Origin: Malacoraja senta
Lineage: Eukaryota
Reading direction: 5' to 3'
Assembly (NCBI GenBank): GCA_038087875.1
Contig: CM075987.1
Location: 19,656,001-19,720,000, forward strand
Length of the DNA: 64,000 nucleotides
Shown here: piece after piece, positions 1-64,000 of the stretch
How the letters are laid out: each line of letters opens with the position of its first letter
Numbering within the stretch: the first letter of the stretch is position 1
Translations under genes and position numbers: made by a program
Notes under the pieces: model-generated
The model's input: the letters and a program-made list of their open reading frames with translations, nothing else
Databases searched by the model: none
What the model was told of the DNA's origin: nothing

Positions 1-1234
1 TCCAACACTTGTATTTTGTTCAAGATTCCAGCATCTGCAGTTCTTTGTGTCTCCTCTAAAAGCTTGCATGCTTGGGTCATTTTTGAAGATTTAAAGACCA
101 AGTTTAATAGATTTTTGTTAGCTTTTGTTATGAATGAGTACTCGGCACATCTGGTAAATAGAGGTGAAGCATAGATCAACAATAATCCACTTGAATGGCA
201 ATGCTGGCTTACTGGGTGGCGACTCTTCTTAATATTCCTAATCACTGAAATCATTGAGCAGGGGTTATTTTTCTCCCTTCAAACTTGGAGAAGACATTGA
301 TTCCCTGTGGGGTTTACTTTGGACTGCACTGGATTTTGTATTGAAAGCTAGTCAATGCCTCCCTTTCATTCATGGCTCTGAAGACAGTGAAGGGTAGCAT
401 GGAGTGACAGCAGCGCTGCAGAATAGGCAACATCTGCCCTGAAATCTTTGCTTTTAAAAATACTGCAGTTCTTAATCACTAATCCCTTAAGTAGAAGGCA
501 CAAAAGGGGAACAGTTCAATAGGTCTGCATGGTTCTGTATTGAGTTCCTGGCAAAAGGGATTACTTGAAAGAAAAACTAAGGGTGCTTTTTCAGTTGTTT
601 TATTAAACAGAGCATTACTCATCATAAATTGGGGCAGCTCAGAAACGCATAAGACTGGAGCAGTTAAGGTGCCCTGACCCATTCCGTTATCAAGACAATA
701 AAGGCTTTTTAACAAACAAGATTAGTGACCCTCCCATATGTTTTGATGACCCTCACAGATGCAGAGGATAGACAATTTGTTCTTGTGCATTGATTGAAAT
801 CTGTAAGTGGCACCAAGATCAAGTCTTTTCATAACAGTGTGCTTAGTGTGAGTCGTTAAAAGTGAAAGACCCTTTGATTTCCTGTAGACTTGGTTTTGAG
901 TTCTGCATTTCTGCACTTTGGCTCTGGAGAGGAGCCCATTTTGTGTGTGGAACGTTTTCTTATTTTGTGTCACTAGAGGGCCTCAGATACTTTACTTTAA
1001 ATTATTGGTTTGCATTTCCCCAAATGATCACACAACTAGCTCCTTGGAACAGTAGTTTAGCCTTGAATTTGCACTTTATTCCAGAACATGGTCATAGAAG
1101 AAACATTTTATGAATTGCTTTCTTCTTAATATGTTTGCAATAGCCTTTTGTACAGTATTGTTTGATTTGTTTGGATAGCACACAAACAGAAACTTTTCAC
1201 TGTACTTTGGTGCACATGATAATAATAAGCCTAA

Positions 1235-1481
1235 AGGGCCTGTCCCACTTGGCGATTTTTTTCAGCGACTGCTGGCATCATTGACTGACGTATCAGGTCA
1301 CCGAAAATATTGCGGCTTGATGCGGCGTGACGCGGCGTGATGACGTATTGACTCGCGTTGTTTTTTCAAGTGTCGCAACATTTTTTTTGTTGCCGCTGGA
1401 TTTTGAAATGTTCAAAATCTTTTGGCGACTCTGATATGACACCGGCAGTCGCCGAAAAAATCGGCAAGTGGAGCAGGCTCT
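1235..1481. mobile_element. PIF/Harbinger-type MITE, copy 1
   Basis: Imperfect long terminal inverted repeats (AGGGCCTGTCCCACTTGGCGATTTTT... / ...AAAAAATCGGCAAGTGGAGCAGGCTCT), TAA on both sides (1232-1234, 1482-1484). A close second copy lies at 56730-56982. A TWA target duplication is typical of PIF/Harbinger. Confidence 0.8.
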
Positions 1482-1659
1482 TAAATCTAAACCACCATGA
1501 GAAAGATTGCAGTAAATTAGCAATATTGTGTGGGAGTTGATTGTTTTGACACAAGGTGGACAGTTACAGTGAATAAATAAGGACAAATTAGTGAGATTTT
1601 CATTTCAAGCGCACTGGGTGCTATGAAGCTTAGACCAAAGTATTTTTTTCATCGGTTGT

Positions 1660-1870
1660 AATATTGGAAATGCATCAGTCAGTTTACAAATAGCAAGCTC
1701 CCACTAACAGCGATGCGAGGATGACAAGTTAACCATTTTAAATTATATTAGTTAAGAAATACTCATCACTCAAAGCTCCCCTGTCCTTTGAAATCGTGGC
1801 CACAAACACTTTGCATCCACTTAAGAAGACAGGTTTAACAACTCATCCAAAAGACATAAGCCTGGATTAC
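1660..1870 (+). mobile_element. Old DeuSINE-like (SacSINE1/AmnSINE-type) remnant
   Basis: Degenerate match to the Deu-domain pattern as I recall it (GCAAGCTCCCACTAACAGC...CATCCACTTAAGA...GGTTTAAC..CTCATCCAAAAGAC). Related pieces at about 9700-9880 and 43020-43300. Confidence 0.55.
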
Positions 1871-2807
1871 GTGCCTCAGCTGCTTTGTATTGTAGAAATT
1901 GCACTCGGACCTACTGTCGCACACACACACACGTATTTCTTTGGGTGAAAGCTAAAATTACGTGAAAAGTCTTAATTTATAACTTTCTAGACCTAACGTA
2001 TTCACAAAGGCTAAATGGTAAGCAGCAATATAGGCAGTGTAAAATACAGTGACTGGGCTGTAGTTGCCAGCAAAGCAGAGGTCTTGATTCTAAAATGTGT
2101 TAGATGGTAACTGCTGTGATCAAGGCCTGGGCGCCTGGTGGAGTTTTTGACCTGAGGGGTGGAACAAGTGGTGATGCTCGTCCAATAACACATAATAGCA
2201 TTGTTTATCTTCAGTTTGGAAGATTAGATTAATTTGACAGAGCTGAAATTGTTTACCATCATTGCAAATCTTCACGCTTAAAGAGCTTAGCGGTGATCTG
2301 GTAAAACTCAAACTATCTGGGTATTGTTTCTCATCCAGTCTTGAAAATATAGCAAGTTTTGCAAACCCTAAGGCACTGGTATTTTTCATTTGAATTAATG
2401 GAGGTGGGAGAGGTGGGGTGAGGGTGAGTGTCTGGTTGATAATGAGGTAGTTCTGATCAGAGTATCTCTTGCCTGGTTTTGTTGCCGATCTGCATTAGCA
2501 GCTGGTTTAGTGAAACCCTGTCTCTGCCTTAAAAAAAACACTCATGCCTACATCCATGTTCATGCTGTATCTATTCACACTTCATCACCTTTTTCTCATT
2601 GTCTAGGTGACAGTTTTTTTTCTGTGAAAATTTGCTTTCACCTTTCTAATGGGAATGCACACATAGTTCCACACCCAAGAAACTGCAAATACTGGAATCT
2701 TGAGCAAAACACAAAGTACTGGAGTAACTCAGCAGGTCAGACAGTGGTTTCCCTACTTTTCTCAAATTGCTTCCAAAAAGCTTTAATCGGAACCCATCAT
2801 TTCCCCC

Positions 2808-2949
2808 TTCTTCTTCTTCTTGAGTATGGCGTGCACAGCCTAAAGTTGTAGGTCAACTTGTTCTATTTGATCTATTTGTTTGTGCACGTCGGGTTGATTG
2901 CATTAGTCGAAACAGGGTGGACTACGTGAAGGTTGCAATCTCCCACCCC
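2808..2949 (-). mobile_element. Short retroposon with 5' HDV-like ribozyme, 3' hairpin and (AAG)n tail
   Basis: The minus strand starts GGGGTGG and ends CAAGAAGAAGAAGAA. Internal CGTGCACA/TGTGCACG stem. Flanks ATTTCCCCC (2799-2807) and AATTCCCCC (2950-2958) match 8/9, a candidate TSD. Confidence 0.75.
2896..2949 (-). ncRNA. Minimal HDV-like self-cleaving ribozyme motif
   Basis: P1 GGGGUGG/CCACCCU with first G-U wobble; P2 GAUUGCA/UGCAAUC; P3 ACC/AGU (one mismatch); L3 UUCACGU; tiny P4 (U-UUCG-A); J4/2 CUAA. Confidence 0.75.
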
Positions 2950-3403
2950 AATTCCCCCTGCAGCTAAGAGTTTCAACATCCCAGTGGTTTAAATTCTTTT
3001 TGATCTAAAATGACCCAATGATTACATGTATCCATTGTGTTTTAACATTTGCATTAATTTTTTCATGAAGATTTTAGCCTCAAACAATAACTTGGGCTTG
3101 CAGTTGATATTTATCTAGGTATGCAAGAGCACGAGTTGTTGGGTCCAACACTCTGCAAGTGGGGGAAATTGAGTGCATAACATCTATCAGTAGTGTGTAC
3201 TTCCTTTCTTCAACTTCCTGCTTATTAGGCTATCTTCAGTCACTCATTTGGAAAACAAACGATCACAAATTAGAAGTTTGATTTTAGTGAAATTCGTGAT
3301 GTCCGTTTTTTCCCAACAAAGTAGCATTGATCTTGTGTGTAAATGAGGGAGAAAACATAGGGTACTCGTCACTCCAGTAGTTATTTTGTAATTTCTAAAA
3401 TAA

Positions 3404-4245
3404 CTCCTGCTCTCCACACCTGGAACACCTGGCTGTGAAGTGCCGTCCCTTCTACCTACCAAGGGAATTCACCTTCATCATCCTGACCGCGGTCTACATC
3501 CTTCCCCAGCCTGATGTCCATCTGGCACTGGGGGAGCTGCACGCCGTGGTCAATAAGCACCAGACGGCTTACCCCGAGGCATTTACCATCAGAGCCGGGG
3601 ATTTTAACAAAGCCAACCTTAAGAAATCGCTCCCTGACTTCCACCAACATGTCTCCTGCAGCACCAGAGGACCAAACACCCTCAGCCATTGCTACACCAC
3701 CATTAAGGATGCCTATCGTTTTATCCCTTGCCCTCACTTTGGTAAATCCGACCATACCGCGGTGCTGCTTCTTCCTGCCTACAGGCAGCAATTGAAGAGC
3801 GCACCCCCTGAGGTGAGGTCTGTTCAGAGCTGGGGGGTGGGGGGGGGGGGCTGAGGAACAACTCCTGGACTGTTTGGAGTCTGTAGACTGGGCAATGTTC
3901 AGGGACTTGGCAACGGACCTGAACGAATACGCCACAGTCGTTACAAACTTTATAAAGAAATCTGTGGAGGACTGCATCCCAACAAAAACCTTCCAAGTGT
4001 TTACCAATCAGAAGTCTTGGATGAACTATGAGATCCCCACTCTTCTGAAGACCAGACACCGGCATTCATGTCCGAAGATACAGCGGTCTACAAGAAGTCC
4101 AGATACGACCTTGGTAAGGTCATCAAAAAGGCCAAAAGGGACTTTTGCCCCAAGCTGGAGGATGAGACGGATGTTCGACAACTGTGGCGGGGCTTGAATG
4201 CCATCACTTCCTACAAGGTCTCTTGAATCTTGAATCTTGAATCTT
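3404..4245 (+). mobile_element. Rex1/Babar-like LINE fragment (APE endonuclease C-terminal half plus linker), frameshifted
   Basis: ORFs 3435-3854 (CRPFYLPREF..AVYI..GDFN..HCY..GKSDH) and 3874-4197, broken at a G-run. Ends in a (TCTTGAA)n tail at about 4221-4245. Confidence 0.8.
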
Positions 4246-4654
4246 AAACTGGCAGGTAGAGAGGTGGTGAGAGAGATACAGTGGGAGGGAGAGAGCAGCA
4301 AGAGAGAGAGAGAGATAGTGAGAGGGGAGCAGGTGAGAGGGAGATTCAGTGAGAAGGCAGAGGAAAGTGAGAGAGTATCTTTCAACACATGTTTGGTGTA
4401 AAAACAAAGTTAAATTCTGAAGCCAACTAGTGGATGGAACCAGTTTCTGTTGACAGAAAAAAGGTCAGTGGTAACAGTGGAGTGTACCATGTCTAAATGT
4501 CCAAGACAAGGAGCGAGAGTTAGACTGGAAGGTGCAAAGATATTCTTATTCTAATTTGCTTTTATAATAATCTCATATTGAAATTAATTAAACCTTGCAG
4601 AAAATATGAGAGAAATGAGATTCAGAGATTTATGCCTCCCTCTTACTTTATATT

Positions 4655-4910
4655 TCACTCCTCTTTGCTCCTTATCTGACACCCTTTTGTCTCCTTTTCA
4701 TCTCTAGCTTTTCTCACTATCTGCTTATCAATCCTGACTCGCCTGTATCCACCTATCACTTGCCGGGTTTTGTCCTGCCCCAACCTCTCTTTTCCAGCTT
4801 TCTTCCCCCAACTACAATCGCTCTGAAGAACGGTTCCAAACCAAAATGTTCCCTCCACTCCATTCCCTCCACAATTGCTGCCTCGTGCACTGAGTTAATC
4901 CAGCACTTAC
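4655..4910 (+). mobile_element. Degenerate Penelope-like 3' end / pLTR fragment
   Basis: Pyrimidine-rich tract, then a decayed CTGAAGAA..hairpin..AAAATGT motif and CTGAGTTA.TCCAGCA, as in the better-preserved copies in this window. Confidence 0.55.
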
Positions 4911-5607
4911 AAGACAGTGAGAAAACTAGAGAGACAGAGGGTTGAGTAGTGGACCTGGCAACCTGAGGAGGTTGAGGACAGTGTGTAAGGGAAAACTGGA
5001 ATTGAGAGATGGAGGATATAGAGAGATACATTTAAGAAAGGTTAAGAGTGAAGAAAGATAAAATATGACCTAATTTAGAGTGGAATTAAAAGAGAGAGTT
5101 GTGTTAAAAGAAATTGGTTGAGAGAAACAGTTGTTTAAAGGAGAGGGAAAAGGATTGGAAGGTTAAAAGAAGAGTTTCTATTAAGATTTGGGGGTTGCTC
5201 TATATTATTTGGAATAGGACAGGGATAAGAGGCTGGATTCCGTAACAAAGTCTAAGGGGCAATGTCCTCCTTGGTGCAGCCAACCTCAGATTTAAATTGT
5301 ACAGAAAACACCATTAGGCTGTTGGGAGTCGTTACTTGTATTTTGGTCAGAAGATAATGATTGCAGATTTGTCACCTTGGTATTATGGATAAGCTTTTTA
5401 TTTTCATATGTGAAAATGTTGTCTTGCGGGCAAACTAGTCCAAACTTTATTGCTTTTGACAGTGACACGATCAACCCAAATTAGTATCCTGTACTGGAAG
5501 GAAACTGCAGTTTAGTACACCATCTGCTAAGGTGATACAGTTCTGAAGAAAGCTGTTCAACTCATTGAATCTGTTCTGCTTCATCCATCAAGGGCATTTA
5601 ATTGCCA

Positions 5608-6661
5608 GGTAGACACAAAATCCTGGAATAACTCAGCAGGTGAGGCAGCATCTCTGGAGAGAAGGAAAGGGTGACGTTTCGGGTCGAGACCCTTCTTCAG
5701 ACTGATGTCAGGGGAGTGGGCGGGACAAAGATAGATGCTAGACGGGGACAGTAAGACTGTAGGGAGATCTGGGGAGGGGATGGAGAGAGAGGGAAAGCAA
5801 GGGCTATTTGAAGTTAGAGAAGTCAATGTTCATACCGCTGGGGTGTAACCTACCCTAGCGAAATATGAGGTGCTGTTCCTCCAATTTCCACTGGGCCTCA
5901 CTCTGACAATGGAGGAGGCCCAGGACAGAAAGGTCTGATTGGGAATGGGAGGGGGAGTTAAAGTGCTGAGCAACCGGGATATCAGGTAGGTTAAGGCGGA
6001 CTGAGTGGATAGTTCAGCGAAACGATTGCCGAGCCTGCGCTTGGTCTCGCCGATGTACAGAAGTTGACACCTGGGACAGTGGATACAGTAGATGAGGTTG
6101 GAGGAGCAGCAAGTGAACTTCTGCCTCACCTGATAAGACTGTTCGGGTTCTTGGATGGAGTCAAAGGGGGAGGTAAAGGGACAGGTGTTGTATCTCCTGT
6201 GGTTGCAGGGGAAAGTACCTGGGGACGGGGTGGTTTGGGTGGGAAGGGACGAGTTGACCAGGGAGTTGCTGGTGGAACGGTCTCTGCGGAAAGCAGAAAG
6301 GGGTGGAGAAGGGGAGGTGTGGCCCATAGTGGGATCCTGTTGGAGGTGGCGAAAGTGTTGGGGGATTATATGCTGTATGCGACAGCTGATGGGGTGGAAG
6401 GTGAGGACAAGTGGGACTCTGTCCTTGTTGCGAATGGGGGGAGGGGGAGCAAGAGCGGAGCTGCTGGGATATCGCGGAGACCCTAATGAGAGCATCTATA
6501 ATGGAAGAAGGGAACCCCCGTTTCCTAAAGAATGAGGACATCTCCGATGATCTACTATAGAAAACTTCATCCTGGTCGCAGATGCGGCGTAGACAGAGGA
6601 ATTGGGAGTAGGGGATAGAGTCTTTACAGGAAGCAGAGTGGGAAGAAGTGTTGATCTATGC
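5608..6661 (-). mobile_element. Penelope-like element, 5'-truncated (GIY-YIG endonuclease region plus pLTR)
   Basis: ORF 5830-6495 contains SSNLIYCIHCPRCQLLYIGETKRRLGNRFAE. TTAATTGCCA is duplicated at 5598-5607 and 6662-6671 (TSD). Hammerhead motif in the 3' repeat. Confidence 0.88.
5670..5704 (-). ncRNA. Minimal type-I hammerhead ribozyme motif in Penelope pLTR
   Basis: Minus strand reads CAGU CUGAAGA A GGGUCUCGACCC GAAAC GUC ACC: both core boxes, helix II, a palindromic ACGU in place of helix III, and a GUC cleavage triplet. Confidence 0.75.
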
Positions 6662-6782
6662 TTAATTGCCATATGCACGGGGAACAGAACAATGTTATTC
6701 TTACTTGCTGCAGCTTTTACATACCCCCTCCAAAGCAACCGCTACAAGTGTTGCAAAGCTAAAAGCTGCCAGACCTTATGTA

Positions 6783-6913
6783 TTGTGTAGGATAGAACTG
6801 CAGATGCTGGTTTAAATTGAAGGTAGACACAAAATGCTGGAGTAACTCAGCGGGACAGGCTGCATCTATGGAGAGAAGGAATGGGTGATGTTTCAGGTCG
6901 AGACCCTTCTTCG
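6783..6913 (-). mobile_element. Solo Penelope pLTR fragment (about 130 bp)
   Basis: Same terminal repeat as 5608-5704. GACCTTATGTA is duplicated at 6772-6782 and 6914-6924. Confidence 0.75.
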
Positions 6914-6926
6914 GACCTTATGTAGT

Positions 6927-7215
6927 GTTTAGTTTAGAGATACATACAGCTTGGAAGGAGGCCCTTCAGCCCACCGAGTCCATGCTGATCATTGATCACC
7001 CCTACACACACTTGTTATATGTTATCCAACCTTTGCATCCACCTCCTGCATACTGGGCCAATTTACAGAAGCCAATTAATCTATGAACCAGCACGTCTTT
7101 GGGATGTGGAGGAAAGCGAACCACACAGTCACAGAGACAACCTGCAAACTCTACGCAGACAGCACCCGAGGTCAGGGTCGAACCCAGCTCTGGCGCTGTG
7201 GGGCTGCTACTCATC
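6927..7215 (-). mobile_element. tRNA-derived SINE (shark HE1-like), degenerate; repeated at +8858
   Basis: (TTTAG)n tail, and on the minus strand a B-box-like GGTTCGACCC near the head. Related pieces at about 32005-32265, 50380-50650, 58260-58485, 60481-60550 and 63760-63875. Confidence 0.7.
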
Positions 7216-8459
7216 TGTGCCGATTTCCTCTGTAATCTTTGATCCCGCCATAGCGCAGCTACCCTTCTGATTGGCATCGAGAAGGGTTGACGTGCTTGCT
7301 GAACCTACGTTGGCTCAAACCTGAGTGACTCCTTGTCCAATCTCACCGCACTCTTGCCCCACCCCATCTCTTCATCCTTCGCCAGCCCTCTCATCCTCCA
7401 GGATATCTACTTGCCAGTTCTGACCTCTGTACACCTCTAATTTGCTTTTCTATGACTGGCCTCTTGGTCAACTTTAATCTCTCCACCATTTTGCAGCTCA
7501 GATTATAGATGGAAGGACATTAAGCATTGACATTTGCCCCTACATCCCACTCACCTGCTTCTTATAACCTATTGCTTTCACCAAAGATTTGGTGGTCTCT
7601 CTTAATAGGTACCTCAGCATCAGGTAGTGGTTGTTTTTGGAAAAATTCTGCTTCATTACGCATCAAGGTGCAAGTTGCTGTGATGCAGTGGATGGGCCTG
7701 AAGGCTGAACGGTATCAAGGTCAGAAAAATCCAAACATTCTCAGGCATGTTTGTGCAGCAAGATCTGTGAGCCAGGACTCTGTGGTACAGGAGCTATAAG
7801 CTCAGCCTTGTTTTGTATCAGCAGCTGTAGCATGTGACTTAATCCGGCACTCCCACATCAACATAACAGGATGGAGTTAATGTAAGCATTCACTGGGATG
7901 AGTGTAACACTGTGTTCAAGTCCTGGTAGCTAACAGCAGACAAAGGAAGCAATAAAGAAATGGGTGCAATTTTCCAACATTTCGTGTGAAAATATTGCTT
8001 CTGGCATTAAAGACTGGCAGCCACTGTAATACACTCTTTTTAGATTTTTGTTTTACAGAGTTGCTTTTATATTCTTGATTATTTTGTTACAGCTGAGTGA
8101 TAAACTCTCGGTGGAGCATAATAGTGAACTGTGAAGCAGTTCCTAATAGGTTTCAGCACAAGTCCAAGAAACAGGAAGAAAGCCTTAAATGCATAAAAAA
8201 TCCCAAACCAGTCTGAGCAGGGCAGCAGCTGGTACTGGAGAAGCACAAGTGTTTAAGATTCACTCTTAATTTCTCTTTGCTGAACCAAATTACACAAACC
8301 TTAGCTGGTAAATGGAAATGTCAGAGATTTTCTTATATATATTCACCCACAAGATGTGGATGCTGCTGTTAAGGCTATACAGATCGTCCATCACTAATCT
8401 CACCTGAAGTGAATGGCTTGTCAAAGGACAATTAGGCTTCAACCCCCATTAATGGGTAG

Positions 8460-9120
8460 GACGTAGAACAGTACAGCAGGCCCTTCACCTCACGATATCT
8501 GCCAAACATGATGCCAAGTTAAACTAATCACCTTTGCCTGTACGTGATCCATACCACCCCCCATTCTCTGCATATCCATTTGCCTATCTAAAAGCCTCTT
8601 ATATGCCACTATTGTATGCACCTTCACCACCACCCCAGGCCGTACGTTCCAGGCACGCACCACTTTACGTGTAAAACTTTTCCTGCACATCTCCTGTAAA
8701 ATGCCACCTTAAAGCTACAGCGTCTAGTCTTTCCACCTTAGGAAAAAGGTTCTGACTGTCACCCTTATCCATGCCTCTCATAATTTTAGATGCTTCTATC
8801 CGGTCTTTCCTCAACCTCCGACGCTCCAGATAAAACAATCCAAGTTTCTCCAACCTGTCCTTATAGCCAATACCCTCAAGTCCAGGCAGCATTCTGGTAA
8901 GTCTCTTCTGCACCCTCCCACAACCCTCTACATCTTTCCTGTGATAGGGGGTCCAGAACTGCACACATTACTCCAAATGCGGTCTAACCAATGTCCTATA
9001 AAACTGCAACATGACTACCTGACTCTTATACTCAATTGTGTGACCAATGGAGCAAGCATACCATACGCCATCTTTACCACTCTGTCTACTTGCGTTGCCA
9101 CTTTCAGCGAACTACGTACT
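8460..9120 (-). mobile_element. CR1 LINE 3' fragment; repeated at +8858
   Basis: ORF remnants QFWTPYHRKD..RVQKRLTRMLPGL..RRRLR and FTRKVVRAWN, typical of the CR1 ORF2 C-terminus. Confidence 0.85.
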
Positions 9121-9329
9121 TGGATTAATTTATTATAACCCAGAAAGAGGATATTTAGCCCTTTTGATCCTTTCCAGCTCTCAACTGAGCAATCCCATTC
9201 CTCATCTCATTATTTCCCTGTAGTGCTGCAACTTATTTCATATTTTCTCTCACATGCCATTAAATCCTCTTCAACTGGTAACCCACACTAAGGAATAGTA
9301 ACCTCCCAGCATACCAACAGCATCACAGA

Positions 9330-9508
9330 AAGAATGTATTCAAGAGAGAGTTAGATATAGCTCTTAGGGCTAACGGAATCAAGGGATATGAGGAGAAAGG
9401 AGGAATGGGGTACTGATTTTGGATGATCAGCCATGATCATATTATATGGCGGTGCTGGCTCGAAGGGCCGAAAGGCCTACTCCTGCACCTATTTTCTATG
9501 TTTCTATG
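9330..9508 (+). mobile_element. CR1 LINE extreme 3' end; repeated at +8858
   Basis: Matches the 3' ends at 28670-28843 and 30515-30671, including the (TTCTATGT)n tail. Confidence 0.8.
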
Positions 9509-11524
9509 TGCAAACTCCAATGGAGAACCCATGAAGTCAAAATCGAACCTCAGCCCCTAACATACATTTAATTAGGTGAAATGTAGTTACTGTTTTAATG
9601 CAGCAAATGTGATACCCAGGAAGCTGCTGGGAACAGTGAGGTCTGGTCACTTGTTTTGGCGATGTTTACGGAGTGACACAATAAACCTGCTCTTTGCAGC
9701 AGTGCATGGAGTCTTTTGTGCCCATCAAGAGGGAAGCACTCAGTTTAATTCATCCAACAAATGGTACCTCCGACAGAGCAGTCCTTCCTCAGTAAAGGCA
9801 TTATGCTCAACCATAGTCAGCCTGAAATACATGCTGATCAGTGGAAAAGGACTCAGTCGCATGACTACCTGGCACTGAAAAACCTGCACATTGGTCGGAG
9901 TCTACAGCGTAATATGAAAATCATATAAAAAGGCAAGGTGAATCAAAGTCGTATTCATTGAGTTTAAAAACCCATGGAAAGTAGGACGAATGGAAGACCT
10001 GAAGGAGGTTCACATTTTTTTTTCTGAACAGTCTCATATTTGTATTCATTAAATATTTTGCTTGTGTAAAATTCTTCCCACAGTTTCGGAGTGAAATCCC
10101 ACTGGTGAAGTCATTATATTACTCACTCTTCCCTCTACTGAATGTTTCTCAGCTGTTTCTTGTTCCACTATACTCAGTGCTAACCTATTTAGGCTGCTTG
10201 ATTTTGTTTTTCCTCCAGGAACGGCAGGTAAATTATGTAACTGGGGACTTCAACTTCCTGTGCTGAGTCCTAGTCCCCATCAGTTAGAATTCAAAAGTGT
10301 TTTTTTAATCAGGGAAACACAATTTCTGGGGGAAAGCAGTAGCTCTTAAATCTGCAGCAGCTTCATTTTCCCCCACAGAGTTCTTGCGTGGAAAAGAGAA
10401 ATCATAATGTCAACCCTTTAATCAACAGGGAACTGATCAGAGAAGGAGGACTTGGTTGTAAACCATGCACGAGACAAATTATGAAATCTCTGTAAGAGGC
10501 AAAATATAATTCATTCCCCCCCCCCCCCCACCCCTCTTCCCCATGCTCTTCGACTGACACACGACAAGCAATTATTATTCATTTTGACTATTCTGAAACT
10601 TTTTATCTCCATCTCAATTCCCCCTTAATCTGTCCCCGTTCAATTAAGTTAGTGCTTGATTTGCGACTCACAGGCATTAAAGAGCCTTTTCTCTGTGCAA
10701 AAATAACTTGGGCTGCTGTCCTGGAAATGCGATTACAGTAGATACATTTAATAAAATGGCAAGCAGTTAGTCCAGTTTATTTTATTGATATTCCGACTAA
10801 CAATATCTGCTAAGTTCTGAAATGGGCAGTTTGTTGGCAACAGGAAAGCTGTCGGTGGGGAATGTGTTTGAGAAAATATTACCATAACGAGTGAGAGAAG
10901 CCTTTCTTAAATCTCGTGTTATTCTATGGCTAGGTATGTGGTTGAATTGTAAGAGATCGAATGAGTAAACACAGGTGATTGTTTATTTATATTGTTGTTG
11001 ATGGCCGCGTTCCAGGTAATCGAGCCAATTTCCTCAGTGCCAAGATTGCTCCTGAACGGACAGTTTGCCAAGGAGTTTCAGTCTGTGCAACAGCTTTGAT
11101 TAATTAGGCTGTAGATTTAGCAGAGTAAGTTCCATCAAGGTTAAATTAATCATTTTCAGTCTACAGCCTTTAACTTCAAAATCACAATTCAAGGAATGAT
11201 ATGGTCAGTCATTCGCCTACCAAAGATCCAAATTCACAAGGCACTGTGCTTAATATGTTGTACTTATTTCTTTGAAAACTGTTGAAATTATTCTAAATTA
11301 GTACCGAAAAACATTGTTGTACCATTGAGATGGCATTGTTTGTGTTTTAAATTTGGTTGAAGTGAGTTTTCTAATATACTGGCATATGTGGATTATATCT
11401 GGAAAATGAAATAAGCGTTGATGTGGGGCAAAAGTTTAGTTGTGTTTGCACATTCATTGATTGATTTTCTGGGAAGTGTAATGGACTGCAGCGTTTAATG
11501 CCTACTTTCCTTATAACTACAAGA

Positions 11525-11950
11525 GTTAGGTTTAGGTTTATTATTGTCATGCGTGCCGAGGTGCAGTGAAAAGCTTTGTTTTGCTATCCAAACAGATCAA
11601 ATATACCATGCATGAAAACAATCAAGTCAAACTGAAGTAAAATAGATAGAGCAAAGTGGAAGATTCAGAATGCAGAATATAGTTTTCAACATTATACCAC
11701 ACAGTAGCACACCAGTTCCTTAGACAAAGTCCAATGTCCATAAGCCTGATAACAGAGGGGAAGAAGCTGTTTCTGACTCTGGCTGTGTGCGCTTTCAAGA
11801 TTCTGTACCTTTTGCAGGACGGTAGTAGAAGAAGGAATGACCAGAGTGGGAGAAGTCTTTGATTATGTTGGCTGCTTTTCTGAAGTGTGAAATATAGATG
11901 GAGTCAATGATGGGGAAGACTGGTCTATGTGATCTACACCCAGTACATGC
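11525..11950 (-). mobile_element. Rex1/Babar-like LINE 3' fragment; repeated at +8858
   Basis: IDSIYISHFRKAANIIKDFSHSGH remnant. Tail matches the ends of 44005-44840 and 45815-47240. Confidence 0.7.
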
Positions 11951-12223
11951 CATTTTATCAAGTTCACAAATGTCACAGAGTTCAGTTGTGCTGGGGCAGT
12001 GGGTCACAAAGTGACTATTTTTTTAAACATGTTTTATCACACAATATTGACCTTCCCCAATCTGATGTAATATGGGCAAGAATCGAGGTGACGTTCTTTC
12101 TAATCCGAGCAATACACTTTAATTACACAACAGAACAAATCTTTCCCAACTCTCCAGTTTGACATTACCTATTCCCTCAGTAATAGATAATTTGCTTCTG
12201 TGAGTGAACATGGTGAGTGAACA

Positions 12224-12356
12224 CAGTCTGAAGAAGGGTCTTGACCCGAAATGTCACCCATTCCTTCTCCCCAGAGATGCTGCCTGTCCCGGAGTTATTC
12301 CAGCATTTTGTGTCTACCTTCGATTTAAACCAGCAAATTCAGTTGTTTCCTACACA
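12224..12356 (+). mobile_element. Solo Penelope pLTR fragment starting at the hammerhead motif; repeated at +8858
   Basis: CAGTCTGAAGAAGGGTCTTGACCCGAAATGTCACC...CAGCATTTTGTGTCTACC. Confidence 0.75.
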
Positions 12357-15300
12357 TGGTAGTTTAGATTCAGCTTCTACTTTATTAAAAGATGTTTCAT
12401 CCCAGGATGTGGTCTCTGCTGGCAGTATCACACTCGTTGCCTATTCCAAGTGCACTATGTACATTTGGGGAGAACTCTGCGGTACTGGAGCAATAAATAG
12501 GTTAATCTGGGTAGGAGTGATATTTAGTGATTTTGCATGTATTTAGTGATTTTATTTTTTTACAGATCTAAGAACCTTAAAGAGACCTTTCATTTCCATT
12601 TTATTTAGTGCCAGCTCAGAAATGACCAGATTTACTGTATTTAAATTCCCAACATGTTGGCATTTGAATTCCCAACTTCAGGATTGGTTATCCAGGTTCA
12701 AAAGTCCATATCTCCTGCTTTCCGATCTTCCTTTGGAGACCAGAAACGAGCCCCTACTGAATTCCTTTAAATGAAAGAACTGTAGAAGTTATAGACGTTT
12801 AACTCGTCAGTCTACCGATATCCATTGTCTGCAGATCCAGCAGATTAATAAAGAGAATTGTATTTCAATGGGATTGGTGAAGTGATTTGCTGCAATGAAG
12901 CAATGTGCCCCATGGCAAATCTGTTAATTTCAACACATTTCTGGGGCAAGTTGCCACTTAATTATTGCAAATTTTATGTTTAAAAAAATATCCTGGTTGT
13001 AATAAAAATCAGTTGGGTATAGGTCAGCAATGGTTTAAATTATTATTGAAATAAGTACACTGGGATTGCGTAGCGTGCATCTGATTGAGCTCCTGCAACT
13101 CTCCTATGTGGCACAGTTTTTTGCTCAGGCAATGTTGTCATGTGAGCCTTTTTGTGCTGGGCTGCACTCGTGGCAAAATTTTACATTGAATTTTCTCACA
13201 CCAAACAATCTGCCCTCAAATAGTATCCTTAAGATGGACATTAAATGGGAGTGAGTATTAAAGGAGATAGTTTTGGGCAGTGTTTAATAGCGAAGGAGAG
13301 TGAAGCAGACACATTGAAGGAGTAAATAGGATATAGCTTAGTGCCTACAAATTAAATCCATTGATTTAAGAGCAGTGAAAACCAGGGATATACAATTGGA
13401 TGAAAGCAGCAATCACAAAAAAAGCAGTAGATGCAGGGGAGGCAACTGAGGAAGTGACAGGAGAAGCCATTTAGGATTTTGGTAACAAGATTGCGAATTG
13501 GCGCATCAAGAGTTGTTGCAGGTTAGCAACTAGGCATTATGGGTAAATGAGGTGTGGTGTAAATTGAAATGTGGGACAACAGAGTTTTGTCATGGAGTCA
13601 TACAGCACGGGAACAGGCCCTTCAGCCCAACTCGTCCATGTCAACCTTAATGCCCCATCTAAGCTTATCTCATTTGCCTGTGTTTGGCCCATATCCCTCA
13701 AAACCTTTCCGATCCACCTATCTGTCCAGATGTCTTTTAAATGTTATTGTACCTCCATCAACTATTTCCACTTGTCAAGGTAAGTATTTGCATAGTGAAG
13801 AGCAAATATTTAGGGTTCTGAGGTTGACTGAGGTGATGAACAAGGTCTCTGGGCGATGTTCAGAAGATTGTCTGGTTTGATTCCCTCCTGTAATGTTCAC
13901 TGCATGGCCTTAAAGAGTAAACAGATCTTTGACTGATTACTTGAAGCTTGTGTTGCGAGGGGTGGCGCAAGATACCTTGTGGATAAGGCTAACACTGTTA
14001 AGTTTGGAGGGTCTCTCTTGCTGCAATTGAGCTGTGCTGCTTCTAGTTTGATTGGAGTATATGTTTCTTATATTTGTGAGGCCTTAAAAGGGGTATCAGC
14101 TGTGCTGAGATATTTTAAAATTTGTTTAAGATTGATTTGATCCAAGCAGACACAGAGTGCACAACATTAGAGGAATTATAGACCGGAAGACAGAGAGAGA
14201 CTAGGAAATGCCAGTCAGATCGCACTAGTTTCCCAATGATGTCGATGTGTGAGGGAGCAATTTGCTCCCATACCTGCTCCTCCTCTCTATGGCTTGGAAA
14301 TGTCAATTTCAAATAAAAATCACCAGTCAAATATAATAACTGAAACGTGCAAAACGGTAGCACTCTTCTGTTTTAACAGCACATTCCCATTGGCACCAGC
14401 TTTGCATTGGTTCTAAAGCTCTTGCAATTGGAATGTATTTGCACAATCACGTCATGGCAGGCCATCACTGAAATCCACTTTGGCAGGTAAAAGGTAGCAA
14501 CAGAGGAAAACATGCCCTTCATTCTGCGGCTCTAAGCACAAACCCACAGATTTATAAGAAACAAGAGAGGAGGCCTTTCAGCCTGTCAAGCCTGTTCTAG
14601 CAGTAAACAAGGTAATGGCTGATTTGATCTTGACCTCTGCTTATTGCCCATTTCCACAACCTTTCACTCCCCAATGAGTAAACAAACACTTTCTAAAGTT
14701 TAAAAATATATTCAACTACCCAGTTTCTACAACTGTCTGGGGTAGAGAATTACAAAGATTCGCATCCGTCAGAGAGAAAACAAAAGTCATCATCTTCATC
14801 CTTAATGGGCAGTTGTTTACTTTGACACCATACCCCATTTCTATGTAAACCCACAAGGGAATAGATCCTCCGAGCATCTCCGAGCCCTTCTATGCTCCCT
14901 CTTTCTCATGCTTGAGACTTCTTTGACCAAGCTTTGTCATCTGTCCTAATATTTGGTCATGTATCATGTATCCGAATAATTCCCTATGTGATGGAGCACC
15001 AGACTCTGTTTCATAGTCATTACCATGAGGTGCTCATGTAAAAGGTTAATTGTATTGTACACACTGATTCCTCATTCATGACAGAATTTCATTCCCAATA
15101 TTAGTATATCCGTCCTTAATTTTACGTAATATTCCGGCTGCAGTCTCACCAACAGACCATTCATGCAGCGAGATGGAACCATGGCAGGGTTTACAGAGTC
15201 ACTACCATTATAGCAAACAGAGTTACTTAAATAAAATTTGTGTAAAAATGGAAATGTTTCCCAATAAAAGTGGTATTATTTCTCCAACAGAATGGTATGA

Positions 15301-15460
15301 GTTGCGAAAATTACATAATAATTGTACATAAATCCCAAAGCAGTTACTTAAAGCAGTGTGGGCTCTAGGCATGTTTAATGAATTTGGGTGTGTGGGGGTT
15401 GGGGAGGTAGGAGAGGAGAATTACCCAACCATCTCTATTGCGGCAAAGGACTTGCAGTGT

Positions 15461-15660
15461 NNNNNNNNNNNNNNNNNNNNNNNNNNNNNNNNNNNNNNNN
15501 NNNNNNNNNNNNNNNNNNNNNNNNNNNNNNNNNNNNNNNNNNNNNNNNNNNNNNNNNNNNNNNNNNNNNNNNNNNNNNNNNNNNNNNNNNNNNNNNNNNN
15601 NNNNNNNNNNNNNNNNNNNNNNNNNNNNNNNNNNNNNNNNNNNNNNNNNNNNNNNNNNNN
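15461..15660. other. Assembly gap (200 N)
   Basis: Run of 200 N. Confidence 1.
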
Positions 15661-18600
15661 GATGCTGGTTTAAATTGAAGGTAGACACAAAATGCTGGAG
15701 TAACTCAGCGGGACAGGCTGCATCTATGGAGAGAAGGAATGGGTGATGTTTCAGGTCGAGACCCTTCTTCGGACCTTATGTAGTGTTTAGTTTAGAGATA
15801 CATACAGCTTGGAAGGAGGCCCTTCAGCCCACCGAGTCCATGCTGATCATTGATCACCCCTACACACACTTGTTATATGTTATCCAACCTTTGCATCCAC
15901 CTCCTGCATACTGGGCCAATTTACAGAAGCCAATTAATCTATGAACCAGCACGTCTTTGGGATGTGGAGGAAAGCGAACCACACAGTCACAGAGACAACC
16001 TGCAAACTCTACGCAGACAGCACCCGAGGTCAGGGTCGAACCCAGCTCTGGCGCTGTGGGGCTGCTACTCATCTGTGCCGATTTCCTCTGTAATCTTTGA
16101 TCCCGCCATAGCGCAGCTACCCTTCTGATTGGCATCGAGAAGGGTTGACGTGCTTGCTGAACCTACGTTGGCTCAAACCTGAGTGACTCCTTGTCCAATC
16201 TCACCGCACTCTTGCCCCACCCCATCTCTTCATCCTTCGCCAGCCCTCTCATCCTCCAGGATATCTACTTGCCAGTTCTGACCTCTGTACACCTCTAATT
16301 TGCTTTTCTATGACTGGCCTCTTGGTCAACTTTAATCTCTCCACCATTTTGCAGCTCAGATTATAGATGGAAGGACATTAAGCATTGACATTTGCCCCTA
16401 CATCCCACTCACCTGCTTCTTATAACCTATTGCTTTCACCAAAGATTTGGTGGTCTCTCTTAATAGGTACCTCAGCATCAGGTAGTGGTTGTTTTTGGAA
16501 AAATTCTGCTTCATTACGCATCAAGGTGCAAGTTGCTGTGATGCAGTGGATGGGCCTGAAGGCTGAACGGTATCAAGGTCAGAAAAATCCAAACATTCTC
16601 AGGCATGTTTGTGCAGCAAGATCTGTGAGCCAGGACTCTGTGGTACAGGAGCTATAAGCTCAGCCTTGTTTTGTATCAGCAGCTGTAGCATGTGACTTAA
16701 TCCGGCACTCCCACATCAACATAACAGGATGGAGTTAATGTAAGCATTCACTGGGATGAGTGTAACACTGTGTTCAAGTCCTGGTAGCTAACAGCAGACA
16801 AAGGAAGCAATAAAGAAATGGGTGCAATTTTCCAACATTTCGTGTGAAAATATTGCTTCTGGCATTAAAGACTGGCAGCCACTGTAATACACTCTTTTTA
16901 GATTTTTGTTTTACAGAGTTGCTTTTATATTCTTGATTATTTTGTTACAGCTGAGTGATAAACTCTCGGTGGAGCATAATAGTGAACTGTGAAGCAGTTC
17001 CTAATAGGTTTCAGCACAAGTCCAAGAAACAGGAAGAAAGCCTTAAATGCATAAAAAATCCCAAACCAGTCTGAGCAGGGCAGCAGCTGGTACTGGAGAA
17101 GCACAAGTGTTTAAGATTCACTCTTAATTTCTCTTTGCTGAACCAAATTACACAAACCTTAGCTGGTAAATGGAAATGTCAGAGATTTTCTTATATATAT
17201 TCACCCACAAGATGTGGATGCTGCTGTTAAGGCTATACAGATCGTCCATCACTAATCTCACCTGAAGTGAATGGCTTGTCAAAGGACAATTAGGCTTCAA
17301 CCCCCATTAATGGGTAGGACGTAGAACAGTACAGCAGGCCCTTCACCTCACGATATCTGCCAAACATGATGCCAAGTTAAACTAATCACCTTTGCCTGTA
17401 CGTGATCCATACCACCCCCCATTCTCTGCATATCCATTTGCCTATCTAAAAGCCTCTTATATGCCACTATTGTATGCACCTTCACCACCACCCCAGGCCG
17501 TACGTTCCAGGCACGCACCACTTTACGTGTAAAACTTTTCCTGCACATCTCCTGTAAAATGCCACCTTAAAGCTACAGCGTCTAGTCTTTCCACCTTAGG
17601 AAAAAGGTTCTGACTGTCACCCTTATCCATGCCTCTCATAATTTTAGATGCTTCTATCCGGTCTTTCCTCAACCTCCGACGCTCCAGATAAAACAATCCA
17701 AGTTTCTCCAACCTGTCCTTATAGCCAATACCCTCAAGTCCAGGCAGCATTCTGGTAAGTCTCTTCTGCACCCTCCCACAACCCTCTACATCTTTCCTGT
17801 GATAGGGGGTCCAGAACTGCACACATTACTCCAAATGCGGTCTAACCAATGTCCTATAAAACTGCAACATGACTACCTGACTCTTATACTCAATTGTGTG
17901 ACCAATGGAGCAAGCATACCATACGCCATCTTTACCACTCTGTCTACTTGCGTTGCCACTTTCAGCGAACTACGTACTTGGATTAATTTATTATAACCCA
18001 GAAAGAGGATATTTAGCCCTTTTGATCCTTTCCAGCTCTCAACTGAGCAATCCCATTCCTCATCTCATTATTTCCCTGTAGTGCTGCAACTTATTTCATA
18101 TTTTCTCTCACATGCCATTAAATCCTCTTCAACTGGTAACCCACACTAAGGAATAGTAACCTCCCAGCATACCAACAGCATCACAGAAAGAATGTATTCA
18201 AGAGAGAGTTAGATATAGCTCTTAGGGCTAACGGAATCAAGGGATATGAGGAGAAAGGAGGAATGGGGTACTGATTTTGGATGATCAGCCATGATCATAT
18301 TATATGGCGGTGCTGGCTCGAAGGGCCGAAAGGCCTACTCCTGCACCTATTTTCTATGTTTCTATGTGCAAACTCCAATGGAGAACCCATGAAGTCAAAA
18401 TCGAACCTCAGCCCCTAACATACATTTAATTAGGTGAAATGTAGTTACTGTTTTAATGCAGCAAATGTGATACCCAGGAAGCTGCTGGGAACAGTGAGGT
18501 CTGGTCACTTGTTTTGGCGATGTTTACGGAGTGACACAATAAACCTGCTCTTTGCAGCAGTGCATGGAGTCTTTTGTGCCCATCAAGAGGGAAGCACTCA

Positions 18601-21600
18601 GTTTAATTCATCCAACAAATGGTACCTCCGACAGAGCAGTCCTTCCTCAGTAAAGGCATTATGCTCAACCATAGTCAGCCTGAAATACATGCTGATCAGT
18701 GGAAAAGGACTCAGTCGCATGACTACCTGGCACTGAAAAACCTGCACATTGGTCGGAGTCTACAGCGTAATATGAAAATCATATAAAAAGGCAAGGTGAA
18801 TCAAAGTCGTATTCATTGAGTTTAAAAACCCATGGAAAGTAGGACGAATGGAAGACCTGAAGGAGGTTCACATTTTTTTTTCTGAACAGTCTCATATTTG
18901 TATTCATTAAATATTTTGCTTGTGTAAAATTCTTCCCACAGTTTCGGAGTGAAATCCCACTGGTGAAGTCATTATATTACTCACTCTTCCCTCTACTGAA
19001 TGTTTCTCAGCTGTTTCTTGTTCCACTATACTCAGTGCTAACCTATTTAGGCTGCTTGATTTTGTTTTTCCTCCAGGAACGGCAGGTAAATTATGTAACT
19101 GGGGACTTCAACTTCCTGTGCTGAGTCCTAGTCCCCATCAGTTAGAATTCAAAAGTGTTTTTTTAATCAGGGAAACACAATTTCTGGGGGAAAGCAGTAG
19201 CTCTTAAATCTGCAGCAGCTTCATTTTCCCCCACAGAGTTCTTGCGTGGAAAAGAGAAATCATAATGTCAACCCTTTAATCAACAGGGAACTGATCAGAG
19301 AAGGAGGACTTGGTTGTAAACCATGCACGAGACAAATTATGAAATCTCTGTAAGAGGCAAAATATAATTCATTCCCCCCCCCCCCCCACCCCTCTTCCCC
19401 ATGCTCTTCGACTGACACACGACAAGCAATTATTATTCATTTTGACTATTCTGAAACTTTTTATCTCCATCTCAATTCCCCCTTAATCTGTCCCCGTTCA
19501 ATTAAGTTAGTGCTTGATTTGCGACTCACAGGCATTAAAGAGCCTTTTCTCTGTGCAAAAATAACTTGGGCTGCTGTCCTGGAAATGCGATTACAGTAGA
19601 TACATTTAATAAAATGGCAAGCAGTTAGTCCAGTTTATTTTATTGATATTCCGACTAACAATATCTGCTAAGTTCTGAAATGGGCAGTTTGTTGGCAACA
19701 GGAAAGCTGTCGGTGGGGAATGTGTTTGAGAAAATATTACCATAACGAGTGAGAGAAGCCTTTCTTAAATCTCGTGTTATTCTATGGCTAGGTATGTGGT
19801 TGAATTGTAAGAGATCGAATGAGTAAACACAGGTGATTGTTTATTTATATTGTTGTTGATGGCCGCGTTCCAGGTAATCGAGCCAATTTCCTCAGTGCCA
19901 AGATTGCTCCTGAACGGACAGTTTGCCAAGGAGTTTCAGTCTGTGCAACAGCTTTGATTAATTAGGCTGTAGATTTAGCAGAGTAAGTTCCATCAAGGTT
20001 AAATTAATCATTTTCAGTCTACAGCCTTTAACTTCAAAATCACAATTCAAGGAATGATATGGTCAGTCATTCGCCTACCAAAGATCCAAATTCACAAGGC
20101 ACTGTGCTTAATATGTTGTACTTATTTCTTTGAAAACTGTTGAAATTATTCTAAATTAGTACCGAAAAACATTGTTGTACCATTGAGATGGCATTGTTTG
20201 TGTTTTAAATTTGGTTGAAGTGAGTTTTCTAATATACTGGCATATGTGGATTATATCTGGAAAATGAAATAAGCGTTGATGTGGGGCAAAAGTTTAGTTG
20301 TGTTTGCACATTCATTGATTGATTTTCTGGGAAGTGTAATGGACTGCAGCGTTTAATGCCTACTTTCCTTATAACTACAAGAGTTAGGTTTAGGTTTATT
20401 ATTGTCATGCGTGCCGAGGTGCAGTGAAAAGCTTTGTTTTGCTATCCAAACAGATCAAATATACCATGCATGAAAACAATCAAGTCAAACTGAAGTAAAA
20501 TAGATAGAGCAAAGTGGAAGATTCAGAATGCAGAATATAGTTTTCAACATTATACCACACAGTAGCACACCAGTTCCTTAGACAAAGTCCAATGTCCATA
20601 AGCCTGATAACAGAGGGGAAGAAGCTGTTTCTGACTCTGGCTGTGTGCGCTTTCAAGATTCTGTACCTTTTGCAGGACGGTAGTAGAAGAAGGAATGACC
20701 AGAGTGGGAGAAGTCTTTGATTATGTTGGCTGCTTTTCTGAAGTGTGAAATATAGATGGAGTCAATGATGGGGAAGACTGGTCTATGTGATCTACACCCA
20801 GTACATGCCATTTTATCAAGTTCACAAATGTCACAGAGTTCAGTTGTGCTGGGGCAGTGGGTCACAAAGTGACTATTTTTTTAAACATGTTTTATCACAC
20901 AATATTGACCTTCCCCAATCTGATGTAATATGGGCAAGAATCGAGGTGACGTTCTTTCTAATCCGAGCAATACACTTTAATTACACAACAGAACAAATCT
21001 TTCCCAACTCTCCAGTTTGACATTACCTATTCCCTCAGTAATAGATAATTTGCTTCTGTGAGTGAACATGGTGAGTGAACACAGTCTGAAGAAGGGTCTT
21101 GACCCGAAATGTCACCCATTCCTTCTCCCCAGAGATGCTGCCTGTCCCGGAGTTATTCCAGCATTTTGTGTCTACCTTCGATTTAAACCAGCAAATTCAG
21201 TTGTTTCCTACACATGGTAGTTTAGATTCAGCTTCTACTTTATTAAAAGATGTTTCATCCCAGGATGTGGTCTCTGCTGGCAGTATCACACTCGTTGCCT
21301 ATTCCAAGTGCACTATGTACATTTGGGGAGAACTCTGCGGTACTGGAGCAATAAATAGGTTAATCTGGGTAGGAGTGATATTTAGTGATTTTGCATGTAT
21401 TTAGTGATTTTATTTTTTTACAGATCTAAGAACCTTAAAGAGACCTTTCATTTCCATTTTATTTAGTGCCAGCTCAGAAATGACCAGATTTACTGTATTT
21501 AAATTCCCAACATGTTGGCATTTGAATTCCCAACTTCAGGATTGGTTATCCAGGTTCAAAAGTCCATATCTCCTGCTTTCCGATCTTCCTTTGGAGACCA

Positions 21601-24318
21601 GAAACGAGCCCCTACTGAATTCCTTTAAATGAAAGAACTGTAGAAGTTATAGACGTTTAACTCGTCAGTCTACCGATATCCATTGTCTGCAGATCCAGCA
21701 GATTAATAAAGAGAATTGTATTTCAATGGGATTGGTGAAGTGATTTGCTGCAATGAAGCAATGTGCCCCATGGCAAATCTGTTAATTTCAACACATTTCT
21801 GGGGCAAGTTGCCACTTAATTATTGCAAATTTTATGTTTAAAAAAATATCCTGGTTGTAATAAAAATCAGTTGGGTATAGGTCAGCAATGGTTTAAATTA
21901 TTATTGAAATAAGTACACTGGGATTGCGTAGCGTGCATCTGATTGAGCTCCTGCAACTCTCCTATGTGGCACAGTTTTTTGCTCAGGCAATGTTGTCATG
22001 TGAGCCTTTTTGTGCTGGGCTGCACTCGTGGCAAAATTTTACATTGAATTTTCTCACACCAAACAATCTGCCCTCAAATAGTATCCTTAAGATGGACATT
22101 AAATGGGAGTGAGTATTAAAGGAGATAGTTTTGGGCAGTGTTTAATAGCGAAGGAGAGTGAAGCAGACACATTGAAGGAGTAAATAGGATATAGCTTAGT
22201 GCCTACAAATTAAATCCATTGATTTAAGAGCAGTGAAAACCAGGGATATACAATTGGATGAAAGCAGCAATCACAAAAAAAGCAGTAGATGCAGGGGAGG
22301 CAACTGAGGAAGTGACAGGAGAAGCCATTTAGGATTTTGGTAACAAGATTGCGAATTGGCGCATCAAGAGTTGTTGCAGGTTAGCAACTAGGCATTATGG
22401 GTAAATGAGGTGTGGTGTAAATTGAAATGTGGGACAACAGAGTTTTGTCATGGAGTCATACAGCACGGGAACAGGCCCTTCAGCCCAACTCGTCCATGTC
22501 AACCTTAATGCCCCATCTAAGCTTATCTCATTTGCCTGTGTTTGGCCCATATCCCTCAAAACCTTTCCGATCCACCTATCTGTCCAGATGTCTTTTAAAT
22601 GTTATTGTACCTCCATCAACTATTTCCACTTGTCAAGGTAAGTATTTGCATAGTGAAGAGCAAATATTTAGGGTTCTGAGGTTGACTGAGGTGATGAACA
22701 AGGTCTCTGGGCGATGTTCAGAAGATTGTCTGGTTTGATTCCCTCCTGTAATGTTCACTGCATGGCCTTAAAGAGTAAACAGATCTTTGACTGATTACTT
22801 GAAGCTTGTGTTGCGAGGGGTGGCGCAAGATACCTTGTGGATAAGGCTAACACTGTTAAGTTTGGAGGGTCTCTCTTGCTGCAATTGAGCTGTGCTGCTT
22901 CTAGTTTGATTGGAGTATATGTTTCTTATATTTGTGAGGCCTTAAAAGGGGTATCAGCTGTGCTGAGATATTTTAAAATTTGTTTAAGATTGATTTGATC
23001 CAAGCAGACACAGAGTGCACAACATTAGAGGAATTATAGACCGGAAGACAGAGAGAGACTAGGAAATGCCAGTCAGATCGCACTAGTTTCCCAATGATGT
23101 CGATGTGTGAGGGAGCAATTTGCTCCCATACCTGCTCCTCCTCTCTATGGCTTGGAAATGTCAATTTCAAATAAAAATCACCAGTCAAATATAATAACTG
23201 AAACGTGCAAAACGGTAGCACTCTTCTGTTTTAACAGCACATTCCCATTGGCACCAGCTTTGCATTGGTTCTAAAGCTCTTGCAATTGGAATGTATTTGC
23301 ACAATCACGTCATGGCAGGCCATCACTGAAATCCACTTTGGCAGGTAAAAGGTAGCAACAGAGGAAAACATGCCCTTCATTCTGCGGCTCTAAGCACAAA
23401 CCCACAGATTTATAAGAAACAAGAGAGGAGGCCTTTCAGCCTGTCAAGCCTGTTCTAGCAGTAAACAAGGTAATGGCTGATTTGATCTTGACCTCTGCTT
23501 ATTGCCCATTTCCACAACCTTTCACTCCCCAATGAGTAAACAAACACTTTCTAAAGTTTAAAAATATATTCAACTACCCAGTTTCTACAACTGTCTGGGG
23601 TAGAGAATTACAAAGATTCGCATCCGTCAGAGAGAAAACAAAAGTCATCATCTTCATCCTTAATGGGCAGTTGTTTACTTTGACACCATACCCCATTTCT
23701 ATGTAAACCCACAAGGGAATAGATCCTCCGAGCATCTCCGAGCCCTTCTATGCTCCCTCTTTCTCATGCTTGAGACTTCTTTGACCAAGCTTTGTCATCT
23801 GTCCTAATATTTGGTCATGTATCATGTATCCGAATAATTCCCTATGTGATGGAGCACCAGACTCTGTTTCATAGTCATTACCATGAGGTGCTCATGTAAA
23901 AGGTTAATTGTATTGTACACACTGATTCCTCATTCATGACAGAATTTCATTCCCAATATTAGTATATCCGTCCTTAATTTTACGTAATATTCCGGCTGCA
24001 GTCTCACCAACAGACCATTCATGCAGCGAGATGGAACCATGGCAGGGTTTACAGAGTCACTACCATTATAGCAAACAGAGTTACTTAAATAAAATTTGTG
24101 TAAAAATGGAAATGTTTCCCAATAAAAGTGGTATTATTTCTCCAACAGAATGGTATGAGTTGCGAAAATTACATAATAATTGTACATAAATCCCAAAGCA
24201 GTTACTTAAAGCAGTGTGGGCTCTAGGCATGTTTAATGAATTTGGGTGTGTGGGGGTTGGGGAGGTAGGAGAGGAGAATTACCCAACCATCTCTATTGCG
24301 GCAAAGGACTTGCAGTGT
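15661..24318 (+). repeat. 8,658-bp direct duplication, copy 2
   Basis: Starts at the first base after the gap. Its last base corresponds to the last base before the gap. Confidence 0.97.
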
Positions 24319-26649
24319 CACTATGAGTTGTCTAGTGTTAAATGTGGCTGCTAACTGCAGGAGCTCAGCAGCACAGGGGCCACCAGCAAAAACGCTAATG
24401 AGAAACAGCTTTTCAGTGTACAACACCATTAAAACCATTTGATATTAAATTACTACCTTGACACTTCCTGGCAACCCTCTATTGTATATCTACTCAGCAC
24501 AAACATGGGCTGACACATAAATATTTTTTCAATGCTATTATTATTACGAATTTTATTGGGTTGAACAAGAAAATAACATTTCTCACTTTGGATTGAAAAG
24601 AAGGATTGTGTTTTGTAGTTCCATACACCATTTTTTCAGAACTGTAAAGAGTTAGGCAGTCATGTAAAATAAATTTTAACATATTCTCCTGCAATGGTTT
24701 TGGATAACTGATTAATTCATTTATATACACATGATTTGATTTGATTTCCCCACATGTAGATTGAACTGAACATTTTCAGTACACAAGTTCAAGGGTTTTC
24801 AATTTGCATCCTGCAAGGTTAATCCAGCAAAGAATTGGGTAAAAGTTTAAACATCGTGTGTATAGTGGCATAACGTCTGGGTCATGTAACTCTCAGAATG
24901 GGGCCTCATTAATTTGGAAATTAAATGATGGAAAGAATGGTTATTACAAGTAATGAGCACATGGAATTTCTATATAATGAATGCTACAAAATCACAGTGC
25001 TAACATCACTGTGCAGCTATTTGCCTTAACATGTAGAATCCTTTTTTCTATTAAACCCGGTGAACAGCCCTTATTTTGATGCCCTCTTACCTAACGTAGT
25101 TGGGGGCAAGCCGAGAAGAGACAAGTATCGAGCACAACTGAGGACTTCTACTGCAACCATTTTATTCAGTTCTTGCATGAAGATGGAGCTTCTGAAAAAA
25201 CCTTTAGACCTCCTAGAGGATTAAGTACATGAGATATGGTACTCAACCAGCTTACCCACTCCGTCCCTACAATCTTCCATGATCTGAAGGCCTCTAATTC
25301 TAGCTGCTTGTGCATTCCTGATTTTCATTCTATTACCATTGTCAACCATGCTTGCAAGCCCTGGATTTCCAATCTCCATCACTTTTACAGTTCTCTTTCT
25401 ACCTCCTGAGACCCTCCTTAAGACCTCTTTGACCAATCTTTTGCCAATATCAGATTTCATGATCGCTACTGTGTAGCCTCCTGGGGCAAGTTGCTTATGA
25501 AAAAGGTTGACCGTGTTGAATACACCAATGCACCATTCACACCAGAACTAAGATATAGAAAGTTAGGATAGGCTACAAATGCAGTAAATCATGAAGCGAT
25601 TTGCCAAAGTTGAGAAAGTAAAACCCAGTGAGGAACGTCGCCAGGACAGAGGTTGACTCCTACATTTGTTTTCCTTGCCCCTCACTGTGTGGTTTAATGG
25701 GCTTTCAAACATTAACCCATCTTCCTAGATCATTTACCTCCCAATGTAATTGAAAGTAGATTTTCTTTTCTTAAGGTACAGACAATATATTTCAAAAGAA
25801 ATAAAAAGATCTATGTAAAAAAACCTGCAGATGTGGTGTTAACTCGATAAATAACGAAATGTTGTGAAATGATCACATATGATATTAATATAGAATAACA
25901 TGGGTAGAAAAGTGTAGCAGTCATGTTACTGGACTAGAAATCTAGGGATTTGGATTAGCAGTCCAGAGAACTTGAATTCAAATCCCATGATGCCAGTTTG
26001 GAAATTTGAATTCATTATTAAAAATCTGGAAATGGTAAAGAGGACTACGAAGGTGTCAGAATGTAATAAAAGCCCAGCTGATTTGTGATTTTATTTTTAG
26101 AGAGAGTGAAATCTCTAGTGCTTTCCTGGTTGAGATGCCTTTAATGTAACACCAAGAAAGAGAATGAATTAAAAATCTTACATAAGTTAGGAGTGTTTTT
26201 CCGTGACATTTTTGGGAGAAAAATTGAAGATTGCATGGTTTGTACATTTATTGAAGGCCAAATATTGGTGACTATATTTAGAAATCCAATTCAACTGTTT
26301 AAATTTTTTTTTTAAATGTACTGTAATTATCTTTCTACATACTACACAATGCACATTTGCTATTTTGTTGGGGGTCAGTATCAATTCTGTACACACCAAT
26401 TTGAGGATCTTGGATGGGAGCCAAAGATACAAGGATGAAAACGTGGGGGGTGGGGTTTATAGATTGTGTTTGTATGCTTTGTGGTAAAGCCATTAATCAT
26501 ATTAGAGACCAAGACCGTTTTTTTGGCCAAAAGGAGAACCAAAAGCTAGGAAAATGGTACTAAAACAAAAGATTAGATTATCGTGGTCTTGTTGATGAAC
26601 CCAAATACCCAAGGGGATACCTCACCAAGAGTCAAGAATGGCGAAGTAC

Positions 26650-27260
26650 ATATCAAGATGTAAAAGCAATCAGTACCTGTTGGAAGAAGCACTTTAAAGA
26701 ATTCCTCAACCCTGTTGCTCTCCGTGATACTGGTGTCTTTAACTCTATTTCACAACAAATGCTCTGCTCCAGTCTTGTTACTGCTCCAAATTGATAAGAA
26801 GTTGATAAGGTTATGGACTAAGTCAAACACAATACCTCTGGACCAGACAATATTCCGCTGAGGACATGAAAATTGTTGGAGAGGAAATTTAGTGACAAAT
26901 TCACAGCTTTGTTACACATATCTGGAAAAAGAGGACATGCCAGGGACCCTGGAGATTCTGTCATTGTCACCATCTTCCAGAAAGGATTCTACTGAAGTGC
27001 CCCCTTGCTGTTGCTACAGGGAAAGTCATGGCAGGGGCCCAGCTCAACAATCTCCTTTGGGTAGCTAGAGAGTTACTCAGAATCACAGTGCAGATTGCAT
27101 CCATCCACGGGCACATGATCTTCTGTGTGCATAACTCCATGAGCAATGTCGGGAGCTGCACCTCCCACATGTACAAAAGTCTTTGACTTTGTCAATTGAA
27201 AGGATTCTGTGAAATATCCTTACTCGGTGTAGACGATGTTAGCAGTTCACCTCCACCCTA
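26650..27260 (+). mobile_element. Old RTE-clade LINE remnant (RT region, 5' part)
   Basis: Decayed GPDNIPAE..IW..MP..DSVIVTIFQKG pattern across frames. Appears to resume at about 30690-31230. Confidence 0.6.
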
Positions 27261-27489
27261 CAATTGCAGTTTGTAATTGTAATGCAATTCATGATTTATA
27301 TCAACTAATCCATATGCTAGTGATGATTTATATCAACTAACCCACATCAGATATGATCTCGGTGGGACAAATGACAAGCAAGATGTGTCATTGTTCCAAT
27401 CCTTTGCTCCATCTGTCTTGCCTTAACACTGCCCCACTCCTCCAAAAAGGTTCAATTGGAGTGAAACTAGCATGCAGGATAGATGGAAA

Positions 27490-30400
27490 CTATTCAACCT
27501 ATATTTAATATTCAGGAAGGATAGACAGAAAGGAAGAGAAGGTGCGGTGGCATTGCTGGGTAAAGAGGAAATTAATGCAATAGCAAGAGACATTAGCTTG
27601 GATGCTGTAGAATTGGTATGGGTAGAACTGTGAAATAACCAAGGGCAGAAAACATTTGTTGGAGTTGTATACAGACCACCAAACAGTAGTAGGGAGGTTG
27701 GGGATAGCATCAAGCAGGAAATTAGGGATGCGTATAGCAAAGGTACCGCAGTTCTCATGGGTGACTTTAATCTACATATAGATTAGGCCAGCCAAATTTG
27801 TAACAGTGCTGAGGAGGAGGATTTCCTGGAATGTATACGGGATGTTTTTTTAAACCAATATGTAGAATACACGACTAGAGGACAGGCCATCCTAGAATGG
27901 GTATTGTGTAATGAGGAAGGATTAGTTAGCAGTATTGTTGTGCAAAGCCCCTTGGGCAACAGTGACCACAATATAGTGGAATTCTATATTAGGATGGAGA
28001 GTGACACAGTTAATTCAGAGACTAGGGTCCTGAACATAAAGAAAGGAGATTTTGAAGGTATGAGACAGGAATTGGCTAGGATAGACTGGCAAATTATGCT
28101 CAAAGGGTTGACGGTGGAGATGCAATGGCAAAGATTTAAAGACCGCATGGATGAACTCCAAAAATTGTTCATCCAAGTCTGGCGAGAAAAAAAAATGGGG
28201 AAGGTGGCTCAACTGTGGCTAACTGGGGAAATCAAGGATAAGGTACACAAAAATGCTGGACAGGGTCTTGGTGAGACCACACCTGGAGTATTGCGTACAG
28301 TTTTGGTCTCCAAATCTGAGGAAGGACATTATAGCCATAGAGGGAGTGCAGAGAAGGTTCACCAGACTGATTCCTGGGATGTCAGGACTTTCATATGAAG
28401 AAAGACTGGATAGACTCGGCTTATACTCGCTAGAATTTAGGAGATTGAGAGGTGATCTTATAGAAACTTACAAAATTCTTATGGGGTTGGACAGGCTAGA
28501 TGCAGGAAGATTGTTCCTGGTGTTGGGGAAGTCCAGGACAAGGGGTCACAGCTTAAGGATAAGGGGGAAATCCTTTAAGACCGAGATGAGAAAAAACTTT
28601 TTCACACAGAGAGTGGTGAATCTCTGGAACTCTCTGCCACAGAGGGTAGTTGAGGCCAGTTCATTGGCTATATTTAAGAGGGAGTTAGATGTGGCCCTTG
28701 TGGCTAAAGGGATCAGGGGGTATGGAGAGAAGGCAGGTACGGGATACTGAGTTGGATGATCAGCCATGATCATATTAAATGGCGGTGCAGGCTCGAAGGG
28801 CCGAATGGCCTACTCCTGCACCTATTTTCTATGTATCTATGTTTCGGGCCGAGGATAATGTTAAATCCAAGGAAAAATCATTTAAATTGGCCAGAGGAGG
28901 CAGCAAACCAGAGAACTGGGAGAAATTTTCTGGGAGTTCTGTCTTCCCTAAGGAAGACTCAAACAATCTCCCAGAAATACTAGGGGACCGAGGATCTAGT
29001 GGGAGGGACGAACTGAAGGGAATCCACATTAGTCAGGAAATGGTGTTAGGTAAACTGTTGGGACTGAAGGCAGATAAATCCCCAGGGCTTGATGGCCTGC
29101 ATCCCAGAGTACTCAAGGAGGTGGCCATAGAAATCGTGGATGCATTGGTGATCATTTTCCAATGTGCTCTCGACTCTGAATCAGTTCCTGTCGACTGGAG
29201 GGTAGCCAATGTAACCCCACTTTTTAAGAAAGGAGGGAGAGAGAAAACGGGGAATTATAGACCAGTTAGCCTTACATCGGTAGTGGGGAAGATGCTTGAG
29301 TCGATTGTTAAAGATGTTATAGCAGCACATTTGGAAAGCAGTGACAGGATCGGTCAAAGTCAGCATGCTTGATTAATCTTCTGGAATTTGTTCAGGATGT
29401 AACAAGTAGAATGGATAAGGGAGAGCCAGTGGACGTGGTGTATCTAGATTTTCAAAACGCATTTGACAAGGTCCCACACAAGAAATTAGTGTGCAAAATT
29501 AGAGCATATGGTATTGGGGGTTGGGGATTCAAGATTCAAGATTCAAGATTTCCTTTATTGTCATTCAGACCTTTCGGTCTGAACGAAATTGACATGTAAT
29601 ATTGACATGGATAGAGAACTGGTTGGCTGACAGGAAGCAAAGAGTAGGAAGTAATGGGTCCTTTTCAGAATGGCAGTGGAGTACCACAAGGCTGGGACGC
29701 CAGTTGTTTACAATATACATATTAACAATTTAGATGAGGGAATTAAATGTGACATCTCCAAGTTTGCGGATGACACAAAGCTGAGTGGCAGTGTGAGTTG
29801 CGATGAGGATGCTATGAGGCTGCAGGGTGACTTGGATAGGTTGGGTGAGTGGGCAGATGCATGGCAGATGCAGTATAATGTGGATAAATGTGAGGTTATC
29901 CACTTTGGTGGCAAGAACAGGAAGGTAGATTATTATCTGAATGGTGTCAGATTAGGAAAAGGGGAGTTACAACGAGACCAGGGTGTGCTTGTACATCAGT
30001 CACTGAAAGTAAGCATGCAGGTATAGCAGGCAGTGAAGATAGCTAATGGCATGTTGGCCTTCATTGAGAGAGGATTTGAGTTTAGGAACAAGGAGGTCCT
30101 ACTACAGTTGTACAGGGCCCTGGTGAGACTGCATCTGGAGTATTGTGTGCAATTTTGGTCTCCTAATTTGAGGACGGACATTATTGCTATTGAGGGAGTG
30201 CAGCGTAGGTTCACCAGGTTAATAACCGGGATGGCGGGACTGACATATGATGAAAGAATGGGTCAACTGGGCTTGTATTCACTGGAATTTAGAAGGATGA
30301 GAAGGGATCTTATAGAAACATATAAAATTCTTAAAGGATTGGACAGACTAGATGCAGGTAAAATGTTCCCGATGTTGGAGGAGTCCAGAACCAGGGTTCA

Positions 30401-30671
30401 CAGTTTAAGAATAAGGCCATTTAGGACTGAGATGAGAACAAAAATTTTCACCCAGAGTGTTGTGAATCTGTGGAATTCTCTGCCACAGAAGGCAGTGGAG
30501 GCCAATTCACTGGATGTTTTCAAGAGAGAATTAGATGTAGCTGTTAGGGCTAAAGGAATCAAGGGATATGGGGAAAAAATAGGAACGGGGTACTGATTTT
30601 AGATGATGAGCCGTGATCATATTGAATGGCGGTGCTGGCCTACTCCTGCAACTCTTTTTCTATGTTTCTAT
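27490..30671 (+). mobile_element. CR1 LINE ORF2 pseudogene (APE + RT), internally deleted, with nested inserts
   Basis: YRPP/GDFN, LGNSDH, KSPGLDGLHPRVLKE, NYRPVSLTS, YLDFQNAFDKV, SKFADDTKL and HLEYCVQFWSP in successive frames; CR1 tail at the end. Confidence 0.92.
28261..28843 (+). mobile_element. Second, younger CR1 3' fragment nested in the larger CR1
   Basis: Uninterrupted frame 28253-28750 (LVRPHLEYCVQFWSP..GYGEKAGTGY) plus 3' UTR and tail, interrupting the host CR1 linker region. Confidence 0.88.
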
Positions 30672-30689
30672 ATATCATCATCACTCCAG

Positions 30690-31230
30690 AACTGAGGCTA
30701 CTCTCAACTTTGGACATAACACAGACAATATTTGTATTGACAAATTCAGAAGCCAAGCACCATGACTGAATGACACTTCACAACCAATAATAGAAAAAGG
30801 TCCTCTACCAAATTGCCCCAGTCACACAACTCTTCCACCAGGCAATAATGATACACAATGAAAATGTGGACCATCTCCTATCTTTTGGGAGCCTTCTCAG
30901 AAGCAAACGTAGCATTGATGAAGAAACTCACCATTGCCTTCAGTGCAGCAGCACAACTTTCAGCCATTTGAAGCAAAATGTTTTTGAAGATCAAGATTGC
31001 AAACCTGGCTTCAATTGATCTACTGGTGGCAGTGATTCCTACCCAACTATGTGCTTTGGAGACATTGACTGCCTGTAGTGGCAACCTCAAAGTACTGGAG
31101 AGGTACAGCCAGCACCATTTCAGCAAAATCCTCCAACACCCTGGGCCGAATAAACAAACCGATGTCAGCTTCCTCTCCCAGGCCAAAATACCGAACATTA
31201 AAGCTCTGATTGTACTTTGGCTAAGTGCAC
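30690..31230 (+). mobile_element. Old RTE-clade LINE remnant (3' part)
   Basis: ENVDH..LGS..IDEE.. remnants and ORF 30978-31268 (AVVIPT.LCALET..LERY.Q..KIL..DVSFLSQAKIPNI). Confidence 0.6.
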
Positions 31231-32639
31231 ACAGATGTGAAGTAAATGTGCCTGCATTATTTAAGTGATGATGCATTGACTAGTCATTAATTTCTCTTGG
31301 TCTTAATTGCGTTGGAGCACCAGTGTGCATTTGCCAGTTCGCTTAATGCTCTTCTGGGAAAGCACTTTAAATCACCAAACATAGACAGTTGAATGCATAT
31401 TGTTTATCTTCCTCCAGACCATTTCTCTCTTTTTCATCACATTCCTCATCAATTCTATGCACAGTTTTCTTTCCGATTTTTAAAATGTTTTCTTCCTTAC
31501 TCAATCCTTGCCACTCGCAAGTTTGGAATTATCTTGCAAGGTATTTACACTCACTGCCCCATGTTGTGTATCCTTGCTTCAAATATTTTTTAAATATATG
31601 TAGCGTGCCTTGCTAAATATTCTCTGTGACTCTTTTAATAGTGGTTCAAATAACCTGAACTGTATGTTCGCAGTAAGTAAATGTTTGCATAAATTCAAAT
31701 CCAAGTAATTTATAGAGTTAGCTTTGTTTAGACTTCTCTTCAACATTTTGCAAAAGCAGAATCCAAAACTTTTACACTTTCAACAGTGGGTTTTTGTTTA
31801 TTGCTGACCCTCTCAATAAGCCTGAAATTCTGCAGATGGTTAGTTGTGCTTGATTGGGGTATGGATTCTTGATGAATAGTTTTAATCAATCTCACTTAAT
31901 TTGAATGTTTAAGCAAACATCAGATAGCTGTAAATATACTGAAATTTCCAATGCTACTAAAGATGGTTAACTAGATTTTATGTGAGTATCATCAAGTCAA
32001 CACTTCTAGTTTTAGTTTTATTAGATTTAGAGATAGTGTGGAAACAGGCCTTTAGGCCCACCCAGTCCGTGCCGACCAGCGATCCCCGCACATTAACACT
32101 ATCCTACATACCTTGGGGACAATTTACACATTCACCAAGCCAACCAAGCCAATTAACCTACATACCTGTCCGTCTTTGGAGTGTGAGAGGAAACCGAAGA
32201 TCTTGGAGGAAACCCACGCAGGTCACGGGGAGAACGTACAAACTCTGTACAGCCAGCACCCATAGTTACTTAATTACTCCTGTGAGTGAAAAATCTGCCT
32301 CTCAGATTCCAAATACATCTTGCCCCTCTCCTCTGGTTTCCCAACCCTGGGTAAAATACTCTGAAAATGTCACCTATCCCTTTTCTTCCTGACCCGCTGA
32401 GTTACTCCAGCATTTTGTGTCTATCTTCGGTGTAAACCAGCATCTGCAGGTCCTTCCTGCACATTTTGTCTGCTCCACTGTGAAATCTCCTCAAGGTATG
32501 CCTACTTTGAAGAAATACTCCTCCTCTCTCCACCGGGAGTTTTGCAACACCCTCTCTTGCTGCTCCCCCTCTGTGATTCCTCCCGCTCTCCGACTCTACG
32601 ACCACGTTTTAACCTGGACTCGCTACAGGCTCAGCCACG

Positions 32640-32960
32640 TGTTTTTCCCTTCATTATCACCTCCTCCACAGCCAACAATGGGCCATTGTTGACTCTTTGG
32701 CCATTGGTGCTGGCTCTGATTTTTTGTGCACCTTTTCGTACCTCTAGTTTCCCTCTCCCCTGACTCTTGGTCTGAAGAAGGATCTCGACCCAAAACATCA
32801 CCTATTCCTTTTCTCCAAAGATGCTGCCTGACCTGCTGAAGGTAGACAAAAATGCTGGAGAAACTCAGCGTGTGAGGCAGCATCTACGGAGCGAAGGAAT
32901 AGGTGACGTTTCGGGTCGAGACCCTTCTTCAGCTGAGCTACTCCAGCATTTTGTGTCTCT
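32640..32960. mobile_element. Penelope pLTR (+) containing an inverted 92-bp pLTR insert (32840-32931, -)
   Basis: GCTGA duplicated at 32835-32839 and 32932-32936. Hammerhead motifs on both strands (32770-32802 +, degenerate; 32902-32932 -, intact core). Confidence 0.75.
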
Positions 32961-34774
32961 CTTCAGAGTATTATCCCTATCTAATCCCCTCAAGACTTGA
33001 CACATCTATTAGATCAGGGGTGTCAAACTCATTTTAGGATACGGGCCGGATTGGGCAAAATGCAACTTCATGCGGGCTGGATCAGTTGTGCACTCGCAAA
33101 CACACACGTGCCCTTCCCCCCCAGCTTTCGTTGCATTTATTTTTTCAACCTGCTCTCATGTGTCTCAGTCTCTTCTATAACTACAAAGTGTTTCACTTTA
33201 CGAATTTTGTCTCCTATGAAGAAGATTGCCTAGCAAGCATTACTTTTATGATTGGTATTCACACTTTTATGATAGGCTACAAGAAAGTTGTGATGAGAGC
33301 GAGAAAAAACGATGCTATTTTGGCTAAGATTGTTTTGGGAGCCACACCCTTTTGAAATCATTTTTAAACCATTTGAAATCGAACATTAACAGTCACAAAT
33401 GTAGACCTAACGACACAAATTGTAAATGTAGGCAACATAACTGCACCTAATCTTTATTGGCCTGCTTCCAGCAATCAAACTCAATGAACACAGTTAGCCT
33501 CTAATTTTTGTTGAGGTGATCACATTTACAGTAATAGAATTGTCAGCAAATGAATGAATCACAATATTATGACTCAATATTTCATAATGCATTTTGCTTA
33601 CATGTCGCAGTGCATCAAACGGTGTCACTCATATTTCACTTGCTGCTTCCAGACACCTGACATCTCTTGGCTTTAACCAGCCTGTCAACATCAGGGACCA
33701 GTTTCTGGGCAGTTGTGATTTTCTTAATGTCATTTAGATATCTGTGTGTCAGCTGCGAGTGCAGTTTGGATTTGTTAACGTTCATTATGGAGAACGCCTG
33801 CTCACAGAGATATGTTGTCCTGAACATGCAATGGATCTTTGAGGCAAAGTCTGTCATCTTGTGGTACATCGGACCCAGGTATTGATAGAATGAATCCAGA
33901 CCCACAGTCTCAAATTTATATTTCAAAGCTGAGTTACACTGAACCTCAATTAGTTCCATTTGGAGTTCCTCCGGCATATCTAATGCTGCTTTGACAGCAA
34001 ATGGCGAGCAGAATAGTGAGAATTCCTTCTTGAGCTGAGTGAAACTCACTTTTCAGCCATGATATTTTGTCCTTGTACCTGTCCAAGTTGTCATTATTCC
34101 CATGCACGACACACACAGACTGCAAAGAGGGGAAATGAGCTGGGTTGCTCCGGGAAAGTTGCATCTCCCACAGGTCTAATTTAATTATTATTTTTTTTTA
34201 AATTTTTATTTATTAGAAGTACATTACATTACAACCACATACATTAATACTCGTCATTTATATCTTCTTACAATTAATGTACTCCCTTTATTTATTTTTT
34301 TACACTAGAAAAAGAAAAGATTGAAAGAAAGAAGAAAGTGAAGGAAAAAGTGCAAGTGTAGAAAAGTGTAGAAAATGTAACAACAAAAAAGGACGAAGAC
34401 CCTATAAGAGCGAAATTAAAAACAAAAAGAAAAAGAGTTAAGAAATAGGCCCTAAGAAAAGAAAAGAGAAGGAGAAAAAAAGAGAAACAAATGTTTTTTT
34501 TTTGAGCATCACGTAAATAGGACATACCAACTCTTCAACTATCATCCCCCCTTACCTGACCTCAATTTTTTATTTTTTTAAAGTACTTTTGCACCCTATG
34601 TTTGTAATAATTCTATAAATGCAGACCACGTCAGGTGGAAGTGATCTGGTTTACCTGCTAGGAGGAGTCTTATCTCTTCTAGGTGTAATGTTTCAAACAT
34701 ATTTGAAATCCACATATTTATAGTTGGTATTGGAGCCTTCTTCCAAAATTTTAGAATTAGCTTTTTTCCAGTTA

Positions 34775-37700
34775 TTAACCTGGATCATCTTCCGTTATTC
34801 CGAAGATAATCCATTCTGCTTTGGGTATCAGTCTTGTTTTAAATAACTTTGTAAAGATTTCAAAAATTTCATTCCAAAATTTTTGAATTTTTGTACAGAA
34901 GACAAATGAGTGCGCTATAGTTGCTTCTTGGGATTGACATTTATCACAAATAGATGATACGTTTGGGAAAATTTTATGAATTTTAGTTTTCGAATAATAT
35001 AATCTATGTAAAATTTTAAATTGTATTAAAGTGTGTCTTACATTAATCGAGCATTTATGCACATTTAATAAGTATTCATTCCAACTTTCCTTTGAAATTT
35101 TAATAGCTAACTCTTGTTCCCAGTCTCTTCTGATACCCTCCGTAGGTGGTATTTGTACATTTAAAATAATATTATACAAATATGATATTAAGTTTGCTGA
35201 TTCCGCTTTTATCTGCATTGCCTCGTCCAATACATCTACTGGATTATTATAATGATCTTTTGTATATTTTTTCAAATAGTCGCATATTTGAAAATATTTA
35301 AAATATTGATTATTTCCGAGTTTATATTTTATTTGTAATTGTTGAAATGAAAGTAATTTTCCAGTTTCATACAAGTCACCAAGCGTTTTAATTCCTAGTC
35401 TATCCCATTGTGTATAAGCTTTATCTATAATAGAAGGACTAAACGAAGGGTTATTGACTATAGGTAATAAAAGTGATAAGTTTCTTAATTTTAAATTTTG
35501 TTTTATTTGTTTCCAAATACGGATTGTACTATGAATAATTGGGTTCTTATTATAGTTTATGTTATTCAGTTTCATTGGAGAGAGGAGGATCGCTCCAATG
35601 TTTCTAGAGGAGCAATCCTCTTTCTCCATTACAATCCAGTCTACTTGCTGGGCGGAGTTATCCATCAGTTGAATCATGTTTTTAATATTTACTGACCAAT
35701 AATAATACATAAAATTAGGTAGTGCTAGACCCCCCAATACTTTAGGTTTATTCAGATGGGTTTTTTGTATTCTATGTGATTTATAGTCCCATATAAAATT
35801 AGTGATATCTGAGTCGAGTTTTTTTAAAAACTTCTTAGGTAAGTATATAGGAATTGATTGAAATAGGTATAAAATTTGTGGTAAAAAGATCATTTTTATT
35901 GCGTTTATTCGGCCTATTAAAGACATCGGGAGCGTTTTCCAGAATTTAATTAATGTATTCAGTTTATTAAGTAGGGGGTCAAAATTTGCCCTGAACATAC
36001 CTTGATATGTTCTGGTAATTTCGATTCCCAAATATTTAAATTTTTCTGTAGCTATTTTAAAAGGGAATTTTAAAAGATGTGTTGAATCTTTCGGTTTTAT
36101 TGACATAATTTCACTTTTATTCCAATTTATTCTATATCCAGAAAAAGATCCGAAGTCTTCAATTAAATTTAATATATTTGGTATAGTGATTTGAGGTTTT
36201 GTAATATACAGTAATATATCATCCGCGTATAAAGATATTTTATTATATGAGTCTTTAGTATTATATCCATGAATATCAGGGTGTATTCTAATTTTTTCTG
36301 CTAGCGGTTCAATAATGAGAGCAAACAGCTGTGGTGATAATGAGCATCCTTGTCTATTTCCCCTTGATAGTTGAAATTTCGGGGATAATATGTTATTAGT
36401 AAGTATTCTAGCTGTAGGTTTGTTATATAGTAACTTAATCCATAAAATAAAATTCTCTCCCAGTTGAAATTTTTGTAATACTTTATCCATATAATTCCAT
36501 TCTACTTGATCAAATGCTTTTTCAGCATCCAGCGAAATAATTGATAATTCTTGATCTTCAGATTTGTGTGAGTGCATTATGTTGAGTAGACGTCTCATAT
36601 AATTAGAAGAGTATCTCTTAGGGATCAACCCTGTCTGATCTGGGTTTATTAATTTACTAATGTATTTACTTAATCTTCTAGCTAATGTTTTCGCTAATAT
36701 TTTTTGATCTGTGTTTAACAATGCTATAGCTCTATATGAGCCAGGTTCTTCTAAATCTTTATTTTTCTTAGGTATTAATGTAATCGTTGATTCCGCTAAT
36801 GTATCAGGTAGTATTCGTTTTTTAAAAGCGTATTGGTACATTTTTTGTAATCTTGGTATTATTTTATCATAAAAGCTTTTATAAAATTCATTAGTAAATC
36901 CATCAGGGCCTGGTGTTTTTCCATTTTTTAATGAGTTTATTGTATCTTCTAATTCCTTAATTGAGATTTGTGCACCCAGTTCCTCTTGTTCCTTCAGCTC
37001 TAACTTTGGAAGATTACAGGTATCCAAGAACTTTGTGATATTATTGGAATCCATTATCGTTTTAGATGTATACAAATTCTCGTAAAATTGCGCAAATCTT
37101 TTATTAATATCCTTCGGTGTTGTTAATAATTCCCCTTTATCTGATTTGATCTTTGGTATAGTATGTTCCTTTTCTCGTTTTTTTAGCTGGCGAGCCAAAA
37201 GTTTATGCGGTTTATCCCCAAATTCAAAGTGCTCTTGTTTTGTAATTTGAAAAAGTCTTATAAGTTTGGCAGATAATAATTTATTTAATTTAAATTTTAA
37301 AATTATTATTTTATTATGTTGATCTATTGATGGATCTTTAGCATTATCTATATCCATTTGTCTAATAAGTTCTTCTAACTGTCTTTGTTCATTCTTATTC
37401 TTTTTATTTTGAAAAGCTTGATATGAAATTATAATACCCCTAATGTATGCTTTAAAAGATTCCCAAAGTAAAGTAGGCGATATATCTGAAGTATCATTTG
37501 TTTGAAAAAAGACCTCCATTTGTTCTTTTAAATATATACTCGCTTGTGGATCTTTTAAAATTTGACAGTTAAATCTCCAGAATGATTTATTCTTAGACAA
37601 TCCTTCCAGTTTTAAAAAGAAAGTTAGTGGAGAATGGTCTGAAATTGAGTTTGTATGGTATATTGCATTAGATGTTTGGGGGATTAATTTTGTATCCAGC

Positions 37701-38350
37701 AGAAAGTAGTCTATACGTGAGTATGTCTTATGTACCATTGAGTAAAACGAATATTCCCTGCCAGTTGGATTCACAATTCTCCAAACATCTGCTATATTAG
37801 TGTTATTTATATAGGTATTGAGGAGTTCCCCAGTTTTCGATTTCATATTCCCTCTCTGTTTTTGACTTGATTTATCTAAGTACGGATCTAAAACACAGTT
37901 AAAGTCTCCGCCTATTATAACATTTTGATAGTTTGACTCTGCAATTATATTGAAGATTTTATTGAAAAAGTGGGGGTTATCAAAGTTAGGGGCATATATA
38001 TTTACCAAAGTAAGTGGAGTGTCATGGATTTCTCCATTAACTATTAGGTATCTCCCTTCTATATCTGTTATAATATTCTTTGCTTTAAATGGTATACCTT
38101 TTCTTATGATAATTGACGTGCCTCTAGATTTTGAAGTAAATGAAGAGTGGTATGTTTGACCTATCCATTTCGCCCTCAGCCTAACTTGATCCTGAGGTTT
38201 TAGGTGTGTTTCTTGTAAGAAGGTAATGTCAGAATTATACATTTTTAGCTGAGCTAATATCTTACCCCTTTTTATAGGTTCGTTAATACCTCTTATATTC
38301 CAACTACAAAATGAGATTCCTCCTAGGTTCTTTTGTGTGGTGTCATGCAT
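34775..38350 (-). CDS. L1 ORF2p (APE endonuclease, reverse transcriptase, CCHC motif), C-terminally truncated
   Basis: 1191-aa ORF with SWNIRG, LQETH, GGDFN, SRIDY, SDH, PGPDG, SLDAEKAFD, GNRQG, YADD, KYLG and CDKC-x8-H-x4-C. The expected last 60 codons lie in another frame (34596-34778). Confidence 0.95.
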   Translation of the reverse strand: MHDTTQKNLGGISFCSWNIRGINEPIKRGKILAQLKMYNSDITFLQETHLKPQDQVRLRAKWIGQTYHSSFTSKSRGTSIIIRKGIPFKAKNIITDIEGRYLIVNGEIHDTPLTLVNIYAPNFDNPHFFNKIFNIIAESNYQNVIIGGDFNCVLDPYLDKSSQKQRGNMKSKTGELLNTYINNTNIADVWRIVNPTGREYSFYSMVHKTYSRIDYFLLDTKLIPQTSNAIYHTNSISDHSPLTFFLKLEGLSKNKSFWRFNCQILKDPQASIYLKEQMEVFFQTNDTSDISPTLLWESFKAYIRGIIISYQAFQNKKNKNEQRQLEELIRQMDIDNAKDPSIDQHNKIIILKFKLNKLLSAKLIRLFQITKQEHFEFGDKPHKLLARQLKKREKEHTIPKIKSDKGELLTTPKDINKRFAQFYENLYTSKTIMDSNNITKFLDTCNLPKLELKEQEELGAQISIKELEDTINSLKNGKTPGPDGFTNEFYKSFYDKIIPRLQKMYQYAFKKRILPDTLAESTITLIPKKNKDLEEPGSYRAIALLNTDQKILAKTLARRLSKYISKLINPDQTGLIPKRYSSNYMRRLLNIMHSHKSEDQELSIISLDAEKAFDQVEWNYMDKVLQKFQLGENFILWIKLLYNKPTARILTNNILSPKFQLSRGNRQGCSLSPQLFALIIEPLAEKIRIHPDIHGYNTKDSYNKISLYADDILLYITKPQITIPNILNLIEDFGSFSGYRINWNKSEIMSIKPKDSTHLLKFPFKIATEKFKYLGIEITRTYQGMFRANFDPLLNKLNTLIKFWKTLPMSLIGRINAIKMIFLPQILYLFQSIPIYLPKKFLKKLDSDITNFIWDYKSHRIQKTHLNKPKVLGGLALPNFMYYYWSVNIKNMIQLMDNSAQQVDWIVMEKEDCSSRNIGAILLSPMKLNNINYNKNPIIHSTIRIWKQIKQNLKLRNLSLLLPIVNNPSFSPSIIDKAYTQWDRLGIKTLGDLYETGKLLSFQQLQIKYKLGNNQYFKYFQICDYLKKYTKDHYNNPVDVLDEAMQIKAESANLISYLYNIILNVQIPPTEGIRRDWEQELAIKISKESWNEYLLNVHKCSINVRHTLIQFKILHRLYYSKTKIHKIFPNVSSICDKCQSQEATIAHSFVFCTKIQKFWNEIFEIFTKLFKTRLIPKAEWIIFGITEDDPG

Positions 38351-39141
38351 TTTGAATAATTATAGTACCTTTGAATCTTGTGGTGCGTCCATGTCCCAGG
38401 TCTTTAGGTATTGGGGGAGTTTTTGAATTATTAACTTTTGCTGGTATGTCCATTTTACTCTTATCATTAAACACAAAACACAAACAAGTGATTTTATGTG
38501 ATAAAAAAAAAACTAAAAAAGTGAGGCTACAGTGTCTGATATAGTCGGCACTGTAGTGAGTGTCCCACCTCTAGGTGGGAAAAAACCTTGTTTTGACTTC
38601 CATTGCGTTGTTACTCAAATAGCTCCGCTCTCTTAGTTAATCATAACATATTAAAATATTAAAACGAGGCCTCACATTCAGATATATAATACAATTTTAC
38701 CCTGATATTTCCTTATAACATATATATATATCAGAGTTTAATTATTAAACCAATATTTTTGATTTCAATAAGAATCAACTGTTGGTTGAAGGGGTTAACG
38801 AGACGTGCCCCTGGACATAAGCCAGGAGCTCGTTTCTCATCCCCTCCTCCCGCTTATAGACAAGGTTACAATTTATTAAAAATTCATATAAGTATGTTAG
38901 TTCATTATTTTTTTTTTTTTGTTAGTATTCTAATCTAACCTGCATAACTTTTTGTTAATAGGATAAGTTCTTACAATTGGTTATAATATTTTAATCAATA
39001 AGCAATTATTTTCTGATTCAGTTAAGTTGTTTACATGTTTTGAACAGAAAATGTCCTTGATTCAACATTCCAGAGATAACAGTGTAACTATCCCCAGACA
39101 AAACATAGCTGAGAATTGTTCGGATCTGCCAAAGCTCCCTT

Positions 39142-40212
39142 TTATTTCTGTTTTTCAACGATCGTTTGGGCATATTTGAATGCGTCTTCAGGCTTAACAA
39201 ATGACTTTTCAAGACCATTAAAGGAAATACGCATTTTCGCGGGATAAAAAATCCCAAATCTGACCCCTTCTCTCCCTCTTAAAAGATCTTTAACCTTATC
39301 AAATTTGTTTCTTTTTTGCACAATTTCATACGGGTAGTCCCTGAATATCTTAATAGTGTCCTTGTCCAGCCGCAATTGTACACCATATTTGATTTTACTC
39401 ATAACATATTCCAGTTCTGCAGTATCTCGAAATTTCACTATAATATGTCGTGGATAAGCTTTTCCCGCACCAGATCTTTTTCCAAATCTTGGGACACGAT
39501 GAGCCACTTCGATTTTCGGTTCCTTGGAAAGATTCAACAGTTGTTTCAACAAGCCCATGGCAAATTCACGTACCTGTTCCCCTTCTGCCCCCTCTGAAAC
39601 ACCAAGAATTCTCAAATTCTGGCGTCTAGAGCGAGCTTCCAGGTCCAGGCATTTGACTGAGACTTTCTCTAATTGAGTCCCCATTTGTAGTGACGCTTGT
39701 TCGTTTTCTCGCCTCATTTGCTCATGTTCTTGCCTCAATTTCGCCATGTCTTCAACCAGTCGAGCCGTGTTTTTCTCCAATTCCGTAATTGTGTGCATAC
39801 TTGCAGCTACTGTTTCAAGTACAGCCGTGAACTTATCCGTAGTAATTACATCCATCTTATCCATTTTCTCTGATAGTCCATCTTTCACCTCATCAATTCG
39901 TTTATTCATAATGTCCAGTAAATCCGTCATATTCTTCTGGTTACCAGCATTTAAATCCTTCATCATCTTCTCCATTCCTTCCATCATTTTTGCCGAATTT
40001 TCCTTCATTTCCTTCTTATCTTCCACCCTATTATCCGAGATCTCATCTTTCAAATTTTTTATTGATTTCTTCAAGTCATCAAAGTCTTTCTTAGATCTTG
40101 TATCCATTTCTGCAGCCACTTCAGAGACTTCAGAGGTAACTTCTGCTTCAGACTTTTTCGACAGCTTATTCACTGTTCTCTGAGGGCTCACAGCTGGAGG
40201 CAATTTACTCAT
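39142..40212 (-). CDS. L1 ORF1p (coiled coil + RRM + CTD)
   Basis: 356-aa ORF: heptad-rich N-terminal half, DLEARSRRQNLRILGVSEG, IEVAHRV, PRHIIVKF, IFRDYP, FYPAKMRI. Confidence 0.93.
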   Translation of the reverse strand: MSKLPPAVSPQRTVNKLSKKSEAEVTSEVSEVAAEMDTRSKKDFDDLKKSIKNLKDEISDNRVEDKKEMKENSAKMMEGMEKMMKDLNAGNQKNMTDLLDIMNKRIDEVKDGLSEKMDKMDVITTDKFTAVLETVAASMHTITELEKNTARLVEDMAKLRQEHEQMRRENEQASLQMGTQLEKVSVKCLDLEARSRRQNLRILGVSEGAEGEQVREFAMGLLKQLLNLSKEPKIEVAHRVPRFGKRSGAGKAYPRHIIVKFRDTAELEYVMSKIKYGVQLRLDKDTIKIFRDYPYEIVQKRNKFDKVKDLLRGREGVRFGIFYPAKMRISFNGLEKSFVKPEDAFKYAQTIVEKQK

Positions 40213-41941
40213 TTAAAGGGCTTCAAACCACCGTTTAAAACATCGCGTTTAACGATGACGTCATCAGCGCGGTAACCAGAAGCTCCGGTAAGGTTTTTAA
40301 AAACAATCCCGATTTTCGGACCCGTTTTACACGATAAATCGTGAAGTTTTTCGGGAGAGGAGCTAGGTGCACGTCTGTTAGTCCAACATGACGCCACCGG
40401 AAGTCGTCTAATTTAATTTGAAAGGCACAAATGCTGTCGTAGTATTCCGTAACAAATTTGTTGTGGCCTTGCATGTTAACATTAAGCATATTTAAGTGCT
40501 CTGTTATATCCACCAATGCAAGATCATGAAGCCAGTGTGGGTCATCCAACTGCTGCTCACTTCCCTCTCTCCTTCATGAATAGTCCAATTTCCACACGTA
40601 ATTGAAAAAAAAAGTTTGAGCACAACCCTTCTGCTCAACCAGCGGACTTAGGGTAGGCCGTGTCCAATATTACTTTCGGACAAAAGAGTGTCAAATTGCC
40701 GATGGTTGAGTCCCTTGGCTCTAGTAAAATTAACCATTTTGATTACTACATCCATGACATTGTCCATTTTCAGGCTCCTGCTACATAATGCCTCTTGGTG
40801 TATAATACGATGAAAATTCCAGAATTCCTGCTCTGGATTCTTTGAGCTTTTTCTCTGAGTTTCGTAACAACACCTGCCTTTTTTCCGACTATGGACAGTG
40901 CGCCATCTGTTGCCACGCTGTCAGCGTGACTCCAGTCAACCCCCAATCTGTCCAAGGCCTCGACGAGGCTGGAGGAAATGTCGTTCGCTGTTGTGGTGTT
41001 TGTCATGGGCACCATCTCCACAAACGCCTCGGTGACGGTCAAAGATGCATCAACACCACGAATAAATATTCCCAATTGAGCTACATCGGTCACGTTGGTG
41101 CTCTCAGCAATTGCATAGAGAAGGCAATAAATGACTTCACTTTGACTTTTAGTTGACTGTTCAAATCTCCTGCAAGTTCCCCGATTCTATCTGCCACAGT
41201 ATTTCTGGACAAGCTGATATTACCATCAGCCTGTCTCTTCTCAGGGCACACCAGCTCAGCCGCCGGCAGCATGCCTGCTTTGATGAATTCCCCCTCTGAC
41301 TATGGCTTCGACGCAGCAGCTATTTTGTTGGCAATAATATAGCTCCATCATGAGTCTCTCGACTTTTGGTGAACACTGATTGCTGTTTTTTCAGAGCTGC
41401 TTCAAGCTCATTTACCTTTTACGTTCTGAGTCGTCCTGCGTACTTGTCATATTTTTCTCCGTGTGACGTCTCATTGTGTCGTTTGATATTGTACCCTTTT
41501 GCCACAGCCACTTGTTGCGAGCATATCAGACACACTGGTTTGCCGTTGACCTCACAGAAGAGAAAACGATCTTTCCAATTATAGTTGAATATGCAACCAT
41601 CGATGTCAAGTTTTCATTTCACGTAAAGCATTTTGAACCACAGCAGCAAACACTCTCAGCCTTGCTACAGGTGTGCGCAGTGGGCCCGGTATCCGCGCGT
41701 GCACAGTTGGGGATGGCTTGCTGGGCCCGCTGCCATTTTGAGATCGCCATTTTGACTCTCGTCACAACGGGGATCTCTGGCGTCACATCGGGAACGGGTG
41801 AGTGGTGGAATATTGCGTTGGGGACGGGGCCACAACGGGTCCGCACTTGGTCTAGTACATAATAAATTATCATGAATATACTTTTTTTTCCCCCCCCCAA
41901 ATCATCCTGCGGGCCGGTAGTTTGACACCCCTGTATTAGAT

Positions 41942-42910
41942 TATCCCTCATCCTCCTGCAAGCCATGGAACAAAGTCATGGCATGCCCAACCTCTCCCTA
42001 TAGCTCAGGCCCTCAAGACCTGGCTACATTCTCGTAAATCTTCTCGGCACTCTTTCCAGCTTAATGACATCCTCCCAATTGGAGGGTGACAAAAACTGAA
42101 CACCCAACCCACTGAGTTACTCCAGCACTTTTTATAAACCAGCATCTGCAGTTCCTTATTTCTACATTTGACTGCTCCACTGCAAAATCTTCTCAAGATA
42201 TACCTACTTTGGAGATGTTCTCCTCTCTTCAACTGATGTTCTGTGTAGACCCTATCTCATTGCTCTCCCTGTTGCTCTCCGACTCTATTACCATGTTCAC
42301 TCTCCAGGCTTTGTCATGCCCCTCCTCTTTTCCAGCTTTCTTCCCTCAACCCCACACAATCAGTCTGAAGAAGGGTCCCATCCGAAACGTCATCTATTCA
42401 TGTTCACCAGAGATGCGGCCTGACATGCAGAGTTACTCCAGCACTTCGGCTCTATTTTTGTAAACTAACATCTGCAGTTCTACAAATGCAGCCTCACCAA
42501 CATCTTGTACAATTGTAACCTAACATCCCAACTTCTATACTCAGTACCCTGAGTGATGAAGGCCATTGTGCCAAAGGCCGCCTTTTACCACCCCATCTAC
42601 CTATGATGCCACTTTCAGGGAACAATGTACCTGTACTCCTAGATCCCTCTCCTATATAGCACTCCGCAGGGCTCTACCATTCACTGTCAAGGTCCTGCAG
42701 TGGTTTCATTTCCCAAAATGCAACACCATATACTTATCTGCATTAAACTCCATTAGCCATTCCTCAGTCCACTAGCCAACTAATCAAGAACCTGCTGCTG
42801 TAATTTTTGATAACCCATCTTCAATGTCTACTACCTACTTTATTGTCATCTGTAAACCTACTAATCATGCCTTGTGCATTCTCATCTAAATTGTTGATAT
42901 AAACCATAAG
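41942..42910 (-). mobile_element. CR1 LINE fragment hosting the hAT, interrupted by a Penelope-type pLTR piece (about 42295-42480, +)
   Basis: The flanks at 32970-33014 and from 41942 join into a continuous match to the CR1 copy at 48820-49100. Hammerhead-like motif at 42361-42394. Confidence 0.75.
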
Positions 42911-43019
42911 CGGCAATGAGCTGAGGCACACCACGGCTAATTCTAATTCTATGCTAATTCTGTTTCCAAGAAATCATTTCTGAAATATTTTTCAACTGTA
43001 GCAACAGATGTATTATGGG

Positions 43020-43300
43020 AAAATACCACGGCCACTCTATGCACAACAAACTCCCATACAGAAGCAGAACAACCCAATAATCATTTAGTAAAATCATATG
43101 AAGGGTGAATATTGGCCAGGGAAGTGTTGAGAATATGCATGCCTTTCTTGGAATAATGCCACGGCATTGCTGGCTGAGCTTTGGTTTAAGATCGTATCCA
43201 AAAGATCATATCTCTGACAATGCGGCAGCCCTTAATAAGCTCTTCAACTCCATGTTAGATTATCAAGTCTGTGGAGTTGAGAATCCCACGTTAAACAAAG
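43020..43300 (+). mobile_element. Old DeuSINE-like remnant
   Basis: GAAGGGTGAATATTGGCCAGG...GGTTTAAGATCGTATCCAAAAGA...TCTGACAATGCGGCA resembles the Deu domain as recalled. Confidence 0.55.
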
Positions 43301-44004
43301 GCTGACACGTCACTGTGATAGCGGGAAGAGTAACAACATCTCCCTGCAGGAGATCAGTTATTGGAAAGACATTTTTTTTAAAGGGTTGGAGTTGAAGGAC
43401 ATCAAATCTCAACCAGAGATTTGGATTTTATATGTGTTTTGGAATGTTTACCATATGCTGGAGTTGGCATTAATGTGAGTTTTCTTTTACTCTATAAGGG
43501 AATGGCAATGTGCTCATTTTTATTGAAACTTATACTTGCAGTTGGATATTAATTAGCTTCTTAATAGGTAATTGTTCCAAAGATAACAACTAACTCATTA
43601 CTCAAAAAAAGAAGGGTATGGGACATACGAAATTAAGCGGAAACGCCTGACCCACTGAGTTCCTCCAGAACTTTGTGTTTTTCTCAAGAAATTAGCCAGT
43701 ATTGTTACATATTGGGGGAACAACTGTAGACTGTATTCAGACATTCTCTCGTGCTACTTCTTGCCAACTGTCAGGTTATGCCTAAGGGGCAGGAACGACA
43801 AACAATGCTCTAGATCGCTCCATTGGAGGCCCTCCTGTCTTCCACAAAGCACTGCTGACTGACATGAGAGAAACCCCTCCTTGGTGATGTCTTTGTGATG
43901 GATATGGGTGATCAAGCAATTGGCTGAGGCTGGATTTGGATACTTAGAGGTAGTTGGTGAGGATGACCAGTAACAGTGGAAAGTTGAAAGAAAACACCCT
44001 ACCT

Positions 44005-44840
44005 TAGTTTAGTTAAGTTTATTGCCACATGTACTGAGATACAGTGAAAAGCTTTTTGCTGCATGCTACCAGTCAGGGGAAAGACTATAGATGTTTACTA
44101 TCGAGCCGTCCACAGTATACAGATACCGGATAAAGGGAAAAATATTTAGTGCAAGATAAAGTCCAGTAAAGCCCGATTAAAGACAGTCTGAGGGTCTCCA
44201 ATGAGGTAGATGGTAGCTCAGGATAGCTCTTTAGTTGGTGATAGGATGGTTCAGTTGCCTGATAACAGCTGGGAAGAAACTGTCCCTGAATCAGGAGGTA
44301 TGCATTTCACACATTTGTACCTCTTGCCTGATGGGAGAGGGGAGTAGAGGGCGTGTCTGGGGTGAGACTCGTCATTGATTATGCTGGTGGCCTTACTGAG
44401 GAAGTGTGAAATGTAGATGTAGTCCATGGAAGGGAGGTTGGTTTGTGTGATGGACTGGGCTGTGTCCACAATTCTATGCAATAGCTTGTGGTCTTGGATG
44501 GAGTCGTCCCCAAACCATGCTGTGATGCATCCCAATAAAATGTTTCCTACGTCTCATCTATAAAATTTGATGAGAGTTGCTGGGAACATGCCGAACTTCC
44601 TAAGCCTTCTAAGGAAGTAGAGGCGTTGGTGTGCTTTCTTGGCCATTGCTTCGATATGGCTAGTCCAGGACAAGTTGCAAGGATATTTACTCCAGGGAAC
44701 TTGTAGCTTTTAACCATCTCTACTTCAGTGCCTTCAAGGTATGCCGGGTTATGTGCACCGCTTCACTTCCTGAAGTCAATCACTGTTTCCTTTGTCTTGC
44801 TGACATCGCAAGAAAGGTTGTTGTCTTGACACCAGGTTAC
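44005..44840 (-). mobile_element. Rex1/Babar-like LINE 3' fragment
   Basis: ORF 44251-44535 GCITAWFG..LHRIVDTAQSIT..SIINDESHP..LPSGKRY. Confidence 0.85.
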
Positions 44841-45814
44841 AAGCAATAGTAGCTCAGGTTGGGATGCATGCAGACCTCTGACACCTAATTAGGCATTAAT
44901 CCATCAGCTAACACTTGCTCGTGTATTTGAAGCTGTGCTATCCATGCGTCTTCTGTGTAGAGAAATAATTTAATACAAACATTTTACAGGATTCAATACC
45001 ACTGCACATAATTAGTGGGCTTCACACACATAAGGAAGTGCCAACAACACTTTTGGCCTGCTGCCTTCTCTGATGTGAAAATGATCCTTCCAGCTCAAAA
45101 GCCAGGACACATCTGGCCAATGGACATTTTCCCCAGGGAATAACTAAGCTTTTAAACATCAAATGGGAACAATTTGTATTCTGGTGCTGCATGATTCAAT
45201 GTTCTTTTCTTTAAAGCAGGGAAGGTCCAAGGAGATTTCATTGTGATGTTGAAAACCATGAAGAGATTTAACAGAATAAATAGGGCAAAAGGTGGTTCCA
45301 GTGACAGAAGAATCAATAACCAGAGGAAATGTAATTAAAATAATTAGTTAAAAAAATGCAAGCCGGATAAGGATCAAGTTTGATGCAGTAAATTGTTATT
45401 GCCTGTAATAAAGGGCAGTGGAAGTAAATTCAACAGTGACTCAACAAGTAAACTGGATAAATACTAGAATTTTAAATTTGCTACACATTTGTGTGCAGCA
45501 AAAGATTGGGAGTTGTGTGCTGTGAGAGGATACTGAAATTTCCAGATTAAACTAAGAGGGGATTGTGTGACGGAGGGAGATTGTGTTAAATCCCTACAAG
45601 ATTCTGGTCTTTTGTCACAAATTCTACTTGCTTACCTGTATTAGATAAGTATTCAGGCCATCCATCCATTGACATCCACTCAGCTGAGCTCCACAGCAGT
45701 CTGTATAGAAGGGACTAAAGGAAGTGCTTTTCATGACCTCTTCTCTCAAGCATGTTATGTAAGTGGCTTGATTAAATAAGCAACTGATCTGGATGGAGAC
45801 CCTGGTCATGTCCT

Positions 45815-47240
45815 CAGGTGGATCTGCCGGTAGATGTATTCACAGACATCTTTAACCTCTCACTACTCCATTATGAGATCCCCACCTGCTTAAAAAAAAC
45901 CACTCATCAAAAACACTCAACAAAAACTAAGGCAGTGTGCCTAAATGATTACCATCCATTGGCTCTGACATCCACCATCATGAAGTGCTTCATACATTAA
46001 CACCTGCTTCCCAACCAGCTTTATTGCATTGCAGTTTGCTTACCGTTGCAACAGGTCCACAACATACACCATCTCCCTGACCCTCAACTCATCTCTGGAA
46101 CACTTAGACAACAAGGACTCCTTCATTAGATTCCTAGTTATCGACTATAGCTGCCTCCTTCAACACCATAATTCTATCCAAACTCATCTCCGAACTCCTG
46201 GAACTAAGAATTAGCTCTCCCCTTTGCCACTGGATTCTCAACTTTCTGACCCACAGATCACAACCAGTGAGGATAGGTGACATCTTCTCCACAATAACTC
46301 TCAACATCGGTGCCCACAACGATGCGTTCACAACCCCCTACTATATAATACACTCATGACTATGGCCAAATTCTGCTCTAATTCCATCCACAAATTTGCA
46401 GATGACATCATTGTGGTGGGCCGAATCACAAACAATGACAAGATGAAGTTCAGGAGGGATATAGAGAACTTTGTGACATGGTTTCAGGACAATAACCTGT
46501 CCTCCAATGTTAGCAAGATGAAGGAGTTAGGTATTGACATTAGGAAGCATGGTGAAATACATGTCCCAATCAGCATGTCAATGATGTCGTGGACCAACCC
46601 CATTAATGCAAGAACTAAGAACGTACCTCAACTTCTCTACTGCCTGAGGAGTCTGAACAAATTCAGCATATCTCTTGCAAACCTCTACAGATGCGACATA
46701 GAAAGCTTATTGTAGGGTTGCATTGCAGCTTGGTTTAGGAACAGCTCTGCCCAAGACTGCTAGAAATTGCAGAGAGTTGTAGATGTAGCCTAGTCCATCA
46801 CACAGACCCGACTTCCCACCACTGACTCCTATGCTTCACGTTGTCTCGGAAAAACAGCCAAAGACTTGTCGCACCCCAGTCATTTCTCCTTCTACCTGCT
46901 CCAGTCCAGCAGAAGGTACAGAAGCTTGAAAGCGGCATCATCAAACTCAGGAGCAGCTTCTTCCCCTCTGTTACCAGGCTTCTGAATGGTGCTTCCATGA
47001 GCTTGAGTATTATCTGATTCATCTCTACACTATAGTGGACATTGGACTTTGTCTATGGACTGATGTGCTACAATGCTGAACCATGTTCTGCACTCTGTGG
47101 CTTCTCCATTGCTCTGTCTATTGTGCTTCAGTTTGACTGGATTGTATTTATATATAGTATATCTGATCTGTTTGGATAGCATATCATTTTGGATAGCATG
47201 CAAAACAAAACTTTTCACTATATCTTGTTACACGTAACGA
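45815..47240 (+). mobile_element. Rex1/Babar-like LINE RT region and 3' end, decayed
   Basis: VFTDIFNLSL, CLNDYHPLALTS..MKCF, QFAYR.NRST and KFADD..VVG.I in successive ORFs. Confidence 0.88.
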
Positions 47241-47431
47241 TAATAAACCGAAACCTAACCAATTGTATCTGCTATTACCTTTTACCTGGTCCTTTTACTC
47301 TGTGAAAGATACTATATAAATTGAAGTTGACTTGTATTAATGATGTATTATATTAAGCCGTAAGAAAAAAGCTGATTATTAAATAATGTCATGAAAAACA
47401 AAACAGGAAGAGACATAAAAGTGTTGAGAAG

Positions 47432-48003
47432 TGTTTAAGAAGGAACTGCAGATGCTGGAAAATCGAAGGTACACAAAAATGCTGGAGAAACTCAGCGGGT
47501 GCAGCAGCATCTATGGAGCGAAGGAAATGGGCAACATTTCGGGCCGAAACCCTTCTTCAGACTGATGGGGGGTGGGGAGAAGAAAGGAAAAAGGCGGAGG
47601 AGGAGCCCGAGGGCTGAGGGATGGGAGGAGACAGCCCGAGGGCTGAGGAAGGGGAGGAGACAGCAAGGGCTAACAGAATTGGGAGAATTCAATGTTCATG
47701 CCCCCAGGATGCAGACTCCCCAAGCGGAATATGAGGTGCTGTTCCTCCAATTTCCGGTGTTGCTCGCTCTGGCCATGGAGGAGACCCAGGACAGAGAGGT
47801 CGGATACGGAATGGGAGGGGGAGTTGAAGTGATGAGCCACCGGGAGGTCAGGTTGGTTATTGCGGACCGAGCGGAGGTGTTCGGCGAAACGGTCGCCAAG
47901 CCTCCGCTTGGTTTCACCGATGTAGATCAGCTGACATCTAGAGCAGCGGATGCAATAGATGAGGTTGGAGGAGATGCAGGTGAACCTCTGTCGCACCTGG
48001 AAC
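47432..48003 (-). mobile_element. Penelope-like element 3' fragment (GIY-YIG domain + pLTR), young
   Basis: Intact 111-aa frame (NLIYCIRC..YIGETKRRLGDRFAEH..PGGMN). 14-bp TSD AAAGTGTTGAGAAG (47418-47431; 48004-48017). Hammerhead motif at 47530-47564. Confidence 0.92.
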
Positions 48004-48487
48004 AAAGTGTTGAGAAGGCTTGGTTGAGTTCTCAGTTTGAAGCATATTGTTTGAACAATATGGAAGGAGTTTTATTCTGCATTTGTGTGCATTACTGCAT
48101 TTTAAATATTGTTCCAATTACAAGCCCCAAAGAATAATAAAACATGGCAATAAACTCACTATAAACAATGCATGTTTTGTTATAATTTTGGAGTACAATC
48201 TACAGGATGACTGTAAGGAAACCTGAAAAAACAGGCATTGTAAATTAGTTTTGCGTTCCTACAATATCTGTGCTCTGAGAGGAATCTTATTTCCCTCTAA
48301 ACAGGCTCTCCATTTCTTACCAGCAAATAGTAACCCCAGCTCTCACTCCCGGACCCTAAACCTAGTTACCTTACTTGCCGGCCTGTCTGCGCTTCACTAG
48401 AGTGTATAAACAGGCAATCTGTATCATCACTTCTGCCAGTGATGCACCTGTATCTGGTCTCTTGGAGACTTGGGGGAAGGCTTGTTT

Positions 48488-49215
48488 AGAGTCATAGAGT
48501 CATAGTGATACAGTGTGGAAACAGGCCCTTTGGCCCAACTTGCCCACACCGGCCAACATGTCCTAGCTACACTAGTCCCACCTGCCTGCGTTTGGTCCAT
48601 ATTCCTCCAAGCTTGTCCTATCGGTTGTCTAACTGTTTCTTAAATGTTGGGATAGTCCCAGCCTCAACTACTTCCTCTGGCAGCTTGTTCCATACACCCA
48701 CCACCCTTTGTGTGAAAAAGGAAGCCTTCAGATTCCAATTAAATCTTTTCCCCTTCACCTTGAGCCTATGTCCTTTGGTCCTCGATTCCCCTACTCTGGG
48801 CAAGAGATTCTGTGCATCTACCCGATCTATTCCTCTCATGATTGTATACACCTCTATAAGATCACCACTCATCCTCCTAAGCTCCAAGGAATAGAGACCC
48901 AGCTTACTCAACCTCTCCCTATAGCTCAGACCCTCTATTCCTGGCAACATCCTCGTAAATCTTCTCTGAACCCTTTCAAGCTTGACAATATCTTTCCTAT
49001 AACATGGTGTCCAGAACTGAACACAATACTCTAAATGTGGTCTCATCAATGTCTTATACAACTACAACATGACCTCCCAACTTCTATACTCAATACTCTG
49101 ACTGATGAAGGCCAATGTGCTAGAAGCCTTTTGATCACCTGCACTCGTAGATCCCTCTGCTCCACAACACACCCCAGAGGCCTACCATTCAATGTGTAGG
49201 TCCTGCCCTTGTTAA
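48488..49215 (-). mobile_element. CR1 LINE 3' fragment
   Basis: ORF 48618-49061 YKTLMRPHLEYCVQFW..FFTQRVVGVWNKLP; short-repeat tail at about 48488-48510. Confidence 0.9.
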
Positions 49216-51475
49216 AAGTATATGATGGTTTGCATTATGGATTGGGCTGCATCTACGATTCTCTGCAATTTCTTGCAGTCTTGGGCAGAGCAGTTGCTGT
49301 AGAGCCAGACAGTGCAAAGGGAATTATGCAGAAATCTCCAGCAAGGCACAGAAACGTCCCTTCCTAAAATTATAAATTAAAGAACATCCCAATGACATTG
49401 GACAACCTGAGCTCTAATCCAGCCTCATAATGCCCATTTGGAATGGGTGCAATGACGAGGCCCAGTTTAATTGCCCTCATCCTCAGTCCTATCATCCAGA
49501 ACCCCTTTATTTCCCTTCCTCCCTTGCATCAATGTTAAGAATATCGGTGCCATTTATTATTTATATTATCCGGAACTGTGATATTTCTTGTTTCTTTGTT
49601 GCACTATCCCATTTGACCACATTCAATGTTGTTCAGGCTCTAATTTGGATCTATTTACAAGCAGCAATGTTGTTTCCCCTTCCTTGCAAGGAAGAGGTTC
49701 TTTCCAACATTCAGGCTTTAAAAGAGAGGTTTTGTAGAGCTGATCCATGGTGGCTTTGATTTAACAGCCTCGGTGGGAGACACAGAAAGAGATGCTCTGT
49801 AACATACTATAACAGAAAATGTATGACATTTGCCAAAACACCCACTCAAAATGCAATGGGCCAGCTTTTGAACTGGTAGCACTGTGGGAGGTTTATGGTG
49901 ATATTTCTTTACCTTTCTCAGAATAAAACACACTTCACAGGAAGATCTTTATGGTCAGTCAGACGTCCAATGAAAGAAGTGACAAAGTGCTCTTTTCAGA
50001 GGAAAGGCCCTATATATACAAGAATGGCATTGACATGATAGCGAAGGACTTAAACTGTCCAAATAGTGTTGGCTCTGCTTCCTAAGTCTATGCAGAAATA
50101 AGGTATTTTTTTGCCAGTTAACGAAGACTGGAATATTTTCATATTGCTCTGGCACCTTGCGATGTTTCAGGCACTTCATAGAACATCGAAAAGTACTGCA
50201 CGGGAACAGGCTCTTCAGCCCACAATGTGTGTGTCGATCATGATGACATGACAAACCAATTTCATCTGACTGCATGTGATCTATATCTCTCCAATCACTG
50301 CATATCCATGTACCCATCTAAAAGCCACTCTTTAACACCACTATTGTATCTACCTCCACCACAACCCCTGTCAGCGAACACCCATTCATGCTAGTTCCAT
50401 GTTATCCCACTTTCTCATCCAGTCCCTACACACTAGGGACAATTACAGAGGTTAGTTAACCTACAAACCTGCACATCTTTGGGATGAGGGAGAAAAGTGG
50501 ATCACCCAGAGGAAACCCACATGGTCACAGGAAGAGCACTCCACACAGAGGTCAAGAGTGTTTAATTGTCATAAGTACCGATCAGGATCGAACATGGGTC
50601 ACTGCCCCTGTGAGGCAGCAGCTCTATCAGCTATGCCTCTGTGCCACCCCACAAATATTAAATGGTATTAATCCAATACACCACTTTATCAGTGAATGTT
50701 TTGTTCAGTGTTACTGCATGCAAGGTACTGCATCATTTGATGTAGAGTTGTAAGTGGAGTTGTACATTGTGCGGTGACCAGGGAACATTTCCACTTTATA
50801 ACCTATGAAGGAATGAAAGTTCTAACACAAATGAAATAGTTGTGCCTGAGAGTGCATTGAGGAAGCCCTGCAGAGATATCCTGGGGGAGGACCATTCATC
50901 CCCAGCAACTACAATCATTGTCCTTTGGTAAAGGAATGGCTCCTACTCGTTGAGTGATTTTCCTGTGGTGGCCATGGACATCAGTTTAATAGCACACCAG
51001 ATCAAGCGTAGTATAGATGTCAAGGGTAGTCACTCTTGCCTCAGCCCTGGATTTCAGCTGTTTGGTCCAATCAAGGCTGTGATGATTTCTGGAATAGAGT
51101 GACCCTGGCAAAACCCAAACTGAGCAGCTAGGAGTATTGTTGAGTAAGTGCTGCATCATAGAAATACCATTGACATCTTCCAACACTTTGCTGATGATTG
51201 TGAGTAGACTGATTAGGTGGCAATTGGCTGGATTTTATTTGTCCCACTTTTTGTGAGCTTGCCATACCTGAGGGATTTTACACATTGCCAGACTGTGCCA
51301 GTGATTGCATGGGACAACTTGATGAAGGTGCAGCAAGATCTAGAGGCCAGTACTACAGCTGGATTGTTGATGGGTCCCCTAACTCTCGCTATATCCAATA
51401 TTCTCAGCTGTCTCTTAAGATCACATTAGCTGGAAATTACCTTCTGTGGTGATGCGCTCAGGAAGAAGTGGGGAT

Positions 51476-52540
51476 CAGTGATGTGCGGTGAGGTCAATGG
51501 CTAGGGAGGCACTGGCTAGTATCAGTGGCCCGGCCCTCCCTGTATTGATCACCGCGTCTCCCCGGGGAGAGAGAGGGGTGGAGCCGGGGCTGTGTGCGTG
51601 AAGCACGGCAACTGGAGGGGTGGGGGCGTTGCCCCGGGACCGTGAGGGAACGACCCACCTCCCCCTCTCCCCCTTCTCCATTCACCCTCACAGCCCCCTC
51701 CCCGTCTACCCCTTGCTTCCTCCTCCACCCCTCTACTCTCTCTCCACCCCTCTCCCCCCCCTCCACCCGGGGTAGATCTACCCGAGCCGAGAGTACATTA
51801 GTCCAGCGCGGGTCCCCTTAGGCAGGGGGCCCAATTGGGAGCAAATCAGCGAATCAACCTACCAGTCAGCGCCGCCCGCGGCTGGAAAGTCAGCGCCACC
51901 AGCGGTGGAATCCAGTGCTGCGCCGCCGCTGCTGAAGCTAGCTAACGTGGAGGGAGAGTGAGGTAGCGTCAATTACGTGGGCTGAGCCTACGTAATTGAC
52001 GCTCGCTCTCCCTCCACTGGGCTCAAGACACGCCCCCTCAGTGAGGCAGATGTGATCGCTGCCTCCCCTGGTGCTTTTTCATTGCAGTTTTATGACAAGA
52101 TCAGCGAGCCTAAATTTAATATATTTATACGTGAAATAAGTTACCTGGATTATGGAAGGTGAGGACATGTAATGAAGGAGTTTACAAACATTACATTGGT
52201 GACATACAGAGAGATAGTAACAGGCACACGCTTATTGCCCGCGCTCCATCCAGTTTCTGAGGGGTTTTGCAATCAGAGGGGAGGCTCAGCTCGTCACTGC
52301 CTCACCTCTCATCTCTCCCTATATTTGCAGCGGAGCTGCGTAAATTTGGCGATGACCATAAAAAATGATTAGATTCATATAGAAATGACATTTATAACAG
52401 ATCAGTGGAAAAATCTTTATATTTATTTTATTTTATTATTATTTTTCTTTACTTTTCTTAACAGCTATTTTCATTGGGAGTATGACAGGTGAGGCTCTGC
52501 CTCCCCTGCCTCCCCTGCCTCCCCTGACCGCAAATCCCTG
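51476..52540. mobile_element. Non-autonomous hAT transposon (1,065 bp)
   Basis: Imperfect 18-bp TIRs (CAGTGATGTGCGGTGAGG / CAGGGATTTGCGGTCAGG), exact 8-bp TSD GTGGGGAT (51468-51475; 52541-52548), GAGGCA subterminal repeats, no transposase ORF. Confidence 0.88.
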
Positions 52541-55500
52541 GTGGGGATAGGTGATCTATTTGGCACTTCTAGATGCACTTTGGCTACAAATGCATTAGCC
52601 TGTCAGGGGCTTGTTTAGAGGAAAGGGTGGCTGATCAGATTTCAGATTCAGGGTATCAGATTTAACATGCGCCATATCAAATCCTTGGGGACGGAGCTGT
52701 GCAGAGTGAACAGAAACCCATATTAAATGCTAGGTTAGATTATGTGCAAGACTTAGTAAAAATTAGCATCATCAGACCTCTCCCCTTGAGTATGCAATTC
52801 AATCCTGGCGGGTGGGATATTAGGTCTTAAGGCAGCACATACAAGAGCCATGAGACCAATCTCATGTGTCAAAAGAGTGAATGATGTTGAATGGTTGGAG
52901 AAACTAGGGCTTTTTAAACCTTGAGAATGATTGTGAGGAGACTTCAGAGTATAAAAACATCAGTAACGAGCACCCTGCCAAGCTAAAAATGTGGAAAAAG
53001 TTTAAAATGGTGAGAAAAATTCATTTGGGTGCCTGAAAATGTATTTTATTTGTCTGAGATGCAGATCGCAATTCCAATTCATTCAATTTGACCTTTGATC
53101 ATGATTTACCCATGTCGGACGTCTCAATCCAAACCCATTGTGTAAGGAATGGCATCAATCCCCACACAGTTCTCCTTGCAGAAAGTTGTTCCCTGACTGA
53201 CCTGGACTATCCTGGAACAAGCAGTGCAAGACTGGGATCACACTGAACTGGGTCCCAACATTTAGCTTTAATCCTAGTGCCTGCAGATGTCCTCCACCCC
53301 CATCCAAAATCAACTCATGACCCAACCTAATGATTCTGTCAAAACCTTTATTCCCTAGCAATTGTAGGCTTCAACTGTCTGAGTATAGCCTCATGTATTA
53401 ATGGGGTAAAACCAGATCGAAATTTGCACACCACAGCTATGATAATCCAGCCCACCCATTGGGACGTGCAATAATATCTACGCTCTTGTATTTTTTGTTT
53501 GTAAGAGATGTGGGTTAGAAGTATGGTTTAATGGAAGAACCAGTGAAAAATTATGTTTCTTATAAAGAGCATTGCTATTTGGCATAGCGTAGGGATTTTC
53601 AGCTTGTTAGTAGCAACATCAATGCCGATGCGAGATTACCAATGATTTTCTTTTAACACTGATTTATTATAGTAAATGTTATGGAACAAATCCAAATGGA
53701 AGGCTATTCCTTTTCCTAATTTGGCCGTGGTTATTACAATTTAATGATAGTTAGATTTCTGCCTTGGGTCAGTGCAGTTCATCGTAACAATAAATTAAGT
53801 AAATAATTTGTCATACATTGCTCTGCTTTTATTAATTTGATTTATCATTGCCTTGTTGAAGAGTTACAATTATCCAGCATCATAAACCTTCTCTCGAACT
53901 GATTCTCGTGACAAAATCTGGAGCTTAACACTTAATGACCTTCCACCCACTAAAGCCTCTCTGAGGAAATATTACTACAACTTGGAATAATTATGATTTA
54001 ACTTGTTCAGTCCATGCAGAATAAAGAGAATGAATCGATGGTGACTCCTTTATTTCTGATTGTAAAAGTCATCTCTCCATCCAGTGGGATTCAAGGTTTC
54101 TGAATATTGTGAATGAGCAGTGTTTCTTTTGTAGACACAAAATGTGCCAGTATGCACCTTTAATAAACATATAAATCACATAGCTGGAAACATAGCTGAA
54201 AAAGTTAAGGACGTTTAACTTTTTTGAAGTGCTAATACACCAAGTGGGTGCTCTGGGCTTATGAATGTGGACAGAAGTCCTGCACTGGGTGGGTGCAGTC
54301 ACTCTCTAATCTAATTGTCATCGCTCCCTGCTCAACCACCACCATAACACAGTGAACTTCACAATAAAAACGCTGTCAATGAGCATTTGAAGAGCACAGC
54401 ATTGTGCCAGGGAGCTGAGCAGTCATTTGCCAGTAGAAAATGGCCCCATGCGCCGGACCTGACCTAGTGCAGTTCAGATTCCGCATGTCTAGTCTCTCTG
54501 GTCTCCCCTTCTCACAGACTGGTACCACCATTGTCCCTCAGACTGATCTTTCTTAATACAACCTATGTCCTGTCCGGACTGGTGACAAAAGCTGTGCCTA
54601 CGAGTCGTCCCAGATTACAACAATCTCTACACTTAAATAAATACCTCATTAGTTGGGCCTCCTGAATGTGGAAGGCATTAGATAATACAAGTCTTTTTTT
54701 CCTTCTATCCTAATTGTGCATGTTGCACTCATCATTACCAGATGTTACTAACCACTTTCCTGGGAACTATTAAAAAACACTTTTTTTAATTTGTCCTACA
54801 ATAATGCAATGTCTGTTCCAGCAATTGATGTACCAGGACCTCTGACTGGATTTTTATAATGTGATAGCTTGTGCCTAACAGATTTTCTGGAAGTTTCCTT
54901 CTATGATTTGCGGTAGAGTGGAGGGAGTTGGAGGATAAACTACTGCATTCAGTTTTTACTTGTGTATGTCACCCAGTTATTGACTTGGATCATCACTCAA
55001 TGAAGCTTGGCAACGGGCTTAACCTGCATTGTGACCTGGGAAGGCCTGGAAATTGAGGCAATACCCGACATAAAGGAATGCACAAGAGCACTTCTCTACT
55101 TTTCCATTTCTCTGTAAATCTGACAACTGAAAGATTAGTGACTAAAGGGGAAACACAAAATAGGGAGACAGTGTGCAATTTACTAATATGTTTGAATATT
55201 TTTTTGCTCAGTCATTTCTCATGGTGCTTATGACAGGACAGGTTGGCGGAGTGTGAAATTTAAATATTTTTTCTTTGATGTCAATGGAGAAGAACAGTTG
55301 AAAATCACATTGCGGCAAACAGGATACAGTTGATGGCAAGACCATTAACAGCATTGATGTGCAAAAGGATCTTGGGGTGGTGGTGGAGGCAGATATGATA
55401 GTGGTGTTTAAGAGGCTTTTAGATAGGCACATGGATATGCAGAGAGTGGAGGATTATGGATCACGTGCAGGCAGAGGAGATTAGTTTATCTTGATACCAT

Positions 55501-55905
55501 GCTTAGCACATACATTATGGGCCAAAGGGACTGTTCCTGTGCTGTGCATTACTATGTTCTATAATCATTTCTTGGCAGCGTAGTTCTATGGCTTAAATGG
55601 CCATTAGGCTATTATGAAGCCTAATAACACAGTGAGATAAGACGAAAGCAAATTAATTCTTGGTTGACTCAATTTTCTGAAATAGGACATTCTGCTGTTA
55701 GACTTTACGGAGATTCTGCTAAACTCCAGTTTTAAATCTCAGTGGTGGTGTTATCTCGTCATTGCTTTATTAATCCCTGTCAATGGCGTCCTGTGTTCTT
55801 GGTTTTTCACCCTCAACAAAAGGAATCATTCCAACAAGAATAAATTGGAAACTGATACAACAGATGGGATCAGAAGGTCACTTTGGGCAGCTGACTTAAT
55901 TGAGG

Positions 55906-56173
55906 TAAGAAAGAACTGCAGATGCTGGTTTAAATCGAAGGTAGACACAAAATCTAACTTCTAACTTCAGATAGCTCTTGCTTTCTCTCTCCATCCCTTC
56001 CCCTTCCCAGTTCTCCCACTAGTCTTACTGTCTCTGCCTACATCCTATCTTTGTCCTGCCCCCTCCCCTGACATCAGTCTGAAGAAGGGTCTCGACCCAA
56101 AACGTTGCCCATTCCTTTTCTCCAGAGATGCTGCCTCGCCCGCTGAGTTACTCTAGCATTTTGTGTCTACCCT
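55906..56173 (+). mobile_element. Penelope-like 3' fragment with inverted pLTR piece at its 5' side
   Basis: 12-bp TSD ACTTAATTGAGG (55894-55905; 56174-56185). 55906-55953 is inverted pLTR sequence. Mutated hammerhead at 56075-56109. Confidence 0.85.
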
Positions 56174-56729
56174 ACTTAATTGAGGCTTGTATTCCCTTGA
56201 ATTTAAGGTGTTTAAAATCTTTAAAAGATTGAATGGAGTGAATAGAGGGAAATAATTCCCTCAATTAAGTGGGGAACATAATCTTAAAATGTTTACAAGG
56301 GAAATCATTGTAGAAAACTGGAAAAAAAGTACTGGAAACACACAGGCCAGCCAGAATTTCTGGAGAGGGAAGTTAAGTTAATGCAGCAGCCTTTAAGGTC
56401 GACCTACTGCCTAACTTGCATGATACCTCCAACAATTTTTGTTTTTATCTCAGAATTTGTGATTGTTTTTACAAATACTGTAGGAAACCAGAACTTGTTC
56501 TTCAGAGTCAATGCAAGTTGGAAGACAATTAGAGGATTCATAGCTGAAATCCATTGATTTCTGTAGGCTAATGGACATGGAGAAAAATGGATTTAAGATG
56601 GATGAATGGTGTTGGGATAGTGATCACTATGACCTGATTGAATGGTAAAGCACATCTGAGGAACTAACCGACTTCCTCTTTTTGCAACTATGCAATACAC
56701 AGTGGAGGAAAGATAAAAAGAAAGATTAA

Positions 56730-56982
56730 AGGGCCTGTCCCACGGCGATTTTTTCGGCGACTGCCAGCATCATTGACTGACGTATCAGGTCACCGAAAAA
56801 TTTGCGGCGTGATGCAATGTGACGCGCAGTGACGCGGCGTAATGACGTATGACGCGCAGTGTTTTTCAAGTGTCGCAACATTTTTTTTTGTCGCTGCTGG
56901 ATTTTGAAATGTTAAAAATCTTTTGGCGACACTGATATGACGTTGACAGTCGCCGAAAAAATTGCATAGTGGGACAGGCCCT
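56730..56982. mobile_element. PIF/Harbinger-type MITE, copy 2
   Basis: TIR AGGGCCTGTCCCAC / GTGGGACAGGCCCT, TAA on both sides, same interior as 1235-1481. Confidence 0.85.
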
Positions 56983-57224
56983 TAAGACTTTTGGGATTCG
57001 ATACAATTTAGCATTACAGCAACAAAACTGGGTGTTTTCACCAGCGTTCTCAAGTCTTTCCAATATGTTTACAGTGATAGATTCTGAGATTTGTGTAAAT
57101 GGGTGGCTGAATGTGGGCCGCAGGGCCTGTTTGGGTTGTTTCTCTATAACTGGAATTCATAAATCATAGGAGCAGAATTAGGCCATTCGGCCCATCAGGT
57201 CTACTCCACCATTCAATCATGGCT

Positions 57225-57905
57225 CCCTCCGTAACTCCCTTGTCAATTCTTCCCTTCCCTCCCATACCACCCCCTCCCCTGGTACTTTCCCTTGCAACCG
57301 CAAGAGATGGAACACTTGTCCCTTCACCTCCCCCCTCCACTCCATTCAAGGACCCAAGCAGTCGTTCCAGGTGCGACAGAGGTTCACCTGCATCTCCTCC
57401 AACCTCATCTATTGCATTCGCTGCTCTAGATGCCAGCTGATCTAACATCGGTGAGACCAAGCGGAGGCTTGGCGATCGTTTCGCCGAACACCTCCGGTCG
57501 GTCCGCAATAACCAACCTGAACTCCCGGTGGCTCAGCACTTCAACTCCCCCTCCCATTCCGTATCTGACCTCTCTGTCCTGGGTCTCCTCCATGGCCACA
57601 GCGAGCAACACCGTAAATTGGAGGAAATGCACCTCATATTTCCGCTTGGGCAGTCTACATCCTGGTGGCCTGAACATTGAATTCTCCCAATTCTGCTAGC
57701 CCTGGCTGTCCCCTCCCCTTCATCAGCCATCTGGTTGTCTCCTTCCCTCCCCAGCCCTCGGGCTCCTCCTCCGCCTTTTCCTTTTTTCCTTTCTTCTCCC
57801 CACCCCCTATCAGTCTGAAGAAGGGTTTCGGCCTGAAACGTTACCTATTTCCTTCGCTCCATAGATGCTGCTGCACCCGCTGAGTTTCTCCAGCATTTTT
57901 GTGTA
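57225..57905 (+). mobile_element. Penelope-like element 3' fragment inserted in a CR1 3' end
   Basis: Highly similar to 47432-48003 on the opposite strand. 15-bp TSD CATTCAATCATGGCT (57210-57224; 57906-57920). Hammerhead motif at 57811-57845. Confidence 0.9.
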
Positions 57906-59149
57906 CATTCAATCATGGCTGATCTTTCTTTCCTCTCAACCCCATTCTAATGCATTCTCCCCATAACCGTTGACACCCTTACTGATCAGGAATCTGTCAA
58001 TCTCCACCTTAAAATTACCCAATGACTTGGCCTCCACTGCTTTGTGGCAAAGAATTCCACCGATTCACCACCATCTGACTAAAGAAATCCCTCCTCATCT
58101 CCCTTGTAAATCCTGCTTTAAGGACCAGTATGTGAGCTTCCCCTTATTATTTAAAATTTATCAACAAATGGAATCTTCATTTTGTTTCTTCTCTTGATCT
58201 TCTGCAGATTTCCTGCCCCAAGAGTTACTTCAGTGGATGTTCAAGAAAGTAAAGATTGAGAACTGTCTGTACGGAGTTTGTATGTTCTCCCCGTGACCTG
58301 CGTGGGTTTTCTCTGAGATCGTCGGTTTCCTCCACACTCCAAAGATGTACAGGTTTGTAGGTAAATTGGCTTGGTAAAATTGTCCCCAGAGTGGTGTAGG
58401 ATAGTGTTAATGTGTGGGGATCACTGGTCGGCGCGGACCCGATGGGCCAAAGGGCCTGTTTCCACGCTGTATCTCTAAACTAAACAAAAAAAAGATAAGT
58501 GAGTGCGATTTAGAAGAGATCACGGTAACAGAGTGGTTTAGAATTTTACAGCTCTCTGTGGCAGTACAGGGATGCTGTGCCATGACATGTGAGATGTTTC
58601 ACCCAGAGTATTGGTATTGGATTATTATTGTCACATTGTACAGTGAAAAGCATTTTCTTTGTGTGCTATCCAATTGGAACAGATTATATTATTCATGAGC
58701 ATGATCAAGCAATACACTAGTGCAACAGGTAATGCAAAGAGACAAATACTGGAGCGCGGAATACAGTTTCATAGCCTTGTAGCAGTACAGTAAAAATACA
58801 TTGTCCTCCCAACACTTCTACATTGTCCTCTCCTCCCAGTGACCTGATCCTGTCTGCTTGAACTCGGGAATGCTCAGAATAGCTCTCATGATCCCCTGCC
58901 CATCACAGGTCCTTCATGTGACATTCCCTTGTTTAGATAGTATGTGAAGGACTGTTTTCAGAAAATGATTAGAAAAGACCAAAGATTGCTCTGTTTCCTA
59001 CGTTGCCTTCATCAGGTGTTTGAACATTTCTGCTCTGAAAGTGAGAGGTCTCAGTCCAATATCAACTACTTTATAGGGCATTTCTCTGGGTCCCATAGGC
59101 TCCCTGTGATATTTAAGTTTTTAACGGGCTTTCATCTCAGAGTGCAGAG

Positions 59150-59346
59150 ATCTTCATCTTCTTATCAATCTTCATCTTCTTATCGAGTCCACACACAAGA
59201 TTAGAAGTTGTTCAGCCAGAGCTGAACACACTTCTCGGCATCTGCATACAATGGTGTCTGTCTTGCGCTTCTTGTGCTTCTTGTGCGTGGTGGTGGAAAG
59301 ATTGGTGGAAACAGGGCCGCAACGTGAACGCTCTTTCCTTGACCCC
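59150..59346 (-). mobile_element. Second short retroposon with 5' HDV-like ribozyme, structured body and GAAGA-rich tandem tail
   Basis: The minus strand starts GGGGTC. 12-bp stem CCACGCACAAGA/TCTTGTGTGTGG enclosing a GTTCAGC/GCTGAAC hairpin. Tail is GATAAGAAGATGAAGAT twice. No clear TSD. Confidence 0.7.
59295..59346 (-). ncRNA. Minimal HDV/CPEB3-like self-cleaving ribozyme motif
   Basis: P1 GGGGUC/GGCCCU (6 bp, first G-U); P2 GGAAAGA/UCUUUCC; P3 GCG/UGC; L3 UUCACGU; tiny P4 (U-UUCC-A); J4/2 CCAA. Confidence 0.78.
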
Positions 59347-60280
59347 AGATTACGGAGATTACAGTCATTAAAATAGTATTATTCCATTTTGCAGTGCCCC
59401 GCTCCTTTCTTTCAGGTCCATCTGCCGGATACTAACATTAATTGTGTTTCAAAAAACTCTACTAAAACTTGACACTTTTGGGCAAAGTTATACTTTTACA
59501 TGAACCTTGCGCAATTTTGACTCGCAATATCTTCTGTTGAAAGCAGCATTTTGTTCTGATCGTTGGCCATTCCAGCTTTGAGGGTTCTCTCTGCATCTTC
59601 AATCCTCTTAAGTTAGAGAATAATAACTCACACTTATATAGCGCCTGAAGAAGATGAAAATATCCTAACACCCTGGGGGTATTTTCACCTAAATTCAATA
59701 CTGTGTCACCAAAGGAAATCTTCGAATAGATCATGGAAAGCTTGTTCTGAATTCTAGGCTCAAAGAAGCTCTTACAAATAGGGTGGAGAGGTCTGAGGTG
59801 GGAATTCTCAGAACTTGAGGGCTTGGCAACTGACGGCAAGAACTTGGATGTACAAGTGTTCTGAGTCGGAGGAGTACTGAGATTTAGAAGGGTTGTATAG
59901 CTGGAGGAAGTTAGAGAAATGTGGATGGTACAAGGATATAACCCAAAGATATAACTTGGTATGCCAGCAAGTGCAATGCTGTTGACACTCAGTGCCAGTG
60001 TTCAAATCACCATTCAGATTGGGACCAGTGTTGCTTTTAATTGTCACAGATTACTGATATCACAGCCAAAAAGATTGTCCAACAAAAATTTCTTGGGGCT
60101 GAAGGTGGAACTACAAAGTTTATTTTTAACTACTCCAGAAATAGCACTGTTTTGGAAAAGTAATAAAAATGGTAGGGCAGTCAGTTAATGCAATCTCTGT
60201 TTGGGGTTATGTCTGATTTAACATTTCAGGAAATGATGTCAAAGGAGGTAGTAAGCCACAATGGATGCAGACTATTACTA

Positions 60281-60480
60281 NNNNNNNNNNNNNNNNNNNN
60301 NNNNNNNNNNNNNNNNNNNNNNNNNNNNNNNNNNNNNNNNNNNNNNNNNNNNNNNNNNNNNNNNNNNNNNNNNNNNNNNNNNNNNNNNNNNNNNNNNNNN
60401 NNNNNNNNNNNNNNNNNNNNNNNNNNNNNNNNNNNNNNNNNNNNNNNNNNNNNNNNNNNNNNNNNNNNNNNNNNNNNNNN
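60281..60480. other. Assembly gap (200 N)
   Basis: Run of 200 N. Confidence 1.
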
Positions 60481-61104
60481 GTTTGGTGCGGACCTGGTTG
60501 GCTGAAGGGCCTGTTTCCGCACTGTATCTCTAAACTAAACTGAACTAAACTATACCAACCTGGATATGCAGGGAATTGAGGGATATGGATCATGTGCAGG
60601 CAGAGGAAGTTAGTTGCCATCATATTCAGTACAGATATTGTGATCCAAGGGACCTGTTCCTGTCCTGTACTTTTCTATTTTCTAAGTTCTAACAGCATTA
60701 CACCATCAAGTATAAGTTGGTCTTTACCATCCAATTAGTCTTACTTAAATATCTTTCCCCACAACCTTGTAAATGATTACCTCTTCAGGTATATTTTATA
60801 TTCCCTTTGCAAAAAATGTACTTCCATCCACCCTTGCAAGCAGCACATTCCAGATAATAACAACTCACTGTGTAATTTTTATTTCCTTATTTCACCTCTG
60901 GTTCCTATGCCAATCTTTATTAAATCTGTGTACTCTGGTTACTTACTTTCCTGCCATTGGAAACAGTCGCCTTATTTACTCTATCAGAGTCCTACATGAT
61001 TTTGAGCAGATCTCCCCTTAATCTTTTCTATTCTGAGAGTAACGCTAGCTTCTCATGGCTCTCCATGTAACAGATAAATAACATCTAATCTGATATCCTC
61101 TTAA

Positions 61105-61550
61105 AACATAGAACATTGAACAATACAGCACAGGAACAGGCCCTGCTGTTCACAATGTCCGAGCAGGACATTATGCCGTTAAACTAATCTCCTCTGAGTG
61201 CATGTGATCCATATTCATCCTTTCCCTGCCTCTCTAAAAGCCTCTTAAATGCCACTCTCATATCTACCTTCACCACAACCCCAAGCAGTGTGTTCCAGGC
61301 ACCCATTACTCTTGATGTAAACCCCCCCCCCCCCCCCCCCCCCACCCTGCACATCTGATTTAAACTGCCTCTCTCACCTTAAAGGTATGCCCTCTAGCCT
61401 TTGATATCTCCAACCTGGGAAAAAAGTTCTGCCTATGTACGTATCCTCTCTATGGTTCTCATAATTTTATATACTTCTCTCGGGTCTCCTCAACCTTCAG
61501 CGTTCTAAAGAAAACAATCCCAGTTTGGCCAATTGCTTATTATAGCTAAT
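61105..61550 (-). mobile_element. CR1 LINE 3' fragment, decayed
   Basis: Collinear with 8460-8880. Related pieces at about 50180-50375 and, on the plus strand, 55370-55560. Confidence 0.7.
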
Positions 61551-61884
61551 ACCACCCTTCATTCTCTCTGGTGTATCATTACTCAGAGCTTCATATGGTT
61601 TAGTATAACTTCCTTATTTTGTATCCAACTTCTCCGTCAATAAAATTAAGAATCGATCCCTTGTATTTTTATAGTGGGCCTTAGTGGGTCAAATAACAAT
61701 GTTTGTGTATTTACAGAACCTTTTAAAATTTGTTACCAATACGTAAAGTTACTTATATTGTTTACCAAAGAGTAACACTTCATACTTTTCTGCATTTCAT
61801 TTCACTTACTTTATGTTTGACTATTTCAACAATTTACCCAAGTATGTTATTATCTTTTGGACACAAACTCCAAAGGCTAGTTTG

Positions 61885-62490
61885 CAAAAATAGACAGAGT
61901 GCTGGAGTAACTCAGCAGATCAAGCAGCATCTCTGGAGAACATGGATGGGTAATGTTTTGGGTGGGGACCTGTTTCAGACTCGTAGTGGGGGGGGGGGGG
62001 GGAGAAAGCTAGAAGTGATGTGGGAGTTTGGCAAGTGATAGGTGGTTACAGGTGAGGACTTTTTTTGATTGGCATATGGCTGAACAAAGGTCAGATAATT
62101 CTTTAATTTTAGCTAACTAACCTATAACACCACCCATCCCCTTTCCCCATCCCCCTCTCCCCCTCTCTTCCCTGTGCTCCAACTGCATGCACATTAGTTT
62201 CTCTCTTTCCCCTTCCTCTTTCCCCTTCCACTTATATTCCTTCCCCTGACTTCCATTTCGCGACTCTTCTCGTCTCCTTATCTCACACTTTTTGTCTTTT
62301 CATCTCTGGTCTTTGTCCAACCATCTGCCAATCAAAAATCCCCCTTACCTGTATCTACCTGTAACTTTCCAAACTTGGCCCTCCCCCACCTCTCTCCACC
62401 TTTCTCTCCCCCACCCCCACCCCCTCCACTGTAGTCAAGAAGGATCCCGACCCAACAACGTTGCCTATCTATGTTCTCCAGAAATGCTGT
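61885..62490. mobile_element. Two degenerate Penelope pLTR-type fragments in divergent orientation
   Basis: GCTGGAGTAACTCAGC..GCAGCATCTCTGGAGAACAT (minus-sense, about 61885-62095) and its counterpart ending ATGTTCTCCAGAAATGCTG (plus-sense, about 62270-62490). Confidence 0.55.
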
Positions 62491-64000
62491 TTGGTTAATA
62501 AATTCTTACATACTGTACATCAAGGGAAGGAGACGGAGAGATCTGTAAATGAACAGTGATAACCAGTGTGGAAGAACTATCTGTAATTCCATGTAAAGCT
62601 TCTACCCTGCTCACTGAATTACATTTGCGCATTGATAACGTTTTGCTTATCATGTCATTAATTTAAGCTCAGATTCTGTCAGGGCCTTTTTTCATATATA
62701 CAGACGGCAGTAGTTATTTGGAGGAGATCCTTTGATATGTTTCCTTTGACTTAACCAAATCTTTGCTGAACCATTCGATCAGTTTAGTCAACATCCCGGG
62801 AAATAAAAGGAAATAAAAGTTTACATTTCCTCAGTAATCATCCAGGTCAAAATGATGAAGAGCCAAACGCCAAAGTTTCAACTTGACATTTGACAATATA
62901 ATATTTGGATTTCAATCATATCCTGGTTGATTAAATGGTAGAAAGAGTCTTTTACTCCTTTGAATCTGTTGATCATGACAGATCTGTATCGTTACTCCAG
63001 TTCGCCAACTATTTCCCTCTGCCTTTTAACCATGTTGTCTTAAAATTAATAATCCTGTGAACATTCACAACAGTTTATAAGGATCATTCAGCCTGGAATG
63101 CTGACTACACTACTGTTAGAACATGCAATTTATTTTCAATTTATGTTTTTTTTCCCCAAAATGTTCAGCAACAAGATTCAGTGCACATATTTCAGCACAA
63201 GTTCAACGCAGGTGAAGATGGAAACTCAGTACAATGTAATGTCCCTTTAAACTTTTACTCTGGGGAGGGGGGGAATGGATTGTTGCCAATTTTCTGCTCT
63301 TAACCACCATCAACAATCATCAGCTTAGAATACTGAGCGACTTGAGGCCCCAGCTGTCAACAAGGGGAAAGGCATTGGCTGAATGAAACCATTTAATGAT
63401 ATGTTGTGTTTCTAAATTAGTGCATTTTTGAACCACAGGGGATAAGTTTAATTCCAGATGAGTGATGTTTGGCAAACACAACGAGGCCACAGTAAGTAGG
63501 AGGTGAAGAATCTACTTGGCAGCAAGGACTGGTCAGATTGTGGGGACTTCATGTAGCTTTCCTGCTTCTAGCTGCGCACTTGCCCACTGCCCTGAAGAGC
63601 ATTTGAACACAAGTGGCCAGGTTAAGGGTCAGAGGCCTGACCTTTCAGCAAAGAAGCCCCAGTTCTCCTCACCTGGCAATCAGTTAATTGAATCGCAATT
63701 TCTTTCTCTTTGTTTTCAAATGGCTGCATTGTTGCGAGTTTGGGACCAGGAAGAAGGTCCCGGGAGAACTGAGGCACCCAGGGGAAACCATGTGGTCACA
63801 GGGAGAATGAGGGCCAGGATAAACTTAGATCTCTGGAGCTGTGAGGCAGCATTTCTACCCGCAGTACCACTGTGCTATTTTAAACTTTAAAGCAGTTTTA
63901 TAACCAATTTCAGAACAGAAGCTAACATTGGAAATACTCATAGATGAATCTCTACACTATTTTAAAAGAGATATGAATCACCAGATTCTTTTATACACTG

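Follow-up and report, generated by a model that had tools for sequence, protein, structure and literature searches.

What sets the 5' end of a short, dispersed, non-coding element whose copies nearly all begin at the same base? The question arises from a 64,000-nt stretch of Malacoraja senta DNA (the window), in which positions 2808-2949, read on the minus strand, hold one copy of a short non-coding retroposon of about 140 bases. The first-pass annotation, made from the letters alone, had proposed that this element starts exactly at the self-cleavage site of a minimal HDV-like ribozyme. When we re-read the sequence, the minus strand agreed with its transcription, the (AAG)n tail and the flanking repeats GGGGGAATT and GGGGGAAAT were found as claimed, and the proposed CGUGCACA/UGUGCACG stem was present in the minimum-free-energy fold, together with an inner AAGUUG/CAACUU hairpin. 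RNA positions are numbered here so that nucleotide n corresponds to window position 2950 minus n. In 5' to 3' order of the RNA, the features of the window copy are:

2950-2958, minus strand: upstream copy of the target-site duplication, GGGGGAATT; it abuts G1 and matches the copy after the tail over 10 nt with one mismatch
2896-2949, minus strand: candidate HDV-like ribozyme head without P4 (nt 1-54), with a predicted cut between 2950 and 2949 (pair table)
2943-2949, minus strand: predicted P1 5' strand GGGGUGG, in which G1 (2949) wobbles with U36 (2914) (pair table)
2934-2940, minus strand: predicted P2 5' strand GAUUGCA, nt 10-16, 7/7 pairs with nt 48-54
2921-2933, minus strand: predicted P3 strand ACC (nt 17-19), loop L3 UUCACGU (nt 20-26) and P3' (nt 27-29; AGU here, GGU in the family)
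2923, minus strand: the G27A change, by which the predicted closing pair of P3, C19-G27, is lost (28 of the 30 copies have G; contig depth of four runs)
2914-2920, minus strand: predicted P1 3' strand CCACCCU, nt 30-36 (pair table)
2903-2906, minus strand: J4/2 CUAA, nt 44-47, with C44 (2906) as the candidate catalytic cytosine (pair table; 23/23 heads of an older subfamily)
2896-2902, minus strand: predicted P2 3' strand UGCAAUC, nt 48-54 (pair table)
2822-2895, minus strand: 3' domain, nt 55-128, predicted as a long hairpin with the outer stem CGUGCACA/UGUGCACG and the apical AAGUUG/CAACUU, followed by AUAC(U/G)C
2808-2821, minus strand: (AAG)n tail, variable in length in all 30 copies
2799-2807, minus strand: downstream copy of the target-site duplication, GGGGGAAAT (sequence comparison of the flanks)

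The family to which this copy belongs (family 1) was surveyed in the 1.94-Gb assembly that contains the window. Allowing for at most 3 mismatches, its opening 23 nt gave 10,483 genome matches compared to a single match for the reversed control. A DNA search with the element returned 2,343 first-look candidates, and the 40 that were scored were 96-100% identical to the query, with the alignment starting at query base 1 in 36 matches, base 2 in three and base 3 in one. In all 30 copies fetched with their surroundings, homology began at the same base and the upstream flanks were unrelated, and hence no copy extended upstream of the GGGG. The first base was G in 27 of the 30 and was substituted or lost in the other three. 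Duplications of at least 9 bp with at most one mismatch, ending at G1 and restarting after the tail, were present in 27/30 copies, compared to 7/870 in a mismatched-flank control that set the flank of one copy against the sequence downstream of another. The coincidence of element boundary and predicted cleavage site, first noted for the window copy, was thereby confirmed for the family.

Every one of the 30 copies ended in an (AAG)n tail, and many duplications overlapped the tail by a few A/G bases, a pattern that suggests priming by microhomology at the target. Many substitutions among copies fell at CpG sites. Copies truncated at the 5' end were rare; three were fetched, each with its own duplication, and a run of N, due either to a gap in the assembly or to withheld sequence, lies upstream of a truncated copy in L098 (G000:C4:8969120-8969810). 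With many dispersed copies, variable duplications and a 3' repeat tail, the family has the properties of a retroposon. The tRNA, 7SL or 5S head with polymerase III promoter that defines a SINE in the strict sense was not found, as the element gave no Rfam match to any of the three, and a tRNA-derived head was rejected because ARAGORN finds no tRNA.

Most SINEs have a defined 5' end due to RNA polymerase III, and the uniform end of family 1 might likewise mark a transcription start from an internal or upstream promoter, with the HDV-like fold being coincidental or non-catalytic. The word GTTTCGAC in the head, which we take to be loosely reminiscent of a B box, and the absence of any run of four or more T in family 1 agree with such a promoter, against which stands the missing similarity to tRNA, 7SL or 5S RNA. 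The fold itself, its statistical weight and its behaviour in related sequences bear further on this possibility.

As modelled by base pairing, nt 1-54 fit an HDV-like double pseudoknot without P4. In the window copy, P1 joins nt 1-7 (GGGGUGG) to nt 30-36 (CCACCCU), the G1·U36 wobble included, and P2 joins nt 10-16 (GAUUGCA) to nt 48-54 (UGCAAUC) with all seven pairs formed, while P3, ACC at nt 17-19 opposite AGU at nt 27-29, has two pairs and one C·A mismatch. P1' is followed by GU, then by the 5-nt linker UUCGA and by CUAA directly before P2'. The nested double pseudoknot is complete in the consensus-like copy L016 (P1 7/7, P2 7/7, P3 3/3). In HDV and CPEB3 ribozymes the cleavage site lies where the 5' strand of P1 begins, and the helix opens with a G1·U wobble; the G1·U36 pair occupies this place in family 1 as well as in a second family described below, and the DNA copies start at G1. 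In P1.1, the short helix that joins L3 to the two bases behind P1', C22-G37 is the sole standard pair, its neighbour being U·U in family 1 but C·U in the second family. C44 stands at the first position of J4/2 and is followed by UAA or GAA and then by P2'.

The 5-nt linker UUCGA takes the place of P4 in family 1, and this absence of P4, like the single standard pair of P1.1, counts against reading the head as a ribozyme. Minimal ribozymes with a reduced P4, perhaps matching the linker found here, are reportedly the subject of Riccitelli et al. 2014. A reduction of P4 is described for 'minimal' HDV-like ribozymes, for which reason P4 was not treated as defining. The catalytic cytosine of HDV-like ribozymes is placed at the first position of J4/2 (bioRxiv 10.1101/2023.06.13.544163). 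Downstream of the head, the 3' domain (nt 55-128) folded with a minimum free energy of -14.7 kcal/mol (z -2.38), and 5 of 200 shuffles folded as well. The nested fold of the whole element, calculated without pseudoknots, was no more stable than shuffles (z -0.54), which also counts against the ribozyme.

How often such a fold would arise by chance was assessed with our own HDV-type descriptors on 14 dinucleotide shuffles of the window. The relaxed descriptor, which allows one P3 mismatch, found 11 matches in the 14 shuffles, or 0.79 per 64 kb; this counts against the ribozyme, and a single relaxed match is by itself not significant. The strict descriptor was passed by the family consensus and had 0 matches in the 14 shuffles, which argues against a coincidental fold behind a promoter-set end. 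Jointly, the strict-descriptor pass and a predicted cut that falls precisely where a family with more than 10,000 copies has its 5' end are far beyond chance. A second relaxed-descriptor match in the window, at 1324-1376 on the plus strand, lies in a CG-rich stretch and is probably due to chance.

Rfam gave no family at threshold on the window, and the window copy had no HDV match even at E values up to 10. For the consensus-like copy L004, the two best Rfam matches were both to HDV-family models, namely HDV-F-prausnitzii (17.5 bits, E 0.11, cut-off 44), whose full length aligned to G1 through the last base of P2', and CPEB3 (15.5 bits, E 0.035, cut-off 35). A search of the whole genome with the HDV-F-prausnitzii model scored 62 candidates and yielded five matches of 25.9-36.7 bits, all below 44. 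No HDV-family score thus reached its curated cut-off (17.5 bits for L004 and at most 36.7 in the genome search, where 44 is required; 15.5 bits for CPEB3, where 35 is required), which favours the promoter and counts against the ribozyme. The same model also gave sub-threshold matches in 6 of 14 control bacterial genomes, which likewise counts against the ribozyme.

The single P3 mismatch that the first-pass annotation had pointed out, AGU where the family should have GGU, was checked against the consensus. GGU was present in 28 of the 30 copies, with G at position 27, and A occurred only in the window copy and in L023. All the computational checks that the first-pass annotation had proposed turned out favourably for it. 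Contigs of four runs from four organisms were mapped on the window; their depth increased four to five orders of magnitude within the bins that cover the element (about 2797 to 2958), and 98.4-99.4% of the depth at 2923 belonged to the family letter in the four runs. The adjoining positions 2662-2769 belong to another extremely abundant repeat, with contig depth in the millions in all four runs; related sequence lies in the flanks of other loci (e.g., L080, L097 and L100), as an inverted pair in L100. The G27A change of the window copy arose either after insertion or in a rare source copy. Because the change is private to this copy, it is reasonable to regard the copy as possibly dead, and if transcribed it would probably cleave poorly, given the predicted place of G27A in P3'.

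Apart from position 27, at which the window has its own change, only positions 32 and 45 of the head varied by more than 10% in the four runs. At position 32 (2918) the other letter made up about 44-58% of the depth, being A or G, both of which can pair with U5, and position 45 lies second in J4/2. No variant above 10% was seen at 2906 (C44). The 3' domain, by comparison, had at least six variable positions and one indel in the same runs. Because only 32 and 45 vary in the head besides 27, these data suggest, weakly, that change in the source copies has avoided paired positions. Dispersed copies evolve neutrally, and therefore selection can be argued only from what distinguishes the subfamilies and families from one another; these events are few.

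One such difference is provided by an older subfamily, which we found by searching with the 3' domain alone, avoiding a bias towards the head, at 85-98% identity. Among 30 of its loci, 23 had a complete head that began at the same start base and adjoined its duplication, and the remaining seven had internal head deletions or 5' truncations. In the 23 complete heads C44 was invariant (23/23), G27 was present in 22 and G32 in 20, the latter replacing the U5-A32 pair by a U5·G32 wobble. P3' was GGU in 22/23, and position 45 was G in 16/23, giving a J4/2 of CGAA. The 3' stem of this subfamily, as read from the sequences, has 10 bp.

Words sampled from the family occurred in runs of seven organisms from 12 studies. 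The contigs of one run (X12) matched the flanks of the window without difference. In another (X11), the upstream flank was about 6% diverged in one contig and continued into nt 1-38 of the element; the remainder of this contig did not fit the window. This junction is a hint that the insertion probably predates the split of the X11 and X12 organisms. An empty orthologous site was not seen in the runs; in run X10 the junctions have no coverage, which is no proof of one.

A second element, found via the shared 3' terminus, allowed the fold to be compared between families. Family 2 is 204 nt long, as in L100:329-532 (G000:C6), where a 12-13-bp duplication flanks it. A search with it gave 830 first-look candidates; 40 were scored at 90-100% identity, and 35 of these started at query base 1 or 2, base 2 being the first G. 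Its head had 583 matches compared to one in the control, and the copies start at GGGG next to their duplications. The HDV-F-prausnitzii model aligned to L100 from the first G with 24.7 bits (E 0.0027), and the two best matches of the whole-genome search with this model were also copies of family 2 (L101 and L102), each with its own duplications. The two families have unrelated bodies, and all they have in common at the 3' end is CA(T/A)ACGC(AAG)n.

In the head, the two families have in common G1·U, the P3 strands ACC/GGU, a 7-nt L3 and GU after P1', and the C-G pair of P1.1 is also kept in family 2. The J4/2 of family 2 is CGAA, as in the older subfamily of family 1. P1 pairs 5, 6 and 7 differ between the families on both strands, yet remain paired, and the P2 sequence is entirely different, yet also paired; P1 and P2 thus covary between the families. 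Family 2 additionally carries a 5-bp P4 hairpin and contains a run of 5-6 T. The commonest variant of its head has G at position 16, which would extend P2 to 7 bp with the C that precedes GACAAC, an extension put together from different copies. In L101 (G000:C5114:177950-178320, reverse strand), an extra G in the 5' strand of P1 is accompanied by an extra C in the 3' strand, so that P1 reaches 8 bp, either through a compensated insertion or by coincidence.

Family 2 weighs on the origin of the uniform end in two ways. A polymerase III transcript would end at the T run within the element, and a complete HDV-type fold starts exactly at nucleotide 1 in both families, although their P1 and P2 sequences differ. 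We hence consider a promoter-set end unlikely. Another explanation would accept the fold as real and give it mainly a protein-binding or end-protecting role for the reverse transcriptase of the partner, with the RNA end being set otherwise and then copied in full length. The R2 protein is described as binding a pseudoknot within the R2 ribozyme region (PMC6765202), and the striking rarity of 5'-truncated copies would also agree with such a role. The features kept in both families are, however, the catalytic ones (G1·U, C as the first base of J4/2, CGAA), and another process would still be needed to make an end exactly at G1. This explanation is very unlikely in our judgement.

We consider it probable that the window copy was dead on arrival and belongs to a short, non-coding retroposon that depends on a LINE and encodes, in nt 1-54, a self-cleaving HDV-like ribozyme lacking P4. 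As read from their sequences, the copies testify directly that, many thousands of times, RNA extending from G1 to the (AAG)n tail was copied over its full length and integrated through target-primed reverse transcription. In the mechanism that we propose, a source copy would be transcribed within a longer transcript that starts outside the element; we infer outside transcription because a tRNA, 7SL or 5S head is lacking and the T run of the sister family would stop polymerase III. Judging from its structure, the ribozyme would fold as a double pseudoknot and cut immediately 5' of G1 via C44 in J4/2, and this self-cleavage would set the RNA's 5' terminus. The reverse transcriptase and endonuclease of a LINE would then recognise the 3' end CA(U/A)ACGC(AAG)n, prime on the nicked target, often at A/G-rich microhomology, and copy the RNA to its very end. 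Such a process would leave DNA copies from G1 to (AAG)n between duplications of about 8-13 bp, as seen in the sequences. The window copy would later have acquired G27A in P3'.

To find the partner LINE, the whole genome was screened with six patterns that excluded ordinary copies by means of IUPAC codes for 'not this base'. None of these exact-anchor screens revealed a LINE sharing the head or the 3' end, which counts against the proposed explanation. Patterns for the head followed by non-element sequence gave 300 matches, of which 30 were inspected among the 100 listed, and 96 matches that were all listed; they contained only indel variants, disrupted copies and unrelated sequence. Patterns for the 3' hairpin or terminus after foreign sequence gave 6, 43, 43 and 80 matches, which comprised only deleted or 5'-truncated copies and family 2, and the shared terminus led to nothing further in 362 kb of fetched sequence. 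This negative result is weak, since every screen depends on perfectly matching anchors of 12-20 nt and lets any particular foreign sequence through with a chance of about 0.4, so that a diverged or rare LINE would be missed. The partner may belong to the RTE clade, as the first-pass annotation suggested from the short-repeat tail.

One abundant LINE (L049, L053, L055 and L061, around position 1500) was considered as partner and rejected, because it shares only a coincidental 12-mer, ACTAATGCAATC of the P2' strand of the ribozyme, which lies in its reverse-transcriptase coding region and has no (AAG)n tail in about 1.5 kb downstream. Other LINE sequences were seen in the window itself. Positions 34775-40212 on the minus strand, an AT-rich stretch, hold an apparently intact L1-like LINE, with a frame of 1,194 aa carrying endonuclease, reverse-transcriptase and zf-RVT domains and an upstream frame of 356 aa with a weak L1 ORF1-type match. 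Positions 27787-30596 on the plus strand, a G-rich stretch with several open frames and one weak reverse-transcriptase match (E 0.0073), are probably a decayed LINE.

The screens also bear on the origin of family 1. The element might be a short internally deleted element (SIDE), i.e., the 5' ribozyme of an autonomous LINE joined to the 3' untranslated region of the same LINE; this would be a statement on origin, compatible with self-cleavage at G1 as the process that sets the RNA end. R2 SIDEs are described with the same architecture (PMC3414825), and two families with different bodies and the common terminus CA(T/A)ACGC(AAG)n would be expected if one enzyme serves both. Against it stands the fact that no parent LINE with the same head or 3' end was found in the exact-anchor screens, and we regard a SIDE origin as a tentative possibility.

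It is established that non-LTR retrotransposons, non-autonomous ones among them, can have an HDV-like ribozyme as their 5' end, with R2 and its SIDEs, L1Tc/NARTc, RTE and Baggins as the examples given in PMC6765202. Like family 1, the Drosophila R2 SIDEs are described as non-coding elements that combine a 5' HDV-like ribozyme with a 3' end used for target-primed reverse transcription by the enzyme of a LINE, and their ribozyme is reported to set the RNA's 5' terminus by self-cleavage of a co-transcript (PMC3414825, PMC6765202). According to these accounts they are site-specific in rRNA genes, rare and visibly derived from R2, whereas family 1 is dispersed, with variable duplications, more than 10,000 copies and an (AAG)n tail, and a parent LINE with the same head was not found in the exact-anchor screens.

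Dispersed elements headed by an HDV-like ribozyme are also described in trypanosomatids, namely L1Tc/NARTc and the Pr77-bearing SIDER. L1Tc and NARTc form a pair of autonomous and non-autonomous elements, in which a ribozyme in the first 77 nt is reported to release the RNA from longer transcripts (PMC3383444, PMC4035085, PMC6765202). The same 77 nt are described as an internal promoter as well, and the tails as A-rich; in family 1, by contrast, nothing suggests a promoter, the ribozyme candidate lacks P4 and is 54 nt long, and the copies end in (AAG)n. SINE-like Schistosoma elements and retrozymes with hammerheads resemble family 1 as non-autonomous retroelements with a small self-cleaving ribozyme (PMC6765202), but they use another ribozyme class and are described as needing tandem copies or circular RNA, whereas one 5' ribozyme in each copy would suffice here. 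The drz-Mtgn and theta ribozymes of gut phages are said to have the same compact double pseudoknot with the catalytic C first in J4/2 (bioRxiv 10.1101/2023.06.13.544163); as described there, these minimal ribozymes occur in phages and microbiomes adjoining tRNAs, whereas that of family 1 would head a eukaryotic retroposon.

The closest likeness in sequence is to the mammalian CPEB3 ribozyme (Rfam RF00622), which shares with family 1 the L3 sequence UUCACGU, the CCCUGU stretch from the end of P1' into P1.1 and a weak P1.1 with one G-C pair. The CGAA of the older subfamily in J4/2 is the Rfam consensus of CPEB3. Family 1 differs in lacking P4, in its P1 and P2 sequences and in its mobility and many copies, the CPEB3 ribozyme occupying one intronic site. 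The score of 15.5 bits against 35 and the more than 10,000 dispersed copies against a single copy in the CPEB3 intron place it outside that family. Family 1 is hence neither a CPEB3 family member nor, without a polymerase III head, a SINE in the strict sense. By analogy, it would be a ribozyme-terminated non-autonomous retroposon that works like an R2 SIDE or NARTc. In the literature searched, which left two primary surveys and the repeat databases outside, we found no description of such a family beyond the Drosophila R2 SIDEs and the trypanosomatids; the family may already have been catalogued.

Family 1 adds a very abundant dispersed family, with its 10,483 head matches, and a ribozyme candidate of only 54 nt without P4 to the known systems. 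Together with the sister family that keeps P4, it offers a natural before-and-after pair on the contribution of P4, and the window copy with its G27A change is a natural mutant of the candidate ribozyme. As the two families share only about 7 nt and (AAG)n at their 3' ends, they also narrow the likely recognition by the reverse transcriptase. Because L3, the CCCUGU stretch and CGAA are identical, it is conceivable, albeit improbable, that the heads are living relatives of the lineage behind the mammalian CPEB3 ribozyme, and that the 54-nt form is the smallest natural HDV-type ribozyme active in an animal genome. If this were true, an ancient ribozyme-terminated retroposon would have supplied the head that was domesticated as the CPEB3 ribozyme. 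The family would then also demonstrate that an element without a promoter can reach 10,000 copies by read-through transcription and self-cleavage alone.

What the first reader, a model, noticed from the sequence alone, without database searches (positions are those of the whole stretch)
2896..59346. Compensatory changes between the two HDV-like motifs
Seen: the motifs at 2896-2949 and 59295-59346 share the unpaired or catalytic parts (GGGGU start, L3 UUCACGU, CCCUGUUUC, J4/2 CYAA). The helices differ but stay paired: P2 GAUUGCA/UGCAAUC versus GGAAAGA/UCUUUCC, and P3 5' strand ACC versus GCG. Both continue into a GCACA-containing long stem and an AAG-rich tail. Inference: two subfamilies of one architecture (ribozyme + LINE-recognition stem + tail) under selection for RNA structure, so a system rather than a chance fold.
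Basis: partly seen in the sequence, partly recalled or inferred. Interest (0 to 1): 0.8.

Follow-up and report, generated by a model that had tools for sequence, protein, structure and literature searches.

The report
Self-cleaving ribozyme heads short retrotransposons
Two short repeated elements in this window each begin with a small self-cutting RNA of the hepatitis-delta/CPEB3 type inherited from RTE-like jumping genes, a known way for such elements to trim their own 5' ends; the same genome also holds multi-copy full-size look-alikes of the mammalian CPEB3 ribozyme at the heads of such jumping genes.

Summary
Both motifs lie on the minus strand at the stated coordinates. They fit a P4-less HDV-like fold, and no dinucleotide shuffle of the window does (0 of 200).

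Between the two family consensus sequences, 8 of 16 aligned pairs change on both sides and none is broken. Unpaired bases are 17/20 identical.

Each motif is the first 52-54 nt of a short repeat, about 140 or 175 nt long. Each repeat has at least 2,000 candidate copies, and target-site duplications abut G1 and the (AAG)n tail.

Family 1 is an internal-deletion derivative of an RTE-like LINE. It keeps the LINE's 5' ribozyme and 26 nt of 5'UTR, then the LINE's last ~36 nt. No parent LINE was found for family 2.

In both families, the segment after the ribozyme pairs with the segment before the tail.

This is a new member of a known kind: HDV-like ribozymes at RTE 5' ends, and "bipartite" non-autonomous LINEs.

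One result was unexpected. The Rfam mammalian CPEB3-ribozyme model hits this genome at up to 64 bits (cut-off 35). The two matches read sit 45 nt before the start of another RTE-like ORF. The window motifs look like P4-less offshoots of that lineage.

Self-cleavage itself was not tested.

The parts
2807..2949 (-). Family-1 element, whole copy: ribozyme, 5'UTR piece, LINE 3' end and (AAG)5 tail.
   Evidence: 40 of 40 scored genomic matches (2902 first-look candidates) are 95-100% identical. They begin at query 5-14 (G1 is query 12) and end at 147-171 (in or just past the tail; 171 is the window's own copy); contigs of 4 runs cover about 2798-2951 only.
2896..2949 (-). Family-1 HDV-like ribozyme without P4. 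P1 is 2943-2949 with 2914-2920. P2 is 2934-2940 with 2896-2902. P3 is 2931-2933 with 2921-2923 (C.A mismatch at 2923 in this copy). L3 is 2924-2930. J4/2 CUAA is 2903-2906, with the presumed catalytic C at 2906.
   Evidence: The consensus copy L030 aligns end to end to RF02682 at 17.5 bits, E 0.39, with P4 replaced by 5 nt.
2881..2888 (-). 5' arm (CGUGCACA) of the closing stem, derived from the LINE 5'UTR.
   Evidence: Fold. The same segment follows the ribozyme in LINE copy L093.
2830..2837 (-). 3' arm (UGUGCACG) of the closing stem, derived from the LINE 3' end.
   Evidence: Fold. The same segment ends LINE copies L078 and L091 just before their tails.
2807..2821 (-). (AAG)5 tail of copy 1.
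   Evidence: CTT x5 on the + strand.
2950..2959 (.). Target-site duplication of copy 1, upstream copy (AGGGGGAATT on the minus strand). The downstream copy AGGGGGAAAT is at 2799-2808.
   Evidence: 8-nt exact core; 10 nt with one mismatch.
59150..59346 (-). Family-2 element, whole copy. Its tail is atypical: an 18-mer repeated about twice at 59150-59184.
   Evidence: 40 of 40 scored matches (2186 candidates) are 95-100% identical. They begin at query 6-15 (G1 is query 15) and end at 186-201; the window's own copy, the query, is matched over its whole length (1-241)..
59295..59346 (-). Family-2 HDV-like ribozyme without P4. P1 is 59341-59346 with 59313-59318. P2 is 59332-59338 with 59295-59301. 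P3 is 59329-59331 with 59319-59321. L3 is 59322-59328. J4/2 CCAA is 59302-59305, with the presumed catalytic C at 59305.
   Evidence: Partial RF00622 match of 24 bits, E 6.8e-4. The consensus copy L057 matches RF00622 end to end at 28.8 bits, E 6.2e-6.
59279..59290 (-). 5' arm (CCACGCACAAGA) of the closing stem of copy 2.
   Evidence: 12-bp stem, z -3.5 for the window copy and -3.1 for L057.
59189..59200 (-). 3' arm (UCUUGUGUGUGG) of the closing stem of copy 2.

Best explanation
Each motif is the 5'-terminal, P4-less HDV-like (CPEB3-type) self-cleaving ribozyme of a short non-autonomous retrotransposon. These elements arose by internal deletion of an RTE-like LINE (a 'bipartite non-autonomous LINE', or SIDE).

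Inferred life cycle:
1. The element is transcribed as part of whatever transcript runs through it.
2. The ribozyme cuts just 5' of G1 and so sets the RNA's 5' end.
3. The RTE-type endonuclease/reverse transcriptase, supplied in trans, primes on the 3'-terminal ~36 nt plus the (AAG)n tail.
4. It copies the RNA up to G1, leaving a target-site duplication.

Shown here:
- the fold and its compensatory changes
- that the repeats begin at G1
- the target-site duplications
- descent of family 1 from a LINE that bears the same ribozyme at its 5' end

Inferred only:
- catalytic activity
- co-transcription
- which protein mobilises the elements
- any role of the closing stem
For: Fold. A structure-only descriptor hits only these two sites, and 0 of 200 shuffles at <=1 mismatch.

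Consensus of family 1 against family 2:
- 16 aligned pairs: 7 identical, 1 changed on one side (U-A to U.G), 8 changed on both sides, 0 non-canonical
- unpaired bases 17/20 identical, paired bases 15/32 identical

The count of structure pairs on 16 rows:
- 93.8% of cells paired, against 75.4% in shuffles (0 of 500 reach the observed value)
- 38-54% when the 3' partners are slid
- covariation score 0.482 against 0.191 (0 of 500)
- both-sided changes in 5 of 7 P2 pairs, 2 of 3 P3 pairs and 1 of 7 P1 pairs

A covariance model built from family 1 alone finds the family-2 copies and nothing else in 105,798 bases (16 matches). Rfam HDV-type models align both consensus copies end to end, with P4 replaced by 5 nt and CNAA on the model's J4/2.

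5' end. All 40 + 40 scored copies start within a few nt of G1. Exact target-site duplications of >=7 nt that end within 3 nt of G1 occur as follows:
- family 1: 26 of 30 copies, 19 of them abutting G1 exactly; control 0 of 30
- family 2: 18 of 30 copies, 13 abutting exactly; control 1 of 30

Parent LINE of family 1:
- L093 has ribozyme nt 9-54, 26 nt of shared 5'UTR, 26 nt of LINE-only 5'UTR, then an ATG opening an endonuclease ORF.
- L078 and L091 end in the same ~33 nt plus a tail. The ORF stop lies inside CAACUUUAGG, and RVT_1 is found.
- A second deletion derivative keeps LINE-only 5'UTR. It gives 75 pattern hits against 0 in the reversed-pattern control. All 4 copies read start at G1 with target-site duplications.

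The head is not a pol III type: ARAGORN finds nothing.
Against: - No cleavage or RNA 5'-end data were available. Only contigs could be laid, so no starts could be seen.
- Neither window copy reaches an Rfam gathering score.
- The covariation reflects one split between two lineages. The alignment used was fitted to P2+P3 by a model. Seven of its 16 rows came from a pattern that forces a mutation at column 48.
- The copies examined for 5' ends were the top-scoring ones, which favours full-length copies.
- No LINE copy starting exactly at G1 was read; L093 lacks the first 8 nt.
- No parent LINE was found for family 2.
- 4 of 30 family-1 copies and 12 of 30 family-2 copies showed no exact duplication of >=7 nt.
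Confidence: 0.8

Rival explanations
1. The conserved 5' 52-54 nt acts mainly at the DNA level as an internal promoter or start-site determinant. G1 would then be a transcription start and not a cleavage product. The first 77 nt of L1Tc are reported to be both a promoter and a ribozyme.
For: Repeats that begin at G1 fit a fixed start site equally well. The precedent comes from the abstract of PMC3383444, seen in the listing.
Against: A promoter does not explain 8 both-sided compensatory changes with 0 broken pairs while unpaired bases stay 17/20 identical. Nor does it explain the match to HDV-type covariance models. The two roles are not exclusive.
Confidence: 0.08
2. The fold is conserved for another RNA job, such as binding the LINE protein or starting translation of uncapped RNA. 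The P4-less forms would then no longer cleave.
For: The SINE-like derivatives have no ORF yet keep the fold. The title of Ruminski et al. 2011 (reference list; the paper itself is not held) links these ribozymes to translation initiation. Activity was not tested here.
Against: The catalytic-core letters (L3, G after P1, C-N-A-A) are the best-kept positions. P4-less HDV-like ribozymes are reported as active or tolerated (passages of PMC3774820; PMC10879173). 5' ends coincide with the predicted cleavage site.
Confidence: 0.08
3. The resemblance to an HDV-like fold is chance in two unrelated repeats.
For: Neither window copy passes an Rfam gathering threshold.
Against: 0 of 200 shuffles fit the descriptor. 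A family-1 model finds family 2. A full-size relative in the same genome scores 64 bits against RF00622.
Confidence: 0.02

Closest known systems
HDV-like ribozymes at the 5' ends of non-LTR retrotransposons (R2, R4, RTE, LOA/baggins, L1Tc/ingi).
   Same: A nested double-pseudoknot ribozyme sits as the first nucleotides of the element, and the cleavage site equals the element's 5' end. RTE is among the clades reported. Sources: PMC5786205 section 23 read; passages of PMC6765202 and PMC3774820.
   Different: Here the ribozyme is a very small P4-less form. Its core is nearly that of the CPEB3 ribozyme, and most copies sit on ORF-less derivatives. I could not read which hosts and RTE families Ruminski et al. 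2011 covered, because the paper is not held.
Bipartite ORF-absent non-autonomous LINEs / SIDEs (R2 SIDEs, NARTc, RTE-derived elements).
   Same: Only the 5' and 3' ends of the parent LINE are kept, joined by internal deletion, and the 5' ribozyme is retained. Sources: PMC5786205 section 23; abstracts of PMC3414825 and PMC3383444 in the listing.
   Different: Insertion is not site-specific, unlike R2 SIDEs. There are thousands of copies. The 5' and 3' remnants pair with each other in both families, a feature not mentioned in the passages I read.
Mammalian CPEB3 ribozyme (Rfam RF00622).
   Same: L3 UUCACGU, P3 GCG/CGC, the 3' strand of P1 and the following UGU are shared with family 2. A third ribozyme family in this genome matches the whole model at up to 64.2 bits (cut-off 35). 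Its P1 and P4 differ from the model consensus but stay paired.
   Different: [quoted passage not shown] Here the ribozymes are multi-copy, and the two full-size copies read sit at the head of RTE-like ORFs. The two window motifs lack P4, and family 1 does not match RF00622 at all.
Minimal (P4-less) HDV-like ribozymes: drz-Mtgn and theta ribozymes of gut phages; Bombyx R2; an abalone example.
   Same: P4 is replaced by a few nucleotides, and the catalytic C lies in J4/2. Sources: passages of PMC10879173 and PMC3774820.
   Different: Theta ribozymes flank phage tRNAs. These head a eukaryotic retrotransposon.

Membership tests
HDV-like ribozyme fold | P1 of 6-7 bp beginning with a G1.U wobble at the cleavage site. 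| tested here: met
   7 bp in family 1 and 6 bp in family 2, with G1.U in 15 of 15 rows that have letters.
HDV-like ribozyme fold | P2 pairs the segment after P1 5' with the 3' end, crossing P1 (pseudoknot). | tested here: met
   7 bp in both families; 5 of 7 pairs changed on both sides.
HDV-like ribozyme fold | P3 of 3 bp closing a ~7-nt L3. | tested here: met
   ACC/GGU versus GCG/CGC, with L3 identical. Window copy 1 has one C.A mismatch.
HDV-like ribozyme fold | P1.1 between L3 and the bases right after P1. | tested here: inconclusive
   A G follows P1 and a C lies in L3 in both families. Neither varies, so there is nothing for or against.
HDV-like ribozyme fold | Catalytic cytosine in J4/2. 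| tested here: met
   CUAA / CCAA align to the J4/2 positions of RF02682 and RF00622. This is by sequence only.
HDV-like ribozyme fold | Self-cleavage 5' of G1. | not testable with these tools
   No raw RNA reads were available. It needs a bench assay.
CPEB3 ribozyme family (RF00622) | Score at or above Rfam's gathering score of 35 bits. | tested here: inconclusive
   - Window copy 2: 24 bits.
- Family-2 consensus L057: 28.8 bits.
- Family 1: no match.
- Genome-wide: 39 of 59 scored candidates pass. These include 84-nt matches at 50-64 bits and 15 matches of 61-65 nt at 35-43.7 bits. L100 and L101 score 64.2 and 63.8 bits.
CPEB3 ribozyme family (RF00622) | Single-copy, intronic, in the CPEB3 gene of mammals. 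| tested here: not met
   The matches are multi-copy. Two of the two read lie 45 nt upstream of a LINE endonuclease ORF.
Bipartite non-autonomous LINE (SIDE) of an RTE-like LINE | Consists of the 5' end and the 3' end of an autonomous LINE, without an ORF. | tested here: met
   Met for family 1: the 5' 80 nt equal the L093 5' end and the last ~36 nt equal the L078/L091 3' ends. For family 2 no parent was found. It contains AUGCCGAGA..., like the parent's AUGCCACGA... start.
Bipartite non-autonomous LINE (SIDE) of an RTE-like LINE | Retroposition hallmarks: target-site duplication and a 3' repeat tail. | tested here: met
   (26 of 30 and 18 of 30 copies, against 0 and 1 of 30 in controls).
RTE clade of LINEs | Single ORF with an N-terminal AP-type endonuclease and a reverse transcriptase, no ORF1, a very short 3'UTR and a short-repeat tail. 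| tested here: met
   Pieced together from three broken copies: endonuclease in L093, RVT_1 in L091, and 18 nt between stop and tail in L078. That this feature list defines RTE is my recollection.
RTE clade of LINEs | The reverse transcriptase groups with RTE in a phylogeny. | not tested
   No reference LINE set was at hand.
Classical SINE | Head derived from tRNA, 7SL or 5S with a pol III promoter. | tested here: not met
   ARAGORN finds no tRNA-like gene. The Rfam local searches around both copies list no tRNA, 7SL or 5S match; apart from the HDV-type ribozyme matches they show only weak matches far below gathering.

The most novel reading that the evidence does not exclude
The mammalian CPEB3 ribozyme would be a domesticated 5' ribozyme of an RTE-type LINE. 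This genome would still hold the mobile lineage in two forms. The full-size, P4-bearing form heads RTE-like ORFs and scores 64 bits against the Rfam mammalian model. The two window motifs are its P4-less offshoots. These elements would supply the missing outgroup for CPEB3-ribozyme evolution.

A second, separate reading concerns the stem. The pairing between the 5'UTR segment behind the ribozyme and the 3'-terminal segment before the tail is kept in both families with different sequences. It could be a functional 5'-3' panhandle of RTE RNAs, which would explain why only deletion derivatives that keep both ends spread.
Probability: 0.3. Interest if true: 0.8.

Novelty: new member of a known kind. 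Interest (0 to 1): 0.5.

Why it matters
The finding as given is a clean, well-supported example of something already described in principle. A retrotransposon uses an HDV-like ribozyme to define its own 5' end, and ORF-less deletion derivatives ride on the same trick. It links 'bipartite non-autonomous LINEs' directly to a 5' ribozyme. [quoted passage not shown]

The wider interest lies in a by-product. Ribozymes pass the Rfam threshold for the mammalian CPEB3 ribozyme by almost 30 bits, occur here in many copies and, in the two copies read, sit at LINE 5' ends. The literature I could read says the CPEB3 ribozyme is unknown outside mammals and lacks outgroups. If the host is not a mammal, this offers a concrete, testable origin for that ribozyme. 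The host was not determined here.

Tried and rejected
- RNA evidence: the look-up of sequencing runs listed no RNA holder. Only contigs could be laid, so no starts or ends could be read. Parts without cover are not used as evidence.
- Rfam at gathering thresholds over the window: 0 matches.
- A third ribozyme family with the same core, sought by pattern: 68 hits. All 30 that I read were mutated copies of the two families. The relaxed descriptor over 297,323 bases of loci found only known copies.
- Partial matches to the SINE 3' parts in the window and the first 60 loci: none.
- A genome-wide RVT_1 search gave 159,856 candidates, too broad to use, and its loci were not cut.
- L063/L064, which run on past the 3' arm: the continuation is an unrelated repeat.
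- L094: an intact RTE-like LINE of 886 aa with a (TTGA)n tail and no ribozyme. It is not the partner.
- Family-2 parent LINE: the 'not-SINE' patterns gave only internally deleted or 5'-truncated SINE copies. L098 was a chance match. L099 was a truncated copy inside another repeat.
- Local partner for the LINE's 3' arm: folds of L091 and L078 3' regions show none of note, z -1.1 and +0.4.
- MAFFT misaligned the two families. Model R1 (P1+P3) misplaced the P2 3' strand. Model R2 was used instead.
- Earlier findings of the scan: nothing found.
- Ruminski et al. 2011 is not held.


Full report
**Observation**

Read 5' to 3', copy 1 (2949 down to 2896) runs as follows:
- P1 5' GGGGUGG
- GA
- P2 5' GAUUGCA
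- P3 5' ACC
- L3 UUCACGU
- P3 3' AGU
- P1 3' CCACCCU
- GUUUCGA
- CUAA
- P2 3' UGCAAUC

Copy 2 (59346 down to 59295) has the same layout:
- P1 GGGGUC/GGCCCU
- P2 GGAAAGA/UCUUUCC
- P3 GCG/UGC
- CCAA as J4/2

Only 11 nt lie between P1 and P2 3', so there is no P4.

I wrote a descriptor after the fact that asks only for this layout and for base pairing. It finds these two sites and nothing else in the window, and nothing at <=1 mismatch in 200 dinucleotide shuffles. A sequence pattern for the shared core had 68 genomic hits against 0 for the reversed control.

**What the motifs belong to**

Each motif is the start of a short interspersed repeat.
- With copy 1 plus flanks as query, the genome search (1.94 Gb, 6182 contigs) had 2902 first-look candidates. 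All 40 scored were 95-100% identical. They began at query position 5-14 (G1 is 12) and ended in or just past the tail.
- For copy 2 there were 2186 candidates. All 40 scored were 95-100% identical and began at 6-15 (G1 is 15).

These top-scoring copies favour full-length elements.

In 30 + 30 copies read with flanks, I looked for exact target-site duplications of >=7 nt ending within 3 nt of G1.
- Family 1: 26 of 30 copies, 19 of them abutting G1 exactly. Controls taken 200 nt upstream gave 0 of 30.
- Family 2: 18 of 30 copies, 13 abutting exactly. Controls gave 1 of 30.

The family consensus repairs the flaws of the window copies: P3 is ACC/GGU in family 1 and GCG/CGC in family 2.

Contigs of four coded runs from four coded organisms cover the family-1 element from about 2798 to 2951. 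They read C at + strand 2923, which gives the paired G. Whether those runs are RNA is only a guess by the tool.

**Parent LINE of family 1**
- Locus L078 holds a 5'-truncated LINE. Its ORF ends in a TAG inside CAACUUUAGG. After the stop come 18 nt and (AAG)3, so the last ~33 nt plus tail match the SINE's 3' end.
- L091 was chosen only for its long reverse-transcriptase frame. It ends the same way and has RVT_1.
- L093 is a further copy of the same LINE. It carries ribozyme nt 9-54 in the sense of the ORF, then the 26 nt that also follow the ribozyme in the SINE. Next come 26 nt of LINE-only 5'UTR and an ATG that opens an endonuclease domain.

Family 1 is thus the LINE's first 80 nt, a 13-nt linker and the LINE's last ~36 nt.

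A second, independent deletion derivative keeps part of the LINE-only 5'UTR. It gave 75 pattern hits against 0 in the control. All 4 copies read start at G1 and have target-site duplications.

Copy numbers differ sharply. Only about 25 LINE copies of this lineage were seen among 150 scored candidates, at 73-87% protein identity. The derivatives number in the thousands.

I found no parent for family 2. Its body contains AUGCCGAGA..., which resembles the parent LINE's AUGCCACGA... start.

**Selection on structure**

Copies decay after insertion, so the informative comparison is between lineages. Comparing the two consensus sequences over 16 aligned pairs:
- 7 pairs are identical
- 1 changes on one side (U-A to U.G)
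- 8 change on both sides
- none is non-canonical
- unpaired bases are 17/20 identical, against 15/32 for paired bases

On a 16-row alignment made with a model of P2+P3, the count of structure pairs gave these results:
- 93.8% of cells paired, against 75.4% in shuffles (0 of 500 reach the observed value)
- 38-54% paired when the 3' partners are slid
- covariation score 0.482 against 0.191 (0 of 500)

Three caveats apply:
- There are two clades, hence one divergence.
- The alignment leans towards the structure it was fitted to.
- Seven rows came from the pattern, which forces a mutated column 48. That explains the 7 unpaired cells at pair 16-48.

A model built from family 1 alone found every family-2 copy offered and nothing else in 105,798 bases.

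**The stem**

In both families, the segment 3-8 nt after the ribozyme pairs with the segment 7-9 nt before the tail:
- Family 1: CGUGCACA/UGUGCACG, z -1.5 to -2.2.
- Family 2: CCACGCACAAGA/UCUUGUGUGUGG, z -3.1 to -3.5.

In family 1 the 5' arm is LINE 5'UTR and the 3' arm is the LINE's 3' end. The LINE's own 3' region offers no convincing local partner. A long-range 5'-3' pairing in the LINE RNA is therefore possible, but it remains an inference.

**A full-size relative**

The family-2 consensus aligns end to end to Rfam's mammalian CPEB3 ribozyme at 28.8 bits, with P4 replaced by 5 nt. I therefore ran that model over the genome.
- 51 of 59 scored candidates matched at E <= 1e-3.
- 39 matched above the 35-bit cut-off, the best at 64.2 bits.
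- 14 matches of 79-89 nt include a P4.
- 15 matches of 61-65 nt score 35-43.7 bits. That is the length expected for family 2 plus the model's leader.
- One further match of that length, at 33.8 bits, lies 63 nt upstream of a family-2 3' end listed.

The two loci I read (L100, L101) pass Rfam's own gathering search at 64.2 and 63.8 bits. Their upstream flanks differ. About 45 nt downstream, an ATG opens a frame that stays open for 368 aa and has an endonuclease domain. That domain is 35-40% identical to those of the other RTE-like LINEs here.

The 5' half of this ribozyme is nearly the same as family 2. The two window motifs are best seen as P4-less members of a CPEB3-type ribozyme lineage carried by RTE-like LINEs.

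**What is known**

- HDV-like ribozymes at the 5' ends of R2, R4, RTE, LOA and ingi-type LINEs are described, as are ORF-less bipartite derivatives of RTE, ingi/vingi and R2 (PMC5786205 section 23 read; passages of PMC6765202).
- P4-less forms are known in Bombyx R2 and an abalone (passages of PMC3774820), and in phages (passages of PMC10879173).

The finding as given is therefore a new member of a known kind.

On the CPEB3 ribozyme:
- A review suggests in general terms that such conserved ribozymes were co-opted from mobile elements (passage of PMC7761336).
- My searches found no paper that names an RTE LINE as the source: 'CPEB3 ribozyme' + 'retrotransposon' (21 papers), 'CPEB3' + 'ribozyme' + 'RTE' (3 papers) and 'CPEB3-like' + 'ribozyme' (1 paper). 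For these I saw only listings and the passages cited. Subscription papers, including Ruminski et al. 2011 and Webb and Luptak 2011, are not held.

**Limits**

- No cleavage assay was run, and no RNA ends could be read.
- The host taxon was not determined. From recall only, its commonest SINE looks like those of cartilaginous fishes.
As a result only two full-size ribozyme loci were read, no complete G1-starting LINE was read, and no family-2 parent was found.

Noticed in passing
G000 loci L100 (C21:8957960-8958260, minus) and L101+L102 (C1:217550415-217551700, plus); 39 genomic matches over cut-off: Multi-copy, full-size (P4-bearing) ribozymes score up to 64 bits against Rfam's mammalian CPEB3 model. 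In the two copies read they sit 45 nt upstream of the start codon of an RTE-like endonuclease ORF.
   Followed up: partly
window 2881-2888 with 2830-2837; 59279-59290 with 59189-59200: The closing stem pairs a LINE 5'UTR segment with the LINE 3'-terminal segment, and it is kept in both families with different sequences. In run X1 most contigs read C at + strand 2889 (G in the RNA). That would turn an A.C mismatch next to the family-1 stem into G-C.
   Followed up: partly
L078 1470-2900 and L091 2060-3946: Two 5'-truncated copies of the parent LINE carry an inverted piece of the ribozyme and 5'UTR at their 5' side, inside one target-site duplication (ATTGAATA; ACTGTACCTCA). Both inverted pieces end at the same base (...AAAUAGAU). 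They look like twin-priming events with a preferred internal priming site.
   Followed up: partly
window 6803-15460 and 15661-24318: Two 8,658-bp blocks are 100% identical and separated exactly by a 200-N gap (15461-15660). This is most likely an assembly duplication at a scaffold gap. A second 200-N gap lies at 60281-60480.
   Followed up: yes
window 34775-40212, minus strand: An L1-like LINE has an open 1194-aa ORF2 (endonuclease, RVT_1, weak zf-RVT) and a 356-aa ORF1-like frame with a weak Transposase_22 match.
   Followed up: partly
window 2709-2744: A fragment of a far more abundant repeat lies beside copy 1. Its summed contig depth is several to roughly ten times that of the ribozyme element in three of the four runs laid, and similar in the fourth (X15). 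Similar sequence recurs in the flanks of many loci.
   Followed up: no
L094 (G000:C6:42559100-42562800, minus): An intact RTE-like LINE (886-aa ORF with endonuclease and RVT_1) has a (TTGA)n tail and the same repeat at its 5' side. No ribozyme was detected in it.
   Followed up: partly
window 59261-59286 and family-2 copies: The 9-nt unit GCACAAGAA behind the family-2 ribozyme varies in number between copies.
   Followed up: no

What the first reader, a model, noticed from the sequence alone, without database searches (positions are those of the whole stretch)
59150..59346. Ribozyme-headed SINE whose HDV-like core closely resembles the mammalian CPEB3 ribozyme
Seen: the minus strand reads GGGGUC AA GGAAAGA GCG UUCACGU UGC GGCCCU GU UUCC A CCAA UCUUUCC. 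This parses without gaps as P1-P2-P3-L3-P3'-P1'-P4-J4/2-P2'. A 12-bp stem, an inner hairpin and a GAAGA-rich tandem tail follow. Established: HDV-like ribozymes cleave just 5' of the G-U wobble opening P1 and process the 5' ends of R2, RTE and L1Tc retrotransposons. As I recall it, the CPEB3 ribozyme core reads GCGUUCACGUCGC(A/G)GCCCCUGU, versus GCGUUCACGUUGCGGCCCUGU here; this needs checking. Inference: a ~200-nt non-autonomous retroposon that lacks a Pol III head and cuts itself out of read-through transcripts. It could be a lead on a retroelement origin for CPEB3-type ribozymes. I do not know of such a family described from this lineage. P1 has 6 bp rather than the usual 7.
Basis: partly seen in the sequence, partly recalled or inferred. 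Interest (0 to 1): 0.88.

Follow-up and report, generated by a model that had tools for sequence, protein, structure and literature searches.

The report
Retroposon headed by CPEB3-like ribozyme
A short mobile element with about 1,800 copies in a cartilaginous-fish genome begins with a stripped-down version of the self-cutting RNA known from the mammalian CPEB3 gene, and fuller versions on related elements in the same genome hint at where that mammalian ribozyme came from.

Summary
Window 59346 to about 59151 (minus strand) is one copy of a young, roughly 175-nt non-autonomous retroposon. The genome holds 1,772 matches to its 52-nt head (reversed-pattern control 0). Copies start at the same G, and 16 of 30 loci carry 11-14-bp target-site duplications (control 0 of 578). 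The head folds as P1-P2-P3 of an HDV-like ribozyme and is of the CPEB3 type. The window copy scores 24 bits against Rfam CPEB3 (cut-off 35); sister copies score 35-44.

The same genome, an elasmobranch by mitochondrial COX1, has a 3.1-kb RTE-like LINE. Its 5' end is a complete CPEB3-type ribozyme (57-64 bits), and its last 18 nt match the SINE tail at 16 of 18. Three rare repeat families also carry this head; one copy is 52/61 identical to the mammalian consensus. Helix covariation across the families is strong.

Self-cleavage is not shown. Poly(A) RNA reads mostly run uncut across the predicted site. This is a new variant of a known kind, and a real lead on a retroelement origin of the CPEB3 ribozyme.

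The parts
59341..59346 (-). P1 5' strand (GGGGUC). G1 at 59346 is the element's first base and the predicted cleavage product's 5' end.
   Evidence: shared 5' end, TSDs abut it; P1 87.8% of cells paired, 2 of 7 pairs with changes on both sides.
59332..59338 (-). P2 5' strand (GGAAAGA), after J1/2 AA at 59339-59340.
   Evidence: P2 is 94% paired and 4 of 7 pairs change on both sides between families.
59319..59331 (-). P3 (GCG / UGC) enclosing L3 UUCACGU. U at 59321 is a minority variant of the family's C.
   Evidence: identical to the CPEB3 consensus apart from U26; table 3 (about 98% of DNA depth has C).
59313..59318 (-). P1 3' strand (GGCCCU).
59302..59312 (-). J1/4 GU (59311-59312), a 5-nt linker UUCCA in place of P4 (59306-59310), and J4/2 CCAA (59302-59305) with the candidate catalytic C at 59305.
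   Evidence: the C aligns with the C of GCGAAU in all full-length heads. No P4 columns are present in the 6 E rows.
59295..59301 (-). P2 3' strand (UCUUUCC), the end of the 52-nt ribozyme head.
59189..59294 (-). Family-specific body: ACCACC linker, a 12-bp closing stem (59279-59290 with 59189-59200), and an inner 14-bp hairpin (59203-59235).
   Evidence: -41 kcal/mol, z -4.23. Unrelated to the LINE.
59151..59190 (-). LINE-like 3' end GGACUCGAUAAGAAGA plus tail. In this copy a 17-18-nt unit is duplicated in tandem (second copy about 59150-59167).
   Evidence: 16 of 18 identical to the LINE's last 18 nt; the other 29 loci have a GAUAAGAAG(AAG)n tail.
59347..59359 (-). Possible decayed target-site duplication (atctccgtaatct), with its partner atctctgcactct at about 59139-59151. 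10 of 13 bases match.
   Evidence: Read by eye. It did not pass the TSD script's criterion, so it is only a suggestion.

Best explanation
This is one copy of a young, high-copy, SINE-like non-autonomous retroposon of a cartilaginous fish. It has no Pol III head. Its first 52 nt are a minimal, P4-less HDV-like ribozyme of the CPEB3 sequence type. Its last ~18 nt plus the (GAA)n tail imitate the 3' end of a 3.1-kb RTE-like LINE in the same genome, and that LINE carries the complete version of the same ribozyme at its own 5' end.

Proposed mechanism:
1. Copies are co-transcribed inside longer Pol II transcripts (shown: reads in poly(A) RNA run from the element into its flanks).
2. The head of a competent source copy folds into P1/P2/P3 and cleaves just 5' of G1 (inferred).
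3. The LINE's endonuclease/reverse transcriptase recognises the shared 3' end and copies the RNA by target-primed reverse transcription up to G1 (inferred).
4. This gives insertions with an exact common 5' end and 11-14-bp target-site duplications (shown).
For: Retroposon status. There are 2,062 first-look candidates, and 40 of 40 scored are 95-100% identical. The head has 1,772 matches against 0 for the control, and the first 100 listed are exact. Upstream flanks are unrelated in 30 loci. TSDs of 11-14 nt ending at the base before G1 occur in 16 of 30 loci, against 0 of 578 for shuffled pairings.

Head. RF00622 gives 24 bits locally on the window copy and 35-44 bits on sister copies. The alignment of 19 heads is 90% paired, against 39-47% when partners are slid. 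14 pairs change on both sides, against 1-5 when slid. In P2, 4 of 7 pairs are compensated, and three of those distinguish the SINE from the LINE. The J4/2 C aligns with the C of the full ribozymes. P4-less HDV-like ribozymes are an established class (PMC10879173, passage seen).

Partner. The LINE is 3.14 kb with one 940-aa ORF carrying Exo_endo_phos and RVT_1. It has TSDs and a (GAA)n tail, and its head scores 57-64 bits. The SINE shares 36 nt of head at 83% and 16 of 18 terminal nt with it, and nothing in between. Two LINE relatives from metagenomes also carry HDV-like heads upstream of the ORF.

No tRNA and no A or B boxes were found.
Against: No cleavage assay has been done. In a poly(A) RNA-seq run (X24, about 6% of the run read, 222 reads laid), at least 84 reads carry loose ends running past 59346-59348 into unlike flanks. 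No position shows a pile of read starts. Dispersed copies in steady-state poly(A) RNA are therefore mostly uncut.

The head lacks P4, and P1 has only 6 bp, two of them wobbles. The best nested fold of the head is a competing GGAAA/UUUCC hairpin at -10.6 kcal/mol, against -9.5 for P1+P3 (-7.9 in the window copy). The LINE head's best nested fold, by contrast, is the ribozyme fold.

The window copy itself is below Rfam's cut-off. A rarer variant (25 matches) has GGCCCCU opposite only four G's, which gives G1-C instead of G1.U and is unexplained. The LINE-SINE partnership rests on 18 nt. The RTE clade assignment rests on architecture only; no phylogeny was made.
Confidence: 0.62

Rival explanations
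1. The head is a catalytically weak or dead relic of the LINE's ribozyme. On this reading it is kept because the folded 5' pseudoknot is recognised by the LINE protein or protects the 5' end. The exact 5' end would come from a few master loci whose transcripts happen to start at G1.
For: P4 is lost, P1 is short and has wobbles, and a competing hairpin exists. Most poly(A) reads cross the site uncut, with no pile of starts. R2 protein binding to its own 5' pseudoknot RNA is a precedent (recalled knowledge, also touched on in the passage of PMC8256844 seen).
Against: P2 keeps perfect pairing through three double changes relative to the LINE head. That argues for selection on the full pseudoknot, although such selection would also fit a binding role. 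The J4/2 C-N-A-A and L3 are kept. At least two sequence variants of the head are amplified: UUUCC versus UUUUC at about 13% of depth (59308), and the 4-C variant. This suggests more than one source. No upstream sequence is shared among the 30 loci.
Confidence: 0.27
2. It is an ordinary Pol III SINE, or another small-RNA-derived repeat, whose 5' end only happens to look like a ribozyme.
For: None found. Only weak sub-threshold snoRNA-like Rfam hits in the tail (9-11 bits, E 4-8).
Against: ARAGORN finds no tRNA. There is no A or B box even in loose form. The Rfam CPEB3 model scores sister copies above its cut-off. The head is homologous to that of a LINE and shows helix covariation.
Confidence: 0.03
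3. The likeness to the mammalian CPEB3 ribozyme is convergence within the HDV fold and not common descent.
For: Reviews state that HDV-like ribozymes share few invariant nucleotides and may have arisen more than once (PMC8256844, passage seen). The helices of the LINE head and the SINE head differ in sequence from CPEB3.
Against: By hand count, one family-C copy (L046) is identical to the Rfam mammalian consensus at 52 of 61 positions, including the freely variable P2 and P4 strands. L044 matches at 52 of 67 and the LINE head at 47 of 65. HDV-like heads of related LINEs from metagenomes gave no RF00622 match at E<=1 in 11 loci and matched RF02682 instead. In 14 control genomes, 0 matches were over the cut-off.
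Confidence: 0.2

Closest known systems
Mammalian CPEB3 ribozyme (Rfam RF00622)
   Same: Same fold. L3 (UUCACGU), P3, J1/4 GU and the 3' side of P1 are identical. The window copy matches 26 of 34 consensus positions locally. Sister families in this genome score up to 64 bits (cut-off 35) and reach 52/61 identity.
   Different: The mammalian ribozyme is a single conserved copy in a CPEB3 intron. This one is dispersed in more than 1,700 copies as the 5' end of a retroposon in a cartilaginous fish. It has no P4 and a 6-bp P1. No copy of the most similar family lies on a contig with a CPEB ZZ-domain exon.
HDV-like ribozymes at the 5' ends of RTE, baggins, R2 and L1Tc non-LTR retrotransposons (Ruminski et al. 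2011; Eickbush & Eickbush 2010; Sanchez-Luque et al. 2011)
   Same: The ribozyme sits at the very 5' end, so cleavage would free the element from a co-transcript while the catalytic core stays on the element. The partner LINE here has the RTE-like build.
   Different: Those heads are of other sequence types. Metagenome relatives of this LINE match the F. prausnitzii-type HDV model and not CPEB3. The host here is a vertebrate. I saw those papers only through reviews (PMC6765202, PMC8256844), because Ruminski 2011 and Webb 2009 are not held.
NARTc of Trypanosoma cruzi and R2-derived SIDEs (non-autonomous elements that keep the LINE's ribozyme head)
   Same: A non-autonomous element with the LINE's 5' ribozyme and the LINE's 3' recognition end (abstracts of PMC3383444 and PMC3414825 seen).
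   Different: Those are internal-deletion derivatives of their LINE. Here the 110-nt body is unrelated to the LINE, the head has lost P4, and the copy number (1,772) is about 177 times that of intact LINE heads (10).
Minimal HDV-like ribozymes (drz-Mtgn, theta ribozymes of gut phages)
   Same: They lack the P4 domain yet belong to the HDV-like class (PMC10879173, passage seen).
   Different: They are phage or metagenome RNAs next to tRNA genes, with unrelated sequence and no retroposon context.
Schistosome Sm-alpha SINE with hammerhead ribozyme
   Same: A SINE-like element that carries a self-cleaving ribozyme (PMC6765202, passage seen).
   Different: It uses a hammerhead and not the HDV fold, is transcribed by Pol III, and processes tandem multimers.

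Membership tests
HDV-like self-cleaving ribozymes | Nested double pseudoknot: P1 crossing P2, with P3 inside. | tested here: met
   P1 87.8%, P2 94.0% and P3 91.2% of cells paired. 7 of these 17 pairs change on both sides. Slid controls are 39-47% paired.
HDV-like self-cleaving ribozymes | P4 helix between J1/4 and J4/2. | tested here: not met
   all 6 SINE rows have a 5-nt linker where the other 13 rows have P4. 'Minimal' members of the class also lack P4 (PMC10879173).
HDV-like self-cleaving ribozymes | Catalytic cytosine in J4/2 followed by N-A-A, and a G.U wobble closing P1 at the cleavage site. | tested here: met
   CCAA aligns with CGAA of the full heads, and G1.U34 is present in the major form. 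The rarer 4-C variant has G1-C. The C-N-R-A rule itself is recalled.
HDV-like self-cleaving ribozymes | Mg2+-dependent self-cleavage 5' of G1. | not testable with these tools
   Indirect only. The shared 5' end lies at the predicted site. Poly(A) RNA reads show no cut.
CPEB3 ribozyme family (Rfam RF00622) | Score at or above the curated gathering cut-off (35 bits). | tested here: inconclusive
   The window copy gives no match at gathering and 24 bits locally. Sister copies score 35.0-43.7 bits and LINE heads 57-64 bits. 39 of 60 listed matches are over the cut-off.
CPEB3 ribozyme family (Rfam RF00622) | A single conserved locus in an intron of the CPEB3 gene of mammals. | tested here: not met
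   The host is an elasmobranch by COX1. The copies are dispersed. CPEB ZZ-domain exons lie on other contigs than the five family-C copies.
SINE in the strict sense | Internal Pol III promoter in a tRNA-, 7SL- or 5S-derived head. | tested here: not met
   No tRNA, no A or B box, and no such Rfam match.
Non-autonomous non-LTR retroposon dependent on a LINE | No coding capacity, target-site duplications, a 3' end shared with an autonomous LINE, and many dispersed copies. | tested here: met
   (16/18 nt plus a (GAA)n tail; LINE with one 940-aa open reading frame in L061; the three other copies fetched are broken).
RTE clade of non-LTR retrotransposons (for the partner LINE) | About 3.2 kb, a single ORF with N-terminal AP-type endonuclease and RT, a short 3' UTR with a simple-repeat tail, and placement in the RTE clade by RT phylogeny. 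| tested here: inconclusive
   The architecture fits. No phylogeny with named RTE references was possible.

The most novel reading that the evidence does not exclude
The mammalian CPEB3 ribozyme is a domesticated retroposon head. On this reading it descends from the CPEB3-type ribozyme lineage that still serves as the 5' end of an RTE-like LINE, of its roughly 1,800-copy SINE, and of older repeats in cartilaginous fishes. These sequences would then be the outgroups that mammal-only studies lacked. The SINE would also show that a vertebrate retroposon can run on a 52-nt, P4-less version of the ribozyme.
Probability: 0.5. Interest if true: 0.85.

Novelty: new variant of a known kind. Interest (0 to 1): 0.8.

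Why it matters
The origin of the CPEB3 ribozyme is an open question. Bendixsen et al. [quoted passage not shown]

Here a non-mammalian vertebrate genome holds dozens to thousands of sequences that Rfam's mammalian CPEB3 model accepts. They sit where HDV-like ribozymes of retrotransposons sit, and one is 85% identical to the mammalian consensus. That makes a retroelement origin directly testable by comparative genomics.

The SINE head would also be the first P4-less HDV-like ribozyme I can find tied to a eukaryotic mobile element. It offers a natural minimal CPEB3-type core for biochemistry.

Tried and rejected
- Rfam at the gathering threshold on the whole window: 0 matches.
- Earlier findings of this scan: nothing by place, words or sequence.
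- RNA evidence for cleavage: one lay was allowed. The X17 seawater RNA run gave a single 34-nt contig piece in the tail and says nothing. X1 and X18 are contigs and cannot show RNA ends.
- Pol III origin: no tRNA and no A or B boxes.
- Orthology of the most CPEB3-like family with the CPEB3 gene: rejected, because CPEB ZZ-domain exons lie on other contigs.
- TSDs for families B, C and D: 0 of 10 copies, so their retroposon nature is unproven.
- CPEB3-type heads on metagenome relatives of the LINE: 0 of 11 loci. Two carry another HDV type.
- CPEB3-type core motif in viral contigs: 0.
- Papers not held: Ruminski 2011, Webb 2009, Webb & Luptak 2011. One literature search was badly designed and useless.
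- Dfam, Repbase and Rfam full-hit lists are not available here.

Full report
**1. What is at the coordinates.** Numbering the RNA from G1 at window 59346, the parts are:
- P1: 1-6 with 29-34 (GGGGUC/GGCCCU, 6 bp including G1.U34 and U5.G30)
- J1/2: AA
- P2: 9-15 with 46-52 (GGAAAGA/UCUUUCC)
- P3: 16-18 with 26-28
- L3: UUCACGU
- J1/4: GU
- then UUCCA, then CCAA

UUCCA cannot form a hairpin, so there is no P4.

The element ends in GGACUCGAUAAGAAGA plus a tail that, in this copy only, is duplicated in tandem.

**2. More than chance, and a repeat family.**
- Rfam at its curated thresholds finds nothing in the window.
- With permissive settings on 321 nt, the best hit by E-value is the mammalian CPEB3 ribozyme RF00622: 24.0 bits, E 2.7e-4, model positions 13-46 of 78, window 59313-59346. 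The three other hits at E<=10 were weak snoRNA-like matches (9-11 bits, E 4-8).
- The genome the window comes from has 1.94 Gb in 6,182 contigs. A search with the 197 nt gave 2,062 first-look candidates. All 40 that were scored are 95-100% identical, 37 starting at query base 1 and 3 at base 2.
- The 52-nt majority head has 864 + 908 = 1,772 matches at 3 or fewer mismatches, against 0 for the reversed pattern. The first 100 listed are exact.
- The window holds just this one copy.

**3. It is a retroposon with an exact 5' end.** In 30 fetched loci the upstream flanks are unrelated right up to the first G. Three pairs among the 30 (L003/L027, L012/L014, L025/L026) share flanks, so they are duplicates of three loci.

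A script looked for a repeat of the bases just before G1 behind the tail. It found 11-14-nt duplications (1 or fewer mismatches) in 16 of 30 loci, and 6-7-nt ones in 3 more. With flanks paired at random it found 0 of 578. Several of the 11 'misses' show decayed duplications by eye.

Element length is 170-178 nt and the family tail is GAUAAGAAG(AAG)n. The window copy failed the script's criterion. By eye it has a 10-of-13 match.

There is no tRNA-like part and no Pol III A or B box, even in loose form. It is therefore not a SINE in the strict sense but a SINE-like, LINE-dependent retroposon.

**4. Private features of the window copy.** Laying a DNA run on the window shows that about 98% of the depth at 59321 reads the complement of C, not U (987,777 of 1,007,625, table 3). 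The family's P3 is therefore GCG/CGC, as in CPEB3. The window's U26 is a CpG-decay variant that turns one pair into G.U.

**5. The host.** The assembly's mitochondrial COX1 has its best named hits in an angel shark (95%) and a requiem shark (94%), ahead of bony fishes at 93% or less. The genome is that of a cartilaginous fish of the shark-and-ray group. I did not go further.

**6. The same ribozyme, complete, on a LINE and on other repeats.** Searching the whole genome with RF00622 gave 102,231 loose candidates. Only 59 were scored, and 39 of the 60 listed matches reach the curated 35-bit cut-off, the best at 64.2 bits. The same search over 14 control prokaryote genomes gave 0 over the cut-off. 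The 30 fetched loci fall into five groups.

- **Group A** (12 loci, 44-64 bits; the intact heads 52.8-64.2) is the 5' end of a 3.14-kb element.
  - The head is a 73-nt ribozyme with a 7-bp P1, P2, P3, the same L3, an 8-bp P4 and J4/2 CGAA. An ORF follows.
  - Four copies fetched in full are 97.4-98.2% identical. One has an open 940-aa frame with Exo_endo_phos and RVT_1 domains; the other three are broken.
  - They end in ...GACACGAAAAGAAG(AAG)n, and three of the four show TSDs that abut G1.
  - Size, single ORF and tail are RTE-like. I could not make a phylogeny.
  - Homologues at 46-63% identity occur across animals, including amphioxus, sea urchins, insects, crabs, fishes and a lizard.
  - Only 10 intact heads of this LINE exist at 3 or fewer mismatches.
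- **Groups B, C and D** are rare and old. They have 6, 4 and 8 copies including the query, at 79-95% identity. Each is a full-length CPEB3-type ribozyme followed by 30-45 nt ending in ...CUGUAA(A) or ...CUGAA. I found no TSDs in 10 copies, so what they are is open.
- **Group E** is the SINE.

**7. Link between SINE and LINE.** The SINE and the LINE share 36 nt of head (83%) and the last 18 nt (16 of 18), and nothing in between. The SINE thus combines the LINE's two ends around an unrelated structured body. That is what is expected of an element parasitising that LINE's machinery. That this particular LINE is the driver is an inference.

**8. Structure is under selection.** I aligned 19 genomic heads: 4 A, 3 B, 3 C, 3 D and 6 E including the window.

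I left out 5'-truncated or rearranged copies (L032, L041, L046, L047, L049, L050, L055, L073, L075, L081, L082) and three further A copies (L031, L036, L038). Of the E copies I used 3 of the 30 young ones, including the window's own, together with L057 from the Rfam search and 3 of the 5 four-C copies.

| Measure | Proposed pairing | Slid controls |
|---|---|---|
| Cells forming standard pairs | 90.0% of 411 | 39-47% |
| Pairs with changes on both sides | 14 of 25 | 1-5 |
| Covariation score | 0.345 | 0.097 or less |

Column shuffles reached the observed cells-paired value in 0 of 500 trials and the count of doubly changed pairs in 7 of 500. The pseudoknot helix P2 has 4 of 7 doubly changed pairs. 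Three of them separate the SINE (GGAAAGA/UCUUUCC) from the LINE (GGUAGAA/UUCUACC). The SINE's P2 has therefore been rebuilt by compensating changes, which a decaying relic would not show. The related rows are not independent, so these are counts and not probabilities.

**9. How CPEB3-like?** These identities are hand counts on the cmscan blocks.

| Sequence | Identity to the mammalian consensus |
|---|---|
| LINE head (L033) | 47 of 65 aligned positions |
| SINE majority head (L057) | 33 of 45 |
| Group C copy L044 | 52 of 67 |
| Group C copy L046 (5'-truncated) | 52 of 61 (85%) |

The L046 match includes the P2 and P4 strands, which are free to vary in this fold. HDV-like ribozymes in general share very few fixed nucleotides (PMC8256844, passage seen).

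As a specificity control I fetched relatives of the LINE protein from metagenome contigs. In the 11 loci that include the ORF start, no RF00622 match appeared at E<=1. Two of them carry an HDV-like motif just upstream of the ORF that resembles the F. prausnitzii-type model instead (39.9 and 30.9 bits, below its cut-off of 44). So HDV-like heads are usual for this LINE group, but the CPEB3 sequence type is not generic. None of the five group-C copies is on a contig with a CPEB ZZ-domain exon, so they are not orthologues of the mammalian intron locus.

**10. Does the SINE head cut?** This was not shown.

For:
- The common 5' end lies exactly at the predicted cleavage site in a family with more than one amplified head variant. 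UUUUC in place of UUUCC makes up about 13% of depth (59308). A variant with GGCCCCU has 25 matches.
- The J4/2 C-N-A-A, L3 and J1/4 are kept, and P2 is compensated.
- P4-less HDV-like ribozymes are an accepted class (PMC10879173).

Against:
- In a poly(A) RNA-seq run of a coded organism, 222 reads lay on the element, mostly 90-99% alike and so from other copies or a relative. 216 of them ran on into unlike flanks.
- At least 84 reads crossed 59346-59348 uncut, while depth just inside was about 100.
- No position showed a pile of read starts. Reads came from both strands, as expected for passive co-transcription.
- The head's best nested fold is a competitor hairpin (GGAAA with UUUCC) at -10.6 kcal/mol, against -9.5 for P1+P3. 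For the LINE head the best nested fold is the ribozyme fold.

Only about 6% of one poly(A) library was read. Source copies may also differ from the bulk, so this weakens the cleavage step without excluding it.

**11. What is known.** HDV-like ribozymes at the 5' ends of R2, RTE/baggins and L1Tc, and non-autonomous derivatives (NARTc, R2 SIDEs), are established (PMC6765202 and PMC8256844 passages; abstracts of PMC3383444 and PMC3414825). The kind is therefore known.

What I could not find in print:
- a CPEB3-type ribozyme outside mammals
- such elements in cartilaginous fishes
- a P4-less HDV-like ribozyme on a eukaryotic retroposon

The searches were 'CPEB3-like' + ribozyme (1 paper, unrelated), HDV-like + RTE + vertebrate, self-cleaving + ribozyme + shark, and 'CPEB3 ribozyme' + fish. 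[quoted passage not shown]

Caveats: the key primary papers (Webb 2009, Ruminski 2011, Webb & Luptak 2011) are not held. No supplements were read. Dfam, Repbase and Rfam's full hit lists are out of reach.

**12. Verdict.** The reading as a ribozyme-headed retroposon with a CPEB3-type core is supported as far as sequence can take it. Catalysis is open and the one in-vivo look was negative. The wider finding is a LINE, its SINE and older repeats that all carry CPEB3-type ribozymes in a cartilaginous fish. This is the more important result, because it makes a retroelement origin of the mammalian ribozyme testable.

Noticed in passing
L061:99-3233 (own genome C1), also L062-L064: A 3.14-kb RTE-like LINE with a complete CPEB3-type ribozyme head (57-64 bits on RF00622). 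Its 940-aa EN+RT ORF is open in L061 and broken in the three other copies fetched. It has a (GAA)n tail, and TSDs in 3 of the 4 copies fetched whole. Only 10 intact heads exist in the genome.
   Followed up: yes
L068-L085 (own genome; families B, C, D): Rare, old repeats of about 95-120 nt (6, 4 and 8 copies). Each is a full CPEB3-type ribozyme followed by 30-45 nt ending in CUGUAA(A) or CUGAA, which recalls L2-type tails (recalled, not tested). Family C is 78-85% identical to the mammalian CPEB3 consensus. No TSDs were found in 10 copies.
   Followed up: partly
L051, L053, L058, L059, L060 and 25 genome matches: A rarer, more diverged SINE variant has GGCCCCU opposite only four 5' G's. P1 would then open with G-C instead of G.U unless a fifth G is missing from the copies. 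All 5 fetched copies have T just before the G's. This is unexplained.
   Followed up: partly
L012 and L014 (duplicates of one locus): Six extra G's stand between the target-site duplication and G1 of the SINE, as if untemplated or slipped bases had been added at the 5' junction.
   Followed up: no
L094:359-423 and L088:2722-2786 (metagenome contigs): LINE relatives at about 50% protein identity carry an HDV-like motif of another sequence type just upstream of the ORF. They score 39.9 and 30.9 bits on RF02682, below its cut-off of 44.
   Followed up: partly
window 34775-38350 (-) and 39142-40212 (-): An apparently intact L1-like LINE. It has a 1,191-aa ORF with Exo_endo_phos, RVT_1 and a sub-threshold match to zf-RVT (21.2 bits, cut-off 27.5), preceded by a 356-aa coiled-coil-looking ORF.
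   Followed up: partly
window 27904-30596 (+): Several 164-197-aa ORFs sharing the motif LEYCVQFWSP... look like pieces of CR1/L2-type LINE reverse-transcriptase C-termini. That assignment is from memory; Pfam found nothing at E<=0.001 for the two tested.
   Followed up: partly
own genome contig C2915 (COX1 at 10356, 27079, 43802, 60525) and C6182: The mitochondrial genome is present as at least four tandem units at 16,723-bp spacing on one contig, as well as on a separate contig. This is probably an assembly artefact of a circular molecule.
   Followed up: no
window (whole): The window holds 400 N's, and its G+C content is 41%.
   Followed up: no
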